Part shown: piece after piece, positions 1 to 64,000 of the stretch
Numbering within the stretch: position 1 is the stretch's first letter
Layout: every line of letters starts with the position of its first letter
DNA from: Rhizophagus irregularis
Taxonomy: Eukaryota
Length of the DNA stretch: 64,000 bases
Assembly: GCF_026210795.1 (NCBI RefSeq)
Contig: NC_089433.1
Coordinates: 2,170,001-2,234,000, forward strand
Reading direction: 5' to 3'
The notes under the pieces: generated by a model
Database searches by the model: none
What the model saw: only the letters and a program-made list of their open reading frames with translations
What the model was told of the DNA's origin: nothing
Made by a program: the position numbers and the translations under genes

Positions 1-29
1 ATATGTGGTCAGGTATTACCCTAAAAAGT

Positions 30-420
30 GAAGCCTTCTGCGTAATTATTATATAAATATTGGCAGAAGCCCCATCTTCCTAGATATGTACTCAGATATG
101 GTATAGCCTCTGCGTAATTTATTATATAAAAATGGCAGAAGGGTACACTTTTCTAGATATGTACTTGGGTATGGAAGGCCTGGTCAGAATCAATATATAC
201 CGCCTATACCGGCAATCGAAATTGGCATACATGTACTGGCAACAAATAGGCAACTGATATGTATCAACAAGTGAAGGTAACTCTGTAATCATTATATAAA
301 ATATTGGGAGAAGCCTTCATCTTTCTAGACAAGCAAATCGCGAATAAACATATTCCTAATAGGTGATATTTAGGGTATTCTTCTGCGTAATCATTATATA
401 AAATATTAGAAGAAGAATAC
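30..420. repeat. Four dispersed ~35-bp imperfect repeats (cttctgcgtaat.attatataaa.attggcagaag) in a repeat-like segment
   Basis: Copies at ~36, ~108, ~282 and ~380. The copy at ~36 has self-complementary ends (cttctgc..gcagaag). The segment is more GC-rich than its flanks. Confidence 0.6.
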
Positions 421-1236
421 CCTATCACTAGCCCGCTAGAATTACATACCATAGTGCCGGCCAAATTTAACCGATTTTTTATCTATGGCTGATCAAGTAA
501 CTTATGTGAGGGTGTTCCGGTGCCGAACAGTATCACGTGACCGGCGCAGTAAGGCGCAGTATAAAATCGGCCAGCACTATTTCACAATTTTGGCCAGATC
601 TTTGGGCATAATATTTCGGCATCCAAGCTGGCCTGAAACTAATGAACTAATAGAAGCACTCAGATTCCCTGCCAGTTCCATGACAGTTCCAGGAGAGTTC
701 TGGGCACTACCAGGTTACTATCATAGTGCCAACTTAGATCATGTGTCCCAAAGATCGGCCAGAAATTATACACTGCGCCACCTGACATGATATTTTTTTA
801 CCATATTTCAGCATTTTGATGGATAACAAAATAGGTGAAGAAGGAAGCACTCTCGAATCCTTAACAGGAACCAAGAGAGGCGCAGAATGGCAAAAACTTC
901 ATCATAAAACTTAGAATCCAAATAATTGCAGACAAACCAGACCTCCAACATAGAATTCAACAACCAATCAACCATAGAATCCCAATATCATAAATTATAT
1001 TAGAAAATGATTATTGATGCATAGAACTAAATAAAAATAGGTATATTTTGATTATTTAGATTATTTAAATTATTTAGTCATAACTAGGCAACAGTTTAAC
1101 AATAACTAAGTAACATTATTTTAGATTATTACCTAGTCATAGCTAGGGAACAGTTTCAACTAATAACTAAGTAACATTATTTTAGATTATTACCTACTTA
1201 TTGTTAGACTGTTACCTACTTAAATAACCTAATCTA

Positions 1237-1286
1237 AGCCGTTTATTACTAAATAATATAATTATATTATTTAGTAATAAACGGCT
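1237..1286. repeat. Perfect 50-bp palindrome
   Basis: agccgtttattactaaataatata-at-tatattatttagtaataaacggct; the 24-bp arms are exact reverse complements. Confidence 0.9.
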
Positions 1287-1499
1287 ACCCTCTATAAATT
1301 TGATAATATTTTGATTATGAAAATTGTGAATTTATTTATAAAATTTCTGGAAAGTTTTAATTTTTTTGAAACATTCTGATCACTTGGCTCATCTAAGATA
1401 TTATTGTCACTATCTGTTTCTGCTATGCATGCAGGTTTAGAAGTGGTGTTTTGGTAGTGTTTTGGTTAATTAACTCATACTAGCTGAAAGGCATTGTAC

Positions 1500-1862
1500 A
1501 AAATTTCTTCTCCTTATTGCGTTGCCTTATTTTATCATTAATGCTTTTCTTATGTGCTTTATTCAAGAAATTATCCATCTCTTTCTTCTCCAGTGACTTG
1601 GTAATGACTTCTGGTAACACTTCTGATACCATATCATTTGCTTTACAAATAGATGTATATTACTTAAGCTAATCTTTCACAGATACATCAAAAGCTGATA
1701 TTGTTACCTTTGGTATTGCTTTCTTATTATTCTGTGATTACCCATTAATACTAAAAGCTTGATTCTAAAATTGCAGATCTCAGTATTCTCCTTACTAAGC
1801 TCTGCATTCTTAGCCTCAAGTTTAGTAATATGCTGTTTCAATGATTTAAGCTTAGATGACAT
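1500..1862 (-). pseudogene. Decayed coiled-coil ORF of a probable high-copy repeat/TE-associated family
   Basis: Starts MSSKLKSLKQHITKLEAKNAELSKENTEICNFRIKL and stops early. A downstream fragment in a broken frame reads EEREMDNFLNKAHKKSINDKIRQRNKEKK. Confidence 0.5.
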
Positions 1863-2139
1863 GATTTATATATAGTATAACTAATACAATTTATATAAGC
1901 ATTCAAAATAAAAAAAAAATATGTGTTTTTAATCGGACTTCTAGCTGAAATTTTTTATTATTATATACAAAAATAAATATAAAGAATTGGGACTTATCCA
2001 TGATATATAACATCTATGTTAATATTCTATCCTATTATTCTGTTTTTACCTACTTCAATAAGCCTTATGATTCGATTTGACTATATAAGTTCTATATTAA
2101 ACTTTTAAAAACTTTACTATATCTAATATTGAGATTTTA

Positions 2140-2256
2140 TTAGTGACTTTACTATAACGAATGAAATTTATTATTGATTGGATTGAGGAAATAAAAAAAG
2201 TTTACTATAAGTAAAATTTACTATAACAAACTTTACTATAATAAGCTTTGACTGTA
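2140..2256. mobile_element. Right-end remnant of a TA-flanked Tc1/mariner-pogo-like MITE
   Basis: Ends ...tttactataataagctttgactg-TA with subterminal tttactata repeats. The same terminus occurs in the element at 57818-58424. Confidence 0.55.
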
Positions 2257-4384
2257 TTAGCTAATATATATCACTACTCTAATGTACCTTTAGGATTTTG
2301 AGTTTTGAGATTTCACATTAAATCTATATAATATATATATAAAAAACTAATTATTTATAATATAATATATTAAGTCAAATTATTACCATTTAAATTGTGC
2401 TAATATAAGGAATTTAATAATAGTAAATTTTTATTTTAATTTGACTTTTAAATAGCAAGTTTTATAATGATAATATAAAATAGCTAAAATTAAATATTTT
2501 GCTTAAAGGTTTTTTTTTTGAAAAAATTTAGTAAGAATTTTGCATATTTTGATAAATTTATATCATTATACTTAAATATAAGTACCATTTTTTAAAAAAA
2601 TTATAATTTCTTAAAGGTAAATTGAGTACAAAAATAATAATTTTCAAATTTTTTTATTGATATTTTTAAAAAGGTTCTATTTGGTAAATATTAATTTAAA
2701 AAGAAAATGGCGATCTTACATTTGAAACAATAAGTGATAGGGACTGTATTATTTATTAAATTTTAATGTCTTTTTTGAATATGTTATCAATCAAAAAATT
2801 TTTTTAATTATGGGCAGTAGTATTAGCCAAGAATATCACGTGTAAATCACATGATTTATTCGATCATAAAGAACTTATATACCAATTACCAAAGATAATG
2901 AATAACGAATAAACTAATACTGTAGCTTAATAATTCAATTAGTTAATGTACTGTATATATTATGAAATAATTTTATCACGAAAATTTTCAGTTTGACATT
3001 TTAATGATTGGATAATATAGAATCGATTTTTGAACGAATGATAAGATACTAAATTGAAGAAAGAAACATTTTTTTTAAATATAGCAAAGTTCGAAATTTG
3101 TTATTCGATAGAAGTATTGTGTATCATTACACTTAAGCTTCAATAAATGTATTCCTATACATTACTGTATCTCTTTAAAATTTGGTTTTAATAATAATAA
3201 TGCTATCTGTGAATAAATGCACGCTCATACATTGCTAGTAAAATTGACAGGTCAATATCTCGTGATTGAAGTGTTGAGCTTTACATTTAGATATGCAACC
3301 TCAATAACATCGGCGATCTCCTTTTTTAAAATAAATATCTTTGATGATTTTATTTGACAATTGTTTAAGAGGTGAGACGAACTTAATTTCAATAATATAA
3401 AAAAACATTTATTATTAGAATTATTATTCTGCATGAGTTTGGTGGGATAAAATAACGCCATTTTCGGTGTTGGTTCGATCAAAAAATTGTGATTAATTGA
3501 TCAGTTATTGCCATCATTATGCTTGATGGTTAAAATGTAAAACAATGTAAATCGCATTGTCGCACTAAATGCAGAACAATATTTACAAATTATTAGTAAA
3601 TCAAAAAGACTAGGATTATATGGCGATCTGTACCTGCATGCTGCTCCGCGCATACAAAATTTTTTATCGTTAACAATAAGTATTACATCTTCATTTCACC
3701 AATCGAAATACAGATGCATTCAATTATTTTATGTAATACATTTAATATTGTAATTATTAAAGAAATTTCATCGTTTATTCTTCTAGAACAAATCGATGTC
3801 GTCATTTAAATGTAAGAACCTTTACATAATCATAAAAATATTTACAATTATAAAGCTAAAAATGAAAATATTATGTTTTAATTAAAAAATGAACATTTAT
3901 CTAACTAACGACTATTTCCGATCCCATAAAAAAATAAAATGTCATTGGTGCATTATGATTTGATCATAAGACTGTTTGTTTCATTATATATCAATAAAAT
4001 ACGTTGTACAGTAGGTCAACTCATATAAGTAATCTTGGCGTTCGATTTATATTAAAAGGTTTTAGACCAATTTATATAATTTATTTAATATAACAAGTTT
4101 TATCCCCTTAAAATATACATATATATTTTTTTGGGGGGGAAGTTCTTTTTTTTTTTTGAGGAAATCCTCTTAAATATTATACATTGCGAAACTTTTGAAT
4201 TTTTTTTTATTTTTATTTAATACAACTTAAAATTGATACCATTATTGTGTGCGTGAATACTGTCACTCCCTTTTGAGAAGGAATATTATTACCACAATAA
4301 TTATTTATATATTATTTATTAATTTAATATTACAAAGTATATATTATACGATAATATAATCACATTGTTAAAATTATATTTAAT

Positions 4385-4992
4385 ATGGCCGGAAATCAAC
4401 AACAACAACGTAAAGGAAAATGGTCGCCCGACGTAAGTCAAGACATGATTTCATTTAATAATTAAATGTTTAAATGCGCATTTATTTTTAACTGAATACT
4501 TCTTCAGGAGGATAATTTATTAAGAAGTCTCGTAGCTCAATATAGCGTTGATGGTGAAGACATTGATTGGTTTATCTTGGAACAAAATTTTAATGGTATG
4601 AGAGACTCTAAGCAAATTCGTGAGAGATGGGTTAATCATTTAAATCCTTCAAGTAAATATTCAAAATTCTTTTTTAAAAAAAAAAAATTTATATATACAG
4701 TACATATATATATTTTTCTTTTGAATTTTATACATACTAAACAAAGATTCTTTTTATTTTTGTTTTAGTCAAAAAGAGAAAATTTAATGAAAGCGAAATA
4801 AAAATTATTGAAGATGAATGTTCTAGACATAAATTTAAGTGGGCAAAAATCGCGAAGAAGATTCCTAACGCTACTCCTCTCATGATTAAAAATTTTTATA
4901 ATAATAGATTAAAAAAGAAAAATAATTCTAATAGAAGACAAAATAATTCAAGCACTACTATTCCTATTATTACTGTTAATAATTTTAACTAA
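4385..4992 (+). CDS. Two-repeat (R2R3-like) Myb protein, short, lacking the C-terminal motif
   Basis: Exons 4385-4432, 4508-4652, 4769-4992. MAGNQQQQRKGKWSPD|EDNLLRSLV..IDWFILEQNFNGMRDSKQIRERWVNHLNPS|IKKRKFNESE..KWAKIAKKIPNATPLMIKNFYNNRLKKK..N*. Confidence 0.9.
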
Positions 4993-5505
4993 TATGATGA
5001 TATCTTAAATATATATATATATTATCTAGTTATTAATTAATATAATACAACTTAATGAATAAAATATATCAATATAAAATAATACATAAATGAAAAAAAA
5101 GGTAAACTAAAATATAGAATTATGTAGTCTTATTATATTTACAGAGACACCGCAGTAAGTGTCGTTTAAATGTTATAAAGTATAAGTTTAGTATTTAAGT
5201 AAATTAGAGGTGAATAATAATAAATCATATAATGAAGGGTGTTCTTATTTAAAAAGGTGTATATTAAATAGAATACTAGTAAGGCTTTTGGGTATTTTTT
5301 CGTTTAGATTTTAAAAAGAAAATTATTAGTAATAGAATTAATATAATAAATTTGATTAATTCTAGCCTTATCTCATTCCTAAGAATCCTAATTAAGGTGT
5401 CCTTAATTTACGTTTAACAGTCCTTCTTTTAAAGTTGGCATAAAAAATGCATTGTTAGATATTAGTAAGATTTCCAAAAATGTTTTTTTTTTTGCTAACA
5501 ATCAA

Positions 5506-6622
5506 TTAAATGATAAAATATAATAGGTACATACATATAATATTATTTAAAATATAAATTATATCCATTTTTGGATTTGGATTTAAAAGAAAATTAATCG
5601 TAAGCTTATAGGGTATAATTACTGTGATAGCTGGTTGAACATTATTGGCATTATTTCTGAAAAATCAACAACATTTTAGCATATTATAAATACAGTGTAA
5701 TGTCTCACAAATAGGGATCTAGTAACAAAAAATACTCACTGCGGAGGAATGACAATTGGGACAATTGGCTGTATTGGCGGTATATCTATAAAATATAAAT
5801 AATGATATAGAAACATATATTACCCATCAACACAAATTTAAAATGATATGATCGTGTAACACATTTTATCAATCTTTGATATATTTTTAATATGTAAAAA
5901 CACTTCAAGTGTAAGGGGCAAAAGATATATTCGTTCTTAACATCATTTGATAATATCTTCTCTTTCAAAACAACATTGCTTTTAATTACTCATTAAGTTT
6001 CCTTCAATCAATGAATATACATATAAAAGTGCAAAGATCATCAAAAACCCAAGGCCCCAAACTGGCTCCAAACTGGCCCAAACTGAACCTACCTTATCTA
6101 TATAATATTACTTTTCAACTAGACAATAAATGTTAACTATCTTACAGATTACTCAACTATCTAACTACCTGACGCTGTCATGACGAACCTTACCGATATA
6201 TATTTTTGGACGTATTATAAACTGCATATTTTAAATTGAAACTTACTATTAAGTTCGGCAAATCTAAAATTTTTAAATCCCATATTTTATTATTAACTTA
6301 GAATAAAAAATTTAAATATATTACAAAGGAAGGAGAAAATTTTTTTTTTACTTTTTTCTACAATCTTGCGCTGTTTTCGTTTCAAGTAAAGTTCCGATTT
6401 TATTCCAATCTTGACCATGTTCGTTAACCAACTGAAGAAGTTGATTTATCTCCTACGCATTTTAGATATGATCATGATAAGCATTTTGTAATATATAATA
6501 TAATCTATAATTAAATTTCTTAGGAAAAAGTCGATTTAAAATGTGTACGTATACAGTACATGTTCAAACCAACAAGGACCTCGTCTTTGTAAATTGCGGG
6601 TTTGGTGTTGTTGCTGATTCAT
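5506..6622 (-). CDS. Single-repeat Myb/SANT protein with two C-terminal motif copies
   Basis: Exons 6622-6560, 6452-6352, 6263-6247, 5785-5740, 5656-5506. MNQQQHQTRNLQRRGPCWFEH|EINQLLQLVNEHGQDWNKIGTLLETKTAQDCRKK|FAELN|..YKLTINFLLNPNPKMDIIYILN. The middle exon choice is uncertain. Confidence 0.78.
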
Positions 6623-6878
6623 TATATAATACTAATACAAAAAAGAACGGATTAAAGTAGATTTTTAAGATGTGTAAGTTTGATTAACCTTTTTATTTAT
6701 GTTCATGATATGGGTTTAAATTGAGGTGTTTGGTTCGGTTCCTTTTTATAAACTATAAATCGTCATGGACTTCGCCACGCGATTGATTAACCGTTACCGT
6801 TTATAGTTTTTTTATAATATTAAGCACTGAATGTTCTAGTCGGTTACATGTGGTTTACCTACACCTTAAAATAGGAAG

Positions 6879-9800
6879 GTAATAATGAATGGTGTTGCGC
6901 CCATGGAACGCTGCAAGAATTTAAAAGAAAGTCATTTTGGTGCAGATCTACAGAGAATGAAAGGATTTAGGATGAACAAAGATGTCATTTTATTATGTCA
7001 ATAATATTAATAATTTTATCGTTAAAGATGGAGCTTTTTTTTAAAAAAACTTTGATAAAAATTTTGAACATGCTCTGTGATTGATATCATGTAATCTTTA
7101 ATTCGTGAATTTTATTTAAAAAAAAAATAGAGATTATTTAAAATTTCAACAATTTCTTTATAATTTATTAGCATTAATAATCAACCTTGAATAAAAAACT
7201 ATCTTTATTTGATAATATTGTATATTCGGATTTATCTTTTTTTTTTGCGCTAGATGTTATAGTACATGTATGATAATAATATGAGAACTAAATATATCGA
7301 AAAATTTGAGCTTTATAACGTATTTTTATGAAATCCAAACTTAATATCTTCAGCTATAAACAAGAAAGAACGTAGTAATTTTTAAACCCATTTAAATTAT
7401 ACACATGAGTTTAATTGTAATTCTTCAGACTTTTTGCAAATACTTTTTCTTTTTTGCAATAATTAAAAGGAAATAAATTTTATTTAAATGCGCAGATGGT
7501 CATCATTTGTACTACCTTAACAAATTCTAATAAGAAATGTTCTCTTTTTCTTGGCATTTTAAGGAAAAAAAAGGAACATTTTTGGAAATTTGACCAACAA
7601 TCTAAATAGAAAATTCCATTTATCGCTGTAATGAACAGGTCATCCGAATTTCTTTCTGTTGGAGTTTTCTCATAATTCTGTAATTCAATTCTAGAGATTT
7701 AGAGAGTACAAATACAAATGTATGCTTTAAGTAAAAAGATAATTAAAAAACATTATATATAATATATTCATTTGATATGGTTATAGTTATAAATAGCATG
7801 AATGTATTTTAATTTAGAATAATCCTAACGCATGAACAAAGATATATATGTACGCCCAAGTCAATCATAATATATTACTAACCAGAACAAGGCTTAGTAG
7901 TTTTTTAAACTGCGGACAAAAATCTACTTAATAATATTCCGCAACCATGGGAAATGAATTTTCATGTCCCATTGGAAGGTGTCAGCCTTATATAAATAAA
8001 TAAATATTAAAAAAAATTTTACTTAATTTTGTATTAATATTTATATTAAAATTATTAAAATTATTTAGTTTAAAAAAGTAAGAATATTAGATAAACGTAT
8101 TTTTACTTATTATTTTTTTTTAAAAAAAAAAGCACTAATGAATTTACCTGATAAATCACTTCTTTCAAGTTATAAAACAAGTTGATCTACTTCACCCGCA
8201 GACAAAAAAAAAAAGTTTTTGTTATGTTGTGTAATTCACATGGTAGTATGTTTGTAACATAAACGTAAATGAGTGTGAAAGTATGGTATCGGAAACAAAT
8301 CCTATTTGAGATTCCGAACCGAAAATGAAAGGTCGAAAAAGAGAATCAGATTACCAAAAACGCAACATCGTAAGGCTATAAAATTTCTATTATTATTAAA
8401 ATGTGAATTACATTATGCATAAGCTATGATAACAAGAATAACCTAGATATCGTCATCTTATGTTTTTGACTTTTTTTTGTGTATGACCTCTATGGAATCT
8501 TTTAGTTATTAATTTTCCGATTTATATTTTTATGAAACGCCAATTTTTTTTTTATGTCAACCAATCGAATCTTTCGCAGCTTGTGCTAACTAAATTTAAC
8601 ATATTTAGTTATTTATAGCAATAACTGCTTTATTAAATTTACGCCCAAACTCAATTTCATGTACGTAATAACCGTTCTTGTGAAAATATTCACTATTAAA
8701 TCTTTTTATTTTTTGTGTCGTTTTTTCATTATGTTTTTTGCGTTTCGTATTACTTAGTATAATATTATAGAATTAGCCGAAAATAGTAACAATTATGAAG
8801 AAAACCTTACAAAAACATTTTAATATAAAAGTTCGAAAAAAAAAAATATTCATATAATTATTGTGCAATGTAACTTCTTGCGTTTTTTTATTGCCATTGA
8901 ACAAGATTCTTATTCGTTGATATAATACTTGTGACACGAAATTCTATACATTTCTTAGGTTTGCAATTTTGCAATAACAAATAGTAATAGTGTTCCATTC
9001 AAAAATTTGAGTTAACTACAATTGGTCTTTGATGTTACAAAAAAAAAATTCTCTCTTTTAAAGTACTACTTTTTTTGATCAAGCTTCAAAGGTTAAACTT
9101 ATTCTGGCAACTCAAAAGATATACACATTCTAATAAACTAAATACTGAGGGGGGTAATCCAAGTTCAATGTAAATGAATGGGTTGCCAATTTTAGGGGTG
9201 TCTAAAGCCGTGTTCTATCACGTGATTTTCCAACTGGTAATGGATATGTTACACAAGTTAAAAATAGTGTAACTTTAAAATAGATAATAATAGTGATCAA
9301 AAAATATTTAGTCAAAAAAGTTAACCGTTAAACTGCCCGAGTCTATACTAATAAATAAAGGATGTATACAGAAATCTTCATTAGTAAACTTTTAACGGTT
9401 TTTTTTGCGGGATAATGAAATATAAATATGCCCTGTTTCCTCCAATGTTATAGCCTTATATAACTCGAAATTTTTGTTTTTTTTTTGAATTTTTCTCAAC
9501 TTTTTAAGTACTATTCTCTTGCACTATAATTTAGTATTTTACTTATTCTACTGCTACCAATATATAGCCAGTGGTTTATCGTACAATATAATCATCCTCA
9601 CACGGTTTCTCTTTTTCTTTCTTTATAACCGTTGTAAACATTTTATTAATATAATATGGTAGGAAATCGTAAAGGAAGATGGATTCTTGACGTAAGTCTC
9701 TCTTTATTAATTACTGCGGTTGTATAGATAATTATCATTCATCTTATGTTTAAACTTCATCAATTTAAATGTTCAGGAGGATAGGTTATTAATCCGTCTC

Positions 9801-10996
9801 GTAAATGATGGAGAAGATATTGATTGGTCTGTCCTGGAATAAATGTAATAATGAATGGCGTTACGCCCATGGAACGCATCATTTTGGTACAGATCTACAG
9901 AGAATGAAAGGATTTAGGATAAATAAAGATGACATTTTATTATGTCGATAATGTGATTAATAATTTTATCGTTTTAAAAGTGAAAATATAAAAGAGCTTT
10001 TTTTTAAAAAAACTTTGGTAAAAATTTTGAACATGCTCTTAATTCGTGAATTTTATTTAAAAAAAAATAAAAAAATAAAGATTCTTTAAAATTTCAACAA
10101 TTTCTTTATGATTTATTAGCATTAATAATTATCCTTAAATATAAAACTATCTAAATCTTTATTTGATTATATTGTATCTTCGAATTTATCTTTTTTTTTA
10201 TTTGCGCTAGATGTTATAGTACATATATGATAATAATATGAGAACTAAATATATCGAAAATTTGAGCTTTATAACGAATTTTTATGAAATTCAAACTTAA
10301 TTAACTTCAGCTATAAACCAAAAAGAACGAAGTAATTTTTAAACCCATTTAAATTATATGCATGAGTTCAATTGTAATTCTTCAGACTTTTTGCAAATGC
10401 CTTTTTTTTTTTTAATAAAATAATGAAATTAGTAAGTTAGTATTAGTTTAGCAAAGACAAGATTTAAACAATAATTAAAAGGAAATAAATTTTTATTTAA
10501 ATGCGCAGAATGGTCATCATTTTGTACTACCTTAACAAATTCTAATAAGAAATGTTCTTATTTTTTCTTGGCATTTTAAGGAAAAAAAAAGGAACATTTT
10601 TGGAAATTTGACCAACAATCTAAATAGAAAATTCCATTTATTGTAATGATGAAATTAAACAGGTCATCCGAATTTCTTTCTGTTGAAGTTTTCTAGAGAT
10701 TTAGAGAGTACAAATATAAATGTATACTTTAAGTAAAAAGATAATTAAAAAACATTATATATAATAGATTCGATATGGTTATAGTTATAAATAGCATGAA
10801 TGTATTTTAATTTAGAACAATATGTCCTAACGCATGAACGAAGATATATATGTACGCCCAAGTCAATCATAATATATAACTAACCAAACTTAACAAGGCT
10901 TAGTAGTTGTTTTTAAACTGCGGCAACAAATCTGCTTAATAATATTCCGCAACCATGGAAAATGAATTTTCATGTCCCATTGGAAGGTGTTAGCCT

Positions 10997-11029
<33 letters not shown>

Positions 11030-13108
11030 GCATTTTTTTTAAAAAAAAAATTCTTAATTTTGTATTAATATTTATATTAAAATTATTTAATTTAAAAAAG
11101 TAAGAATATTTTTAATACTAAATAAACGTAAATTCCTGTTCGATAACATGATTTATTATTATTATTATTTTTTTTTAAAAAAAAAGCACTAATGAATTTG
11201 GACACTAATTATTCGTTTAAAACCTGATAAATCACTTCTTTCAAGTTATAAAACAAGTTGATCTACTTCTCCCGCAGACAAAAAAAAAAGTTTTTTGTTA
11301 TGTTGTGTAATTCACATGGTAGTATGTTTGTAACGTAAACGTAAATGATATGGTATCGGAAAAGCAAATGTGAATCCTATTAGGCTACACAAACATAATA
11401 TTCGGCAAATCTTATTTGAAATTTCGAACCGAAAATGAAAGGTCGAAAAAGAGAAACAGATTACCAAAAACGCAACATCGTAAGCTATTATTATTAATAA
11501 AATGTGAATTACATTATGCATAAGCTATGATAACAAGAATAACCTAGATATTGTCATCTTATGTTTTTGACCTTTTTTTGCGCACGACCTCTATGGAATC
11601 TTTTAGTTATTAATTTTCCGATTTTATATTTTAAAAAAAAAATGAAAACGCCAATTTTTTTTTTATGTCAACCAATCGAATCTTCCGCAGCTTGTGCTAA
11701 CTAAATTTAACATATTTCATAAACTTTAGTTATTTATAGTAATAATTGCTTACGCCCAAAACTCAATATCATGTACGGTATAACCGTTCTTGGGAAAATA
11801 TCACTATTAAATCTTTTTTTTTTGTGTCGTTTTTTCATTATGTTTTTTGCGTTTCGTATTACTTGGTATAATATTATGGAATTAGCCGAAAATAGTAACA
11901 ATTATGAAGAAAACCTTACAAAAACATTTTAATATAAAAGTTCGAAAAAAAAAAAATATTCATATAATTATTGTGCAATGTAACTTCTGGCGTTTTTTTT
12001 TTATTGTCATTGAACAAGATTCTTATTCGTTGATATAATACTTGTGACACGAAGTTCTATACATTTCTTAGGTTTGCACAAATAGTAATAGTGTTTCCGA
12101 CTCAAAAATTTGAGTTAACTACAATTGGTCTTTGATGTTACAAAAAAAAAAATTTCTCTCTTTTAAAGTATTACTTTTTTTGATCAAGCTTCAAAGGTTA
12201 AACTTATCCTGGCAACTCAAAAGATTATATATTATATACACTGTATGCATACAACATTCTAATTTCTATAATACTAGGGGGGTAATCCAAGTTGAATGTA
12301 AATGAATGGGTTGCCAATTTTAGTATAATATATTATATCTATTATATCATTGTAATAATAATAGTAATTTAACGTGATCATAAATATTTAGTTTCGTGCA
12401 ACCAAAAAAAATGTAACGGAGTAAATTTTAAACTGTCCCGGATTATAAGCCTATACTAAATAAAGTATGTATACAGAAAATCTTCATTCATCCAATTTCT
12501 AACTTTAGTAAACTTCTAAAGTTCTTGCCCGTATTACGCTGGTTTTTTTGGCGGGATAATGAAAAAATGAAATATAAATATGCCCTGTTTCCTTCAATGT
12601 AATAACCTTATGTAACTCGAAATTTTTTTTTTTTTTTGAATTTTTCTTTTTTTTGTCAACCTTTTTAAGTACTATTTAAATTGTCAACATTCTTTAAATA
12701 TTATTAGTGTAAGAAGAAGTGAGATATATCGTTGTTTCTCTGTGAGAACTATTATACTTCTCTTGCACTATAATTTAATATTTTACTTATTCTACTGCTA
12801 CCAATATATAGCTAGTGGTTTATCGTACAATATTATCATCCTCATACTGTCACTCTTTTTCTTTCTTTATAACCGTTGTAAACATTTTATTAATATAATA
12901 TGGTAGGAAATCGTAAAGGAAGATGGATTCTTGACGTAAGTTTCTCATTATTAATTACTGCGGTTGTATAAATAATTATTCATGGTTGGTATCATTCATC
13001 TTATGCTTAAATTTCATCAATTTAAATGTTCAGGAGGATAGGTTATTAATCCGTCTCGTAGATGAATATAGCGTTGATGGGGAAGATATTGATTGGTCTG
13101 TCTTGGAA
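6879..13108 (+). repeat. ~3-kb tandem segmental duplication (copy 1 ~6879-9842, copy 2 ~9845-13108)
   Basis: Collinear matches throughout, e.g. agatctacagagaatgaaaggatttagg at ~6944 and ~9891, and the Myb first exon at 9656 and 12900. The copies differ by many substitutions and indels. Confidence 0.93.
9656..9842 (+). pseudogene. Truncated Myb pseudogene (5' fragment of the 12900 gene)
   Basis: MVGNRKGRWILD|EDRLLIRLVNDGEDIDWSVLE*. It has a 12-nt deletion relative to the paralogue and a TAA at the duplication junction. Confidence 0.88.
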
Positions 13109-14178
13109 CAACATTTTAAAGGTACTAGAGATTCCAAGCAGATTCGCGAGAGATGGGTTAATCATTTAAATCCCAGGAGTGAGTACTTGAAATTTTTTTT
13201 TTTTTTTTTTTTTTTTTGTTATTTTATTTTATGTTCGTATGTTAAAACAATAAACATTTTCTCTCTTTAGTTAAAAAGAGGAAATTTAGTGATGAAGAGA
13301 TTAAAATAATTGAAGATGAATGTTCTAAACATAAATTTAAGTGGGCCAGGATTGCAAAGAAAATTCCTAACGCAACACCACTTATGATCAAGAATTTTTA
13401 TAATAATAGACTAAAAAAGAAAAATCCCGCAAATAGAAGACTTAGTACTTCAGCCAATATTACTCCTTTTACCATTAATAATTTTAATCATAATCCAATT
13501 ACATCTACAACTACAACCAAATCTACCGTAGCTAATAATACAACTAATATTACTAATACTTTTAACACTATTAATACTACTACTAATATTAATCATAATC
13601 ATAATCATAATCATAATAATAATTATAATTATTATAATAACGAATATCTTCAGGAACAAGATTATAGTTATTATAGTGAATCTAATTTGAAGAGGAGTGA
13701 TAGTGCTAGAACTGTGGTTGCTGAAGAGGGTAGTTATTCTACTAAGGCTATGATTGCCGAAAGTAATTACTCCACTACCAATCTATCAAGACATAGTAGT
13801 ATAAGAAGCATAATGTCTAATAGTAGCGCAACAACCGTAGTCGAAAACGAACAAGAATATGACAAACATCAATTTTTTACTACTCAAATGTCCTCCTCTC
13901 AACTTCCATCTCCCCCTCCATCTGCAGGTAATACAACCAGCTTTCTTTTTAAAATATATATGTATTTATTTATTTATTTATTTACAAATATTCATTTAAT
14001 TTTATTTATTTATTTTTATATCATAGAAATGATAAATTACACTCCTACAGAGAATGGAAAATTGAACTTTCTTGCTACAGTTGCTAATATCATGAGCCAA
14101 AGCGAGCTCTCTTCTACAACCGCACCTTCATCACCGAAAAAGTCAGGAAAAATGTCAATAATGAATCTTCTTTCTTAA
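12900..14178 (+). CDS. Two-repeat (R2R3-like) Myb transcription factor with long N/T/S-rich tail ending KMSIMNLLS
   Basis: Exons 12900-12935, 13034-13178, 13271-13927, 14027-14178. Contains RKGRW..IDWSVLEQHFKGTRDSKQIRERWVNHLNP..KWARIAKKIPNATPLMIKNFYNNRLKKK. Confidence 0.92.
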
Positions 14179-16621
14179 TTTAATACTCGTCCCTAATAAG
14201 GCTAACCTTTAAACCCAACGAAAATCACATATTTATTTCACTGTTTCCTTTTTATCTTTATTAAAAGAAAGGGAGGGAGGTTTCCTCTTATTTCTTTTTA
14301 ACATTGAGGTCAACCATACTCTTACACATTTACCAACCAATTTTAATATTCAAGGGAATGTTTATATATACACACACACATATATATAGTGTCGTCTTAG
14401 ATACATACAGTATGGGAGTTTTTTTTTTAAATATTTTGATATTCTAATTTCAGATATGAACAATTTTTAGGTTTTTTTTTTACTATCTGGTATTCGATTG
14501 TAATATAATTGATATGTTTTACATTCTTGCACCAGTCTGTGTAACATTGTAAATAATTTTTTTTTTTTACATCCAAATTTTTTTTTTATTAATAAATATT
14601 TATATACATATTTGATATTTTTTTTTTATTTATTTAATATTTTTTTTTTTTATTTGATAATAATAAATCGACTGATTTTTTACTATTATACAAAAAAACC
14701 AGTTATACACATGTACAGTACATTAGTATATGTACCCTAAATTTTAGGATGTCAAAAAACCAGCGGTGCATATACCTATACGAATTAAAATTTGTAGATC
14801 ACATTGTTAGCATACATATATTCGGACAATAACCAATGCAAATTACCATCAAGCTTTGTATTGGGAATTCATGAAATTCAGTTTATTTATATTATTTTTC
14901 TGTTTGCAGAAATAAAATGCACTGCAATAAATTCTTAATTTCCGTTATTAGTTGTGTTCCTTTAAAAAATGGAACAATTATATTCTCCATTTACATTTTT
15001 TTTATCCGTTGGTTTAAAAAATGGATATTTTAATTTTTTAATGTTACATCATTTATTTGTTTTTTTTTTCTACGAATATTGTTTATGGACTTTCTTTTTT
15101 ACGTGATGGGATTAGATGATCTCCCATCTATGTAATCTATAAATATGAAACTAGATAATTGGATCCTTACTATCCTTACCGTTTATGGGTTACCTCAATA
15201 AACTTCCAAAATTTTCTTCTTTTTGATTAAAAAAACACTTTTCCTTAATTGGTATAAATAAATTACCCGTTAGAGATAGAATCAAAGTTGGAAATTTTTT
15301 TTTACTTGAGCTGCCTTTTTTGGATAAGTATTTGCCTTTTTAAAATATTTCCATTTCTAATCCATTATTAAAAAAAAGAAGATATTTACGATTAACGTAT
15401 TGTATCATTGTAAATGGGTACAAACTTTTTTTAAAACAACCGTTAATATTGAAAATCCTTTTTTTCATTCACACCACTTCGACAACGAAATGTAACATTT
15501 AATACATAATGTTTATTCGGTTTTAAACCTGTATAGGAACTAGAAAGAAATATTAGAACATGGTATTAATAATTGGTCACTAATTTCATATACTTTCAAC
15601 GAGATTGTAGTTCAATTTTTTTTTTAAAAAAAAAATCCTCAAAACTTGAATTTTTAATTTCATACATAATTAGTACAATACTTTGTCAGATAATATTAGG
15701 TTTTTATGTAATTACGTTAGTAAACAAAATTTTTAATAAACAAACATTTATTTATTATTTACAGGTATGAAACGAGTTTTTCACCAGTAACGCAGTAAGT
15801 GGCGTGGAAAAAAAAATCGTAATCACAATGTATACTAACTTATTATATTGGGAATAATACTATTTTCATAACGCGGCGGTTCTTTCAACTGTTTTAGTAA
15901 TACAAACAAATACCAATCATCAAAAGATTTACATTTTGAATTAATAAAAGAAAATACACAAGAAAACCTTTCTCAGTTTCTTTGAGATTTTTATAAAGTA
16001 ATGTATGACCCCATACTGGATTACTAGATCACACACAAAATGTATCATACGAACAAAATATCGTAATTAATATTCTATTCATTCACTCATAAATCCTTTG
16101 AAATTAATTTTTAATATAAACTTTTTTAAACTTTGTAATTGAATGCGGGTCATTTGACTTAATGCATATAACAAAAAGTTGTCAAATGACATCGATCACT
16201 TGTCGTATGTGTTACATATTTTTCCAACATTTTTTCGTATGGATCGGATCTACTCGGATCAAATTGTCAGATTAAGTAATTTCTTAGTTATGTAAACTCT
16301 GGACCCTTTTTAACGTTTTAATATTTCGTTTTCGGGATAACCTTTTGTTTGCAAACTATGCTTTTTAGTTGAATTTAAGAAAGTAATTTTATTTTAAACG
16401 TTATAAACTACTTATTAAATAAATAACAATGAAAATACGATAAAAACAGTTAGATAAATTCATTGCAGAGTGCACTTTAAAAGGTTTGTTTTTATAAATA
16501 GCTTTTTTTTTTAAAAAAAAAACAAAATCGGTTTGTTCTTATCTAACTTTCAATAAATACTAAAAAACGAAACGAAAACTGTTTACTTATTTATTTATTT
16601 TATTTTATTTTTCTTTTCAAT

Positions 16622-17771
16622 ATGCCTCAGTTTTACCGACATCAATGGACTTACATTGTAAATATATTTATTAAAATATTAAATTGATTCAAAAATTTGA
16701 TCATGATCAATTTACATGACCATATATTTATTCATTTATAGGAGGAAATTCTCCTTATCCTGTTGGTCATTCTATTGGGCCGTAATTTGAGTAATTGGAG
16801 GCGAATTTCTCGTCTACTTAATAGAAGTGTTTTTCAGTGTAGGAGGAGGTATGTAAATATTTTTTCTCGTATGACGCAGCATATAATACCCAGGTACTAT
16901 TTACTGATCGAGTACTGTGTGTAGCGATATACGATAAAATTCTATTTTGACACATGAAATTCATCTTCGCTCTTTTGCATATGAAATTTTAGGTATTATG
17001 AAATTATAAATCAAGATAGTGGTAAGCACAACTCTTTTAAAATTTGTACTTGATTAGTATTTTATTGAAATGATCTCTCTGAACAGATTTATTAATATAT
17101 TTATTTTTTTTATTCCATTGGTATAGGGAGTGCTCGAAGGATTCGTAGAAGAGTTAATCAGAGAGTTTCTCAAGGACTTCGACCAATAGCTCTTGAAAGA
17201 CTCCTCCATGGAATTCTTTTAGCTCAGCAGTAAGTTCTTTATGTAAAATTATTTCTAATAAAAGAAGTGAATCGATGAAGTTGAACCCTCAAACCTTCAA
17301 ACCTTCCATCCTTCAAACCTTCCATCCTTTCATCCTTCCATCCTTCCATCAAAAATAGATGGATCAATTTCTACGTTTTCAAAATTTATGATTCTTCCCA
17401 TAAAGGTAGAAACGTATGTTTCCTTCCTAATTTTTTCATATGAGAGGATATCATAATCTTTGATAACAAATCATGCATCGTAATACTGTTAACTTGTAAT
17501 ATGAAACTGATCTTTATTTCTTTATTTTGATTACAGGAATAACACCATATCTCGTGATCCAAGAATGGATCTAAGTCATATTTTGAATACTTCTCGTGAT
17601 CTAAGTACTTCTAATTCCTCTCATGATTCACGAGATCCGAGAATGAATTTAAGTCATGTTTTAAATATTTTCCGAGATTCTAGGATGAATTTAAATCATA
17701 TTTTAAATTCTTCGCAAGATCCTAGAATGAATCTGAATTTTATTTTAAACAATTCCTTAAATCATGGCTAG
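16622..17771 (+). CDS. Single-repeat Myb/SANT protein with Arg-rich linker and four C-terminal motif copies
   Basis: Exons 16622-16657, 16742-16848, 16993-17021, 17127-17229, 17537-17771. HQWTYI|EEILLILLV..SNWRRISRLLNRSVFQCRRR|YYEII..(DPRMxLxxILN)x4. The frame is open across all junctions. Confidence 0.85.
17288..17350 (+). repeat. Intronic 8-bp minisatellite (cttcaaac/cttccatc)
   Basis: About 8 tandem units of cttc(a/c)a(a/t)c. Confidence 0.75.
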
Positions 17772-19268
17772 AAATCTAAACCCTGTACCCTATAATTAAT
17801 TTTATCGATTCTTTATTCAAGTTTATTTTTACGTTCTACCTGTACCTGACATTATTTTAAAAAAGTTTTTTTTTTTTTACAATCCGATGTTCTTACAATA
17901 GAAATTTGGTAAAATAAAACTTCTAGATAAAATTAATGTTCACGAAAAAAAAAATCAAATGTTTAATATTACCTAAAACATCGTCTATAAACTACCATTT
18001 GTCAGTGCGACTTGTTCATTTCCAAAATATATTGAGTATAATGATAATACAGTATAATAACGAATACATGATGTACCGAATTTAGGATTAACCGAAGATT
18101 TTTTAGAAACCATTTCAATACTATAAATTTCGAAGTAACGGAGATCATTATTGATAATCTAAAGTTCCCATGTTAAATGATTTACGAAAACAAAACATAA
18201 CGTAGATTTATCATGTGATTTTCGTTAATCTTTCGAACTATATACCGAAATTTTGGACTTGAACCACGACTTCGGTATAATATACAGTACATATATACAG
18301 TATATATACTGTATACTATATATATTTGAAACAGTGTATTTTCTCGAAATTTCTAAATTAACTAAAATAGAAAGTTACTTAATATTAAAAATCAGAATGT
18401 AATAAATATTTTTTTTGTATGGTATTTATTTACTGTTATTATGATATAATGATGCTTTATAACAATGGATCATGAAATTCGAGTTGCACAACCAAATAAA
18501 AGATGTATTATTAGGCTTTAAAACCGCCTCACTTTATTTTGAGGCGTTAAATGACATTTGAAAAAATCTATCGCTTAGCATCTTGTGTTACTTTGAAATA
18601 CAAATACCAAAAAGAAAAAATTATTCCGTCGCTAACTTATTTAGTCTGTTGATTTTTTAATTAAAAAAAAATTTTTTTTAGTGGTATACTTTCCCTTAAT
18701 TGCTCAACAATGAACTACAATGAGATAAATAGATGAGTAAAAAACCAAAATTGGACATATCAATTTTATTGGTTAAATCATAAAAGTAAAGATTAGATTT
18801 AGACTATTGTTTCCCGATTTTTTTAAAGTAACTGTATTTGAATTATAAAATAAGTTCAACGAACAAGTCACATGATTTTATGATTTTTATGATTTGAACA
18901 AAATAACAATTTTCTTGATTATCTTGGATTCGTATTTTCTGGTTCTCGCTCTTTAAACGAAAATGTATTTTTCTGTTTTTTTTTCTTTAAAAAAATTTTT
19001 TTTTTTTTACAACATAATTGTATTTAAACATCTATAATCATTTATATCATTTGATTTGTAAAGACCTAATAATAATACTCGAATCAAAATATTAAAATTT
19101 GAAACTTATGTGATCGCTGGATCACGTGACAAATACTATTGTCAGTCAGTCTGTGTAACACGAAAACAAGTATTAGCAATTTAAACCTTTTTTTTTTTAC
19201 TTTTTTTTACTCATAATTACAAAACATTCAAGCATTTTGTATTTGAAAATATATCATATTTTTATCAA

Positions 19269-20500
19269 ATGGGTTAATTGTTTCAAAAATATGTCTTAAA
19301 AAACAAACTCAAAAGGAGATTGAGAAGACATTTAAAAGGTATGAAAAGAAAACCGAATATTGAACATTGCGTGTTATAAGACTATTGATTAAATGGAAAA
19401 AAAGTGAGAACGATAAGCGTTTATAATCTAAGGTTACTTTTTTAAATTATTCTTTTGAAGTATTTTTAACATAATTATCATCTTTTTTTTCTTTACAATA
19501 GATTTCAAAGGTATTACCGTAAACCTATTGATGATGATGATGGTTTTATGGTTTTTTTATTTGGTTGATGGAATATGCTGGGAGTGGTACCCTTCGCCAA
19601 TATTTGAAAGCAAAATTTGAAGGAAGTGTATTGTTACAATATTTTTTTATTGTTACTGGAAAAAATTCCGTTTTTAATAAGTAAACCAAACAATACATTG
19701 GAATCATGATTACTAGAATAAAGATTAGAATAAATGGAAAATTTAATAGAATACATCATATATTGATCCTATTATAGTTGTGCTAAAGAAACAAAATTAA
19801 AAACTGTAATATGACAGGAATTTTACATGTTAATGAGGTAAAAAAAAATTTTTTTCAAAAAAAATTATTTATAATTACTTTTTTCATTTTTTAACTGTTT
19901 TTTTTTTTAAAAAAAAAGGAGTATATCATGAATGTTCTTAACCATTAATTATACATTGTTGTCGTTATGACATAACGAAAGATTATACGCTTCTCAACAA
20001 TTCAGTGACGGGAACAACATAAGCAGGGATTTTTTTATTAATGAGGTAATTTTTTAAAAGAATTTTTTTTTAAAAAAGAAATAAATAATTTTATTCATGA
20101 TGTTTATTATTTGAAATAACTATTTATGTTTATTTAGATTAAAAATATGTAATGAATATTCTTGATCATTATTGTTTTTCAAATATACAGCGTCACAATC
20201 AAAGGATTTATGATGATTTAAACTATGCAGAACATTCAATTTTGGGGAACATCGCAAGTAATTATGAACCTTCTTGCATGGTGAAATATCTTCGAGTTAC
20301 GAAAAATTTCTATAATGAAAGAATCTCAGATTTAGGACTTGCGCATTCAAACGTTTGTGGTGTACTTTCTTATTTAGATTCGAAAGCTGGACGTAAGAAG
20401 ACTTTGCGAATAAGTTTAGAACTATTATGGTAGAAATATCATCACTATATTAAAGTCTACTACATGATGATAAACGAAAATCCCGACAACCAAAACTTGC
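19269..20500 (+). pseudogene. Decayed protein kinase pseudogene (TKL-like)
   Basis: Fragments FKGIT (~19504), EYAGSGTLRQYLKAKF (19571), NISRDFFINE (~20016) and RISDLGL..VCGVLSYLD (~20321), with stops and frameshifts between them. Confidence 0.7.
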
Positions 20501-20517
20501 GATAGAGTATTGAAGGA

Positions 20518-20618
20518 ATACCACAATATTATATTGATTGATCTTAATGCAAATCTGGAAAAAAAAAAATACCACAATATTATATTGATTGATCTTAACG
20601 CAAATCTGAAAAAAAAAA
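20518..20618 (+). repeat. ~51-bp direct tandem duplication
   Basis: ataccacaatattatattgattgatcttaa(t/c)gcaaatctg(A)n occurs twice. Confidence 0.85.
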
Positions 20619-21980
20619 CTTTATCGCTAGTATTATTATAGATTCTGCAATATCTACAAGAATAAAGGAGTGGTTGTGATCTTTTCACAGAGTAGGATAT
20701 TTTTTATTAGGATTGAGATTCAATGCTATATACAACACAATTAATATAATAAAAATAAATACTAAAAATAGGTATCGAGACAATTCGCTGAAAAATAATC
20801 TCTGGCCTGAGTTATTCATAATGCTGTTATTTTTCGGCGAAATGTCCCGTAACCCTAAAAATATTTGTTAAACAAAGCTCATGATATAGTTGTGCTCTAC
20901 GAGCACATGAATTGTTTCTCACAAAATTTACAGGAGTAGCGCAAATTCATCTATATATGAGAATTAAATGAATTAAATATATTTAAATTGATAGATAAAT
21001 TTACAAAATCAAAATACAAAAATAAATAAAATACCTTTATTAAATGAAAATATACCAGTAGTTTAATTGTTATTTTACAAACATTATTTATACAACATAA
21101 TTATTTATTACAATTATCTGTATTATTTACTAAAATAATTGAAATTAAAAGTCAGCCGGAAGAAGTTGGGAAGCTTCTACGAATTTACAATTTGAAACAT
21201 TTAAATATTTATAATTTTATTTTATTTAATTTTTATAACGAATATAGATAAAATAACATGTGCTAATTGCACATGGAAGCACTACATAAATAAAATAATT
21301 TTTTAATTTTTAAACTCGGTCGATGAACATGTAAATGGCTTAACAATATAACTCAATATAACCCGTACGTTACATAAATAAATTGAATGTATCGCTGTTT
21401 ATTCATTCATTTCTTCCTTTTTATTCAATTTGTTTTTTTATTTGTATAAACGATTGGACGTTCTATGCCAAACAACAAATGATTAACATTACACAGGTTA
21501 AAAAACAAACGGAAAACCTTAAAATTATATAAACGTCCCGAATCTTTTGCGATAGAAGGAAAAAAAAAAAAATCTCAAACTCTGTATTTTCCTAATTTAT
21601 ATATATAAGAAAGAGGAGATTATCACTAAATATGTAATCTTATTGAATGAATGAAACCACATAAATTCTTTGACCTTGTAGTTGCCCGTTTTGGAAGTTA
21701 CAAGAGAATAGCTTATAATTTATAAAGTTATAAGCACTGTTATCACTTATCATACATAATTAAAGGTATGGCGCCGGCGCTAAGAGGATTGTATTGACCA
21801 AATTATTTCTATGTTTAGCCAAAAATTCCTGATTATTTAGATTATATGATAACCCAAGTGGTTATTTAAAAGTCAATTCCAAATGCCAACTTCAAAAAAA
21901 AAAAAAATTTTTCTTTTTTTAAAAATTTGTTCTATTTTGCTTGAAACCATTTTTTTTTATTTGGTTGGTTTTTTACTTAT

Positions 21981-22599
21981 ATGATGAATCAACAGCATCA
22001 ACACAAACCCTCTATACAAAGAAAGAGGCCATGGCTCATATATGTAATATCTCTGTTTTTCTCTTTTACTATACTTTTTTTATTTATTATAATATTTTTT
22101 TTATGATTTATATAGGAAGAAATGTTACTTCATGAATTAGTTAATGAATATGTCAATGACTGGATATTAATCTCATCAAAACTTCAAACAAGGACTGCAC
22201 ATGATTGCAAAATAAAGTATGTCGAACTTTCAAAATCAAGTAGTAAGTATAATTCATAGTGGGCACGGAAGTATGGTATTTCAAAATATTTAACAGTTAA
22301 ATTTGTTCATTTTAACAGTTACACAAAAAAATCGTTTTCAGTAAGTTTTTTTTAATATCCAAATGGCACCAAAGACGTACTGTTGGTCGCCGATTGAATT
22401 ATTGGACATTGGAAGATCATGTGATTTATGATTTATCGCAGCTTACTATTTATACTAAATTTAGATATTATTTAATTTCAGAAATAACGTTAATAATAAT
22501 AATGCGATTCCTCCAACCACTCCCGTGATTGTGGTTCCATCTAATTCTAGACCAATAAATCGAAACCAAAAAATGGATTTGAGATATATAATGAATTAA
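21981..22599 (+). CDS. Single-repeat Myb/SANT protein ending KMDLRYIMN
   Basis: Exons 21981-22043, 22116-22242, 22319-22340, 22482-22599. RKRPWLIY|EEMLLHELVNEYVNDWILISSKLQTRTAHDCKIKYVELSKSS|..RNQKMDLRYIMN*. Confidence 0.85.
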
Positions 22600-23867
22600 T
22601 TTTATTCTTTATGTTCTCTATGTAAGTTTTTATTTAATATAAGTTCCCGAGTTACAATTTTTTATATTTTTAAAAAATCGTTAATTGACAAATTATAACC
22701 TTACCTTTTTAAAATTATAGTTCTATTTTTACTATTAGGCGTTGTTTCAAGAATTGTTTTTTTTCTTTTATATATTCCCAAACTGATGTCATTTTTTTTT
22801 TAGTGTCATAAATTTTTATTTAATTTTAGATAACTAATGGTGAATTATTTTATTCACAAACATGTAAATATAAAAAAATTTCCTAATTTATAAAATTATT
22901 TTAAAATTGTAAATTACTAAAAAAGGTGAGATCACCGTTAGTATATACTTTATATCAAGCAGATCCTGACGCGAAAAAAAAGTACATTCCTGATTTTATG
23001 GAAAAAAAGAATCAGATGCAACCACTTTAGTTTTAGTGGTGAAACGTTATAAATCTACTTATACTATTTATTCTACGGAGATTGGCTAATTAATCTAATT
23101 ATTATCTAATTGTATAAAAATTATAAATATCTATGTGCAACCCTTTTTGAATGAAGCTATTTTGATATTTTGATTCATTAATTTAAAGAGTAATTTTCAA
23201 TGCTGTCGTTTCAGTACGACAACGAATTTTTTGTGTAAAAGCATAGGATAATATCAAAAAATTAAAAATTGTGTCTGTGTGAAACAAGATAATCTTTGTG
23301 ATCCATAATATTTTAATAAAAATTAATTTGTAAATATTAATAGAAAATAAAAAGCTCAATATATTATATATAAACCTATAAGCCTCAAGATTTTTCGTCC
23401 TTTTTTTTTGAAATTTGCTACATCTCACACACTTTTAGTACTCTTAAACTCTACAAATTCCTTCAGATGTTTATGATTCATATAAATATATATAAAATTA
23501 TTAAAAACAAACAAACAAATAGAAAATTTCATCGAGACATGCAAACAAGCAAACAACTATAACGAAAATGACAAAAATAACGAAAATCACGTTTTTTGAA
23601 GTAGAGCGTTATATGGTCCTTCGAAAATATTAAAGAATTTAATATCACGTGTATTTTTCCATGTGATATTTATAAATTTCTTCCGTTTCCATTAAATTCG
23701 TTTCAAGTCATACTGCCCGCAGTCGTAACATTTAAGGTTTAGTTTAAAAAATATCATCCGATTCTAGTTTTTTTTTTTGTTTGTTTATTCTCTTTTGTTT
23801 CAAACTATCTTCTCCTTCAAATTTTTAGTTCAAAAAAAATTTTTTTCTTTTGATTTATAAAAACAAA

Positions 23868-24658
23868 ATGACTACATACAAAAGAGGACCGTGGAACAAT
23901 TTTGTACGTATTTAAAAATTAACTTTCCTTAAAACTTTGATTAATTGTAACCTTTTAAACTTTATTTAGGAAATTGGAAATCTCATTACTTCTATGAGTA
24001 AACATGGTCGTCATCAAAGGAAACTAATCGAACAAGAAGTTGGAAGAACATTTATCGAATGCGTGAAAAAGTATGGTTTTATTTATTACAACAAAAATTA
24101 ATTTGACTTAACTTTTATTCATTATATTATATTATTTCTTTTTTTTCCAGATATAATGAAATTTTAGGTATGTGCTTACACAGTAGTACAATTATAAAAA
24201 ATAGTACTAGTTTATGATCTAGTATCTTTTTATTAAAATATAAATTTTTATTTTTTATTTTATTTATCTATTTTTTTAGGAGTCCAAAATTACCGTCATC
24301 GTAATCATAGTCGTTGTATTCGTCATATGCGTAATATCCGACAGTGAGTATTTTCAAATTTCACTATACCATAATGTACAGTACCCTCTATATAAATGCG
24401 TCTACTATGTTAAATGTCTTATATAAACTTTATGGTCCTTGGTGCACTTATAGAGAGTTGACTCCATTGCTTTTATTAATGGTTGATATATCACAATCCA
24501 ACTATTATCTAAATTAAATTTTATTTAATTTCAGAAATAATGTTGTTGCCGCTGCTGACAATATTTTAACAATTCCTCCAGTAAATATATCTAATCATAG
24601 GCATCGAAATCCAATTATGGAATGGAGCTACATCCTTAATGATGATTCTAATTCGTGA
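23868..24658 (+). CDS. Divergent single-repeat Myb/SANT protein (second Trp replaced by Arg)
   Basis: Exons 23868-23903, 23970-24070, 24151-24167, 24280-24343, 24535-24658. KRGPWNNF|EIGNLITSMSKHGRHQRKLIEQEVGRTFIECVKK|YNEIL..RNPIMEWSYILNDDSNS*. Confidence 0.8.
24379..24464. mobile_element. Possible small degenerate pogo-like MITE inside an intron
   Basis: TA-cagtaccctctatataa ... ttatagagagttgact forms imperfect inverted termini. Confidence 0.35.
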
Positions 24659-26379
24659 TCCGCAAGTTACCTACATAATATTTACAATTTCAAATATTTC
24701 TTTTTTTTTTCAATACCCAATTAACGTTTACTTAGTTAATGCTTGCAGTTGACTCACGTAGCACGAATTAGATAGACAATTATTTTTTGGAATCATTAAA
24801 CAAATATAATTAAACGGAAATTCTGTAATTTTTCATAATTTTATCAAAAATTTAAATATGATATTATAATAAATGTTTTTTTTTTAACAATTAATCATTT
24901 ATTTGTTACTAAATGCTATAGTTTGCATTATATTAGTAGTAATATTGTATGAATATCATTGATAGTTGCTAAATTGAAAGTAGAGTCGAATAATATTTAT
25001 ATTTAATATACTGTATATGCTAACGTAGGTCTGATTACTTTTATTTTTTCAATATTGTACTTTAATGTTTTCATTTTTTATTACAGGCATAACGGGACAG
25101 AGTTTGTCTTAACATTTTACAAAAATTTGAAATTTTTTTTCTTTTTGAATTGTTTTTTTTGCTTATGCGATACTTGCGATACTTAAAATGGAAAAGAATG
25201 TAAAGCTTTGGATTTACGATTGATTGGTTAACGCTTTTAATTATTTTATGATAAAACTAATAGAGATAGACAAGAATAATTGATGAGTAAGTATATTATT
25301 TTAAGAGATTTTTTTTTTTTTACATTAATAGTTCCAATTTTTTTAAAAAAAAATGATAATTAATTATTAGATTTCCAATATGTTACTTTTTCTTGAGAAA
25401 AAAGTTAAAGAATTTTGGGGAGGGAGAAAGTATTATAGAATCATTTGTTATTGTACCGAATTATAATCCAAACTCGAAAAAACCAGCATTTCAATATTTA
25501 GTTCCCAGAAAATATTATCTGGAATTTTAATAAGAATCATTTAAATATTATAATTTACGAAATTATTAATGTTGAAACATTACTCTTTTGATGTTACAAA
25601 TTTGAAAATGAAGAATGTAAAGCTTTTATTTTAACATAATACTGATAAGGTTTGGATTTCAGAGGAGTGTTGGTTATTTATAATTATGGGTAAGATTATT
25701 TTTACATTAATTTCTATTTCTCTGTGTTTATCATAACTAAAACCATCACTAAACACCATCCTTCGAATAAAAAAGATCTTGACTCTATTTAAATGCTGTC
25801 ATGCATACAACATACGTAAAGTTCTATGGTAAAAAAACGTGACATTGTCACACGTGAAGTGCAAAAAGGTTGTTATAACTTCTAAGAAATGAAATAATTC
25901 AATAGACTTATTATCTGTTTTGATATTTAAAGTTATACGCTATTGCGTGCTATGGGTATTTTTGGCTGCTTTACAAGTTTGCTATTGCTTAAAAGAGAAA
26001 AGGGGGGTCAATGTATCACAGATGCGATTATCTGTAATTAGATATACTGGAAATTGAAACAACAAACACATGTTCGAGTGCGATAAAAATAAAATAGGAA
26101 ATAACAAAGTAATATGAGAGCTGTTAAGAACTTAAGAACCCTGAGTTGTGTTACTATCATCTTTCCTCTTTTTCCCTCTTCTACACATAATTTTTTTTTT
26201 CACCGGTAGAATTTATTGACAAATAAGAATAATGAAAAGCCGGCAATTTTATTTTTCATAAGAAATTATCACGTATATAATATATTCCTCATCTGAAACT
26301 TTCATAACCATTTATTCTTGTATAAGAGAAAAAATTTACGGTCTTAAACTGTATTGTTTTTTTTCTTTTGTATATTTAC

Positions 26380-27305
26380 ATGAACACTAATCAACAGAAC
26401 CGACAATTTCGACAATTTCCACGCCAGCCTTGGAACGACAGAGTATGTACTTGTATTTTATAATAATTTTTCCCGTTTGTTTAACTAAATTTTAAAATTT
26501 TTCGTAAAAAAAAATATATCTAGGAGGATACCAATCTTATTTTTCTAGTAGATTTTATTGGTATAAATTGGGCACGAATATCTATTGTACTGGGAAGAAG
26601 TGCTTTACAATGCAGGAGGAGGTATGTACATAAAATTATATATTTTTAGTGAATAACGAAAGGTGGTGGTGATTGCTGGTATCGCTGTTGTTGTTATTGA
26701 AGTTTTATTCTTTTTTTTTTTTTTTACCAATTTATTAGGTATCTTAGACTTTTAGCTCTTGACAGTAAGTAATTATATCTTTGGTAAAATATTTTTAATA
26801 ATGATTTCTTTTATATTAATGACCTATTCATATATAATCATTTTACAGATATAGAAAGGTATCGAAGAATATTTCGTAGAAGAGTTAACCGAAGATTTCG
26901 TCAAAGGCATAATCTAGTATCTTTTCGAGGATTTTTCCAAGGAATTCAACTATTAGCTCGACGGTAAGTTTTTTTTTATTTTTTTTTTGTGGTGATAGTG
27001 GTAATATTAAAGAAACACAATGTTGTCAACAACGATGGCAGTATTGTTAGGTCATAATTCTTTCATTTTTTTAAAATAAAAATTTGCTGGTTCAATGGGA
27101 TCAGGATCTTGGACGTAAACTAATTATTAATTTAGAAAGATCGTAATAATTAGTATGATCTAAATTATAATATCACTCACTTCATAATAACCTTGATTAC
27201 AGAAATATCATCCCGACTCGCGATTATAGAATGGATCTGAATCATATTCTAAATACATCTCAGGATCATAGAATGAATATAAATTATATTTTGAGCGTGG
27301 AATAA
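26380..27305 (+). CDS. Single-repeat Myb/SANT protein with Arg-rich linker and two motif copies
   Basis: Exons 26380-26442, 26524-26621, 26739-26764, 26849-26962, 27203-27305. RQPWNDR|EDTNLIFLVDFIGINWARISIVLGRSALQCRRR|YLRLL..RDYRMDLNHILNTSQDHRMNINYILSVE*. Confidence 0.87.
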
Positions 27306-30300
27306 TAGATCCAAATTATTTCGACATTTACTTCATCATGAAATTAATTTAATTTGTATTTATTCTTTGTATATCCTTCAAAAGTATTATATTGTAAAAT
27401 CATGTGACTGTTCATTTTGTAAATTAGAAACTCTCCTTTCCCCTTTCTAACGCCATAATGTTATTTAACAAATCTTTTGCTTGGTATGGCTTTAATTAAT
27501 TAGATGGGGTTCTTTGATTGAAATAAAAAAAAAAGATAGTAAAATTTGGCTATCTTAAGTTCGTAATATAATTGGATAGATCGGATAAATGGTTAAATGG
27601 TTAAATCTTAAAACTCTGCATAATATATATTAAAAGGGTCAAAATTAAACTTAATAATCATCATATGCATGGCATTGTTAAACTATATTTACATGCTGTT
27701 ATTATATAATTTTTTTTGTTACATTATTGATTAATTTTAATAATAAGTTTTTTTTTTCTGTAAATATTTTGACGTATTTAATCGGAAATTAATCAATAAC
27801 GATAACTAACAATATTAATAATAAAGTTTTTTTTTTAAATATTTTGATGTAGTTGATTGGATATTTAATATTTTTCACGTGATTATTGTTAAGCCACATT
27901 ATATTCGAACCTTTTCATGACATTATTATATTATATCGTATCTCAGAATTTATAAAAAAAGAAAACTTTCTTATAAAAGAAAAAAAGTAATAGTTCTATT
28001 ATTTTATCAACTTTATATACTTGACATTTTATTTATATGTTCTAAAGATGAAAGATGATTTTTTAAAAAAAAACTTTCTTGTTAATTATCTTATCTACAT
28101 ATCAGTAAAAATGCATATAAATTATAAGCCATGCATTTATATAACCTTTCAAATCATTCTAAATTATTTTATTGTCCATGCATAAAAAATTTATTATCCT
28201 CTATACTTTTTTTTACTTATAATCCGAATATTATATATTTTAATCTTTTTAAATATAATTTAGGATTTATAAATAATAATAATTTTAATACACTGCAACA
28301 CATCATCATCTGATCAGACGCGAGACCTATATATACTTAATCAACTAATCAATAAAATTATAAAAGTTTAAAATTTCTTTTTAACTACAAAATTAAACGA
28401 TCCTGAGCAGTCATCCTACCTCTTCTAAAAAATAATTAATTACGTGATCGTGTGAAACAACATAATACCGACTAAATCTCCAATTAAATTAGAAAAAAAT
28501 ATTCAAGATAAAACCACTCAACTTCTGTAGAGCGAATATTATATCATTATCGCAATATTTGGCACCACCCAACTTCTGTAGAGCGATTATTATATTATTA
28601 TCGCACTATCTTACTGACTGATTTAATCATTCTCTCGATTGGTGTACATAATGACTTACCAACCGTTACAGATGGATACTCTGAAATGACTGAATTTCCT
28701 GCCCCGATAGTGACAAGTGTAAATTTTGAGTTCTCACAAAAAATGATTAAAAGTCTTTTTCACTTCACTCCCAACCCGCTAGTAAATAGAACCCAATACA
28801 AAACATCTGGACAAGGACCTCGAAAGGAACTGGTACAAGTACCAATTGCCCAGATGTTGAACGACTCGTGCGCATCAAGAGTTCGAATTGTAAAGGATAA
28901 GGATCATCGATGGAATTGATTCCAAATAAAGCTTATATTTACGTCTTGAGACTTCCTAGAAGCTTTTCTATTTCTTTACCCATTACTATTTAATATTAAG
29001 ATACAGAAAGCATAATTTTTTTTTCTTTTCACTTCACTCCCAACCCGCTAATATTGATAAAAACTGGTCACCCGTGTAATACCAAAACTTCAATCCTCGA
29101 AAGGAGACTCGTGCCGAAGCCCTGGTAAAGTAATGAACACGTGTGATATCGATTTTGGCAAGAGATTCTCCATTAATTTAAAAGAAAACCATGAATTATG
29201 GGGATTGAAATAAACTCATCTAGATTTCTATTTATACTTGTAACAAAAATTTTGAAAAATTTAAATTATGGGATTGGGTATCCATATAAATTCATATTTT
29301 TTAAAAATTTTAAACCATTATTTTATTCTTTCTCTCTTTATTCATTCTATTCCTATTTAATATATTTCTAACAATTAAAAAAAAATTTCGAAAGAAAAAA
29401 AATTATATTTTTTTTTAAAAGAAAATATATTCTTAAAAAAAAAAATTTTTTTGTGAGAGAGAGAGAGAAAATCTTATTTCAAGTGAGATATTATAGATAT
29501 TATATTTAATGTAATTCTTTAATTTTCTATGATAACATAATTTAATATTAATTATTAGCACAAAAAGAGAAAGCAAAATATATCTCTTTTATAATAGAAT
29601 CCTGCAAACTTAATTTATTGAAAATTATAAAAGATACAAGAAAGAACTTTAATAATACATGCTACATATTATATATATAATATAATTACAGTATACTGAG
29701 TATAGTCTTGTAAATCTGAGAATAATTGATTCAAACAAGAGTGAAAAAGACCTTAATCAAAAATATGAGTAATCAACAAATCAAAATAAACCAATAACAT
29801 AACGTACACCTTTAAATATCTATCAGTAGTACATTTTCAGATGGGACGTATATTTATTTTATATTTTCATGTAGAATATTAATTTTCAAATAAAACCGTA
29901 TAACGATTTATATTGATTTATATTTTATCGCATAATAAATTTCTGTTTACTTGATATTATTAAATTGTCCGAAAATTTTCATTTTATGACAGATATTATC
30001 ATTGTGTATTTAAAATTTTTAAATATTAATTTCTTGATTTCAATTCATTTGATCAAAAATAAAACCGTCAATTCATGAGTAGAACTTACTTAATACAATC
30101 CTATGACAATATAGTGTTACGTAGATCAGCTGAAACATTCGGCAAAAATTCGGCATACAGCTGACATAATCAAAATGATCAGCGCATTGATAGTGTAATA
30201 TACTTGATGTAATTTACAAAAAGTATAAGTTATACGCATAGAAGAATTATTATATATAGATGTTCCGGACGAAACAGCAAGAGGGATGAAATTTGACTTT

Positions 30301-31947
30301 AGATTTTAGGTTTAATAAATAGCATTAAAGACCACATAAAATATTAAAACAAAAGAACTTTTCCAGTGTTTTTATAATTACATAAGACTGCATCCTAATT
30401 AATTATTCAAACCTAATCGGTGCACATTTTATTACGTTTCAAAACTTCTCATTAATTTAAACGCGTCACACATCTTTTATTGCCGTGTAACAATATTTTT
30501 GAATCTGATGTGAAAAGATGTAACTCATGTGTCAAAATATTTATTAAACAAAACATAACTTTGGGGAAAGATTTACAGCAATAACAACGATCCCAGATAT
30601 AATTCACATGAATGAACCCTTTTTTTTTGAATTAAGGAATATATTTTGAATGGCTGCCGATTTGTGAATTTCATTAATAACTGCATGATACACAAAAAAA
30701 AAAAAATAATAATTTAACTTGTAACGGAATATTGGATCATTGTTTTTGGTTAATTATTGTTATTATTTACCGTGCACGGGAATGAATCTAGAAAATAAGT
30801 TCAGTTAATTTAATAAAATAATGACCATATAAGTATACTAGGCTTAGTTTGTGATGAATGTACATAATGTATAAAATAGGGGCACTTTACGGAAATCGCG
30901 AACATAATTATTAAAATGCACGTAAGTTAAATAAGAAAATTTTTGAAGCATTAATTCTCGAGAATATGTTTTTATATTACCCGTAAATTTTAAAGAAAAA
31001 AAAAAATGTAAAGTTATAAAAGACAAGATGTAAAAATTTTTACAAACATTTTTTTTTATTATTTGCTTTTGATGAAAATCTATACACTGTTTATATTTAA
31101 AAAAAATTGTTGTTTATTTGTAATAATTATAACGAAAGATGATGTTTGTTAATTTGTTAAATATAAGAGGTCATTCATTATTTACAAAGATAATCAGAAT
31201 AATAATAATAATAATTAATGTATGACAAGTATACAAATTTGCTACATCAAAAAGGATAAATGAATTTTGTGTATTATGTAACTGTCGAATTTATTTAGTA
31301 TTTTGGCTGAACAAAAATGTCAATTTTTTTGACACGGTTTCAAACACAGAAAAGGGAGAGAATTTATTATGAAATCGACTATTCTACAATCAGAAATAAA
31401 GTTTATTAAGTCATTGAGTAAGGTTAAATTACTAATTAATAATCCCATGTTTTTGGATATTTTTGTTACAGTGTTTAATTTATCAATACATAAATTATCC
31501 CCCAAAAATTGACTCATTATTAACTTGCCAAATTCGATGGATAATAATTTTCTTTCTATTCTTTCTAGGCTGTCTTTTTTAAGTTATAAATATTCATTTC
31601 GTTTAAACTCCAGTTATAAGATAAAGTTCAATTGAATATTGTTATATGTTCTTTGTGTTACTATAATTACGGACAGTCGGACAGAATATTTTTTTTTTTG
31701 ATATTTAATGATGAATTTTATGAATTATTTTTTTAAAAAAAATTCGATTTTTTAAGCGTAAATTTTTTTTTTTTTTAAGAATTTTATTTCATGTTCAGAT
31801 TTTTTTTTTAAAAAGAAAATTTGAATTTTATACAGATTCAGGTTTTTTTTTTAAGAAGAAAATTTGAACTTTCTTCTTTATTGAATTTCTTGATCGGGAA
31901 AGTCATTCATTATAATTTTAAAATTTACGTACTTCTTGCATTTAAAA

Positions 31948-32687
31948 ATGCAAATTACCCGCACATTACGTAAAGGTCCCTGGACTCTCGATGTATATAT
32001 ATATATTTTTTATTTAAAAATTGATGTATTTTTTTATTTTTATTTTAATTTATTCATTTCTAATTATTATTCTATTAAATTTATTAGGAAGAAAGAAGAC
32101 TTGTTATATTGGTTAATCAGTTTGGTGCGGTTGGAAGTTGGCAACAAATTTCATCTCTGCTTGGGTCAAGGAACGCGCATCAGTGTAGGAAAAGGTTCAT
32201 ATCATTTTTATTAAAAAATCGGAATATCGGAAAATATCGGAAAAAATTGATTTTAAAAAAAATTCCTGCTGTATATTTATATTTATATTTATCTTATTTT
32301 TAATTTTAAATATTATAGATACCGTCATCTTGTGAGAGCAAATAGTAAGTGAAATTTTGATAAATAAATGTAAATATGTATTATTGTTATTTGATTAACG
32401 TTTAATAATAAAATAGTGTATCTCTTATTTTAAAGCCATAAGAAGACCTTTTCCACCTATTCCTCAAAAGTAAGTTTTCATATCAAAAGGATTGTGACGA
32501 TTTTACATGCTATAATGATTTAACTTATATAAAATAATAAATATTGTTTTTCAGTTATGCTCATCCAACTTCATTGGCACCTCGTAATTCAAGGTTGTTA
32601 ATAAATTTTCTTATAAATTCAGACCACAGGATGAATATTAATTTTATAATAGATTCATATACTGAGATAGGAAACATCATATTATGA
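31948..32687 (+). CDS. Single-repeat Myb/SANT protein with two motif copies
   Basis: Exons 31948-31992, 32088-32194, 32319-32344, 32436-32469, 32555-32687. RKGPWTLD|EERRLVILVNQFGAVGSWQQISSLLGSRNAHQCRKR|YRHLV..SRLLINFLINSDHRMNINFIID. Confidence 0.85.
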
Positions 32688-35328
32688 AATTAAAAAGATA
32701 TATCATTATGTTATGTTTGTTATGTATTAACATTAACATTATAGTTCATTTAAATAATATTAAGCATAATTATTTAAGAATCCTCTTTATGAATATAGAT
32801 TTTTATTAATATAAGATTAAGTTGTATGAATGCTCTTAAAAAAGATGAATTAATAGGTGTACGCCTTTATTTAAAAAATAATTGCGAAATATTTTTATTT
32901 AACAAACAAATATTTACATATTCCACAGTCTTATCTTAAAATAAATAAATAAACCGTTTAAATTATTAACAGTTTGGATGACTTCAGATATGATATCATG
33001 GACGTTATATATTACTAGTATATTCCAGATATGGCAAAATATTTTCAATATATTAATAAAGTTATCATCGCCATTTTCACTGATTTTACACGAAATCATG
33101 AAATTTAAAAATCATCCCCTAAACTAAAAACAATGAATGAAAATAAAATGTAGTACAAAAGTCTCGGGCATCACGTACTGTATCACGTTTCACTCCGAAA
33201 TACAATTTTATATACATTATATACATTCACCTGTTTTTTTTTTTTTTTTTTACGTACTTAACAATTAGCCACACGTACAAATATAAATTATAAATTATAA
33301 TAATGTAAAACAACTGCCATAACAACTGCCATGTCACGTCGCACCATGACAATTTGTCGCACAAGCTTAACAATATTGAAAAATCGTGATACTGTGTTTC
33401 GCGGATGGTTACACTATACTGTAATATCTGTTTTATAATTTCGATTTCTTACAGCTATTACTTATAATATTATAACTTAAATTCTATAATTTCGTTAGGA
33501 AATATTTTTGACATATTTGACTTGCGTTGCCTGATTGCTAAAATTTAAAATAAGATCAATTTATAATAATTAACTATAGGTAAAAATTTTTATTACGATT
33601 ATAAAGAAGGTCTCTCATGCATGCGATTTTAAAATAGATTATCTGTTATCACAAATTATAATTTATTATTATTATTATGTTGCTTATTTGAAAATGTCCT
33701 TTAAATAACAAAAAAAATTTTTTTTTTTGAAATCTCTAAAATCAAAAATTGCCATATGAAAGGTTTCTTGAGATTATCTAAATGAAACCATAAATGGGAA
33801 TAGACAAGAGATCCGGAAAATGGCTTTGTTGCTATGATATTTTGATATGAAAAATTTTCGATTGGTAAAAAAAAATGAAAATCTTTAGAATAATTTTACT
33901 AGTCAGTTCGCCATAAATTTGGTAACACGAACATTCTTTCCATTGATAGGAATGTGGTGTGGTAAAATTTTCTTCTATTTGATAATAGGTTTCACAGGCT
34001 ACTATGTCACTCAAAGAATTAAATTTGCAGTTCATAAAATCTAATTATTAATCGGTGGTCTGACAAAAATGTTCCCAGTTTTTAATCTAAGGTTAGATCA
34101 TAATTATTCGATAATGGATATATGGTTTAGTTGTTAGAAGCGCACGTTTCTGTGTTTCCGTAACAATTGGACGAGATAAGAGATTATCCTTAAATATTTT
34201 TGTTTGAATTCTTTATAACTGTGCATACATGCAGGATGGATAAAGCCCGTTTAAATGATAAGAAAACCAAGAACTTCAAAAACATCTATAAAAGGATAAT
34301 ATTGGGTGGAGGTGGCTGTACGGACTAACCATTATAGATAAGATAAGAGAATGTTTATATTTATTTTATGATAAGAAATTTTTTCCTTTTTTTTCCTTTT
34401 TTCACTTTCAAAACTCAAAATTCAACAAATAAAAAAGGCTAATGTTTTTTGTGGAGAATGATTATCGTCGATTGATATCATTTGTTTTTTTATTATTTGT
34501 TACACAACTACGTCTTCAATTAATCCAAAAATAAAGTAAGATTTATAGTATGTTCAAAAAGAGGAAATTGGGATAAATAAAAAAAAAAATTTAAATAAAA
34601 AAAAAAATTATTGATAAAAGATAAGTTTGTCGGAACTCTACCGATATGCTTCTAGGCTTGTGGCTACAAAATTTGTTTGTTTGACAGATCATATGCTAAA
34701 CTAAATACCAAGTATGCAGAACTTACCTAATCACATTAATTTGAATGCGAAATTATGCTAAACTTCACATTAAATTTAATTAATGACAATGAGAAAAAAA
34801 AAATTTTTTTTATTGGTTCGAATTATAGTCTAGACTATATTTGAGCTATAATAAAAAATTAAAGTTTAACTACGTAATTATATAAAATATAATTAAAAAA
34901 TATTTTTCTATTTAAACGCCAAATTCCAAAAAAAAAATTAAAGTTGATATAAATTATAATGTTTTTACCCCAGAATTTCAGGGTAACTTTAAATTATCGT
35001 ATGACTTTAGCTGTATATATTTTAAAAGCTTACATAATTTATATACCTTTTTGAAACGATATATGGCAATTTTAGATGCATTATGCGTAAACAAAAACGT
35101 TGCAAGATGTCATATATATTGAATTTTGGTCCCTTTTTTTTTTTTTTTTGAAAAAAAAGTACTTAAATAATCAATTAATGATTGCTTTCAAAAAAATAAT
35201 TTCAAGAAATTATTTACGTGTGTAGTATAAATCGAATATTAATTACATAAGGCTTTCTTAATAAGGCTTTCTAACTGTAAAGTAAAATTGCTTCTAAGAA
35301 TATCTTTGTACGCAGATTATTGTACGAT

Positions 35329-36009
35329 ATGAGCAGAATTTGGACTTCTCAAGTATACACATATTATTCTCTTTTAACATACATATATATATATATACAG
35401 ATTAACCTAAGATTTTTTAATTCGTTTATATAGGAAGTGAGAGATCTCATGTCAAGTGTCAATGATTTGGGTGTTAGAAATTGGCAAGCAATCGCAAATA
35501 GGATTGGGACAAGAACTGCAAAGCAATGCAGGAGAAGGTTTTTATTATTCATAGTTTTGGCAAATAAATCGACATACGATCTAATTTTAATAATGTATTT
35601 CTAGGTACCTGGAACTTGGAATAGCAAATTGTAAGTACCAAAATATTTAATAAGTTAGATTGGTAGATTCAAAACATATGAAAGTTATTAGTAATAATTC
35701 AAAATATATCTGATATACAATTATAAGATGAATTTATTGGCAAATTGTTAACGAGCATATTTATTTTTTCATTTAACAGTTGTACGACAAAGAATACCTC
35801 CCCCTCCTCCCCCTCCTCCTCCTCCGTATGTATTATTTCTTGAATTATGAATGTAGATCGACAACATGCATATTGCTAAAATTATATAACCGTTTTTCAA
35901 TAGTGTCGTCGCTCTTGGTATGCCGATCATTCCACGTAATTACCGAATGTCAATTAATTTTTTTTTAAATCAAGATTATAGAATGAGCATTAATTTTCTT
36001 CTTAATTAA
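35329..36009 (+). CDS. Single-repeat Myb/SANT protein with poly-Pro linker and two motif copies
   Basis: Exons 35329-35352, 35434-35537, 35605-35630, 35780-35825, 35904-36009. MSRIWTSQ|EVRDLMSSVNDLGVRNWQAIANRIGTRTAKQCRRR|YLEL..PPPPPPPPPP..RMSINFFLNQDYRMSINFLLN*. Confidence 0.88.
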
Positions 36010-37558
36010 TTATCTTTAATTAATTTAATTTTCTGACAAGACTTTTAATTCATATAACTTTTATTTTTATTATTAATCACAAATTTTGGTTTTCTTATTA
36101 CAATTTTTTCTTATCTTTATTTATTGTTAACTAATAATATTTATAGAAAATAGTATTTTCTTATTTGTACTTCAAGGAATAAAAAATTAAAGAAAGGATA
36201 GAAAGGATTTACTATTTACTTGATAACATAAGATAGATCGCCATTTTTAATGACGATCATTTCATCATTTCAATTACAAATTTTTAAAAAAAGACAGGAA
36301 AAAACTGGTAATTCTATAAATTTTGATACGAAAAATTTGAAGTAATCTTATCTTTATATTATTATGTAATAAAGCATGAAGTATGTATTTACATATGCTC
36401 TGTAATCCTGTCAAATTGCTCATAATTCGTTCTATGCATGCATGCAAGTTGGAAGTCTTAATAAAAATTATCATTCATTCATTCATTTGTAACAAAAAAA
36501 ATTTAATTGGCAAGTCAAAATAATAATAAACTAGGGAAACATCCAAAAAAAGTGCGATGTTTGTGGAGATGAAATTATTTTGATAAGAAAGCTAAGACTT
36601 TTTGGAAATGGATTGATAGAATCTTGAGAGATTCGATTATCAAGAATTGTTCGTCTAGATTCTAAATATGAAAGTGAAAAATTCTATGCATGTCAATATT
36701 CAGCCTTAACTATATTTTTTTTTTCCAGTTTTCACCGTTTTTTTTTCTATAATAAGATAAATGAATGCTAGTCCGGTAAAAAATTTTGGGTTTCGGCTAA
36801 ATTTAAGAATTGTTTATTTATATGTAATTACTTTATTCAGTTTAAAGTTCACAAATATGTCATGCTAGGTCAGTCATTATATACCAGTAAACTTTTTACG
36901 TAATTAGTACGCCATTATTACTTGAATTATATATTTTATAAAATTACTTAAAAACTTGTTTAGTAGCATTCATTATTATTTCCTTTTTTTAATATGAAAC
37001 CATTTTCAATAAATGCAATTTTTTTTTGATATGATATATTACTGTAATATATAATTATATTTTTAGAAATTAAGTAGTAATTTACAAAAATGCTAATGAT
37101 AATCAAAAGCTAACCAAACTAACTGGTTAACTGGGATTTACTGGATTCCAGTTCTTTATTTACGGAGAATTTTGCTATGAATCCCCAATTGGAAAGCTAA
37201 CAAAGCTTTGTAAGGATCCGAAAAAATGTGTCTAAAAAAAGTCAAATCATTATAATATAAACAATATTTAAGAGGAGAAAATAAATTGCCACCTCCTCAA
37301 ATTTTTTTTTTTCTTTTTTTCAGGAAAAAAAAAACTTTCTCTTACTTTTATTTCATTCTTATGTACATTACGATTAAAAACAAAATTTTTGATTTTTTTT
37401 TTAAAGAAATAAAGTAAAAAAAAAAAGGTATAAAAATATGATAATCAAAAATCATTTTTATTTTATCCCATTTTTTTCAGAACGATTCAAGATATTTATC
37501 TTATGGGTTTTATGGGTTTATACATATTCTTTTTACATTATTTATTTAATAGTAAAAG

Positions 37559-38362
37559 ATGAATCAAACAAACTTATTAGTAGTTTCGATTAGAAACCAG
37601 TGGACACCTGGTGTAAATAAACTTTTAGTTTTATATTCTTATTTCTTTTTTTTTAAAAAAAAAAAATAATAATTTTTAACAATGAATACATATATATACA
37701 TATAAATAGGAAGATAGCCGATTAATAACTGCTGTAGATCGGTTTGGGGCCCGTAATTGGAATCGTATTTCCCTTGAAGTTAGGACCCGCAGTTCAACAG
37801 AATGCCAAGCAAGGTTTGTTCAATCATAAATTACTGCGTTGCTTATAACTTAGCATTTACATTAAATTATATAACTTTTTTATTAAAAGATGGCGTCAGA
37901 TAAATTTTAATAATGGTAAAGTAGCATATATTCTTTAAGTGGTCGGCTTAAGTGGTCGGTTTATTTGTAATTTTCAAAATTTTTTAAATATAATTTGTAC
38001 ATAGTGCATCGACCGAATAGAAGATTGAATCAAGGTCTTTTCGACGTTGCTAGAAGAAATTTATATTACATTAGACCTCAAAGATATGCATGTAAGATTC
38101 AAATATTTATTTATATGTTTTACAATTTATTATTATTATTATAATAATGAAATATTTTATTATTATCTGTTATCTGTTATTAGTAAATTTGAATCAACGT
38201 CGATCATTTCAGTTAGGACAAACAATGCAAGCAATGGCAAATCCTATTCAAAATACAATGTCTCTAAATTGTATTTTAACTCATGATAGAAATATTCGAA
38301 TGGAGTTAGGATATATTTTGGAAAATCCCGTACCACATTACTTTCGTAATGACCCTAATTAA
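37559..38362 (+). CDS. Single-repeat Myb/SANT protein with two motif copies
   Basis: Exons 37559-37612, 37710-37813, 37890-37915, 38005-38091, 38184-38362. NQWTPG|EDSRLITAVDRFGARNWNRISLEVRTRSSTECQAR|WRQI..TMSLNCILTHDRNIRMELGYILE. Confidence 0.87.
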
Positions 38363-39644
38363 CTGTATACATATTTGATAAAAATGTAATTTTTTTTAAA
38401 AAAAAAAAAGAGCAAATCCGTTTTTTTTAAATTGCTCTTTTATTTTGTAATTATAGTTGTATTTTTATGTATATAAAAAGTAATCAACTTTGGGCCTCTA
38501 TATCATATGACACGTGTATTATTGAAATTTATCACAGATCAATCTCCGATAACGCAAGTGCATATGTCGTCAGGTGGTGTTGAACGTATTCTAAATTTTC
38601 CAATTTGTTTAATTTTTTTATTAAAAAAAAAAAATACCTTTATTATTCACTAAACATAAAAACATGTACATAAACATATATGTAACCTTATGTAAAAAAA
38701 AATTAAATTTTGTTCTCTTATATGTATATATATAATATATATTGACAAATCATTTTTTTTAATTAAATGAACACAGAAATATTTTACATAAGATTTCTTT
38801 ATTAGGATAAGTGTTAGATCCACGCAAGAATTAAAAATCTTGCATTACAATAATTTATTATCCGAGAAAGACCAGTAAGACTGTGATTAAATGAATGTGA
38901 TAAATAAAAAATTGTTATCTACTATTTATTATGTAACAAGAAAAAAAAGGTGTGATGATTAATAATAAAATAACAGGATTATCATGAAATTAAAGTTTGA
39001 AAAAAATGCAAGTTGATAAATGTGTTACATGTTTTTTTTTTTCAAACAATCCATCCCTTTGTTCCGATTATATTATCATTAATCATCATTATCATCATTA
39101 TCATTAACTTTTTTCTAAATATAATGTCAAGTATTAATGGTTAATGCAATATCTTCAGTAATTCATTTCATTTATCTTTCCTTTTTAATTTTTTTAATTT
39201 TATAAATATCTTTTTTAGAAAATTAAAATTGACCAAATGGAGAAACATATGAAAGAATCAAGTATAAAAGGTCGTTTCGAAAATCAAACCGCCCTTTATT
39301 TCACAAACAACATTTCACAAACAACAATAAAGATGAAGGTTTACAACCAGTTTTCTTTGTTTCGATTATATTACTAATATATAATCAAAGTTCTAAATAT
39401 AATGCCAAATATAAATAGTCCAGTGAAAAGTCACCTTCCAGTTTTGTTTCATTCATATATTGATTTTTCTGTAAAACCTATAGATAAATAAGATAATTAT
39501 GGGTAATTATAAATTAACCCAAATAAGGAGTCGCGAATGGGTATATGTATATATATATTTTATATATATACTGTAGAATATAAAAATTTTTCTTTTAAAA
39601 TATATGCTATTTTTTTCTAAAAAAAAAAATAATAATAATAAACA

Positions 39645-41095
39645 ATGTCCTCTTCTACCGAACAAGTTAAAGGATTTGATACGGAAGAACTCATTAATTT
39701 TTTAAAAGGACGAAATTTACATCTTAATGAAACTCATTATAATTCCCTTCGCCATAAGGAGATCGCCGGGTCAGACTTCCTTAATTACACTCGGGAAGAA
39801 CTTAAAGGTCTCGGATTGGCAATAGGACCAACAAAAAGAATCGAACAGTTGATTAATGAATTGAATACTCAAAGTAACGGTAAGTTCTATAAAATTATTA
39901 TGGATAATTATAAAACCTAAATCACTAAATGACTAATAAATATAAAAATTATTATTTTAATTATTATTTTAAACACACACTCTCTCCTAGATGTGTTAAA
40001 AAAAGGTAAAAAATAAAATCATTTCGAATTTTATTAAAGAATATGCTATTTACTTTTTTTTAAAAAAATAACAATGTTCTCTTTACATTACAAACACCCA
40101 AAGAAGTTGAAGGGTTGGATACGGAAGGACTCATCAATTTTTTAAAAGAACGACAAAATTTACACCTTAATGAAACACATTATAATATCTTCCGTCATAA
40201 AGAGATCACTGGGTCAGACTTCCTTAATTATACTAAAGAAGAATTTGAAGGCTTTGGATTAGCATCAGGGCCAGCAAAAAGAATCGAACAGTTAGTTAAT
40301 GAGTTGAATAATCAAAGTAAGTTCTATAAAATTTATACATTCACCAAATGTCTTTTATATATGCATATATTTTATTTACACATTATTTATTTATTAAATA
40401 ATAACTTTAGTAATTTTCAATTTGTGGACAACTGCTGTAAGCAAAAATTTTTTAATAAGGGTAATCTTTGATTCTTGATTCGCTGATCACAGGCTATGAT
40501 AATGAAAAAATTATGTTGAAGCATGGTTACGGTTGTGTTCGTGGAAATAAGGTGCCCAAAAATAGCATTGGCGAATCATGAATTGTTTAGTGAGTACTTA
40601 ATATTAATCAAGTTGATAACAAAAATAGGAAGATAATCGATTGGTAGCCGTTATAAATCGATTCGGTTCCCGCAATTGGAATCGGATTGCCCGTAAAATG
40701 GGAAATCGTAATCCAATTGAATGTCAAAGAAGGTTATTGTCACATTATTATATGCTAACTGATAAATTTAACTTAATTTACTAAAAGCTGATTTTTTTTT
40801 AAAAAAAAAAAAAGATGGAATTTGATAAATTTTAACGGTAAGATAACTTTTATGTAGCGATAAACTTCTTGCGAATAACTCTAATTTATTTTATATAATT
40901 GTACATATTATAGCTAATCGACCGAGTAGAAATGGTACTAGAAGTTTACATCATAGAAATACATGTAAGAATTTTAAATGTTTTATATATTTCTTTTACA
41001 AGGTATTAAATAATCTTACCGTTATTGATCAAAATACAGCATCTACTAGAGACGTTCGAATGACATTAGGATATGTTTTGAATACATATTCTTGA
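39645..41095 (+). CDS. Chimeric SAM-SAM-Myb/SANT protein ending RMTLGYVLN
   Basis: Exons 39645-39879 (SAM1), 39991-40005, 40104-40316 (SAM2), 40411-40436 (IIFNLWTTA), 40629-40732 (EDNRLVAVINRFGSRNWNRIARKMGNRNPIECQRR), 40815-40837, 40914-40964, 41040-41095. All introns are GT..AG and the frame is continuous. Confidence 0.75.
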
Positions 41096-43535
41096 TTAAA
41101 ACAGGATCACAAAAAAATTTTACAAAGGTACGGCTCTAAAAAATTTTTTAAAAGTAGTTATTAATATGTCTAATCTTCTAATTTTGTTAAATTTCTTTAG
41201 AATAGACTAAAAAAAAATGGTGCATAAATTCTTTCAATTCAAAATAATAATTATTTTCTTCATCTATATTCCTTCAATTAAAACAATTAGAACATCAGTT
41301 AATAAAATATGATAAAATATTAGATGTGCAAACAGAAAGACTATTTATAAAATAAGATCACGTATTTTAAAAAAACGTCTTACTTACTAAAGGAAGGGCC
41401 GGAAATGACGCCGATAGCTGATGTTTCACATTTCCTTTTTGGGAAATTAATGCCGACCAGAATTATGTTATGATTTTTACATTTCCTGAGAATGGGAGTT
41501 AAAATTAAATGTCGATTATTTTTGGCCATCCCGTTGTTCTCTAAATATGTAATAATTTTCACTAGGGGGGGAGTGTCTCGGATATCGGAGGATCGGATAT
41601 AATACGCCAGTTAATCCTCGAAGATAATCTATAATCTATGGCGGATCGTATGTCGCTCTCCCATCAGTTCCATTTTGAAATTCATTCAGCATACTTATCT
41701 TGCTTGGCATATTATTAATAAACATTTTTGGTAAATCCTTCCTTGTACGTAAAATAAGTAATGCTATTCAAAAATTTTAAATTTTAGAAGTTACCAATAA
41801 AAGGAATGTGTTGTTATTTTGTATTTTTAATAAAGTTGAAATCATCTTTTAAAAAGCTTAATAGGATCTATAGGATCAGAGAGTCTATCCATTTTTTAAA
41901 ATGAATGTTCTGTTTAATCCTTTAAATGGATAAATTTGATAATTTCAAATTTTCGCTCGAAATAGTAGATAAGGAATTCTTTAATGCTCTCAATTCTCGT
42001 AAGAACCGTGGGAAATTGGGAAATGGATTATTTTTAATACTTTAAATGTGCAACCCAAATTATTTTCTGACAACAAGTCATAATTCTAATATATTCTCAC
42101 ACTCTCTTTCCTCTGACTTTATAAGTAAAGAATTATTTCTAAGTTGAAGTTGAGTTAATTGAGTTTGTAATTGTTGAATAGTTTGTAATTTTTTGGCAGG
42201 CATCAAATTACTTAATACGGAGATAATAATTAATATTTAAGGTTTTTAAAATTTTGTCAGAGGATACATATCGATAATTGTCATACTTAATTCTTAACGC
42301 TCTGATCCATGATGTGCATCTTTTCATTGTAATATTTTATGATTTACCGGGTACTAATAAATGCATTTAAGAAAATTTCATTGATTAATAAAATTTATTA
42401 CTAGCGGATAAGCGGAAAATGCAAATATTATTGGACGATTAAACTTACCTTCAGTAATTGACAAGTAATAATTTTCGATAGGTTCATCCGGGGATAACCG
42501 ACTATCAAACTCTAATGGGAAATAAAACTATGACATTTTTGTGAAACAGTTCTTGTTAGGAATAAGAAGCTATATTGTATTAACTTTTAGAGATTACAAA
42601 CAAACAAACGGAGTCTATAGAAAAGTCGAGATGTTTCATATTTCATGCAAGCATTGATAATTGAGCTTATTGAGTTTATTTATACTATGGTGGATGATAA
42701 TCAGTAAATCATTTAAAAATAAAGACAAATTTGAAAGGAGAAAAAAAAAAAATCTCGAACTTCCATTATGTTTCGTAATTAACTTTTTCAGAGAAAGTGT
42801 AAAAGTTAAGATATTACAACTCCTTTACATTTATATGCAAATATGAAAAATTTCTTTCGTCATACATATAAATATAGACATTTTATCCGTGTATCAGAAT
42901 TGAATGATTTTTATAAATTTGGAATGTTAGTTGTAAATCCCTACGAGCGGTTGCTTTTTTGAAATGTTTGTAATACAGATAGGCCGAAATATTTCTGTTA
43001 TGAAACTTATTAATTCGTTAAAATTCACTTTTTAAGAATGAAGTTTGCATAATTACAAACTCAGGTAATACGTTGTACAATTATTTATAAATAAAATCGA
43101 ACTTTACCATAACTATCTTACCTTTTTCCAATAATCTTCTGGAGACATGAGACCGAAAAAAAATACAAAGAAGAATTTCGGATAATACTAATTTTACACA
43201 ACAAGTGAATCAGCCCCGATCAGTCACTGATTACTATACCTTTGAAAAAATTATTTCTTGATCTATCCTATTAGTATTACTTTATTTATTACAATTGAAA
43301 AAATGGTACTTTCCGTTTTAATATCAAAATAATTATTATAATTGGAAAGGTTTGAAAGAAGAATTATTATATAAATAATTCAAAATTTCTCTATAAAAAA
43401 TGACCAGTTTCAATAATATTTGAAAATATCGCAATTAGATAGATTTCTTTTCTAATTAAAAAATCGTTATTCTAGTAAATATATATTATATTATATATTA
43501 TCTTTCGTTATTCGTATAAGAAATCTTCTAATAAA

Positions 43536-44356
43536 ATGACATCAAATATTCTCAGAGGATTATGGAATGAATCGGTAAGTTATACATATGATGTATAAAT
43601 GCAATGAGAATTAATCTATTAGTAAAAGTATCCTTCTTGACCCGTGCGTAAGTCAAGTCCGATGCTTTCGTACTTCTATTGACGGAAAAATTTGATTTTC
43701 CACGTGTATTGTTTTTACGCCAGATTTCCTATTTGATATTTTTTAATTAATTAATTTTTTTTTTTTTTTGCAGGAGGACGGACGACTTCGTTACCTCGTA
43801 AAGCAATTCAGAATCTGTCATGAACAGGATGAGCAGATCTCTTGGGCAAGTATCTCCTATTACATGGGAACACGAACGGCTAAACAATGTAGAGAACGGT
43901 AAATTATCTACTTTTTAATATATGCACAATAATGTCATCGCACATATTTAACTTATTGTATCTACATTATTTTAGATGGATAAATCATTTGAATGAAACC
44001 AGTAAGTTGAAGCATATGTTACATATTTCTTACGCATAGCTGTGCATCCAATTGTAAACCCTAAACCCTTACTTAACCCTTACCAATCCTAAATTGCAGA
44101 AAGTTTGATATGAATCTTTTTTTTTTTGTTTTTAGTAGATAAATCTCCCTTGAGTGAGGAAGAGGAACGTTACATATTAACACTAAGTCGACTACAGCCT
44201 GATTTAACTTACGTCCAAATTTCCGAAAAATTGCCCGGGAGAACTCCATTAATTGTCAAGAATTTCATTTACAGAGACAGAGCAAAAAAAGCTAAATCCG
44301 CTTTGAGAATAAGAAAGAAGATGAGATTGTCAAACATGTTAAATCCGAGAACTTAA
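43536..44356 (+). CDS. Two-repeat (R2R3-like) Myb protein ending KKMRLSNMLNPRT
   Basis: Exons 43536-43574, 43774-43898, 43976-44001, 44136-44356. RGLWNES|EDGRLRYLV..ISWASISYYMGTRTAKQCRER|WINHLNET|IDKSPLSEEEE..ISEKLPGRTPLIVKNFIY. Confidence 0.9.
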
Positions 44357-45632
44357 AACGTTTTTTTCTTTTTTTTTTAAAAAAAATAATAATAATAATG
44401 ACGATATCACGACAAAATATAAGAATAACGATTAATAATCAACTATCGAAAGAATTTTTCTCTGGGATAATAATTATTTAATAACGAACAATTATCAAAA
44501 AAACTTTACAATTACCGTATCGTATTTAATTTTTTTTTTTAATAATTTAACGCATTACCCATTAGTAGTATAAGAATTACGATTAACCTAAGTACCTTTA
44601 ATAATTTAACCCACTAACTTAAGCGGATAACATTATGAATTATGTATTATTTATTATATAAGTTTCGAATTTTTAAGAAATTTAAATTAACCTATGTATA
44701 TTAGTACTATTAAGCTTTTAAACCGATTATTATGATTATAAGATGATTATAAGAAATACAAATATTTAATATATGTAATTTATAAGATAAGATTTTATAA
44801 ATGTAAATAAGACGATATTTTTTTAAAAAAAAAACTATATACAGTAGATTTTTCATAATAAATATTTATATTTTTGTAAATAGCAAAAAATTAAAGAAAT
44901 CTATTATGCATACAATTAAATTCCTGAAAGATTTAGTAGGTCTTCGAGTTAATCTGTAGCAATATCTTTAGAAAGTATACGAATATGTTTAATAAATCCA
45001 GAAAATTGAGAATAACAATCATGTGCAAGTTATTTTAATCATAGCAATTCCTGATAACATCGACGGTTAAACCTTTTGCCGGAACAACGACGCGTCACAA
45101 AGAACTAGGTTGTATATATATATATATATATGAGATTTGACAAATACATTGCAATTTGGTAATTATAATAAGCAATGTAAGTTTCTAATGGACGTGACCG
45201 GCGCATAGACTGAAAAATTCATACATATAAAAAAATGCTTATGTTACTGATGATATTATAGGTAAAGTTAATAAACTTAACTACCCCAATTTTTATCAAT
45301 CTTTACTCGCGGCTAAAAATGAAGTTCATTACTATAAAAGGAACCAAATCACATGACACTACAGTTTAGTACGACCTTCGGATGACAGTAATTGTCTATT
45401 TGAGACGAGAATCGAGAATATGCAAGTTTATTCATTTTATAAATATATTTTATCTGATTTTAGTAACAGTAAGCAAAGAAAATATAATAAAATAAGAATA
45501 AGATTTATAGTATTTTCTTTTTTTATGTATTGTACAACACGATCAAAAAGCTGTACTAAAAGTTAACAAGAATTATCGGTCAAATTCACCAAAAATTAAA
45601 AGAAAAAAGAACAATGTTTTACAAAATATATA

Positions 45633-46456
45633 CAGTCCTGGTCATAAGTATCCATACCCCAATATTTTCTGAAGTTATGTCATAACCTATCCTAAAAATT
45701 TCCAGGATTGACATACAAAATTAGAGGTTCGTACAATATATAAATCAAAAGTTAGATGATTGGGCAAATTTTGTGTTTTATAAAAAATTATCATCTTTTA
45801 CATGAATATTTTCATTTAACCTTTTAGTATATATATATTTTTTTGATATATTAATTTTTAAGTGTCATACACATTTCTCTAGAATTTTTATCAGATTAGA
45901 TACATAGCCAGGGAATTTCAATTATACCATAATCTTTCTTTCACTTTTTCGCGATTTTTGAATGGTGTTGAGGATTATTAATTTTATGCAGTATTTATTC
46001 TAAGTTTTTTTTGCCAATATAAATACTATGCATAAAATGGGTATTAAAGTTCTGCTGAAAGCAAATTGGTTTGCTAAATTCCTGAGCAAAAAAATCACCA
46101 TAAAAATGGATTTTTTGCAAATAATATGATTTTTTTTATTATTTAAGTCTTTATTTTAATGGTATTTTTGGCCCAATAAGTGGCCATAATTTAATTATAA
46201 TGAATGTAAGTAACTATTTTTTTCAAAATTTTACTTTAGTTCAATTGAATATTTACGTACAAAAAACTATTTTGGATAATTTATTAGGAAAATCAACATT
46301 TTGCAGCTAAAATTCATCGATCATCTAACTACTGATTTATTGCACGAACTTCTAATTTTGTAGATTAGTATTTATCTTCAATCCTGGAAATTTTTAGGGT
46401 AGGTTATCACATAACTTCAGAAAATATTGGGGCACGGATACTTATGACCAGGCCTA
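45633..46456. mobile_element. Non-autonomous Tc1/mariner-type element (~824 bp) with long imperfect TIRs and TA target duplication
   Basis: Left end TA-cagtcctggtcataagtatccataccccaatattttctgaagttatg... matches the reverse complement of ~46335-46456 over roughly 100 bp. There is no transposase ORF. Confidence 0.88.
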
Positions 46457-46504
46457 TAAGAAGTCAATTTACAAACTGCATATTAGAATCGGTTGTATTT
46501 AATG

Positions 46505-46562
46505 TTAATTTAGAATGTAATTTAATGACATTCTAACATCACGACGTGAAGTTGCATTTCGA
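46505..46562 (-). other. Orphan Myb-family terminal exon (RNATSRRDVRMSLNYILN*)
   Basis: AG acceptor followed by T-CGA-AAT-GCA. It is homologous to, and in the same phase as, the last exon 48209-48140. I found no Myb exons of its own upstream. Confidence 0.7.
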
Positions 46563-48139
46563 CTATAAGAATGTCGATCAAAAGATTAGTGTATTAAAGT
46601 CGGTACAAAACAGAGCTTGACAGTTTTCTCAACAATTGGACAACCCAGCCAGAAATTAGAATTTCTAGACAGCCAAGATTTTAAAATGTCCAGGTTAGCC
46701 ACACAAATTTGTTTGAAGGTTAATAAATGTATTCTAATATGTATTCAAAAAAATTATAAGTCAAATCAATATCTATTTAAAATGGGTAAGGATTTTGAAA
46801 CCTTTACAAGCAAAGCAGATTTTGCGACGTAAAGATTGGTGATAAATTTTTATGGCTCATTTTTCAACTCTTTATGCCCGATCCTCTTTTTTTCGTGATG
46901 TATTATCAAAGAATGGAACACAATGCGAAGTTATTATAATTTCAAATATTTCTCCAAAGGTGTTCGAACTTCGAATTATTGTTAAGCAGTTAAAGTAGGT
47001 ATAATTTAATATACTAGTATTCCGAATTTTCCAGGTCGGATCAAAACTGGAGATAGTATAACGCCTTCCCTGAATCTGGATCGGAACACTATTCAAACAA
47101 AAGAAACCCAGTACTTAATTATTGATTTACTCTTTATGTCATAATTACATGTATTGTGGTATTATCCCACGATTCATCTGAATGTTTTGACCTTTTACGT
47201 GAAGCCATCAAACTTGAACAGGAGGAAGTCATTTTGGTCGTATTTAACTAACATAAAGCGAACTATGAATTTTAAAAATTATTTGCTAAACTTACTAACA
47301 TTATACATAATAGTAACTTATTAATTAAATTATTTGATAATTATCAGTTATATTGTAATTACTAAACATCAAAACATCAAAATTTTTATTCTTAAAAAAT
47401 ATTTTTTAAATTATATTTTATAGCTGGTAAATATATTATAACTTAATATTTAATAATTAAATTATTTGCTAACATAATTATTAATACATATTAATATTTT
47501 AACTTTTTATATTATATTTCAAAGAATGTAAGTTTATTTACAATATAACTTATTATTTAATGGTTAAAATTATTTGCTAATAAAACATTATTCTTGAAAT
47601 CCATTTCAAAAAATATCAATTTATTAAAATTTATTTACATGAATTAAATGATGATAAAATAAATTAAAAGAATATGGAAATATGAAATTTTTTTTGAACA
47701 TCAATGTTGTACTTCCCTTTTTTTTGGGATTTCACGCCGGTTTTGTTTTTACCCAATTTTAACCTAACCTTAACTGGGGATATTGTGTATTACTCCCTTT
47801 TTGTTGATCAATATCTGTGCAAAAGAGGTGCTGAGAAGATCAATATCTGTGCAAAGGAGGAGCTGTTGATCAATATTTGTGCGTTAACATTGAAGTCCTT
47901 TATCGGGATTGATTACGTAAGTCAGTCATTCTTAAATGGTATATACAAAGAATGGACTGTGGACATAATAAGATATTTCTTTTTATTTATGATAATTAAA
48001 GCACATTAAAATGGTGATGAAATGTCATTGTGTTATACATGCTAAAATAAAGTCGAAAAGTATATATAGAGGCACCGCAAGCAATAAACAATGGAACATA
48101 TTTTATAGCCGTTGGATTATTGTTGGATGTGATTATTTA

Positions 48140-48961
48140 TTAATTTAAAATATAATCTAATGTCATCCTAATATCACGATGTGTCGGTGTATTTGAAGCT
48201 GCATTTCGACTAAAGAGAATTAAAACTTTGTAAATATTACAATGTAATTTAACATAAAAATTGAAGTTAATTAAACTAACATAGCATTCCTGAAACGAGA
48301 AGTTTGACGATAATTGACAGCTATTATCAAAAAGAACCTGGTTAAAATGTAATATTTTGCAATTTTTTTTTTTAAAAAAAAATGATAATAATAATTATTG
48401 TTGATTACCTCTAAGTCTTCGAATCATTCTTGGCCTATGGGTGGAGCTAAGATTATGATTAATTTGTAAAAGCATAAATGCTGAAATTTTTGAAATGGAA
48501 ATCATTGAAAAATTAATGCGTGATCACGTGGACTGCCACCGTAATTATTGGGTGCTTACCACTGTAAATAATCCAACTCCATCTTTTAGATAAAAATAAA
48601 ATAATTATTAATATAATTGAATACTGTACGATTAAAGAACGTTCCAAATTACGTTACTGCGCAGTACTGCGCTACTGACGCAAAGAGGTCTAGTAACACG
48701 CCCTAAACATTAATAATATAATAGATATAACATAGTCGCACCTGTTTCGACATTCTCTCGGACTACGAGTTGCAACTTCACGAGAAATATTATTCCAACT
48801 ACGGTTACGAATACCAAACCGATTTACGGCAATGATTAACCGATTATCCTCCTTAAAAAGAAAACCATTTTCAATGATAATGTAATAGAAAAGAAAATAA
48901 AAAAAGTCCTTCTTACAATAGGTAACCATGACGAATTAGAATATGATAATTGTGTATTCAT
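48140..48961 (-). CDS. Single-repeat Myb/SANT protein ending RMTLDYILN
   Basis: Exons 48961-48917, 48851-48742, 48582-48560, 48480-48409, 48320-48281, 48209-48140. SSWLPI|EDNRLIIAVNRFGIRNRSWNNISREVATRSPRECRNR|WSWII..HRDIRMTLDYILN*. Confidence 0.83.
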
Positions 48962-51898
48962 CTTTATTATTAGCGTAAATGCGTCAAAAATAAATAAATA
49001 AATATTTGAAAGTTTTTATATACTAAATTTGAATAAATGTGTATTTTTTTTTTTTGATATTTAATGAAAAAAAAATTAGAGAGAAAGAAAGTGAGAGAGG
49101 ATAAATTCTGTATGAATCAGATAATAAATCAAAAAGGTGAAATAAACTTCAGATTTTTTGTAAAACATTTGATGAACTTTAATCTTTTTTTTATGGCTTA
49201 TTGTGGCTAGTTAAACTAAATACTAGCCACTGTAACTGTGAGAAAAATGGGTTACTAATTAAACCGGAAAAATCTCGTTTTTTAATTAGTTAATATTCGC
49301 ACATAATGTTGCACGAGTACAATGAATTCAATTACGCACCAAAAAGCCATGAAAAGAACAAAGAAAAGCATTAAGGTACTGACTAGCTAAATCAGAGAAT
49401 TTTTAGATGATCTATACACGGATAAAATCAACATGCATGTACTGCAAAAAAAATTAGCCATTAATTTGCACTACGAATTATTAACTTTTTACATCATTTT
49501 AGGTTATCCCCATATTTAGAGAAAGCACCGAAACATCCCTTCAAAGATTAAGATATACTAACTATTTCCTTAGAAAATTGATCACATATCGGTCATTTAT
49601 CGGAGTTTTTATAGGGGGTGAGTTTTTTGCCCAATTTAAAAAAAAGTTAGTCAAAATACATAAATGTCACAATGTCACAATATCCGATACAAAAATCTTT
49701 ACAAGAATTATTTTAAAATTAAATGTTGATCATAGCTAATTAGATAGGTATTTTGTATGTTATCAGCCACTCAACCATACACAATGTGACGATGTAGATC
49801 AATAATAACACAAACCAAAACGTATTATGATGTAATAAACTTTTGCGGATGAAATCTATAAAACGTCCGATATAAAAGTAAATAGTCAAATAGTAACAAA
49901 CATGTTATCAATATATTGTTGTGCGATGCATCTTGGTTATTTTTAAATATGAATAACTCTTTAAAATTTTATGCTAATTTGAAAAGTAAAATCTATGTAA
50001 AATAGTGTGAGCCAGCCAATAAAATCACTTTAATCTAAGAAATCAATCAAATAAAGGTTAGAACAGATGCGCCGCTGCGCACCATATGATTATGCAATTA
50101 AAAATGAGAGCAGTCATAATATCACAGTTTCTGGCATTCTTATTTTGATACATTTTTGGTATAAGTTATTACATAAATAGTAAAACGGCTTGAACTTTCT
50201 CAAATGCATAAATAATCTTTAATAAATGTTTCAGTTCTTTCATTAATTTATCATTAAAAAGAGACTATAAAAATATTAGTACAACTTTAATAATATTATT
50301 TTTCTATAATGCAAATTTATTAAATTTATTCCCTTTTAAAAAAAACATATATGAAAATAGCATATAATATGGTGGGAAAATTCCAAATTTTTTATTTTTC
50401 TCTCGGTAAAATAAATAACTCTAATAACGGAAGAAAAGCGGGGAACTGGGGTAATGATTCAAAGACTGGATAAAGTAAAAAATTTTTCACATCATTATTA
50501 AAAGTGTTGAACTCTGCGAAACTAGTCATAACAAACAAACATTGTTTATTTATATAATAAATATCAAAATTTCTATTGTTCAATTCGAGTCATTGTTGAA
50601 ATAAATGAGGGACAAATTTTTGTACGACACAAACAAATGATTTGGTGCAATTTAGGAAACATAATCATCAAGAAAAAAAAATCTGTCTGCTATTGGATAA
50701 AGTTTATACAATTAATCATCATTTGTATCATTTTGAATCTTAAAGTATTAGCAGAAATTTTCTTTCACGGACTGTTCGCTAGTATTTTCTTAGCAATTTC
50801 AACCCATCTAAATTTATTCTCTTTTCAGCTATTTATTTTGTTTGATGAAATGGGAAAGAATAAGTTATTTACGATCGATGATCAAAGTAAGGATTAGAAT
50901 GAATCTGTTTTGAGTTCTCGTTTCATTGAAATGTTTTTCGATTTTTATTAATTGAAACTATTTTCATAACACCAAATTTAAATATTTATAAATTAATATA
51001 TATTTATTTATTTATATATACGTGTATTTACATATAATGGCGCCAAACTTTATCATTAAAGATTTAAAGTTCATTAACTTAACGGAGTCGTATATTTATT
51101 TTGCAGTCATATTGTTTGTTTGATCATCAAAATATAAAAATATCCATGTAAATAAATCATTAGCAAACTTTGCAATACTTTGAAAAAAAAAAAACATTTA
51201 ATAATTAATCAAAATATTGTCGATCAACGCCAATACCCAAAATTGGGTGGTTGATTGATTGGTTGAATATTTTATGCACAAATCATAATAGAACTATTGT
51301 AATAAAATTGAAAGTGAAAGAGATTAAGTTTATATATATAAATTACGTTTTTAGACTCCTTAAAATCCTTACCAAATTAAATTAAATTAAATAAATTTAA
51401 ACTTTAGGAACAATAAAATGAAATCAATGCTTTGTATATCCAATTTTATCAGTTTCTTTCCGACGATAAATTACTCTTTTTGATCCGGTAAAAACAATTG
51501 ATAATAGATCTCTATTTTGATGTTCGGGCTCGGCTTTTTTTATCCAGTTAAATATTTGTTATTTCAATTGTTCTTTTAGATGCAAGACAACAGTACTTAT
51601 GATTCAAAGTATTTGTAAATTTTATATTTTAGAACAATGTAATTATGCAGACTCTAATTTACTATGGGCTGTAAATATTATAAATACAGTACTAAGTTCT
51701 TCACAAGATACAATTCGTTCATATCAGTCGATAGAATGAAATTTAAATAATAGTTCCTCCTCTCGCTTCTTCTTTTTTCCCTGATTCTTAAAAAACAAAA
51801 TAGATAAATAAATAAATTGGTCTTTTCGCCAATTTAACTTGATAGCTGGCTATACATATTTTACTTTGTTTTCGAATCATCGTTCTTGAATATTAAGG

Positions 51899-53108
51899 AT
51901 GTCTAACCCTAATAATCCGAATAATCCTAATAATCCTAATAATCCGAATATTCCTAATAATCCGAATATTCCTAATAATCCGAATATTCCTAATAATCCT
52001 AATAATCCGAATCCATTATGGTGGACAGATGATGTAATAATAATTTGTTATGTCTCGGAATATTGTTTTAGCTCGCCAACATACAGTCGGCTCTCGATAT
52101 AACGAACCCTCCGGTTTTCACCTCAGTTCGTTATAAGGTTATAGCGAAGAATTTTAAAGAATTTAATTGGTTGATTCATTATAATGAGTATTTGATTGGT
52201 TAGATGTCGCATGTTCGGAAAAATTCGTTTCGACAGTTCGTTATATCGAGAGCCGACTGTAAATTGTTATGATATGATTCACTAAATAATACGTAGTATA
52301 AATTGAATTCTGATTTATGTCAATAGATCACGTAACCGTGAAATTTTGTTAGCGATGTCAGTGAAGACGATATATTTTCTTTTCTTATTCATTATTATTC
52401 TCAAATTTTTAGGAAATCGAACGATTGAATAATGCCGTGTTCATACTTGGTCCTCGTAATTGGAATAATATTGCTCGCCAAGTTAGGACCCGTACCTCGG
52501 TGGAATGTCAAACTATGTATGTTTCGCCCCAATTTGAGTACTATTTGCTTATTATAATAATATTATATTTCGTTAATATTTTAACTGTATATACAACTAA
52601 TGAAGATGGAGACGATTAACATATTATAATTGTAAGTGATATATATTCCTTTAATATGTTACCTCTCATTTATGATTCACTTCATACGAGTTATAGTTTA
52701 ATTGATCTTCCATTTCATTTTAAATATATCAGCAATGAATCTTAATCGTCCTGCAACTTTAAACCTTGGCATGTCTCAAAGATTTGCAGGTAAATAAATT
52801 ATCATTTATTGTATTTTAGACTACATTAAATATAATATTTAACAACAATATTCTTTATTAACAGTCAATTATCGTAATATGGCGTAAGATTTTTTTAAAA
52901 AAAAATACATACATTCATTTATTCGTTTCAATTTAATTTAACAATATAATTATTTTATAGTCAAAACGGTCAAAGCGAAGGTCAAAATTCTATCAGCTTA
53001 ACAGCAATACTTACAAATCCAATACAACAAAACACTAGAATGTCAATAAATTATATTTTGACTCATGATCGTGATATGAGGATGACAATTTATTATATAA
53101 CTATATAA
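51899..53108 (+). CDS. Single-repeat Myb/SANT protein with N-terminal (NPN/IPN)n repeat and 2-3 motif copies
   Basis: Exons 51899-52033, 52413-52516, 52606-52631, 52733-52789, 52865-52883, 52961-53108. WWTDD|EIERLNNAVFILGPRNWNNIARQVRTRTSVECQTI|WRRL..TRMSINYILTHDRDMRMTIYYITI*. Confidence 0.85.
52084..52259. mobile_element. 176-bp pogo/Tigger-like MITE in intron 1 of the 51899 gene
   Basis: Perfect 24-bp TIR cagtcggctctcgatataacgaac, flanked by TA on both sides. Confidence 0.93.
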
Positions 53109-53329
53109 TATCTTAACTTTCGGTGTTCGCCATCGGGATGGCATATAATCATACCACATTTTTTTCTTTTCGATTTTATTGAAGCGTATACGTTGCGTTA
53201 CCGACATTTATTAGCGTAATTTTTTTACATTAAGAGAGTGAGTTTTATAGCGTATAAATTTTTATAGAATATGATGATAAGATTTTAGATTCATTTTTTA
53301 CTTTATATTTTTGTTTAAGAAAAATGTTT

Positions 53330-53985
53330 TATGGTGATTTTATAGATTTATAGATTATATAGTTTTATAGATTTCGTTTTTTTTTCTATGATACTTACAT
53401 TTTTATGGTGGCTTTTTTTTATGTTATAAGTTCATATAGATTTGTAGATTATATAGAACTATAGATTTCATTTTTTTTTTTTTTTCCTATGATATTTATG
53501 ATCAAGAGAATGATTTATATTAGTTTTTTATGTCAGATTTATAGATTAATAAGAGTATATATGTAGATTTCTTTTTTTTTTTATTATGATACTTACATTT
53601 TTATGGTGGCTTTTTTATGTATATATTTAGAATTATAGATTTCATTTTTTTTTTTTTTGCTATGATATTTATGAAGAGAATGATTTATATTAGTTTTTTG
53701 TCAGACTTATAGATTAATAAGAGTATATATGTAGATTTCATTTTTTTTATTATGATACTTACATTTTTATGGTGGCTTTTTTATGTATATATTTAGAATT
53801 ATAGATTTCATTTTTTTTTTTTTTTGCTATGATATTTATGAAGAGAATGATTTATATTAGTTTTTTGTCAGACTTATAGATTAATAAGAGTATATATGTA
53901 GATTTCATTTTTTTTTATTATGATACTTACATTTTTATGGTGGCTTTTTATGTTATATATTTAGAATTATAGATTTAATTTTTTT
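53330..53985 (+). repeat. Tandem repeat, ~167-bp unit, about 3.5 copies
   Basis: tatgatacttacatttttatggtggc recurs at 53387, 53585, 53751 and 53919. Confidence 0.9.
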
Positions 53986-54598
53986 TTATTTACTATAAAA
54001 TTTTTATAAGATATGGAAATAAAATTTATTAAGTTTGAGAGTATTTATTACTGAAAAAGAATACCAAATATTATGATAACTCTTCTTAGATAAATTATAA
54101 TTAATATTGTGAAATGTAATGAAATATTTCTTTCAAAATATTAATTAAAGAATTAGCTGTATAATTTCGGCTTGAGATATTATTATTAAATGGAACTGGA
54201 ACTGAGATTAATGAATTTAAATTAAAATTATACAAAGTAGGAAAAAGTAAAACACACCTAGCAATATAATTTAAATTCATTACATGAATTAGAAGTAGGA
54301 ATTGATAAATAAGAGAAAAGCATTTGAACCAATTAATGAATTGAAAATTGGATATTATTATAATGAACTAAAAAAATGCATTTAAATTCTAAAAAGTAGA
54401 TGATAATAGTTACTTATATTAAGTATAGAAATACAAAATTTTCATGTTTAGGTGTTCTTATAAGCTTAAAAAGATTCTTTCTGTTAAAATAGCAGACGTT
54501 ATAATTTTTTAAATTTTACCAGCAATGTTTATAGATTACCTTTTTCTGAAGATGCAATAATTTTTTCAATACCATCTTGTCAACGATGAAGACAAATA

Positions 54599-55269
54599 TT
54601 ATTCTTCTTTGACATCGTTATTATTATCATCGGCTTGTACTGAATCATCTTTCAAGAATGGGTTAGAAATTTCTTTCATTCCTTCAGCTGGTGAAATAAG
54701 AATCACAGTCGTCCCACGACAGACGAGTAATCCAAGTGATCTAGTTTCATTTAAAAGATGCCAGTCCTCGCGATCTAAAAAAGAAACTTGATAATTTTAA
54801 ATAAGAAATCGACTAATTACAACAATATAATAATACCTCTAAGTCGTTCATCCACATTATCAAGTACAAGGTTAAACAAGGCGTCGAATCCTCTTAAAAT
54901 ACCCATTGCTATTTCTCGAGATCAAATTCGTAAAAAAAATAAATATAACACAAAGTCACAAATATACGCGGATTAAAGAAATACACGTATTCCACTACAA
55001 ATTTAATTAAAACGAATCATATTTTAACAATATTTTGAATTTTTACCTTCACGACCACCATGAAATTTAACTAAAACTTTTTCTCCAAGATACTTATTAA
55101 GATCAAGAATTCCTCCTTTTTTCGTATATTTTTTAGTGGAATGATTATTTTTAGGTTTCTTCATAGGCAAATTATCCCGATTATTTCCTTTTAAATTTTT
55201 ATTACATTCATTTTTTTTATCACAAGAATTATTTGATACTTCGCGCGAATTTTTAGTTTCTGTATACAT
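54599..55269 (-). CDS. LSM7: Sm-like protein LSm7
   Basis: Exons 55269-55047, 54908-54837, 54774-54599. ILDLNKYLGEKVLVKFHGGRE|AMGILRGFDALFNLVLDNVDERLR|D..TRSLGLLVCRGTTVILISPAEGMKEISNPF. Confidence 0.92.
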
Positions 55270-55642
55270 ATCGTGTGACCTTATAAAAACGAGAAATACT
55301 TCTAATTAATTAAATATATGAATTCAAGATTTTTATTATAATTACCTTTCTAGATAAATTTTTATTTTTTTTTAAAAAAAAAAAATTTAATTGGCTTCTA
55401 TGACATTACGTAAAATTCAATTTAATTATTTTAATTATCCGCATTTTTGACTTATTATATTGTTCCCCTGAAATGGTATAAATTCATGTCAAATAATTAA
55501 TGTTCGGTCATGAGATGCAAGTTTAAAAAAGTTTAAATTTATAACTAATTCGGAGATCATCGCTAAGCCACCCATCTTGATTAAATCTTTTTTTTTTTTT
55601 TTTTAAACTCTTTCTTCACGAATGTTTTAATGCTTTCAAAAA

Positions 55643-56995
55643 ATGGTTTTTTTTCGAATTAATATTATATCAAAAAATTTTTTAAAAACAACTTTTCCTT
55701 CAATAATTTATAAAAAAAATTTTCATACATTAATTTTAAGTAAAAATTCTCAATTATTACAAATAAACCGAACAAGACCAAGAAAAAAATTATTATTACA
55801 ACATTATGAGAACAAATCATTCATTCGTAATACACATTATTTAAATCCACTCCCTTTTCCTATTGAAGAAGGTTTAGAACCTTTATTTAGTCCCGTAACT
55901 TTACATGAATTATATGAATATCAAGGATCTCTTATTGAAGATTTAAATAATCTTACAGGTTTGAATTTAAAATTCTGATTAGAAAAAAAAAAAAATATTT
56001 ATAATTAATTATATTAATTGAGAAAAGAAAACTTTTTTTTTAGATCAAACGGAATTTATGGATAATACCATTTTTGAACTAATCGACAAAACTGCTCAAG
56101 TACCAGAAAATGCTCTAATATTTAATCATGCTTCTCAAATATGGAATAATGATTTTTTTTTTCAATCTTTGGTAAGGTTGAATTATTTTTTTTTTTTACT
56201 TTTGAAATTTGAAATGATTGAATGATTAATATAATTTTATTTAATTAATTTATGATTGATATATTTTTATCTATGTAGACAAAAAAAAATTCCAGTAAAG
56301 AAGTTGATATTATGGATTTAAATGAAAGGATTAAAAAGGATTTTGGAGCTATCGATAATTTTAAGGAACATGTAAAGTATACATTTATTTATATATTTTT
56401 CGAAGTTTTTAAATTTATACTCACTGATATATAGTTTAAAAATATGGCGTTAGGTATATTTGGTTCAGGATGGACATGGTAAGAAAATATTATATATTAA
56501 TTGGAGGTTTTATGAAAATTTTTTACTTATATATTATTTAACATCTCATTAGGCTTGTAGAAACGGAATTTCATATTCTTCGTGTAGTAAACACTTATAA
56601 TGCAGGTAATATAATATTCTCTAAAATCAACAAAAAACAAAAACAAATTTAATTATTATAATATTATAGGGACTACTCTTGATGTCACGAGAACTCAAGA
56701 AAAAGATCCAAATAATCATCCGATGCCATATAATTCACCATTTTTAACTTCATCAAAGAATAATGTATTAGATGTTGGTGCAAATAAACCATCTCCACCA
56801 CCATTTATAAAATTGGCTTTACAACCTTCACATAAAAGTAGATTTAATCCTTTGTTATGCCTTAATATGTGGGAACATGCTTATATTAAAGATTTTGGTA
56901 TTAGAGGTAAAGAAGATTACATTGATGGGTTTTGGGATTGTATTAATTGGGAAGTAGTACAACGAAGGATTATACAACGTAATAGTTTTATGTAA
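55643..56995 (+). CDS. Fe/Mn-SOD-fold protein lacking metal ligands; probable mitochondrial small-subunit ribosomal protein (mS42/mS43, Rsm26/Mrp1-like)
   Basis: Six exons. Motifs LPFPIEEGLEPLFS, FNHASQIWNNDFFF, GIFGSGWTWLV and PLLCLNMWEHAY. It has a basic presequence-like N-terminus and His/His/Asp ligands appear replaced. Confidence 0.82.
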
Positions 56996-57817
56996 ATTCG
57001 TTGTTGGTTAATGGGGTTTAAAGTTAAAAGTTGGGATATGGGATGATTAAAAAAAATTTGAGGCTGATATAAAATGAATTAATTCATTATTAAAAATCAA
57101 GTCTGAAATTTTTTTTTATTTTATGAACTATGGATTGATAATAAGCTTATTTCAGAATTATGAATTCGCGTTTGAAATCTATCATCTGGTCTACTTAAGT
57201 ATTCATAAATAAAAAAAAATTTAATCAAATACTTCTTCACGATTATACATATTTACACCTAATATCAGACTATTCACTCTACCTCAACCCCTATACAAAT
57301 ATTCCTCTCTCAAATCCAACTTGATCACGAATCAAATTGATGTATCCGTTCTATATCTGCTTGTTATCGTCATTTTACCTATAAAGAGATTATCAATAAT
57401 CTCATCTCAGAACATCCAAGGAAACAAATCAAATATTCCGTATATATTATTTATTCAGCCCGTGACAAACCGGTTATAAGCTCGAATTTGAGATGGTTGA
57501 TGAAACATATATCGACGCTGGGAAAATCTACGAAATTATTTAAAAAGATGAGATTTTTTGTTAAAAAATCACGTGATCGCAATTTAAATTTTTAAACAAC
57601 TGTATTTAAAAATAATACAATTCATAATTTTACAAAACTAAAAAAAAAAACTGATCAATTTAAAATTATATAATTATATTATTATTATTATTTTATTATT
57701 TTATAATATTTTATTTGAATTTTTATAGTAATATTATACTTAAAATTAAATATATAATTATTTTTCATAAGAAACCTTACTTTTCACCTCTAGGTAAGAT
57801 TTTTTTAACCAATAGTA

Positions 57818-58424
57818 CAGTTAAAGCTTGTTATAGTAAACCCTTAGTTTCAGCCATTTTAATTATATTAGTAGATTTTAAATTATTTTTCTAAATTTCT
57901 TAAAGCTTAATAAAAGTATTATTTCTAATTTTTCATTCTCTTTTGTATTATTATTTTCAGAATTTGAAATTATTATATCTATAATTTTTTTATCTAATAA
58001 TAACTGTATTTTATTGGCATTTTATAATATAATCTTTCATTGTTATTATATTTAAGATTGCTTATCTAAACCTTTTCAAGATTTTATTATAGTTTCAGTA
58101 AAGTTTTGGCAGTTTTGGCATTTATAATAGGTTTTGTTAAATTTCACTTTTCTTTAAAGTTTCACCAACTTATCAATATAGTTTTGGCAAAATTTTGCTA
58201 TTTTGGCATTTTGCCAATTTGCCAAATCCTCTAGTTTTTTCAGCAATTTTAAATATATTTAATGATTTTATATAATATTTATTATAATAAATATAAAAGT
58301 TCACCATATATAATATTAAAATTTTACTAGTAAATTTACTATAATAAGCAAATTTTAATATAAAATAAACTGGAAAATAAAAAAAGTTTATTGTAAGTCA
58401 AATTTACTATAATAAGCTTTACTT
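57818..58424. mobile_element. Degenerate TA-flanked MITE, extremely AT-rich
   Basis: Left end TA-cagttaaagcttgttatagtaaa; right end tttactataataagcttt. Same family as the remnant ending at 2256. Confidence 0.6.
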
Positions 58425-59016
58425 ATAATAAATTTTTACTATATATAATTATATATAATATTAATTTTAATCAATAAAAATGCTTAATTTTAATATATAA
58501 AATTTTACTTAATCTACCATCTCTAAAATATCAACTGATATATATTACAACTCTTAAATATTAAATTTTTTTTTTAAAAAAAAAAATTGCCAAATATAAT
58601 AAACTTATATAAATTATTATTATTATTTTTTTCTCTAGTAATACCAATATATAATTAAGATAATCTTAAATTTATTTTAATTACTAAATAAATATATAAA
58701 ATTAAATTAATAATATTAGTATAATATTAAGTAATATCAAAGAAAATTAAAATAATTTTATATATTATAATAAAATCAATTTTTTCTAAAATTTTAAATG
58801 TTTAAATAAATATATTTAAAAAATTAATTTTTTATAAAATCTAAAAAGTTTATTTTAATAATAATTGCAATAATAATTGCTAAAATTTTAAACAAAAAAA
58901 ACTCATATTATATTAAATATTTTATAATCTATATATATTTTTATGTTTAAGTAAAATAATCCAATTCAGATTATTTAGTAAATTTTTAAAAAATCACCTA
59001 TAAAAAAAAAAGAAAA

Positions 59017-59220
59017 TAACTGGAGGGGAAATTCCCTCCCCCTAATATTTAATAGAGTTAGGGGTTAAGATTAGGGTTTAGGGTAGGATTAGGTTGGGTT
59101 AGGTTTATTTATCACAACGTATCACACCCCACGGTCTTCATTTAATCTGGTGATACAAATTTTTATTAAAAATTATATTCGTCACCCTTATTCGTCACGG
59201 GAGGAATTTCCTTCCGGTTA
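59017..59220. mobile_element. ~200-bp element with imperfect inverted ends and a telomere-like core
   Basis: Ends taactggaggggaaattccctccc / gggaggaatttccttccggtta. Internal degenerate TTAGGG tract at 59058-59105. Confidence 0.5.
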
Positions 59221-60239
59221 AAATTAGAAATTCAAAAAAAAAATTAATAAAGAAAAAAAATGGAATATATCAACAAAACTAATTTCAATTATTTCAATTA
59301 GCAAAACCAACCGAAAATAATATAAATAAAAAAGTATTCACATTAATAAAATTGGCTATAATAATACTAATATGCATTTTAATAAAATTAGAAAATTATT
59401 TTTATATTATTTACATTCTGAGAAACTGATTTAACCTTTACCGGAAAATATTTATTTGGCAACTATCGGTTAATTATATCAGTAAATCCGTTCATCAATA
59501 ATAAATAATAAATAATGTCGGTATTATGATCAGCAATCCCTCCCGAAATTTCTGTATCACTTGAAAAAAAATTAAAAAAAATTTTAAATATGAACAATTA
59601 AATTTTTATAGTACATTCTAGATGCTTTCTCGTCATTTTGTCCTGCTTTTGTTAGATTGAACCTACCATTTGAAGTTTCTTCTTTTTTCTGACGAAAAAG
59701 AATCAATTTTTGAGCCTTTAAAAAACATTTACTTGTCAACTTTTAAAAATTTTACTTGACGAAAAAAAAACCAAGGAACAAAGGGTTAATGAAATTCCGC
59801 CTACACTAATACGTGAGAGGTTACTAACATTTACTATTAGCCATTTAAGCTTAGATTATCCCTATTTTGTATTATCAATTGAAATTAAATTCATATAAAT
59901 AATTAGAGTACCATTTATTTAACAATTTAACATGAAACAGATCTTCATATTACATCAGAATTATTATCAGATTATTTATATCAGATTACTATATAGAAAT
60001 CTGATAAAACAAATGTGGAACGGTCAGATAAGAATGTTATCAGATTATTGTGTAATCATCAATTATTAGTAATTCCATTTTTTTATGTGGCTAACTAAAA
60101 AAGAAATATATAAATAACTTCTTTACCTTTGTTGTGAAAAAAAATCTCATTTTTTTTCCGTTTTTTTTTTCTTCAAAATTTTTTTTTCTATTCCACCAAA
60201 ACTTATTCTTTTCCTTCTAAGTAAATAAAATTATAAAAC

Positions 60240-60980
60240 ATGTTGCGTTCAATCTTAGCACGAAACTTTGGTTTGATATCTCAAACTACAACTCGTGCAA
60301 GCACTCGTCCTATAGCATTTAATCTTTCACGTTCATACCATGAAAAGGTTAGTTTGTTTAAAACGGTTTATTTAAATTATCAGTAATTATGTACTTGATT
60401 TTGCCAAAATTTTATTTTTTCCTCTCATTATAATTAGAATATTTAATTAATAAAGAAAATTAATTCATAATTCCTTGTAGGTTATTGATCATTATGAACG
60501 TCCTCGTAATGTTGGATCATTACCAAGAACAGATTCCGATGTAGGAACTGGACTAGTTGGTGCACCAGCATGTGGTGATGTTATGAAACTTCAAATTCGA
60601 GTTGATGAACGAACTAATAAAATTGTAGACGTTAAATTTAAGACGTTTGGATGTGGTTCCGCGATTGCTTCTTCAAGTTATATGACAGAACGTGTACGAG
60701 GGATGTCTTTAGACGAAGCCTCAAAAATTAAAAACACTGAAATTGCAAAAGAGTTGAGCCTACCACCTGTCAAACTTCATTGTTCAAGTAAGTCTTAACA
60801 TTGTTAATTCAACTTTACTTAATATATTAATTTTAACAATTATTTTGGTTTATATTTTTAGTGCTCGCAGAAGATGCTATTAAATCTGCTATTAAAGATT
60901 ATAAGAGTAAACGTAGTGCATTATCAGCGCCAAATGTCAATAATATTAGTCAACAATCTTCAACACAGGCTACTGCATAA
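60240..60980 (+). CDS. ISU1: Mitochondrial iron-sulfur cluster scaffold IscU/Isu1
   Basis: Exons 60240-60347, 60481-60787, 60862-60980. YHEK|VIDHYERPRNVGSL..GAPACGDVMKLQI..FGCGSAIASSS..LPPVKLHCS|MLAEDAIK. Confidence 0.97.
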
Positions 60981-61424
60981 TTATGAAATTTATCGTACCA
61001 GGTTATCCGTAATAAGTTGCTATGAAATCAGTGTTTTCTTATTAATATGAGAGAATATTATAAACTTTTTTTTGCTACTATCTATTTGATATTAGTTGAG
61101 CTTTGTATATAAAATTATTTCTTAATCACTATTTCCTTTTTATTTCATGACGTAAATGATATATATATTAAAATGATTTTTTATTTGAATAACTATTATA
61201 AGGAATATATATTATATCGAAAATATGATACAATCAATAATGTCAATAATGTTCTATAAATGTATTAAAAATAAAATCTTTACAAAAAAAATACCAAAAG
61301 AAAAGAAAAAAAAATGGTTTTTTTTTTCGAATCACTACAACTTTTTTCCCAAAAGTATATAAAGGAATAAGCACTGACTAATAAATTAAGTATATCAAAT
61401 GTGGTTTTTTTCAAATAAAAAAAT

Positions 61425-63912
61425 TTATATGATGGGTTTTAGCGATAACCGAACGAACAAGGTTGTGAACAGATACTGTTCACCATTTGCATCATTAAGA
61501 GGAATATGGCGATAACCTATATATATATATATATACATTTAAGTTGTGAACTAAACAAATACAGAAGTAGATCCTAGAACTTTACCTTGTTGTAAGCTAG
61601 CTACCGGGATACAATAATAGCCAATAAATTCATTTAATCTTACATCTTCATCCCATACGGTAAATCTTTGAGTTTAGCAAAAATAAAAATTAATTTTAAT
61701 AATAATTTGTAAAATTTGTAATAGAATATAATATAATATTACCGTAAGAATACAAGTTCCAGGTATTCAAAATCGATGGTAAACGTCAAAGTTTCATTCC
61801 AAATTGGATTAAAACCATTATCAAGAACAGTTTTTGTTTTCTTTTTAATGACATCTGCGCCCGGCATCAATAATTCCACTTCAACGTAAGGATCAATAAT
61901 CTCTTTAAACAAATCTTTAGGCCCAGTAAGTTGTTGGGCAGATATAATCTATTTAAGTATTTCATAATTATAATTTGCTTATTATATGGAACAATAAATA
62001 AATAATATGTTTTTTTTTACCTCAACTTCCAGAGTATATTGTGTTAAAGGATTTGTGGTAGTTGTAAGTTCGAAATTACGCATATTTTCAGGCTTAAGAA
62101 CATATCCGCATCTACCATTAACGCTAAACATAGCTTGATTTATTTGCATACCGAGATCTGAATAAAAGTCCGTTAAAAAGTTTAATGATTATGAGATCTT
62201 GAATAATTCTAAAAGAAATAGCAACCAACCAAATGTCTGCCAATTCAAAGCAACCAGTTGACTTCCAACCATCCATTGATGTTGTGGTTCATAATTTGAA
62301 GAAGCTATACGATATCCTGATGGATAGATACGTGACAAATGTCGAGAATTATGTTGGATAAAAGACTGCTTATCTGTTTTGGTAAGTCGAGTTGCAACTC
62401 TCTCAGAAAATGAAGACATGTGGTAAAACTTAGAATTTCCTTTGTTAACTATTATTACAGCAAATTTTTTTTTTGATTAGTATTCTAGCGAAATAATGTA
62501 AATACAAAGTATTAAAAAATAAGTAATAACAATTCCTACGACTATTATCGAATCCTTTGAATTTGACAGCTGAACAATAAACTACTAAATCAGAGAGAGC
62601 TTTGGCAACTTTTGATTTGCCCTTTTTATGTTTTTTATCTGCGTTATCTTAAAAAGATTAGATAAATTAATAATTTAATCGAATGTTTTAATATAACACG
62701 ATTATATTACCTTTTGATTCAACATCTGATTCTGGATCTGTGGCAGATTCTGTGTCAGTAGCAGAATCAAAAAGATCTTCCGCTGTACCATGTGGAAGAT
62801 TTTTTCCCTATAAAAATCGAGATTTAGATTCCTTGAAAAAATTGAAAATATTTTAAAAAAAAAAGATTGGCTTTAACTTACCTTTAATAAAATTTTATAC
62901 ATCAAACTATCGGGGCTGGGCAGTTCTGATTCATCGTCCGAAAAAAATTTGGTAACAAGATGCTCGCCTAAAATCTCAGATAAAATTTTCGCCATGTGTT
63001 CTTGTTGTTCGATAGAGCAATGAACTTCAAGTGATAAAATTAACGGGTAAGGACTTGCTTTAAACGCATAAGTACGAATAGCAGAAATGGCATCTTGAAA
63101 TAAAATTTTCGAAGTCCTGTTTTTAGAAAAAAATTTTAATCTTCGTTATATATGAAAGGAAATTTATAATGGACATTTTATAACGAACCAAGTATGACCA
63201 TGTGTAACTATAGGTCCATCAGGCCCATCCCAACAATCGACTATTATTTTGAAATAGTAAAATTTTAATTAAAGAAGGATATTATAAAATTTTTATAGAT
63301 AGTAATAACTAATTGAACATACTTTCAACACATCGACACCCTCGTTGTAAAACACGGATATAACCTTCTATGGAAGATTCTCCTGTCAATTGATGACCGA
63401 GAAGATACCTAATTTAAAAATAATTTAGTTTAATTGGTCAAAAATGGTTAAATACACAGTCGATAAATATACTAACATACGTATTATGAGAAGAATCGAT
63501 AAAGTAATGACATAAAGGATGAGTCATATCCTGATAGAGTTTGGCATGATCTGAAGCAAAAACAGAATTATCGCTAGACATCAAAAAGCTATTAAATCCT
63601 TCCAAGCTCATTTCATTAAGGTCTTTATCACAGAATTTATAATAAAGGTTATCATAATCTTCCTTTAAATTACACTGTACAGAACTAAAATGGTAAGTCC
63701 AAAGCATCATTCATTTGTAGTTAAAGTAATTGTTCACATACCTTTTGTACAATCAATAGAAAATCTTTGAATTCTTGCAGAGTCAAGATATCTTTTTTAG
63801 TTTTTGCAAGAGACTCAAAAAGGTTATCTAATTCTGGTCGCTTCTTAATTATCTTTACAAATCGTTGAAAGTCGGTGAAATCAAGCCACCCATTATTTTG
63901 TGTATCGGCTTC
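61425..63912 (-). CDS. PLC1: Phosphoinositide-specific phospholipase C, 3' part (EF, X, Y and C2 domains); the gene continues beyond the window
   Basis: Contains [74 protein letters not shown] and GYRHIPL. Confidence 0.95.
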
Positions 63913-64000
63913 CTATTAGATCAAAATCATTACGAATTTAATAAATATTATAAAAAGATGTACACGAAATATATATATATATGTGCATGTATTACTAACA

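What the first reader, a model, noticed from the sequence alone, without database searches (positions are those of the whole stretch)
4385..53108. Hidden ~49-kb tandem array of 14 small Myb/SANT genes mixing two-repeat factors with single-repeat microprotein-like paralogues
Seen: 14 spliceable genes share intron 1 (phase 0, three codons after the first Trp) and Myb spacing. Three are two-repeat and eleven are single-repeat, most under 170 aa. They are highly diverged yet keep open frames, and they occur on both strands. Known: plant single-repeat R3-MYBs (CPC/TRY) modulate R2R3-MYB complexes. Inference: this is a lineage-specific, physically clustered regulatory module in which truncated Mybs tune or repress a parental Myb programme. 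Micro-exons of 17-29 nt make it easy for automated annotation to miss.
Basis: partly seen in the sequence, partly recalled or inferred. Interest (0 to 1): 0.88.

Follow-up and report, generated by a model that had tools for sequence, protein, structure and literature searches.

The report
Fourteen-gene Myb array in mycorrhizal fungus
The root-symbiotic fungus Rhizophagus irregularis carries a row of 14 related Myb gene-regulator genes, 11 of them cut down to one DNA-binding repeat, and 13 end in a short repeated tag that likely recruits a general gene-silencing protein, so they are predicted to be a family of small repressors.

Summary
Window 4385-53108 carries 14 intron-split Myb genes (3 two-repeat, 11 single-repeat, 2 on the minus strand), plus a broken duplicate and an orphan last exon. 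The organism is Rhizophagus irregularis.

The array is not hidden: 10 of 14 models equal annotated proteins at 100%. Order is kept in R. clarus and R. diaphanus. One single-repeat gene is spliced in polyA RNA; dN/dS is below 1 where it can be computed.

The CPC/TRY analogy fails. The kept repeat is the first (R2-type) one, R3 is lost, and the plant bHLH-binding motif is absent.

Its spacing resembles the Tup1-binding motif of yeast MATalpha2. The single repeats have lost the canonical base-contact residues. Best reading, inferred and untested: small Tup1-recruiting repressors.

No paper on the array turned up in ten searches. The scan noted single-Myb arrays before in ascomycetes, apparently another family. 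Verdict: new variant of a known kind.

The parts
4385..4992 (+). G01, two-repeat Myb, 138 aa, 3 exons; paralogue of G04 without the C-terminal motif
   Evidence: dN/dS versus G04 0.14; groups with a Funneliformis protein
5506..6622 (-). G02, single-repeat Myb, 125 aa, 5 exons, two motif copies
   Evidence: identical to annotated P0225
6932..13065 (+). Old tandem duplication of about 3 kb of G04's upstream region (6932-9808 versus 9879-13065), 83-94% identical in blocks
9656..9842 (+). G03psi, broken duplicate of G04 exons 1-2; stop after 33 codons
12900..14178 (+). G04, full two-repeat (R2R3) Myb, 329 aa, with conserved LxxLAxxA-like and terminal MSIxxLL motifs; best model of the ancestral gene
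   Evidence: identical to annotated P0226
16622..17771 (+). G05, single-repeat Myb, 169 aa, four motif copies in the last exon
   Evidence: annotated match found only as part of a chimeric model (P0012)
21981..22599 (+). G06, single-repeat Myb, 109 aa, lacks intron 2, one motif
   Evidence: identical to P0042; orthologs in R. clarus and R. diaphanus
23868..24658 (+). G07, most diverged single-repeat Myb, 113 aa, second Trp lost, one deviant motif
   Evidence: identical to P0064; R. clarus ortholog has the consensus motif
26380..27305 (+). G08, single-repeat Myb, 134 aa, two motif copies
   Evidence: identical to P0022
31948..32687 (+). G09, single-repeat Myb, 114 aa, two motif copies
   Evidence: identical to P0234
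35329..36009 (+). G10, single-repeat Myb, 101 aa, poly-Pro linker, two motif copies
   Evidence: identical to P0232; no read depth over its Myb exons in the runs laid
37559..38362 (+). G11, single-repeat Myb, 149 aa, two motif copies; spliced in RNA
   Evidence: introns 37814-37889 and 37916-38004 in raw polyA reads, 38092-38183 in one contig; fold predicted
39645..41095 (+). G12, single-repeat Myb (40411-41095) predicted to be fused behind two SAM-domain exons (39645-39879 and about 40100-40316)
   Evidence: fusion not tested with RNA; public models differ
43536..44356 (+). G13, two-repeat Myb with degenerate R3, 136 aa, one terminal motif; shares intron 2 with the single-repeat genes
   Evidence: identical to P0016
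46505..46562 (-). Orphan copy of G14's last exon with acceptor, motif and stop; no Myb exon found upstream
   Evidence: 72% DNA identity to G14's last exon
48140..48961 (-). G14, single-repeat Myb, 119 aa, 6 exons, one motif
   Evidence: identical to P0237
51899..53108 (+). G15, single-repeat Myb, 162 aa, Asn/Pro-rich N-terminus, two motif copies plus a decayed third
   Evidence: no annotated match among proteins retrieved

Best explanation
The array is a set of tandem paralogues that likely arose from a two-repeat (R2R3) Myb gene, in which eleven copies lost the second repeat but kept, and often duplicated, a C-terminal R-M-x-[LI]-x-x-I-L-N motif that is predicted to dock on the co-repressor Tup1, so the products likely act as small transcriptional repressors. 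Shown: gene structures, shared intron positions, R2-type repeat, motif enrichment and conservation, conserved gene order, splicing of one member. Inferred: each single repeat reaches chromatin through its own diverged third helix (its own short site, or a partner protein), since the canonical Myb base-contact residues are gone; the tail then recruits Tup1-Ssn6, with 1-4 copies setting avidity. The array evolves by birth and death (broken duplicate, orphan exon, SAM fusion).
For: Common origin: intron 1 at Trp+3 in 14 of 14; a phase-2 intron 3.67 codons after the helix-3 Cys in 11 of 14, including two-repeat G13; a phase-1 intron 9-13 codons after it in 14 of 14, where the two-repeat genes splice to R3. 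R2 type: the single-repeat profile scores c-Myb R2 at 46-50 bits, R1 at 41 and R3 at 26; top fold match is c-Myb repeat 2, though at E 0.008. Motif: 13 of 14 genes, 22 copies, against 2.0 genes in 5000 shuffles, maximum 7; 0 of 149 unrelated multi-repeat Mybs carry the strict form. It is kept in G04/G01-type proteins of R. clarus, Glomus cerebriforme and Funneliformis geosporum while the linker is lost or rewritten, and in 3 of 3 R. clarus single-repeat orthologs. MATalpha2 binds Tup1 through an IxIxxLL-spaced N-terminus (PMC4943189; PMC4901127). R. irregularis has expressed Tup1 and Ssn6 orthologs (table rows in PMC8401276). dN/dS 0.30-0.46 in six of the seven closest single-repeat pairs.
Against: No binding to Tup1 or to DNA was tested. 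My motif pattern was drawn from these same sequences; the literal published pattern [VI]xx[IL][LM] matches only 5 of 14 against 2.1 expected (P 0.04), because most copies have Leu at the first position. The source paper calls its own fungal result 'not especially robust' and notes such helices arise by chance. The tail is not confidently folded (pLDDT under 55). G09-G10 gives dN/dS 0.71. The repeat tree is unresolved, so it does not show a single origin. G01 lacks the motif.
Confidence: 0.45

Rival explanations
1. Decoy or microprotein model: the single repeats no longer bind DNA, and the proteins soak up Tup1 or a partner shared with the two-repeat Mybs, so they tune (possibly de-repress) a programme passively.
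For: None of 11 single repeats keeps the Glu at Cys+2 or the Asn at Cys+6 that all three two-repeat genes share with c-Myb, and 1 of 11 keeps Lys at Cys-2 (that these are base contacts is recalled). Up to four motif copies would suit a sponge.
Against: Nine of 11 repeats are net basic, +2 to +6. The third helix is identical between R. irregularis and R. clarus in G11 and G06 while the repeats overall are 81-85% identical. The CPC/TRY features are absent.
Confidence: 0.2
2. The motif is a docking site for something else, such as a coactivator, another co-repressor or a degradation factor, so the proteins are DNA-binding regulators but not Tup1 recruiters.
For: The hydrophobic spacing is generic; most copies miss the literal published pattern. 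G04 carries a second conserved hydrophobic motif.
Against: Copies are flanked by Arg/Lys and Asn, not acidic residues as in typical activation motifs (the contrast is recalled knowledge), and G04's own motif fits the MATalpha2 spacing exactly.
Confidence: 0.17
3. Birth-and-death drift: most short copies are weakly expressed, weakly constrained by-products of duplication, and only G04 and G13 matter.
For: A broken duplicate, an orphan exon and a SAM fusion lie in the array. G10 had no reads. G07 is 31 of 47 identical to its R. clarus ortholog in the repeat.
Against: Frames stay open at about 30% median identity, pN is below pS in 87 of 91 pairs, and three single-repeat orthologs are intact and in order in R. 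clarus.
Confidence: 0.15
4. The repeats are transposon-carried Myb/SANT domains (Harbinger-type).
For: AM fungal genomes are rich in repeats (general knowledge); decayed ORF-like stretches lie at about 19.2-20.6 kb and 28.5-29.2 kb.
Against: Hits are PF00249/PF13921 only; 0 of 119 other ORFs upstream of 54.5 kb hit any Pfam family while 2 of 4 flanking-gene controls did; position is fixed across three species.
Confidence: 0.03

Closest known systems
R2R3 Myb factors: c-Myb R2R3 and fungal FlbD-like proteins
   Same: G01, G04 and G13 have two repeats; G13 aligns to c-Myb R2R3 in register; FlbD-like proteins are among the named hits of the exon-2 profile.
   Different: Eleven paralogues keep only R2 with changed helix-3 residues; the FlbD-like hits checked lack the terminal motif (0 of 8 outgroup proteins); orthology to FlbD is not shown.
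Yeast MATalpha2 / EH1-like Tup1-recruiting repressors
   Same: Short motif with the same hydrophobic spacing attached to a helix-turn-helix domain (PMC4943189, PMC4901127).
   Different: Motif is C-terminal, in 1-4 tandem copies 12-16 residues apart, on a Myb repeat, mostly with Leu at the central position; binding untested.
Plant single-repeat R3-MYBs (CPC/TRY) and RADIALIS-type microproteins
   Same: Small proteins with one Myb repeat beside longer relatives (family features recalled; seen only in reference lists and a search listing).
   Different: R2-type repeat, no bHLH-binding motif, and an extra conserved effector-like tail that passive competitors lack.
Yeast Dot6 (Myb-domain PAC-binding factor linked to Rpd3)
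   Same: Fungal Myb-domain protein that binds DNA and a co-repressor complex (PMC2659770 passages).
   Different: Much larger, not in an array, different co-repressor; no homology beyond the Myb fold was tested.
Arrays of small single-Myb genes in ascomycetes (scan notes e1-7653711, e1-7566228)
   Same: Neighbouring, diverged, intron-split single-repeat genes.
   Different: The larger was filed under PF22980, which these proteins do not hit; relationship untested.

Membership tests
Myb DNA-binding superfamily (PF00249/PF13921) | Three-helix repeat with spaced Trp core | tested here: met
   13 of 14 exon-2 peptides hit; G11 model has three helices at pLDDT 81-94 matching c-Myb repeats
R2R3 Myb (G01, G04, G13) | Two adjacent repeats with canonical R2 helix-3 residues | tested here: met
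   G13's R3 is degenerate
R2R3 Myb (G01, G04, G13) | Binding to the Myb consensus site | not testable with these tools
   needs a DNA-binding assay
CPC/TRY R3-MYB microproteins | Single repeat is R3-type | tested here: not met
   R2 46-50 bits versus R3 26 bits; intron positions match the first repeat
CPC/TRY R3-MYB microproteins | bHLH-interaction motif [DE]Lx2[RK]x3Lx6Lx3R (pattern recalled) | tested here: not met
   0 of 15 models
CPC/TRY R3-MYB microproteins | No effector region beyond the repeat | tested here: not met
   conserved terminal motif in 11 of 11 single-repeat genes
EH1-like Tup1-recruiting repressors | Hydrophobic spacing as in MATalpha2 (IxIxxLL), outside the domain and conserved | tested here: met
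   13 of 14 genes with the relaxed pattern; conserved in orthologs
EH1-like Tup1-recruiting repressors | Literal [VI]xx[IL][LM] pattern | tested here: inconclusive
   5 of 14 versus 2.1 expected, P 0.04; 9 of 14 if Leu is allowed, P 0.0004
EH1-like Tup1-recruiting repressors | Binding to the Tup1 WD40 domain and repression | not testable with these tools
Metazoan EH1 (Groucho) | Leading Phe/Tyr | tested here: not met
   Met in 20 of 23 tabulated copies, never Phe or Tyr, as expected for Tup1-type sites
Transposon Myb/SANT (Harbinger-type) | MADF/trihelix-type Pfam domain and transposase partner | tested here: not met

The most novel reading that the evidence does not exclude
A conserved chromosomal bank of minimal repressor modules: each gene pairs a differently tuned single Myb reader with a multivalent Tup1-docking tail whose copy number (1-4) sets repression strength, with one member gaining a polymerising SAM pair; together they form a combinatorial switchboard for life-stage transitions of a coenocytic symbiont.
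Probability: 0.15. Interest if true: 0.75.

Novelty: new variant of a known kind. Interest (0 to 1): 0.5.

Why it matters
Transcriptional control in arbuscular mycorrhizal fungi is poorly known. This gives a defined set of 14 candidate regulators in the model species, with a mechanism that can be tested in yeast without transforming the fungus. If right, it shows fungi arriving at small single-repeat Myb regulators by a route different from plants (keeping R2 and multiplying a co-repressor tag), and gives a natural series for mapping what Tup1 recognises, which PMC4943189 describes as poorly defined. Without those tests it is an annotated tandem family expansion of moderate interest.

Tried and rejected
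No whole genome was held, so dispersed Mybs of this genome could not be compared. The run search listed no RNA holder on record; this is no evidence either way. Only 33300-39160 was laid with reads, so 12 of 14 genes and the SAM fusion have no RNA test; 90-93% of laid raw reads were partial matches that ran on into unlike sequence and were ignored. The search of 1.84 billion representatives was swamped by multi-repeat Mybs, with one single-stretch hit in the 150 shown, so it says nothing on range. The word-based search found single-repeat relatives named only from Rhizophagus, among 336 candidates; this is weak evidence for lineage restriction. The metagenome scan gave 4 loci without neighbours: no synteny and no ortholog DNA for dN/dS. 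The LSM7-ISU1-PLC1 anchor could not be compared in other genomes. The repeat tree (48 columns) left 28 of 46 branches open. Atlas searches gave generic Myb clusters below 0.9 and no usable hit for the tail. A complex prediction of G04 with G11 was not queued and gave no result. Six locus tags were in no paper's text and not in two supplementary files of PMC11035146. A missing tail exon for G01 was sought and not found.
Full report
Setting. The window is 26% GC and intron-rich. Named proteins identical to its products identify Rhizophagus irregularis. ISU1 and PLC1 domains and a Fe/Mn-SOD-like gene lie downstream.

Observation. A pattern scan found 14 Myb exon-2 starts; a fifteenth, broken one was seen by eye at 9777. 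Models built by coordinates have open frames and 53 of 53 GT-AG introns. Pfam Myb families hit 13 of 14 exon-2 peptides. An exon-2 profile over all six frames found no further intact copy.

Not hidden. Ten of 14 models (G02, G04, G06-G11, G13, G14) equal annotated proteins at 100% over full length. One annotation numbers them in window order from CAB5190942 (G02) to CAB5190954 (G14); I saw 12 of those 13 numbers, and the gap falls where G05 lies. G01 and G15 were not retrieved; my searches were capped, so that does not show they are unannotated.

Conservation. In R. clarus, orthologs of G04, G06, G07 and G11 carry accessions GES89071, 66, 65 and 57, each with a longest contig of 1,230,704 bases, in the same order. 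In R. diaphanus, G04, G11, SAM/G12, G13 and G14 are RGB26139 and 43-46. This is synteny inferred from accession order, not from DNA. G04/G01-type proteins reach Glomus cerebriforme and Funneliformis geosporum; named single-repeat relatives came only from Rhizophagus, by a search of limited reach.

Expression. Four runs were laid on 33300-39160, which holds 2 of the 14 genes. For G11, introns 37814-37889 and 37916-38004 appear in both raw polyA runs (4 and 5 reads in X22, 11 and 11 in X23), and one low-depth contig skips 38092-38183; all match the model. G10 had no depth over its Myb exons.

Selection. In the repeat, pN is below pS in 87 of 91 pairs. The seven closest single-repeat pairs give dN/dS 0.30-0.46 for six and 0.71 for G09-G10; G01-G04 gives 0.14 over 111 codons. 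These rest on 46-53 codons with dS near saturation, and pairs were ranked by identity, which favours low values.

Origin. All 14 share intron 1 and a phase-1 intron 9-13 codons after the helix-3 Cys; 11 share a phase-2 intron at +3.67, including two-repeat G13. In two-repeat genes the phase-1 intron leads into R3; in the others it leads into short low-complexity exons. The kept repeat is R2-like by profile score and by fold search. The tree could not resolve the group. I infer duplication of an R2R3 gene with loss of R3. Turnover continues: a 3-kb duplication left a broken G04 copy, G14's last exon has an orphan twin, and G12 has lost its start and reads in frame behind two SAM exons. Public models disagree on that fusion, and my trial splice had one acceptor misplaced.

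The motif. Thirteen genes end in one to four copies of a motif with consensus R-M-[SNDT]-[LI]-N-[YFH]-I-L-N, mostly 12-16 residues apart. Shuffled tails give 2.0 genes on average, at most 7 in 5000. The pattern was derived from these sequences, so the independent evidence is its retention in orthologs from three other species where the linker diverges and its absence from 149 unrelated Mybs. In one search a global alignment misplaced the Funneliformis motif; the multiple alignment places it correctly. Copley 2016 (PMC4943189, parts 1-3 of 5 read) and Burglin and Affolter (PMC4901127, passages) describe the IxIxxLL N-terminus of MATalpha2 as a Tup1-binding EH1-like motif. Copley's literal pattern matches 5 of 14 here (P 0.04) and he calls the fungal evidence not robust. 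Tup1 and Ssn6 orthologs are listed with expression values for R. irregularis in PMC8401276 (passages and table rows).

Recognition helix. G01, G04 and G13 keep Lys, Glu and Asn at Cys-2, +2 and +6 as in c-Myb (their role as base contacts is recalled). No single-repeat gene keeps the Glu or the Asn. Yet nine of 11 repeats stay basic, and helix 3 is unchanged between R. irregularis and R. clarus in G11 and G06. This suggests gene-specific recognition, of DNA or of a partner, and does not decide between them.

Mechanism. Most likely small repressors that recruit Tup1-Ssn6 (0.45). Rivals are decoys (0.2), another docking partner (0.17), drift (0.15) and transposon origin (0.03). The CPC/TRY model fails three defining tests.

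Literature. Ten searches showed no paper on this array, judged from listings and abstract starts; the library lacks most subscription papers, including key AM fungal genome papers, and supplements I could not see may list these genes. PMC11199622 (passages) counts 21 Myb-like genes in Aspergillus nidulans, so 14 at one locus is a large local expansion. PMC2659770 (passages) was read for Dot6. Two earlier scan notes report single-Myb arrays in ascomycetes; I did not check them.

Verdict. A real, conserved, annotated but apparently undescribed array; the testable new element is the multiplied co-repressor-type motif. New variant of a known kind, interest 0.5.

Noticed in passing
window 39645-41095 (+): Two tandem SAM-domain exons (82% DNA identity) sit in frame ahead of G12; the SAM pair and the join to G12's first exon are also in an R. 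diaphanus model, suggesting a SAM-SAM-Myb fusion.
   Followed up: partly
window 46562-46505 (-): Orphan copy of G14's last exon; it has the same phase, so it could be an alternative last exon of G14 or a relic.
   Followed up: partly
window about 13.9-14.1 kb (G04 tail): A second conserved motif, LxxLAxxA-like, precedes the terminal motif in all five full-length G04/G01-type proteins aligned.
   Followed up: no
L001-L003: Three metagenome contigs hold a broken two-repeat Myb of the G01/G04 type, with the same introns and in-frame stops or frameshifts, from another AT-rich fungus.
   Followed up: partly
window about 19200-20600 (+): Decayed fragments that look like a protein-kinase gene (by eye); no Pfam hit in the ORFs scanned.
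   Followed up: partly
window 28512-29150 (+): GC-richer 135-codon ORF with internal short duplications; no Pfam hit; possibly a mobile-element relic.
   Followed up: partly
window 53294-54003: Tandem repeat of about 170 bp units, 80-95% identical, directly after the last Myb gene.
   Followed up: no
window 45637-45711 and 46378-46452; 52084-52260: A 75-bp inverted pair at 95% identity, and by eye an inverted-repeat insertion in G15's long first intron; both look like miniature transposons.
   Followed up: no
   Followed up: no
P0012, P0047, P0048: Some public models fuse neighbouring array genes (G09 with G05, G10 with G11) into artificial chimeras, which can inflate two-repeat counts.
   Followed up: partly

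What the first reader, a model, noticed from the sequence alone, without database searches (positions are those of the whole stretch)
5506..53108. Conserved C-terminal short linear motif [R/K]MxI/LxxI/LLN in 13 of 14 genes
Seen: KMSIMNLLS, KMDIIYILN, RMDLSHILN, KMDLRYIMN, IMEWSYILN, RMNINYILS, RMNINFIID, RMSINFLLN, RMELGYILE, RMTLGYVLN, KMRLSNMLN, RMTLDYILN and RMSINYILT. The motif is kept while the linkers are mostly unalignable. Known: the hydrophobic spacing parallels the eh1 motif (FxIxxIL, binds Groucho/TLE) and the start of the Mad1 Sin3-interaction helix (RMNIQMLL). Inference: it is an amphipathic corepressor-docking peptide for Tup1/Cyc8 or Sin3.
Basis: partly seen in the sequence, partly recalled or inferred. 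Interest (0 to 1): 0.82.

Follow-up and report, generated by a model that had tools for sequence, protein, structure and literature searches.

The report
Repressor tail on fungal Myb array
A cluster of 14 related Myb gene-regulator genes in a root-symbiotic fungus keeps a short water-repelling peptide at the protein end, often in several copies, which likely docks the fungal gene-silencing protein Tup1 as a known yeast repressor peptide does.

Summary
The window is a tandem array of 14 Myb genes of Rhizophagus irregularis (3 two-repeat, 11 single-repeat). Thirteen carry the motif in the last exon, 23 copies in all; 7 genes have 2-4 copies. Met at position 2 is invariant in the 13 listed copies, linkers are unalignable (2 of 55 pairs), and core codons vary synonymously. 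The motif is kept in other Glomeraceae orthologues and is rare in Myb proteins at large (2 of 147). Caveats: the copies share one ancestry, the literal consensus fits only 4 of 13, and public models of two genes splice the motif out. The closest known match is the MATalpha2 N-terminal peptide (IxIxxLL), the Phe-less eh1 variant that binds Tup1 WD40 repeats. It is not canonical eh1 (0 of 23 aromatic-first) nor a Mad1/PAH2 Sin3 helix (0 of 23); a separate upstream helix in one gene fits PAH2. The fungus has a Tup1 with the Tup-type Tyr/Leu pocket. Binding is untested. The single-repeat members lack Myb base-reading residues and may be adaptors or decoys. Verdict: new variant of a known kind, moderate interest.

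The parts
4385..4992 (+). g01: two-repeat Myb gene, 138 aa, no tail motif; 102 of 133 aligned residues identical to g03
   Evidence: the R. clarus match P0082 also ends without the motif
5506..6622 (-). g02: single-repeat Myb, 125 aa; two motif copies at 5607-5545
   Evidence: 99% identical to public model P0022
9656..9839 (+). broken 5' duplicate of g03 (exon 1 and part of exon 2), no tail
12900..14178 (+). g03: two-repeat Myb, 329 aa; one motif copy at 14149-14175 directly before the stop
   Evidence: transcribed, first intron read-supported
14062..14085 (+). second conserved hydrophobic stretch of g03 (L-x-x-L-A-x-V-A), fits the Sin3 PAH2-binder consensus
   Evidence: consensus from PMC8657803
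16622..17771 (+). g04: single-repeat Myb, 169 aa; four motif copies at 17562-17750
   Evidence: all four introns supported by RNA reads
17359..17413 (+). minor alternative exon of g04; its use ends the frame before all four motif copies
   Evidence: (28 of 121 reads at donor 17229)
21981..22599 (+). g05: single-repeat Myb, 109 aa; motif 22570-22596 before the stop
   Evidence: kept in R. clarus and R. diaphanus
23868..24658 (+). g06: divergent single-repeat Myb, 113 aa; most divergent motif copy, 24614-24640
   Evidence: public model P0032
26380..27305 (+). g07: single-repeat Myb, 132 aa; two copies at 27228-27296
   Evidence: public model P0028
31948..32687 (+). g08: single-repeat Myb, 114 aa; two copies at 32592-32654; coding status of the motif uncertain
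   Evidence: public models P0017, P0019, P0033 lack it
35329..36009 (+). g09: single-repeat Myb, 101 aa; two copies at 35944-36006
   Evidence: public model P0016
37559..38362 (+). g10: single-repeat Myb, 149 aa; two copies at 38255-38323
   Evidence: public model P0010
40629..41095 (+). g11: single-repeat Myb, 5' end unresolved (SAM-domain exons upstream); motif 41057-41083, coding status uncertain
   Evidence: public models P0011, P0012, P0015 lack the motif
43536..44356 (+). g12: compact two-repeat Myb, 136 aa; motif 44318-44344
   Evidence: kept in R. clarus P0073
46505..46562 (-). orphan copy of the last exon of g14 with a further motif copy, no Myb exon of its own; possibly an alternative last exon
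48140..48961 (-). g14: single-repeat Myb, 119 aa; motif 48169-48143 before the stop
   Evidence: kept in R. clarus P0050
51899..53108 (+). g15: single-repeat Myb, 162 aa; three copies at 52989-53105
   Evidence: no public model among my hits

Best explanation
The motif is a conserved hydrophobic peptide at the end of 13 paralogous Myb proteins that likely folds into a short amphipathic helix on the top face of the Tup1 WD40 propeller, as the yeast MATalpha2 peptide is thought to, and so would recruit Tup1-Cyc8 and make these proteins repressors. Shown: gene models, 23 copies, protein-level conservation, transcription and splicing of g03 and g04, a Tup1 with the Tup-type pocket in the same species. 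Inferred: helix formation on binding, the partner, repression, and that extra copies raise avidity. The two-repeat members g03 and g12 likely bind DNA as ordinary Myb factors; how the single-repeat members are targeted is open.
For: Pattern: basic-M-x-[IL]-x-x-[IL]-L-N matches residues 3-11 of alpha2 as printed in PMC10163088 Table 2 (K-I-x-I-x-x-L-L-N), whose Ile4, Leu9 and Leu10 are needed for Tup1 binding (PMC4943189; PMC4901127). First hydrophobic residue is M 20, L 2, I 1 and aromatic 0 of 23, as Copley's structural argument predicts for Tup-type pockets. R. irregularis Tup1 P0279 matches 1ERJ at 8e-114 and has the Tyr/Leu pair, as do 55 of 55 aligned Tup1 rows. Constraint acts on the protein: where two genes share a residue at core positions 4, 7, 8, only 136 of 364 pairs share the codon. 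7 of 8 g03 relatives keep the motif at the C-terminus, including a Funneliformis protein whose linker is about 150 residues shorter. The tail is low-confidence in the fold model (pLDDT under 50 for 98-134) with short helices over both copies. An unnamed two-repeat Myb, P0078, which groups outside the array's two-repeat clade, ends in a copy whose first four residues equal alpha2's.
Against: No binding or repression data. Without the first Phe the pattern is poorly specified and many amphipathic helices fit it (PMC4943189). Yeast repression domains of 50-60 aa often bind Sin3, Cyc8 and Tup1 alike (PMC10163088), so one partner cannot be read from sequence. The pattern also fits the Sap25 type I PAH1 spacing. 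Only 5 of 13 listed copies fit Copley's [VI]xx[IL][LM] screen, because Leu often replaces Ile. Position 6 is aromatic or His in 19 of 23 copies, which alpha2 does not share. Public models of g08 and g11 omit the motif. The 13 genes are one lineage, so this is one origin retained, not 13 observations.
Confidence: 0.58

Rival explanations
1. The peptide is a corepressor-docking helix, but its main partner is Sin3 (PAH1) or Cyc8 TPRs, or it binds all three loosely.
For: phi-x-phi-x-x-phi is the Sap25 type I PAH1 pattern, and short yeast domains bind several corepressors.
Against: The PAH2 consensus phi-x-x-L-phi-x-phi-A is met by 0 of 23 copies, and 5 end at the stop. g03 has a separate stretch that does meet it, which suggests the two stretches serve different partners. 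Sin3 and Cyc8 of this fungus were not fetched.
Confidence: 0.18
2. The peptide is a turnover or transport signal (degron or export signal) and not a repression motif.
For: Short, hydrophobic, C-terminal and repeated, in a low-confidence tail. WD40 and other adaptors read such peptides (own knowledge).
Against: The last copy lies 0-12 residues from the end and the terminal residues vary, unlike end-read degrons. The spacing is not the usual leucine-rich export spacing (recalled, not tested by a tool). The host proteins are Myb factors and the match to alpha2 extends to the flanking basic residue and Asn.
Confidence: 0.1
3. The peptide folds back on the protein's own Myb repeat or mediates dimers among array members.
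For: Single Myb repeats often need a partner surface (own knowledge), and these have lost the base-reading residues.
Against: The fold model of g07 gives no confident tail-to-domain packing (shallow alignment of 10). The motif is also on the two-repeat members, 200 residues from the domain in g03, and its copy number varies from 1 to 4.
Confidence: 0.08
4. The motif is a passive relic of recent duplication of the last exon with no function.
For: All copies descend from one ancestor (shared intron phases). g01 lacks it and is conserved without it. Two genes may splice it out. An orphan copy exists.
Against: Flanking columns fall to 0.03-0.32 mean identity while Met is 1.0 and Leu8 0.71; core codons are largely resampled; the motif survives in Glomus and Funneliformis while the linker changes.
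Confidence: 0.04

Closest known systems
MATalpha2 N-terminal Tup1-binding peptide (IxIxxLL; Phe-less eh1 variant), S. cerevisiae
   Same: Basic residue, then phi-x-phi-x-x-phi-phi, then Asn; non-aromatic first residue; outside the DNA-binding domain of a fungal transcription factor; conserved in orthologues.
   Different: C-terminal, not N-terminal; Met first; often aromatic or His at position 6; 1-4 tandem copies, 12-16 residues apart (once 26); on Myb, not homeodomain, proteins; binding untested.
eh1 / Groucho-TLE interaction motif (FS[VI]xx[IL][LM])
   Same: Same hydrophobic spacing; likely the same kind of short helix on a WD40 top face.
   Different: No Phe or Tyr first (0 of 23); the fungus's corepressor has the Tup-type Tyr/Leu pocket, reported as incompatible with Phe-first binding.
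Sin3-interaction domains (Mad1, HBP1, Pf1, TGIF1 on PAH2; Sap25 on PAH1)
   Same: Amphipathic, disordered-until-bound peptide; Sap25 type I spacing fits.
   Different: The PAH2 consensus Ala is missing in all 23 copies; it is met instead by a separate upstream stretch in the g03 family.
Plant single-repeat MYB repressors (CPC/TRY, MYBL2) and EAR-bearing R2R3-MYBs (recalled, not tested)
   Same: Small Myb proteins, clustered paralogues, C-terminal repression peptide, single repeats acting through partners.
   Different: Different peptide and corepressor (TOPLESS binds LxLxL through its N-terminal domain); no sign of shared descent beyond the Myb fold.

Membership tests
alpha2-type Tup1-docking motif | hydrophobic spacing phi-x-phi-x-x-phi-phi | tested here: met
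   13 of 13 listed copies
alpha2-type Tup1-docking motif | non-aromatic first hydrophobic residue | tested here: met
alpha2-type Tup1-docking motif | in an unstructured part of a transcription factor, conserved in orthologues | tested here: met
alpha2-type Tup1-docking motif | host encodes Tup1 with the Tyr/Leu pocket | tested here: met
   P0279, Tyr564 and Leu580
alpha2-type Tup1-docking motif | binds the Tup1 WD40 domain and represses through its hydrophobic residues | not testable with these tools
   needs binding and reporter assays
eh1 (Groucho/TLE) | Phe or Tyr as first residue | tested here: not met
   0 of 23; definition from PMC4943189
eh1 (Groucho/TLE) | partner with the Groucho-type Phe/Glu pocket | tested here: not met
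   the corepressor found has Tyr/Leu; the proteome could not be searched for a second one
Sin3 PAH2-binding SID (C-terminal motif) | phi-x-x-L-phi-x-phi-A | tested here: not met
   0 of 23 have the Ala; 5 end at the stop
Sin3 PAH2-binding SID (upstream stretch of g03) | phi-x-x-L-phi-x-phi-A | tested here: met
   6 of 7 full-length g03-family proteins, counting Ala as hydrophobic; the seventh has Thr at position 7; binding untested
Sin3 PAH1-binding SID, Sap25 type I | phi-x-phi-x-x-phi | tested here: inconclusive
   pattern fits but is too loose to assign
Myb/SANT domain (PF00249, PF13921) | profile match of the repeat | tested here: met
   6 of 7 Myb exons scanned matched at E up to 0.004, some below the curated cut-off as single exons; the second repeat of g12 did not; whole g12 matches c-Myb at 6e-19
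sequence-specific two-repeat Myb (single-repeat members) | c-Myb R2 recognition-helix Lys, Glu, Asn and a second repeat (role of these residues recalled) | tested here: not met
   Lys 1 of 11, Glu 0 of 11, Asn 0 of 11 in single-repeat genes; all three in 3 of 3 two-repeat genes

The most novel reading that the evidence does not exclude
Rhizophagus has turned a two-repeat Myb repressor into a fast-evolving family of tiny single-repeat adaptors or decoys that no longer read the Myb site and carry up to four Tup1-docking peptides. Motif copy number, a splice switch that drops the tail (g04) and a conserved tail-less twin (g01 beside g03) would tune how much Tup1 is recruited or soaked up. The 23 natural variants would then define the general fungal Tup1-docking code.
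Probability: 0.2. Interest if true: 0.72.

Novelty: new variant of a known kind. Interest (0 to 1): 0.45.

Why it matters
How fungal repressors recruit Tup1 is thinly mapped: the papers read give alpha2 as the one detailed case and call the Phe-less motif poorly specified. A natural series of 23 variants under selection gives a ready alignment for defining that motif, testable in yeast with short peptides. It would also give a first repression mechanism for a transcription-factor family in an arbuscular mycorrhizal fungus, where genetics is hard. If the peptide simply behaves like alpha2's, the result is a useful extension, not a surprise.

Tried and rejected
Feature searches of the ESM Atlas with the g04 and g03 tails gave no usable hit. 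Pfam has no family for the g04 tail. RNA reads were laid only on 12800-18200, so 12 of 14 genes, including the doubtful g08 and g11, have no read test; the run search listed no indexed RNA holder, which is no evidence either way. A tree of the first repeat (62 columns, 11 of 25 forks open) did not settle the order of events. Earlier findings of this scan: none by place, words or sequence. Komachi and Johnson 1997 was not held. An automatic splice finder gave wrong models for several genes and was replaced by curated ones. A search for the source of two signal-peptide Myb proteins with a similar tail found bacterial relatives, none with the motif at its end, read by eye. Rejected: chance, neutral relic, canonical eh1 and Mad1-type SID membership.
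Full report
What the window is. The DNA is 25% GC and intron-rich. Protein searches return Rhizophagus irregularis models at up to 100% identity, so it comes from this arbuscular mycorrhizal fungus or a very close relative. Between 4385 and 53108 lie 14 Myb genes, which I modelled with GT-AG introns and open frames: three with two repeats (g01, g03, g12) and eleven with one. Ten of the 14 models match a public protein at 96% or more. All 13 models with a resolved 5' end share a phase-0 intron in helix 1, g12 and 10 of 11 single-repeat genes share a phase-2 intron in helix 3, and all 14 share a phase-1 intron just after the repeat. This shows common descent.

The observation. All 13 peptides are present, in the last exon, in frame with the Myb repeat in my models. 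A looser pattern finds 23 copies in the 13 genes; seven genes carry 2-4, spaced 12-16 residues apart and once 26. The literal pattern occurs 8 times against 0.09 in shuffles. Anchored on the 13 listed copies, mean pairwise identity is 1.0 at Met2, 0.71 at position 8 and 0.37-0.47 at positions 1, 4, 6, 7 and 9, against 0.03-0.32 in the flanks; linkers align in 2 of 55 pairs and Myb cores in 49 of 55. Identical residues at core positions use the same codon in only 136 of 364 cross-gene pairs, so the constraint is on the peptide. Against: the literal consensus fits 4 of 13; of 24 array-related public proteins, 13 carry the motif and 11 do not, among them all six models of g08 and g11 (the other five look like truncated or intron-read-through predictions, my judgement).

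Expression. Poly(A) reads of runs X22-X24 (two samples, about a quarter of each run read) were laid on 12800-18200 only. All four g04 introns are read-supported; 93 reads join exon 4 to the motif exon. Another 28 reads use an acceptor at 17359, which ends the frame before the motifs. g03 is covered through its last exon; its first intron has 20 reads, and its other two are seen only as gaps between contig pieces of run X9, whose RNA status is a guess.

Distribution. Seven of 8 g03 relatives (R. irregularis, R. clarus, Glomus cerebriforme, Funneliformis geosporum, unnamed) end in the motif; the eighth stops early. R. clarus orthologues of g05, g12 and g14 keep it, and the orthologue of g01 lacks it as g01 does. 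Among the 150 best representatives of a library-wide search, after dropping the three query members, 2 of 147 have the strict motif within 15 residues of the end (0.03 expected) and 7 of 147 a looser one (1.0 expected). One of the 49 non-array proteins, the unnamed two-repeat Myb P0078, has it. It is therefore no general Myb feature but does occur outside this array.

What it resembles. Copley (PMC4943189; parts 1-3 of 5 of the text read) notes that alpha2 binds Tup1 WD40 through IxIxxLL, that Tup1 Y580 and L596 would clash with the Phe of eh1, and that Tup proteins may bind eh1-like motifs lacking it. Burglin and Affolter (PMC4901127; passages) call the alpha2 peptide a modified eh1. The alpha2 sequence printed by Lettow et al. 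(PMC10163088; abstract, sections 11, 21 and the first part of 12 read) lines up with our motif from the basic residue to the Asn. I found the R. irregularis Tup1 (P0279); it matches 1ERJ and has the Tyr/Leu pair. Fep1 binds the same top face of Tup11 at about 10 uM (PMC3419727; passages), and that face is conserved in fission yeasts (PMC2882346; passages). Komachi et al. 1994 I know only through these papers. No supplements were read; Copley's alignments could bear on whether Glomeromycota were examined.

Sin3. The PAH2-binder consensus is phi-x-x-L-phi-x-phi-A (PMC8657803; passages). No copy of the terminal motif has that Ala and five end at the stop. g03 has a second conserved stretch 29 residues upstream that meets the consensus in 6 of 7 full-length relatives. 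g03 would thus carry one Sin3-type and one Tup1-type peptide (inferred). PAH1 or Cyc8 binding by the terminal motif is not excluded, since short yeast domains often bind all three corepressors.

Mechanism. Shown: a selected peptide in a low-confidence tail with helical tendency, on transcribed Myb genes, in a fungus with a Tup-type pocket. Inferred: it docks as a short helix on Tup1 and represses; repeats raise avidity, more likely by rebinding than by spanning two propellers, given five-residue spacers. g12 aligns with c-Myb R2R3, and all three two-repeat genes keep the recognition-helix Lys, Glu and Asn; the single-repeat genes keep them in 1, 0 and 0 of 11 (the role of these residues is recalled). 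These members likely reach chromatin through partners or Arg-rich linkers, or act as decoys. g01 is a tail-less near-twin of g03, a possible competitor. No complex could be modelled, so the partner rests on motif likeness alone.

Novelty. Eight full-text searches (listings only unless named above) found no paper on this array or motif; 'Rhizophagus, Tup1, corepressor' gave 0 papers. The library lacks most subscription journals. The motif class is known from alpha2 and was predicted for other fungal factors, so this is a variant: Met-first, C-terminal, repeated, on an expanded Myb family. Interest 0.45; confidence in Tup1 docking 0.58.

Noticed in passing
P0108 and P0090: Two unnamed metagenome proteins with a signal-peptide-like start, 6-8 Myb repeats and a C-terminal copy of the same hydrophobic spacing; possibly secreted mimics from an intracellular bacterium. 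P0113 has a similar end without the leader. Their source was not found.
   Followed up: partly
L124:2860-3786, L125:24-3778, L126:2962-3654, L127:2980-4080: Bacterial genome bins (Puniceicoccales, a proteobacterium, an alphaproteobacterium) encode eukaryote-type Myb-repeat proteins among bacterial genes, most with signal-peptide-like starts, four in tandem in L125; none ends in the motif.
   Followed up: partly
window 39691-40320: Two tandem SAM-domain exons lie where exon 1 of g11 should be; public models fuse them to the Myb repeat.
   Followed up: partly
window 52083-52260: Small element with terminal inverted repeats (MITE-like) inside intron 1 of g15.
   Followed up: no
window 45631-46458: 81-nt inverted arms, 93% complementary, 666 nt apart, next to the orphan last exon; probably a non-autonomous transposon.
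   Followed up: no
window 7100-12980: Recent tandem duplication of about 3 kb upstream of g03 that left the broken gene copy at 9656-9839.
   Followed up: partly
window 53360-54009: About four copies of a 167-nt unit downstream of g15.
   Followed up: no
window 22116-22242: g05 lacks the phase-2 intron that the other ten single-repeat genes and g12 share.
   Followed up: no
window 51899-52021: g15 begins with a three-residue Asn/Pro repeat of about 13 units.
   Followed up: no
window 55631-56995 and 60481-60798: Flanking housekeeping genes: an Fe/Mn superoxide dismutase and an Isu/NifU-type scaffold.
   Followed up: no
window 455-790 and 28512-28919: Open frames of 111 and 135 codons with no Pfam match; possibly transposon remnants.
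   Followed up: no

Follow-up and report, generated by a model that had tools for sequence, protein, structure and literature searches.

The window, that is, the whole stretch of 64,000 nucleotides of DNA of the root-symbiotic fungus Rhizophagus irregularis that was analysed (contig NC_089433.1, positions 2,170,001 to 2,234,000), is eukaryotic DNA with a GC content of 25% and no N. Between positions 39645 and 41095 it carries a gene whose joined model consists of 8 exons with a CDS of 723 nt, encoding a protein of 240 aa; there is no internal stop and all introns are GT-AG. The protein contains, in this order, a first SAM domain (SAM1), a second SAM domain (SAM2), a single Myb repeat with three Trp and a C-terminal RMxLxxVL motif. 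The features of the gene and its neighbour are:

37559..38362, plus strand: single-Myb gene next to the fusion, itself without SAM; probable sister of the Myb part of the fused gene; orthologue of RclHR1_06850008 of R. clarus
39645..39879, plus strand: exon 1, ATG and SAM1, phase-1 donor; Pfam, translation, SAM1-derived RNA contigs in runs X17 (1) and X18 (1)
39991..40005, plus strand: exon 2, micro-exon of 15 nt, DVLKK linker; joint in an X17 contig
40074..40076, plus strand: relic ATG of the second SAM unit, now intronic; out of frame with SAM2
40104..40316, plus strand: exon 3, SAM2, AAG acceptor, phase-1 donor; Pfam, RNA contigs
40411..40436, plus strand: exon 4, 26 nt, first Myb Trp, phase-0 donor; remnant of the first exon of the family; RNA-contig joints
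40629..40732, plus strand: exon 5, main Myb repeat exon with the second Trp and the recognition helix; PF00249 at 36.7 bits, RNA contigs
40815..40837, plus strand: exon 6, 23 nt, third Myb Trp; X17 contig with 2 of 22 letters mismatched
40914..40964, plus strand: exon 7, basic linker; X17 contig
41040..41095, plus strand: exon 8, C-terminal RMTLGYVLN and stop; X17 contig reads through

Both SAM exons end in a phase-1 GTAAGT donor, and exon 4 has a TAG acceptor and a phase-0 GT donor, the latter as in the other array genes. RMTLGYVLN is encoded at 41057-41083 and the stop codon ends at 41095. An earlier note on this DNA had proposed that two near-duplicate SAM exons join in frame, via the 26-nt exon, to a Myb repeat. 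This was confirmed, and in the one contig that covers the SAM1-SAM2 joint the 15-nt micro-exon (39991-40005) lies between the two SAM exons. The note had overlooked this micro-exon as well as the second, dead ATG (40074). Its description holds for the Myb exon at 40629-40732 and for the terminal RMTLGYVLN; exons 40815-40837 and 40914-40964 are additions to it. It had also read the 26-nt exon correctly as one with an AG acceptor, the first Myb Trp, a phase-0 donor and no obvious start codon. Among the nine single-Myb genes examined, an in-frame Met was found in the first Myb exon of all 8 other array members and is missing in the fused gene; between the SAM2 donor and the first Myb Trp there is no in-frame ATG, both ATGs of the intron ahead of that exon lying in other frames. 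As had been suggested, this is a gene of the array that is spliced to SAM exons and lacks the start codon of its siblings.

Splicing was assessed with assembled RNA contigs from 4 of the 24 listed runs, belonging to three studies and aligned to 40060-41130, so that exon 1 lay outside the aligned range; the strict rule for a bridged joint was at least 31 letters on both sides. Joint 40316/40411 (SAM2 to the 26-nt exon, GT..AG) was bridged in 2 of the 4 runs, from two studies. Joint 40436/40629 (26-nt exon to Myb, GT..AG) was found in 3 of the 4 runs, with at least 31 letters on both sides in X16 only, while X17 and X18 agreed with shorter sides. In X16 and X18 (two studies) a single contig each runs through SAM2, the 26-nt exon and Myb. 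A contig of X17 (the third study) runs from SAM1 through the 15-nt exon 39991-40005 into SAM2; its first part is SAM1 by letter in 19 of the 20 listed differences, and the sole exception matches a Ser/Ala variant of database models P0003 and P0007. A second X17 contig contains the 26-nt exon, Myb, 40815-40837, 40914-40964 and the sequence from 41040 through the tail motif, after which it has an in-frame insertion of 15 nt. Joint 40964/41040 and the path from 40732 over exon 6 to 40914 were each found in 1 of the 4 runs. Run X15 yielded five short partial matches and no joints, and in the four runs no single contig spans all eight exons or the whole CDS. The depth of the contigs was low (2-4), which is no measure of expression. 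The SAM-SAM-Myb fusion is real and forms one expressed, spliced transcript unit, in line with the claim of the note that the SAM and Myb parts share one transcript.

That SAM and Myb are separate genes, or that the joins are artefacts of annotation or assembly, deserves very little credence. The reading can draw on three public models (P0002, P0008 and P0009) that stop short of the Myb exon, and on the nature of the RNA data, which are assembled contigs in which the SAM1-SAM2 joint via the micro-exon comes from one contig of one run. It is, however, already largely refuted by the single X16 and X18 contigs that cross from SAM2 to Myb over GT..AG joints, by the lack of an in-frame ATG for a standalone Myb gene and by the presence of the fusion in R. 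clarus. Furthermore, the longest run of identical bases between the two SAM units is 20 nt, which argues against a chimera made in a 31-mer assembly graph.

The translation of SAM2 is 100% identical to R. irregularis database models (5 matches among 76 candidates), so the gene is already in the databases, as an unnamed or hypothetical protein. The public exon models of the fused gene conflict: of 9 fused models in the databases, 5 contain the micro-exon, as does R. diaphanus model P0008, and 4 of the 9 end in the tail motif, as does the sole RNA contig that covers this end. Four database models remove RMTLGYVLN through an alternative intron (41054-41105) and end in DHKKILQRID; if real, they would represent an isoform lacking the putative repression motif. 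This intron was not seen in the one contig covering that end, and neither alternative-splice-site form (HGYGCVRGNK insert, DHKKILQRID end) was seen in the contigs of the four runs, although such forms could still exist.

At least nine single-Myb genes lie dispersed between 16.6k and 53.1k of the window; they share a phase-0 intron behind W-x-x-x and carry RMx[LI]xx[VIL]L at the C-terminus. There are also three weaker Myb-like exons, at 6452(-), 22158(+) and 23970(+). A Myb gene with apparently two repeats (12935-14175) lies inside a local duplication of 6.9-13.1 kb and is a possible parent of the single-repeat array. The exon at 60481-60795 we take, by its motif, to encode an IscU/ISU1-like iron-sulfur scaffold. 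The tail motif is constant across the array (RMSLEYVL in R. clarus); as R-M-x-[LI]-x-x-[VIL]-[LI], a pattern derived from these same sequences, it occurs in 14 copies in the window versus 0-2 in 30 shuffles. Two array genes carry it in tandem, one with four copies and another with two (17562-17750, 27228-27295), which suggests selection for motif dosage. No Myb exon was found adjoining the copies at 46534(-) and 42490(-); the latter may have come about by chance or terminate an unrelated ORF.

In the fused gene, the Myb Trp residues are at W160, W180 and W199, and PF00249 reaches 47.5 bits on the full model (cut-off 24.4). There is a single repeat only, below the two or more tandem repeats that define R2R3 and 3R-Myb proteins. 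The histone-binding surface of SANT domains is acidic, unlike the Myb repeat of the fused gene, which is basic (pI 11.8), a feature that is only suggestive of DNA binding. Counted against a DNA-binding repressor is that the 'GKQCRE' stretch of c-Myb R2 reads 'PIECQR' here. Between R. irregularis and R. clarus, 22 of 39 residues of the Myb exon are kept, versus 31 of 39 in the unfused neighbour (p=0.051), reflecting either relaxed constraint or changed specificity. The spacing of the MxLxxVL tail resembles that of IxIxxLL and equals that of the EH1-like pattern [VI]xx[IL][LM], whose strict residues this copy misses. In PMC4943189, IxIxxLL is given as the Tup1-binding motif of MATalpha2, and the enrichment of the strict [VI]xx[IL][LM] pattern is called not robust by its author, Copley.

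The two SAM exons are near-duplicates, as the first description had it, with 81% nt identity over 242 nt and 54 of 69 aligned residues identical. Pfam SAM_1 (PF00536; cut-off 23) scores 19.3 bits for SAM1 and 23.2 bits for SAM2 as single exons and 36.5 bits, in two stretches, for the full model P0006; it does not detect the R. clarus SAM. Over 69 codons, SAM1 versus SAM2 gave dS 0.51, dN 0.12 and dN/dS 0.23 (Fisher p 0.0003; bootstrap pN/pS 0.15-0.57), values that show the signature expected of purifying selection on the two SAMs, part of which fold stability alone could explain. A single-sequence AF2 model of P0006 predicted two helical SAM blocks with pLDDT mostly 74-87; the Myb part was of low confidence (pLDDT about 50, pTM 0.39), and so was the orientation of the domains. 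Foldseek ranked the SAM of Scm first (probability 1.00, E 0.022), followed by the SAMs of Sfmbt, CNK2, L3MBTL3, PHC3 and DGK-delta (probability 1.00, E 0.02 or higher), with target TM values of 0.71-0.83 to several solved SAMs and no E below 0.001. The best PDB sequence matches of a SAM profile (E 1e-7 to 4e-4) were likewise the chromatin SAMs Scm (E 1e-7), Sfmbt and L3MBTL3. What these model and profile matches establish is a predicted five-helix SAM fold, not polymerisation. The G-P at the start of helix 5 is kept in the SAM family (G in 26 of 27 rows, P in 25 of 27).

A phmmer search with the R. clarus protein P0004 against 1.84 billion representatives gave 3807 matches at E up to 0.001. 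Among the best 150 of these, 3 had SAM and Myb (all Rhizophagus), 6 had SAM only and 141 Myb only; since SAM-only relatives ranked at 64 bits, a fused relative with the same type of SAM should have ranked as well, while a fusion whose SAM is divergent, or one hidden in the cluster of a representative, could have escaped. A near-length search (7 matches among 133 candidates) yielded no new protein with both domains, and a metagenome scan gave 113 pattern matches with 0 confirmed relatives. Full-text searches of the openly readable literature did not find the architecture for fungi, though the domain tables of genome papers might list it; a match there for sterile alpha motif, Myb and oligomerisation concerns plant Polycomb. 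The author of the earlier note did not know the architecture from fungi, and as far as these searches reach SAM+Myb is found only in Rhizophagus.

The SAM itself is widespread. A profile of eight rows retrieved 30 proteins of 204-2000 aa among 7994 candidates scored, 6 of which had supplied profile rows. They come from Paraglomus, Ambispora, Funneliformis, Gigaspora, Dentiscutata, Diversispora, Acaulospora, Cetraspora, Entrophospora, Glomus and Rhizophagus. The SAM is N-terminal, starting within the first 30 aa, in 26 of the 30, and only 2 of the 30 have Myb. Pfam named a kinase (P0191), a RING (P0154) and sub-threshold NTPases (P0058, P0192) as partner domains, most partners being unnamed; several others look by motif like what we take to be restriction-endonuclease or NYN nuclease folds. 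Atlas clusters of the module are mostly Mucoromycota, and a search of the Atlas by features gave no usable match. SAM headers are reportedly among the CRN header domains listed by Zhang et al. 2016; SAM as a whole word has 0 occurrences in PMC6131194. R. irregularis also has a second, independent tandem-SAM protein family (P0138 / P0170).

The promiscuity of this module bears on what the SAMs of the fused gene do. They might serve as a hetero-interaction tag, forming no homo-polymers on DNA but docking the Myb factor to other Glomeromycota proteins with a SAM head, such as those with a kinase, a RING, a STAND-like NTPase or a nuclease-like part, and these proteins would sequester or activate it. 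The same SAM heads many unrelated proteins, the kinase, RING and sub-threshold NTPase partners among them, and heterodimers of SAMs (Ph-Scm, Scm-Sfmbt, CNK-HYP) account for several of the best structural matches. The fungal Ste11 and Ste50 SAMs pair heterotypically, a pairing cited in PMC9815663. We nevertheless regard this reading as somewhat unlikely: no partner for the SAM came to light, a gain in valency explains its doubling at least equally well, and the Rhizophagus SAM-Myb SAMs form a branch of their own (91/94) and lack several charges common in the SAM family.

The history of the fusion was examined by comparison with R. clarus, whose gene RclHR1_06850007 (P0004, 209 aa; a gene model only) has one SAM, Myb and the RMSLEYVL tail. 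The adjoining locus tag there, RclHR1_06850008 (P0042), matches the neighbour gene of R. irregularis at 80% over 87-139. As the neighbour orthologues adjoin the fusion in both species, the position is syntenic, which makes the fusion older than the separation of R. irregularis and R. clarus. Exon shuffling stands as the likely origin, as first proposed, but the description of the event as recent does not, the fusion being shared with R. clarus at the syntenic position; only the doubling of the SAM may be younger. The single R. clarus SAM is nearer SAM2 (56/70 identical) than SAM1 (49/69). In the trees, the branch joining SAM1 and SAM2 had support of 86/83 in one case and 45/50 in another, and grouping SAM2 with the R. 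clarus SAM was not rejected (p-AU 0.21), so that the trees give no date for the duplication.

The relic ATG at 40074 lies 32 nt before the Val codon and its frame stops after 23 codons. Its upstream context is like that of the ATG at 39645 (2 of 1168 other ATG contexts score as high), and R. clarus has an in-frame start at the matching position. Because the second copy retains this frameshifted ATG, the SAM pair looks like a first-exon duplication. Two metagenome proteins from another organism (P0016 / P0169, residues 10-26) have a SAM2-like exon, 82% identical, with an N-N-V-L read-through before the SAM, hinting that the inner ATG may already have been out of frame in that lineage. On the Myb side, the 26-nt exon with its upstream bases found its best nucleotide alignment among the eight siblings in the first exon of the neighbour (score 52.5); 0 of 300 shuffles scored as high, in a control that is lenient for such AT-rich DNA. 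This match is consistent with an acceptor recruited inside the old first exon. A Myb tree of 11 rows had no supported branch, so the case for the neighbour as sister is built on its syntenic and adjacent position and on the similarity of the first exons; the array member at 48.9k is as close in the Myb core (21 identities versus 20 for the neighbour).

These observations suggest the following course. A tandem copy of an array Myb gene would have gained a phase-1 SAM first exon from the widespread Glomeromycota module, joined via an acceptor inside the old Myb first exon. The whole SAM first exon with its leader would then have been duplicated and its inner ATG would have lost its frame, and a new acceptor at 40103 together with the micro-exon would have kept both SAMs in frame.

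Given an old first exon with no in-frame ATG, what the captured SAM exon mainly supplied could have been a promoter and a start codon, rescuing a Myb duplicate that had lost its ATG, the SAM being a tolerated passenger and the protein working like its unfused siblings or doing little. The promiscuity of the module, the confinement of the fusion to one genus, the low contig depth (again no measure of expression) and the wide disagreement among gene models would fit such an origin. We judge it unlikely, as the SAM is better kept between species (56/70) than the Myb (23/41), the two SAMs have the dN/dS of 0.23 given above, to which fold stability could contribute, and R. diaphanus P0008 retains both SAMs and the micro-exon.

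Our preferred reading, held tentatively with a probability of roughly 0.45, is that the gene encodes a SAM-oligomerised single-Myb transcriptional repressor working like LEAFY or TEL/Yan. Through contacts between their SAMs, several copies of the Myb domain would be gathered on DNA, and a Tup1-type co-repressor would be brought in by the tail motif. Since a lone Myb repeat has weak binding, oligomerisation through the SAMs would raise avidity at sites that are weak or repeated, as has been shown for LEAFY. The RNA joints, the open frame, the R. clarus orthologue, the dN/dS of the SAMs, the basic three-Trp Myb, the likeness to Scm, Sfmbt and L3MBTL3, the helix-5 G-P, the spacing of the tail motif and the LEAFY precedent were counted as favouring it. 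Counted against it were the weak likeness to Scm (23-31% identity), the divergence of the Myb, the misfit to the strict motif, the presence of the motif in only 4 of 9 models and the lack of a full-span contig. Many SAMs are monomeric or bind other partners, which also weighs against a polymer.

A wider proposal, which we consider quite improbable, is that a polymerising factor of the LEAFY/TEL type arose independently in Rhizophagus when a SAM head of its signalling and nuclease-like proteins was moved onto a Myb repressor and then doubled, the SAM both polymerising on chromatin and co-assembling with other SAM-headed proteins. If true, an expanded SAM-headed module would be wired directly to transcription.

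The locus presents stepwise domain shuffling with its intermediates visible, namely an adjoining unfused sibling, one SAM in R. clarus and two SAMs in R. irregularis. Owing to this natural series of 0, 1 and 2 SAMs, the effect of an oligomerisation module on a transcription factor is directly testable. Beyond this gene, the locus draws attention to a SAM module that occurs across Glomeromycota proteomes and has yet to be characterised. What is new, as far as the searches reach, is SAM+Myb in a fungus, in one genus; the design of SAM plus DNA binding is known, and the protein is in databases, unnamed.

Plants and animals have transcription factors that oligomerise through SAMs, and the fungal SAM proteins Ste11, Ste50, Boi and Vts1 act in signalling or RNA binding. 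TEL/ETV6 and Yan resemble the Rhizophagus gene in combining a SAM with a helix-turn-helix-type DNA-binding domain and, as predicted for the latter, in their repressor logic; they differ in having a PNT-type SAM and ETS, whereas the Rhizophagus gene has Myb. There was no ETS-factor SAM among the 16 PDB matches listed, which were of the Scm/Sfmbt/L3MBTL3/Ph type; Pfam finds Myb and no ETS or LFY domain, and the gene is not a member of the LEAFY or TEL/Yan families. LEAFY shares the N-terminal SAM on a DNA-binding factor, sequence-specific in its case, with both domains in one polypeptide; it has another DNA-binding domain, an unrelated origin and one SAM, and its oligomerisation is proven, whereas that of the Rhizophagus gene is predicted. 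According to PMC4844672, where Yan is discussed too, SAM oligomers aid binding to low-affinity sites and closed chromatin. The Polycomb-group proteins Scm, Sfmbt, Ph and L3MBTL3 have the closest solved SAM structures by profile and fold; their SAMs are C-terminal, on MBT or zinc-finger chromatin proteins, and about 20-31% identical, a likeness that implies no orthology. The Glomeromycota SAM-headed proteins have a SAM of the same family, an unnamed module that Pfam SAM_1 matches weakly; it shows 31-54% identity to SAM2 and in most cases sits at the N-terminus. They differ in their kinase, RING, NTPase-like and presumably nuclease-like partners, Myb occurring only in the Rhizophagus gene. The other 8 local Myb genes have their own ATG and no SAM, but these single-repeat genes share with the fused gene the phase-0 intron after W-x-x-x and the type of C-terminal motif.
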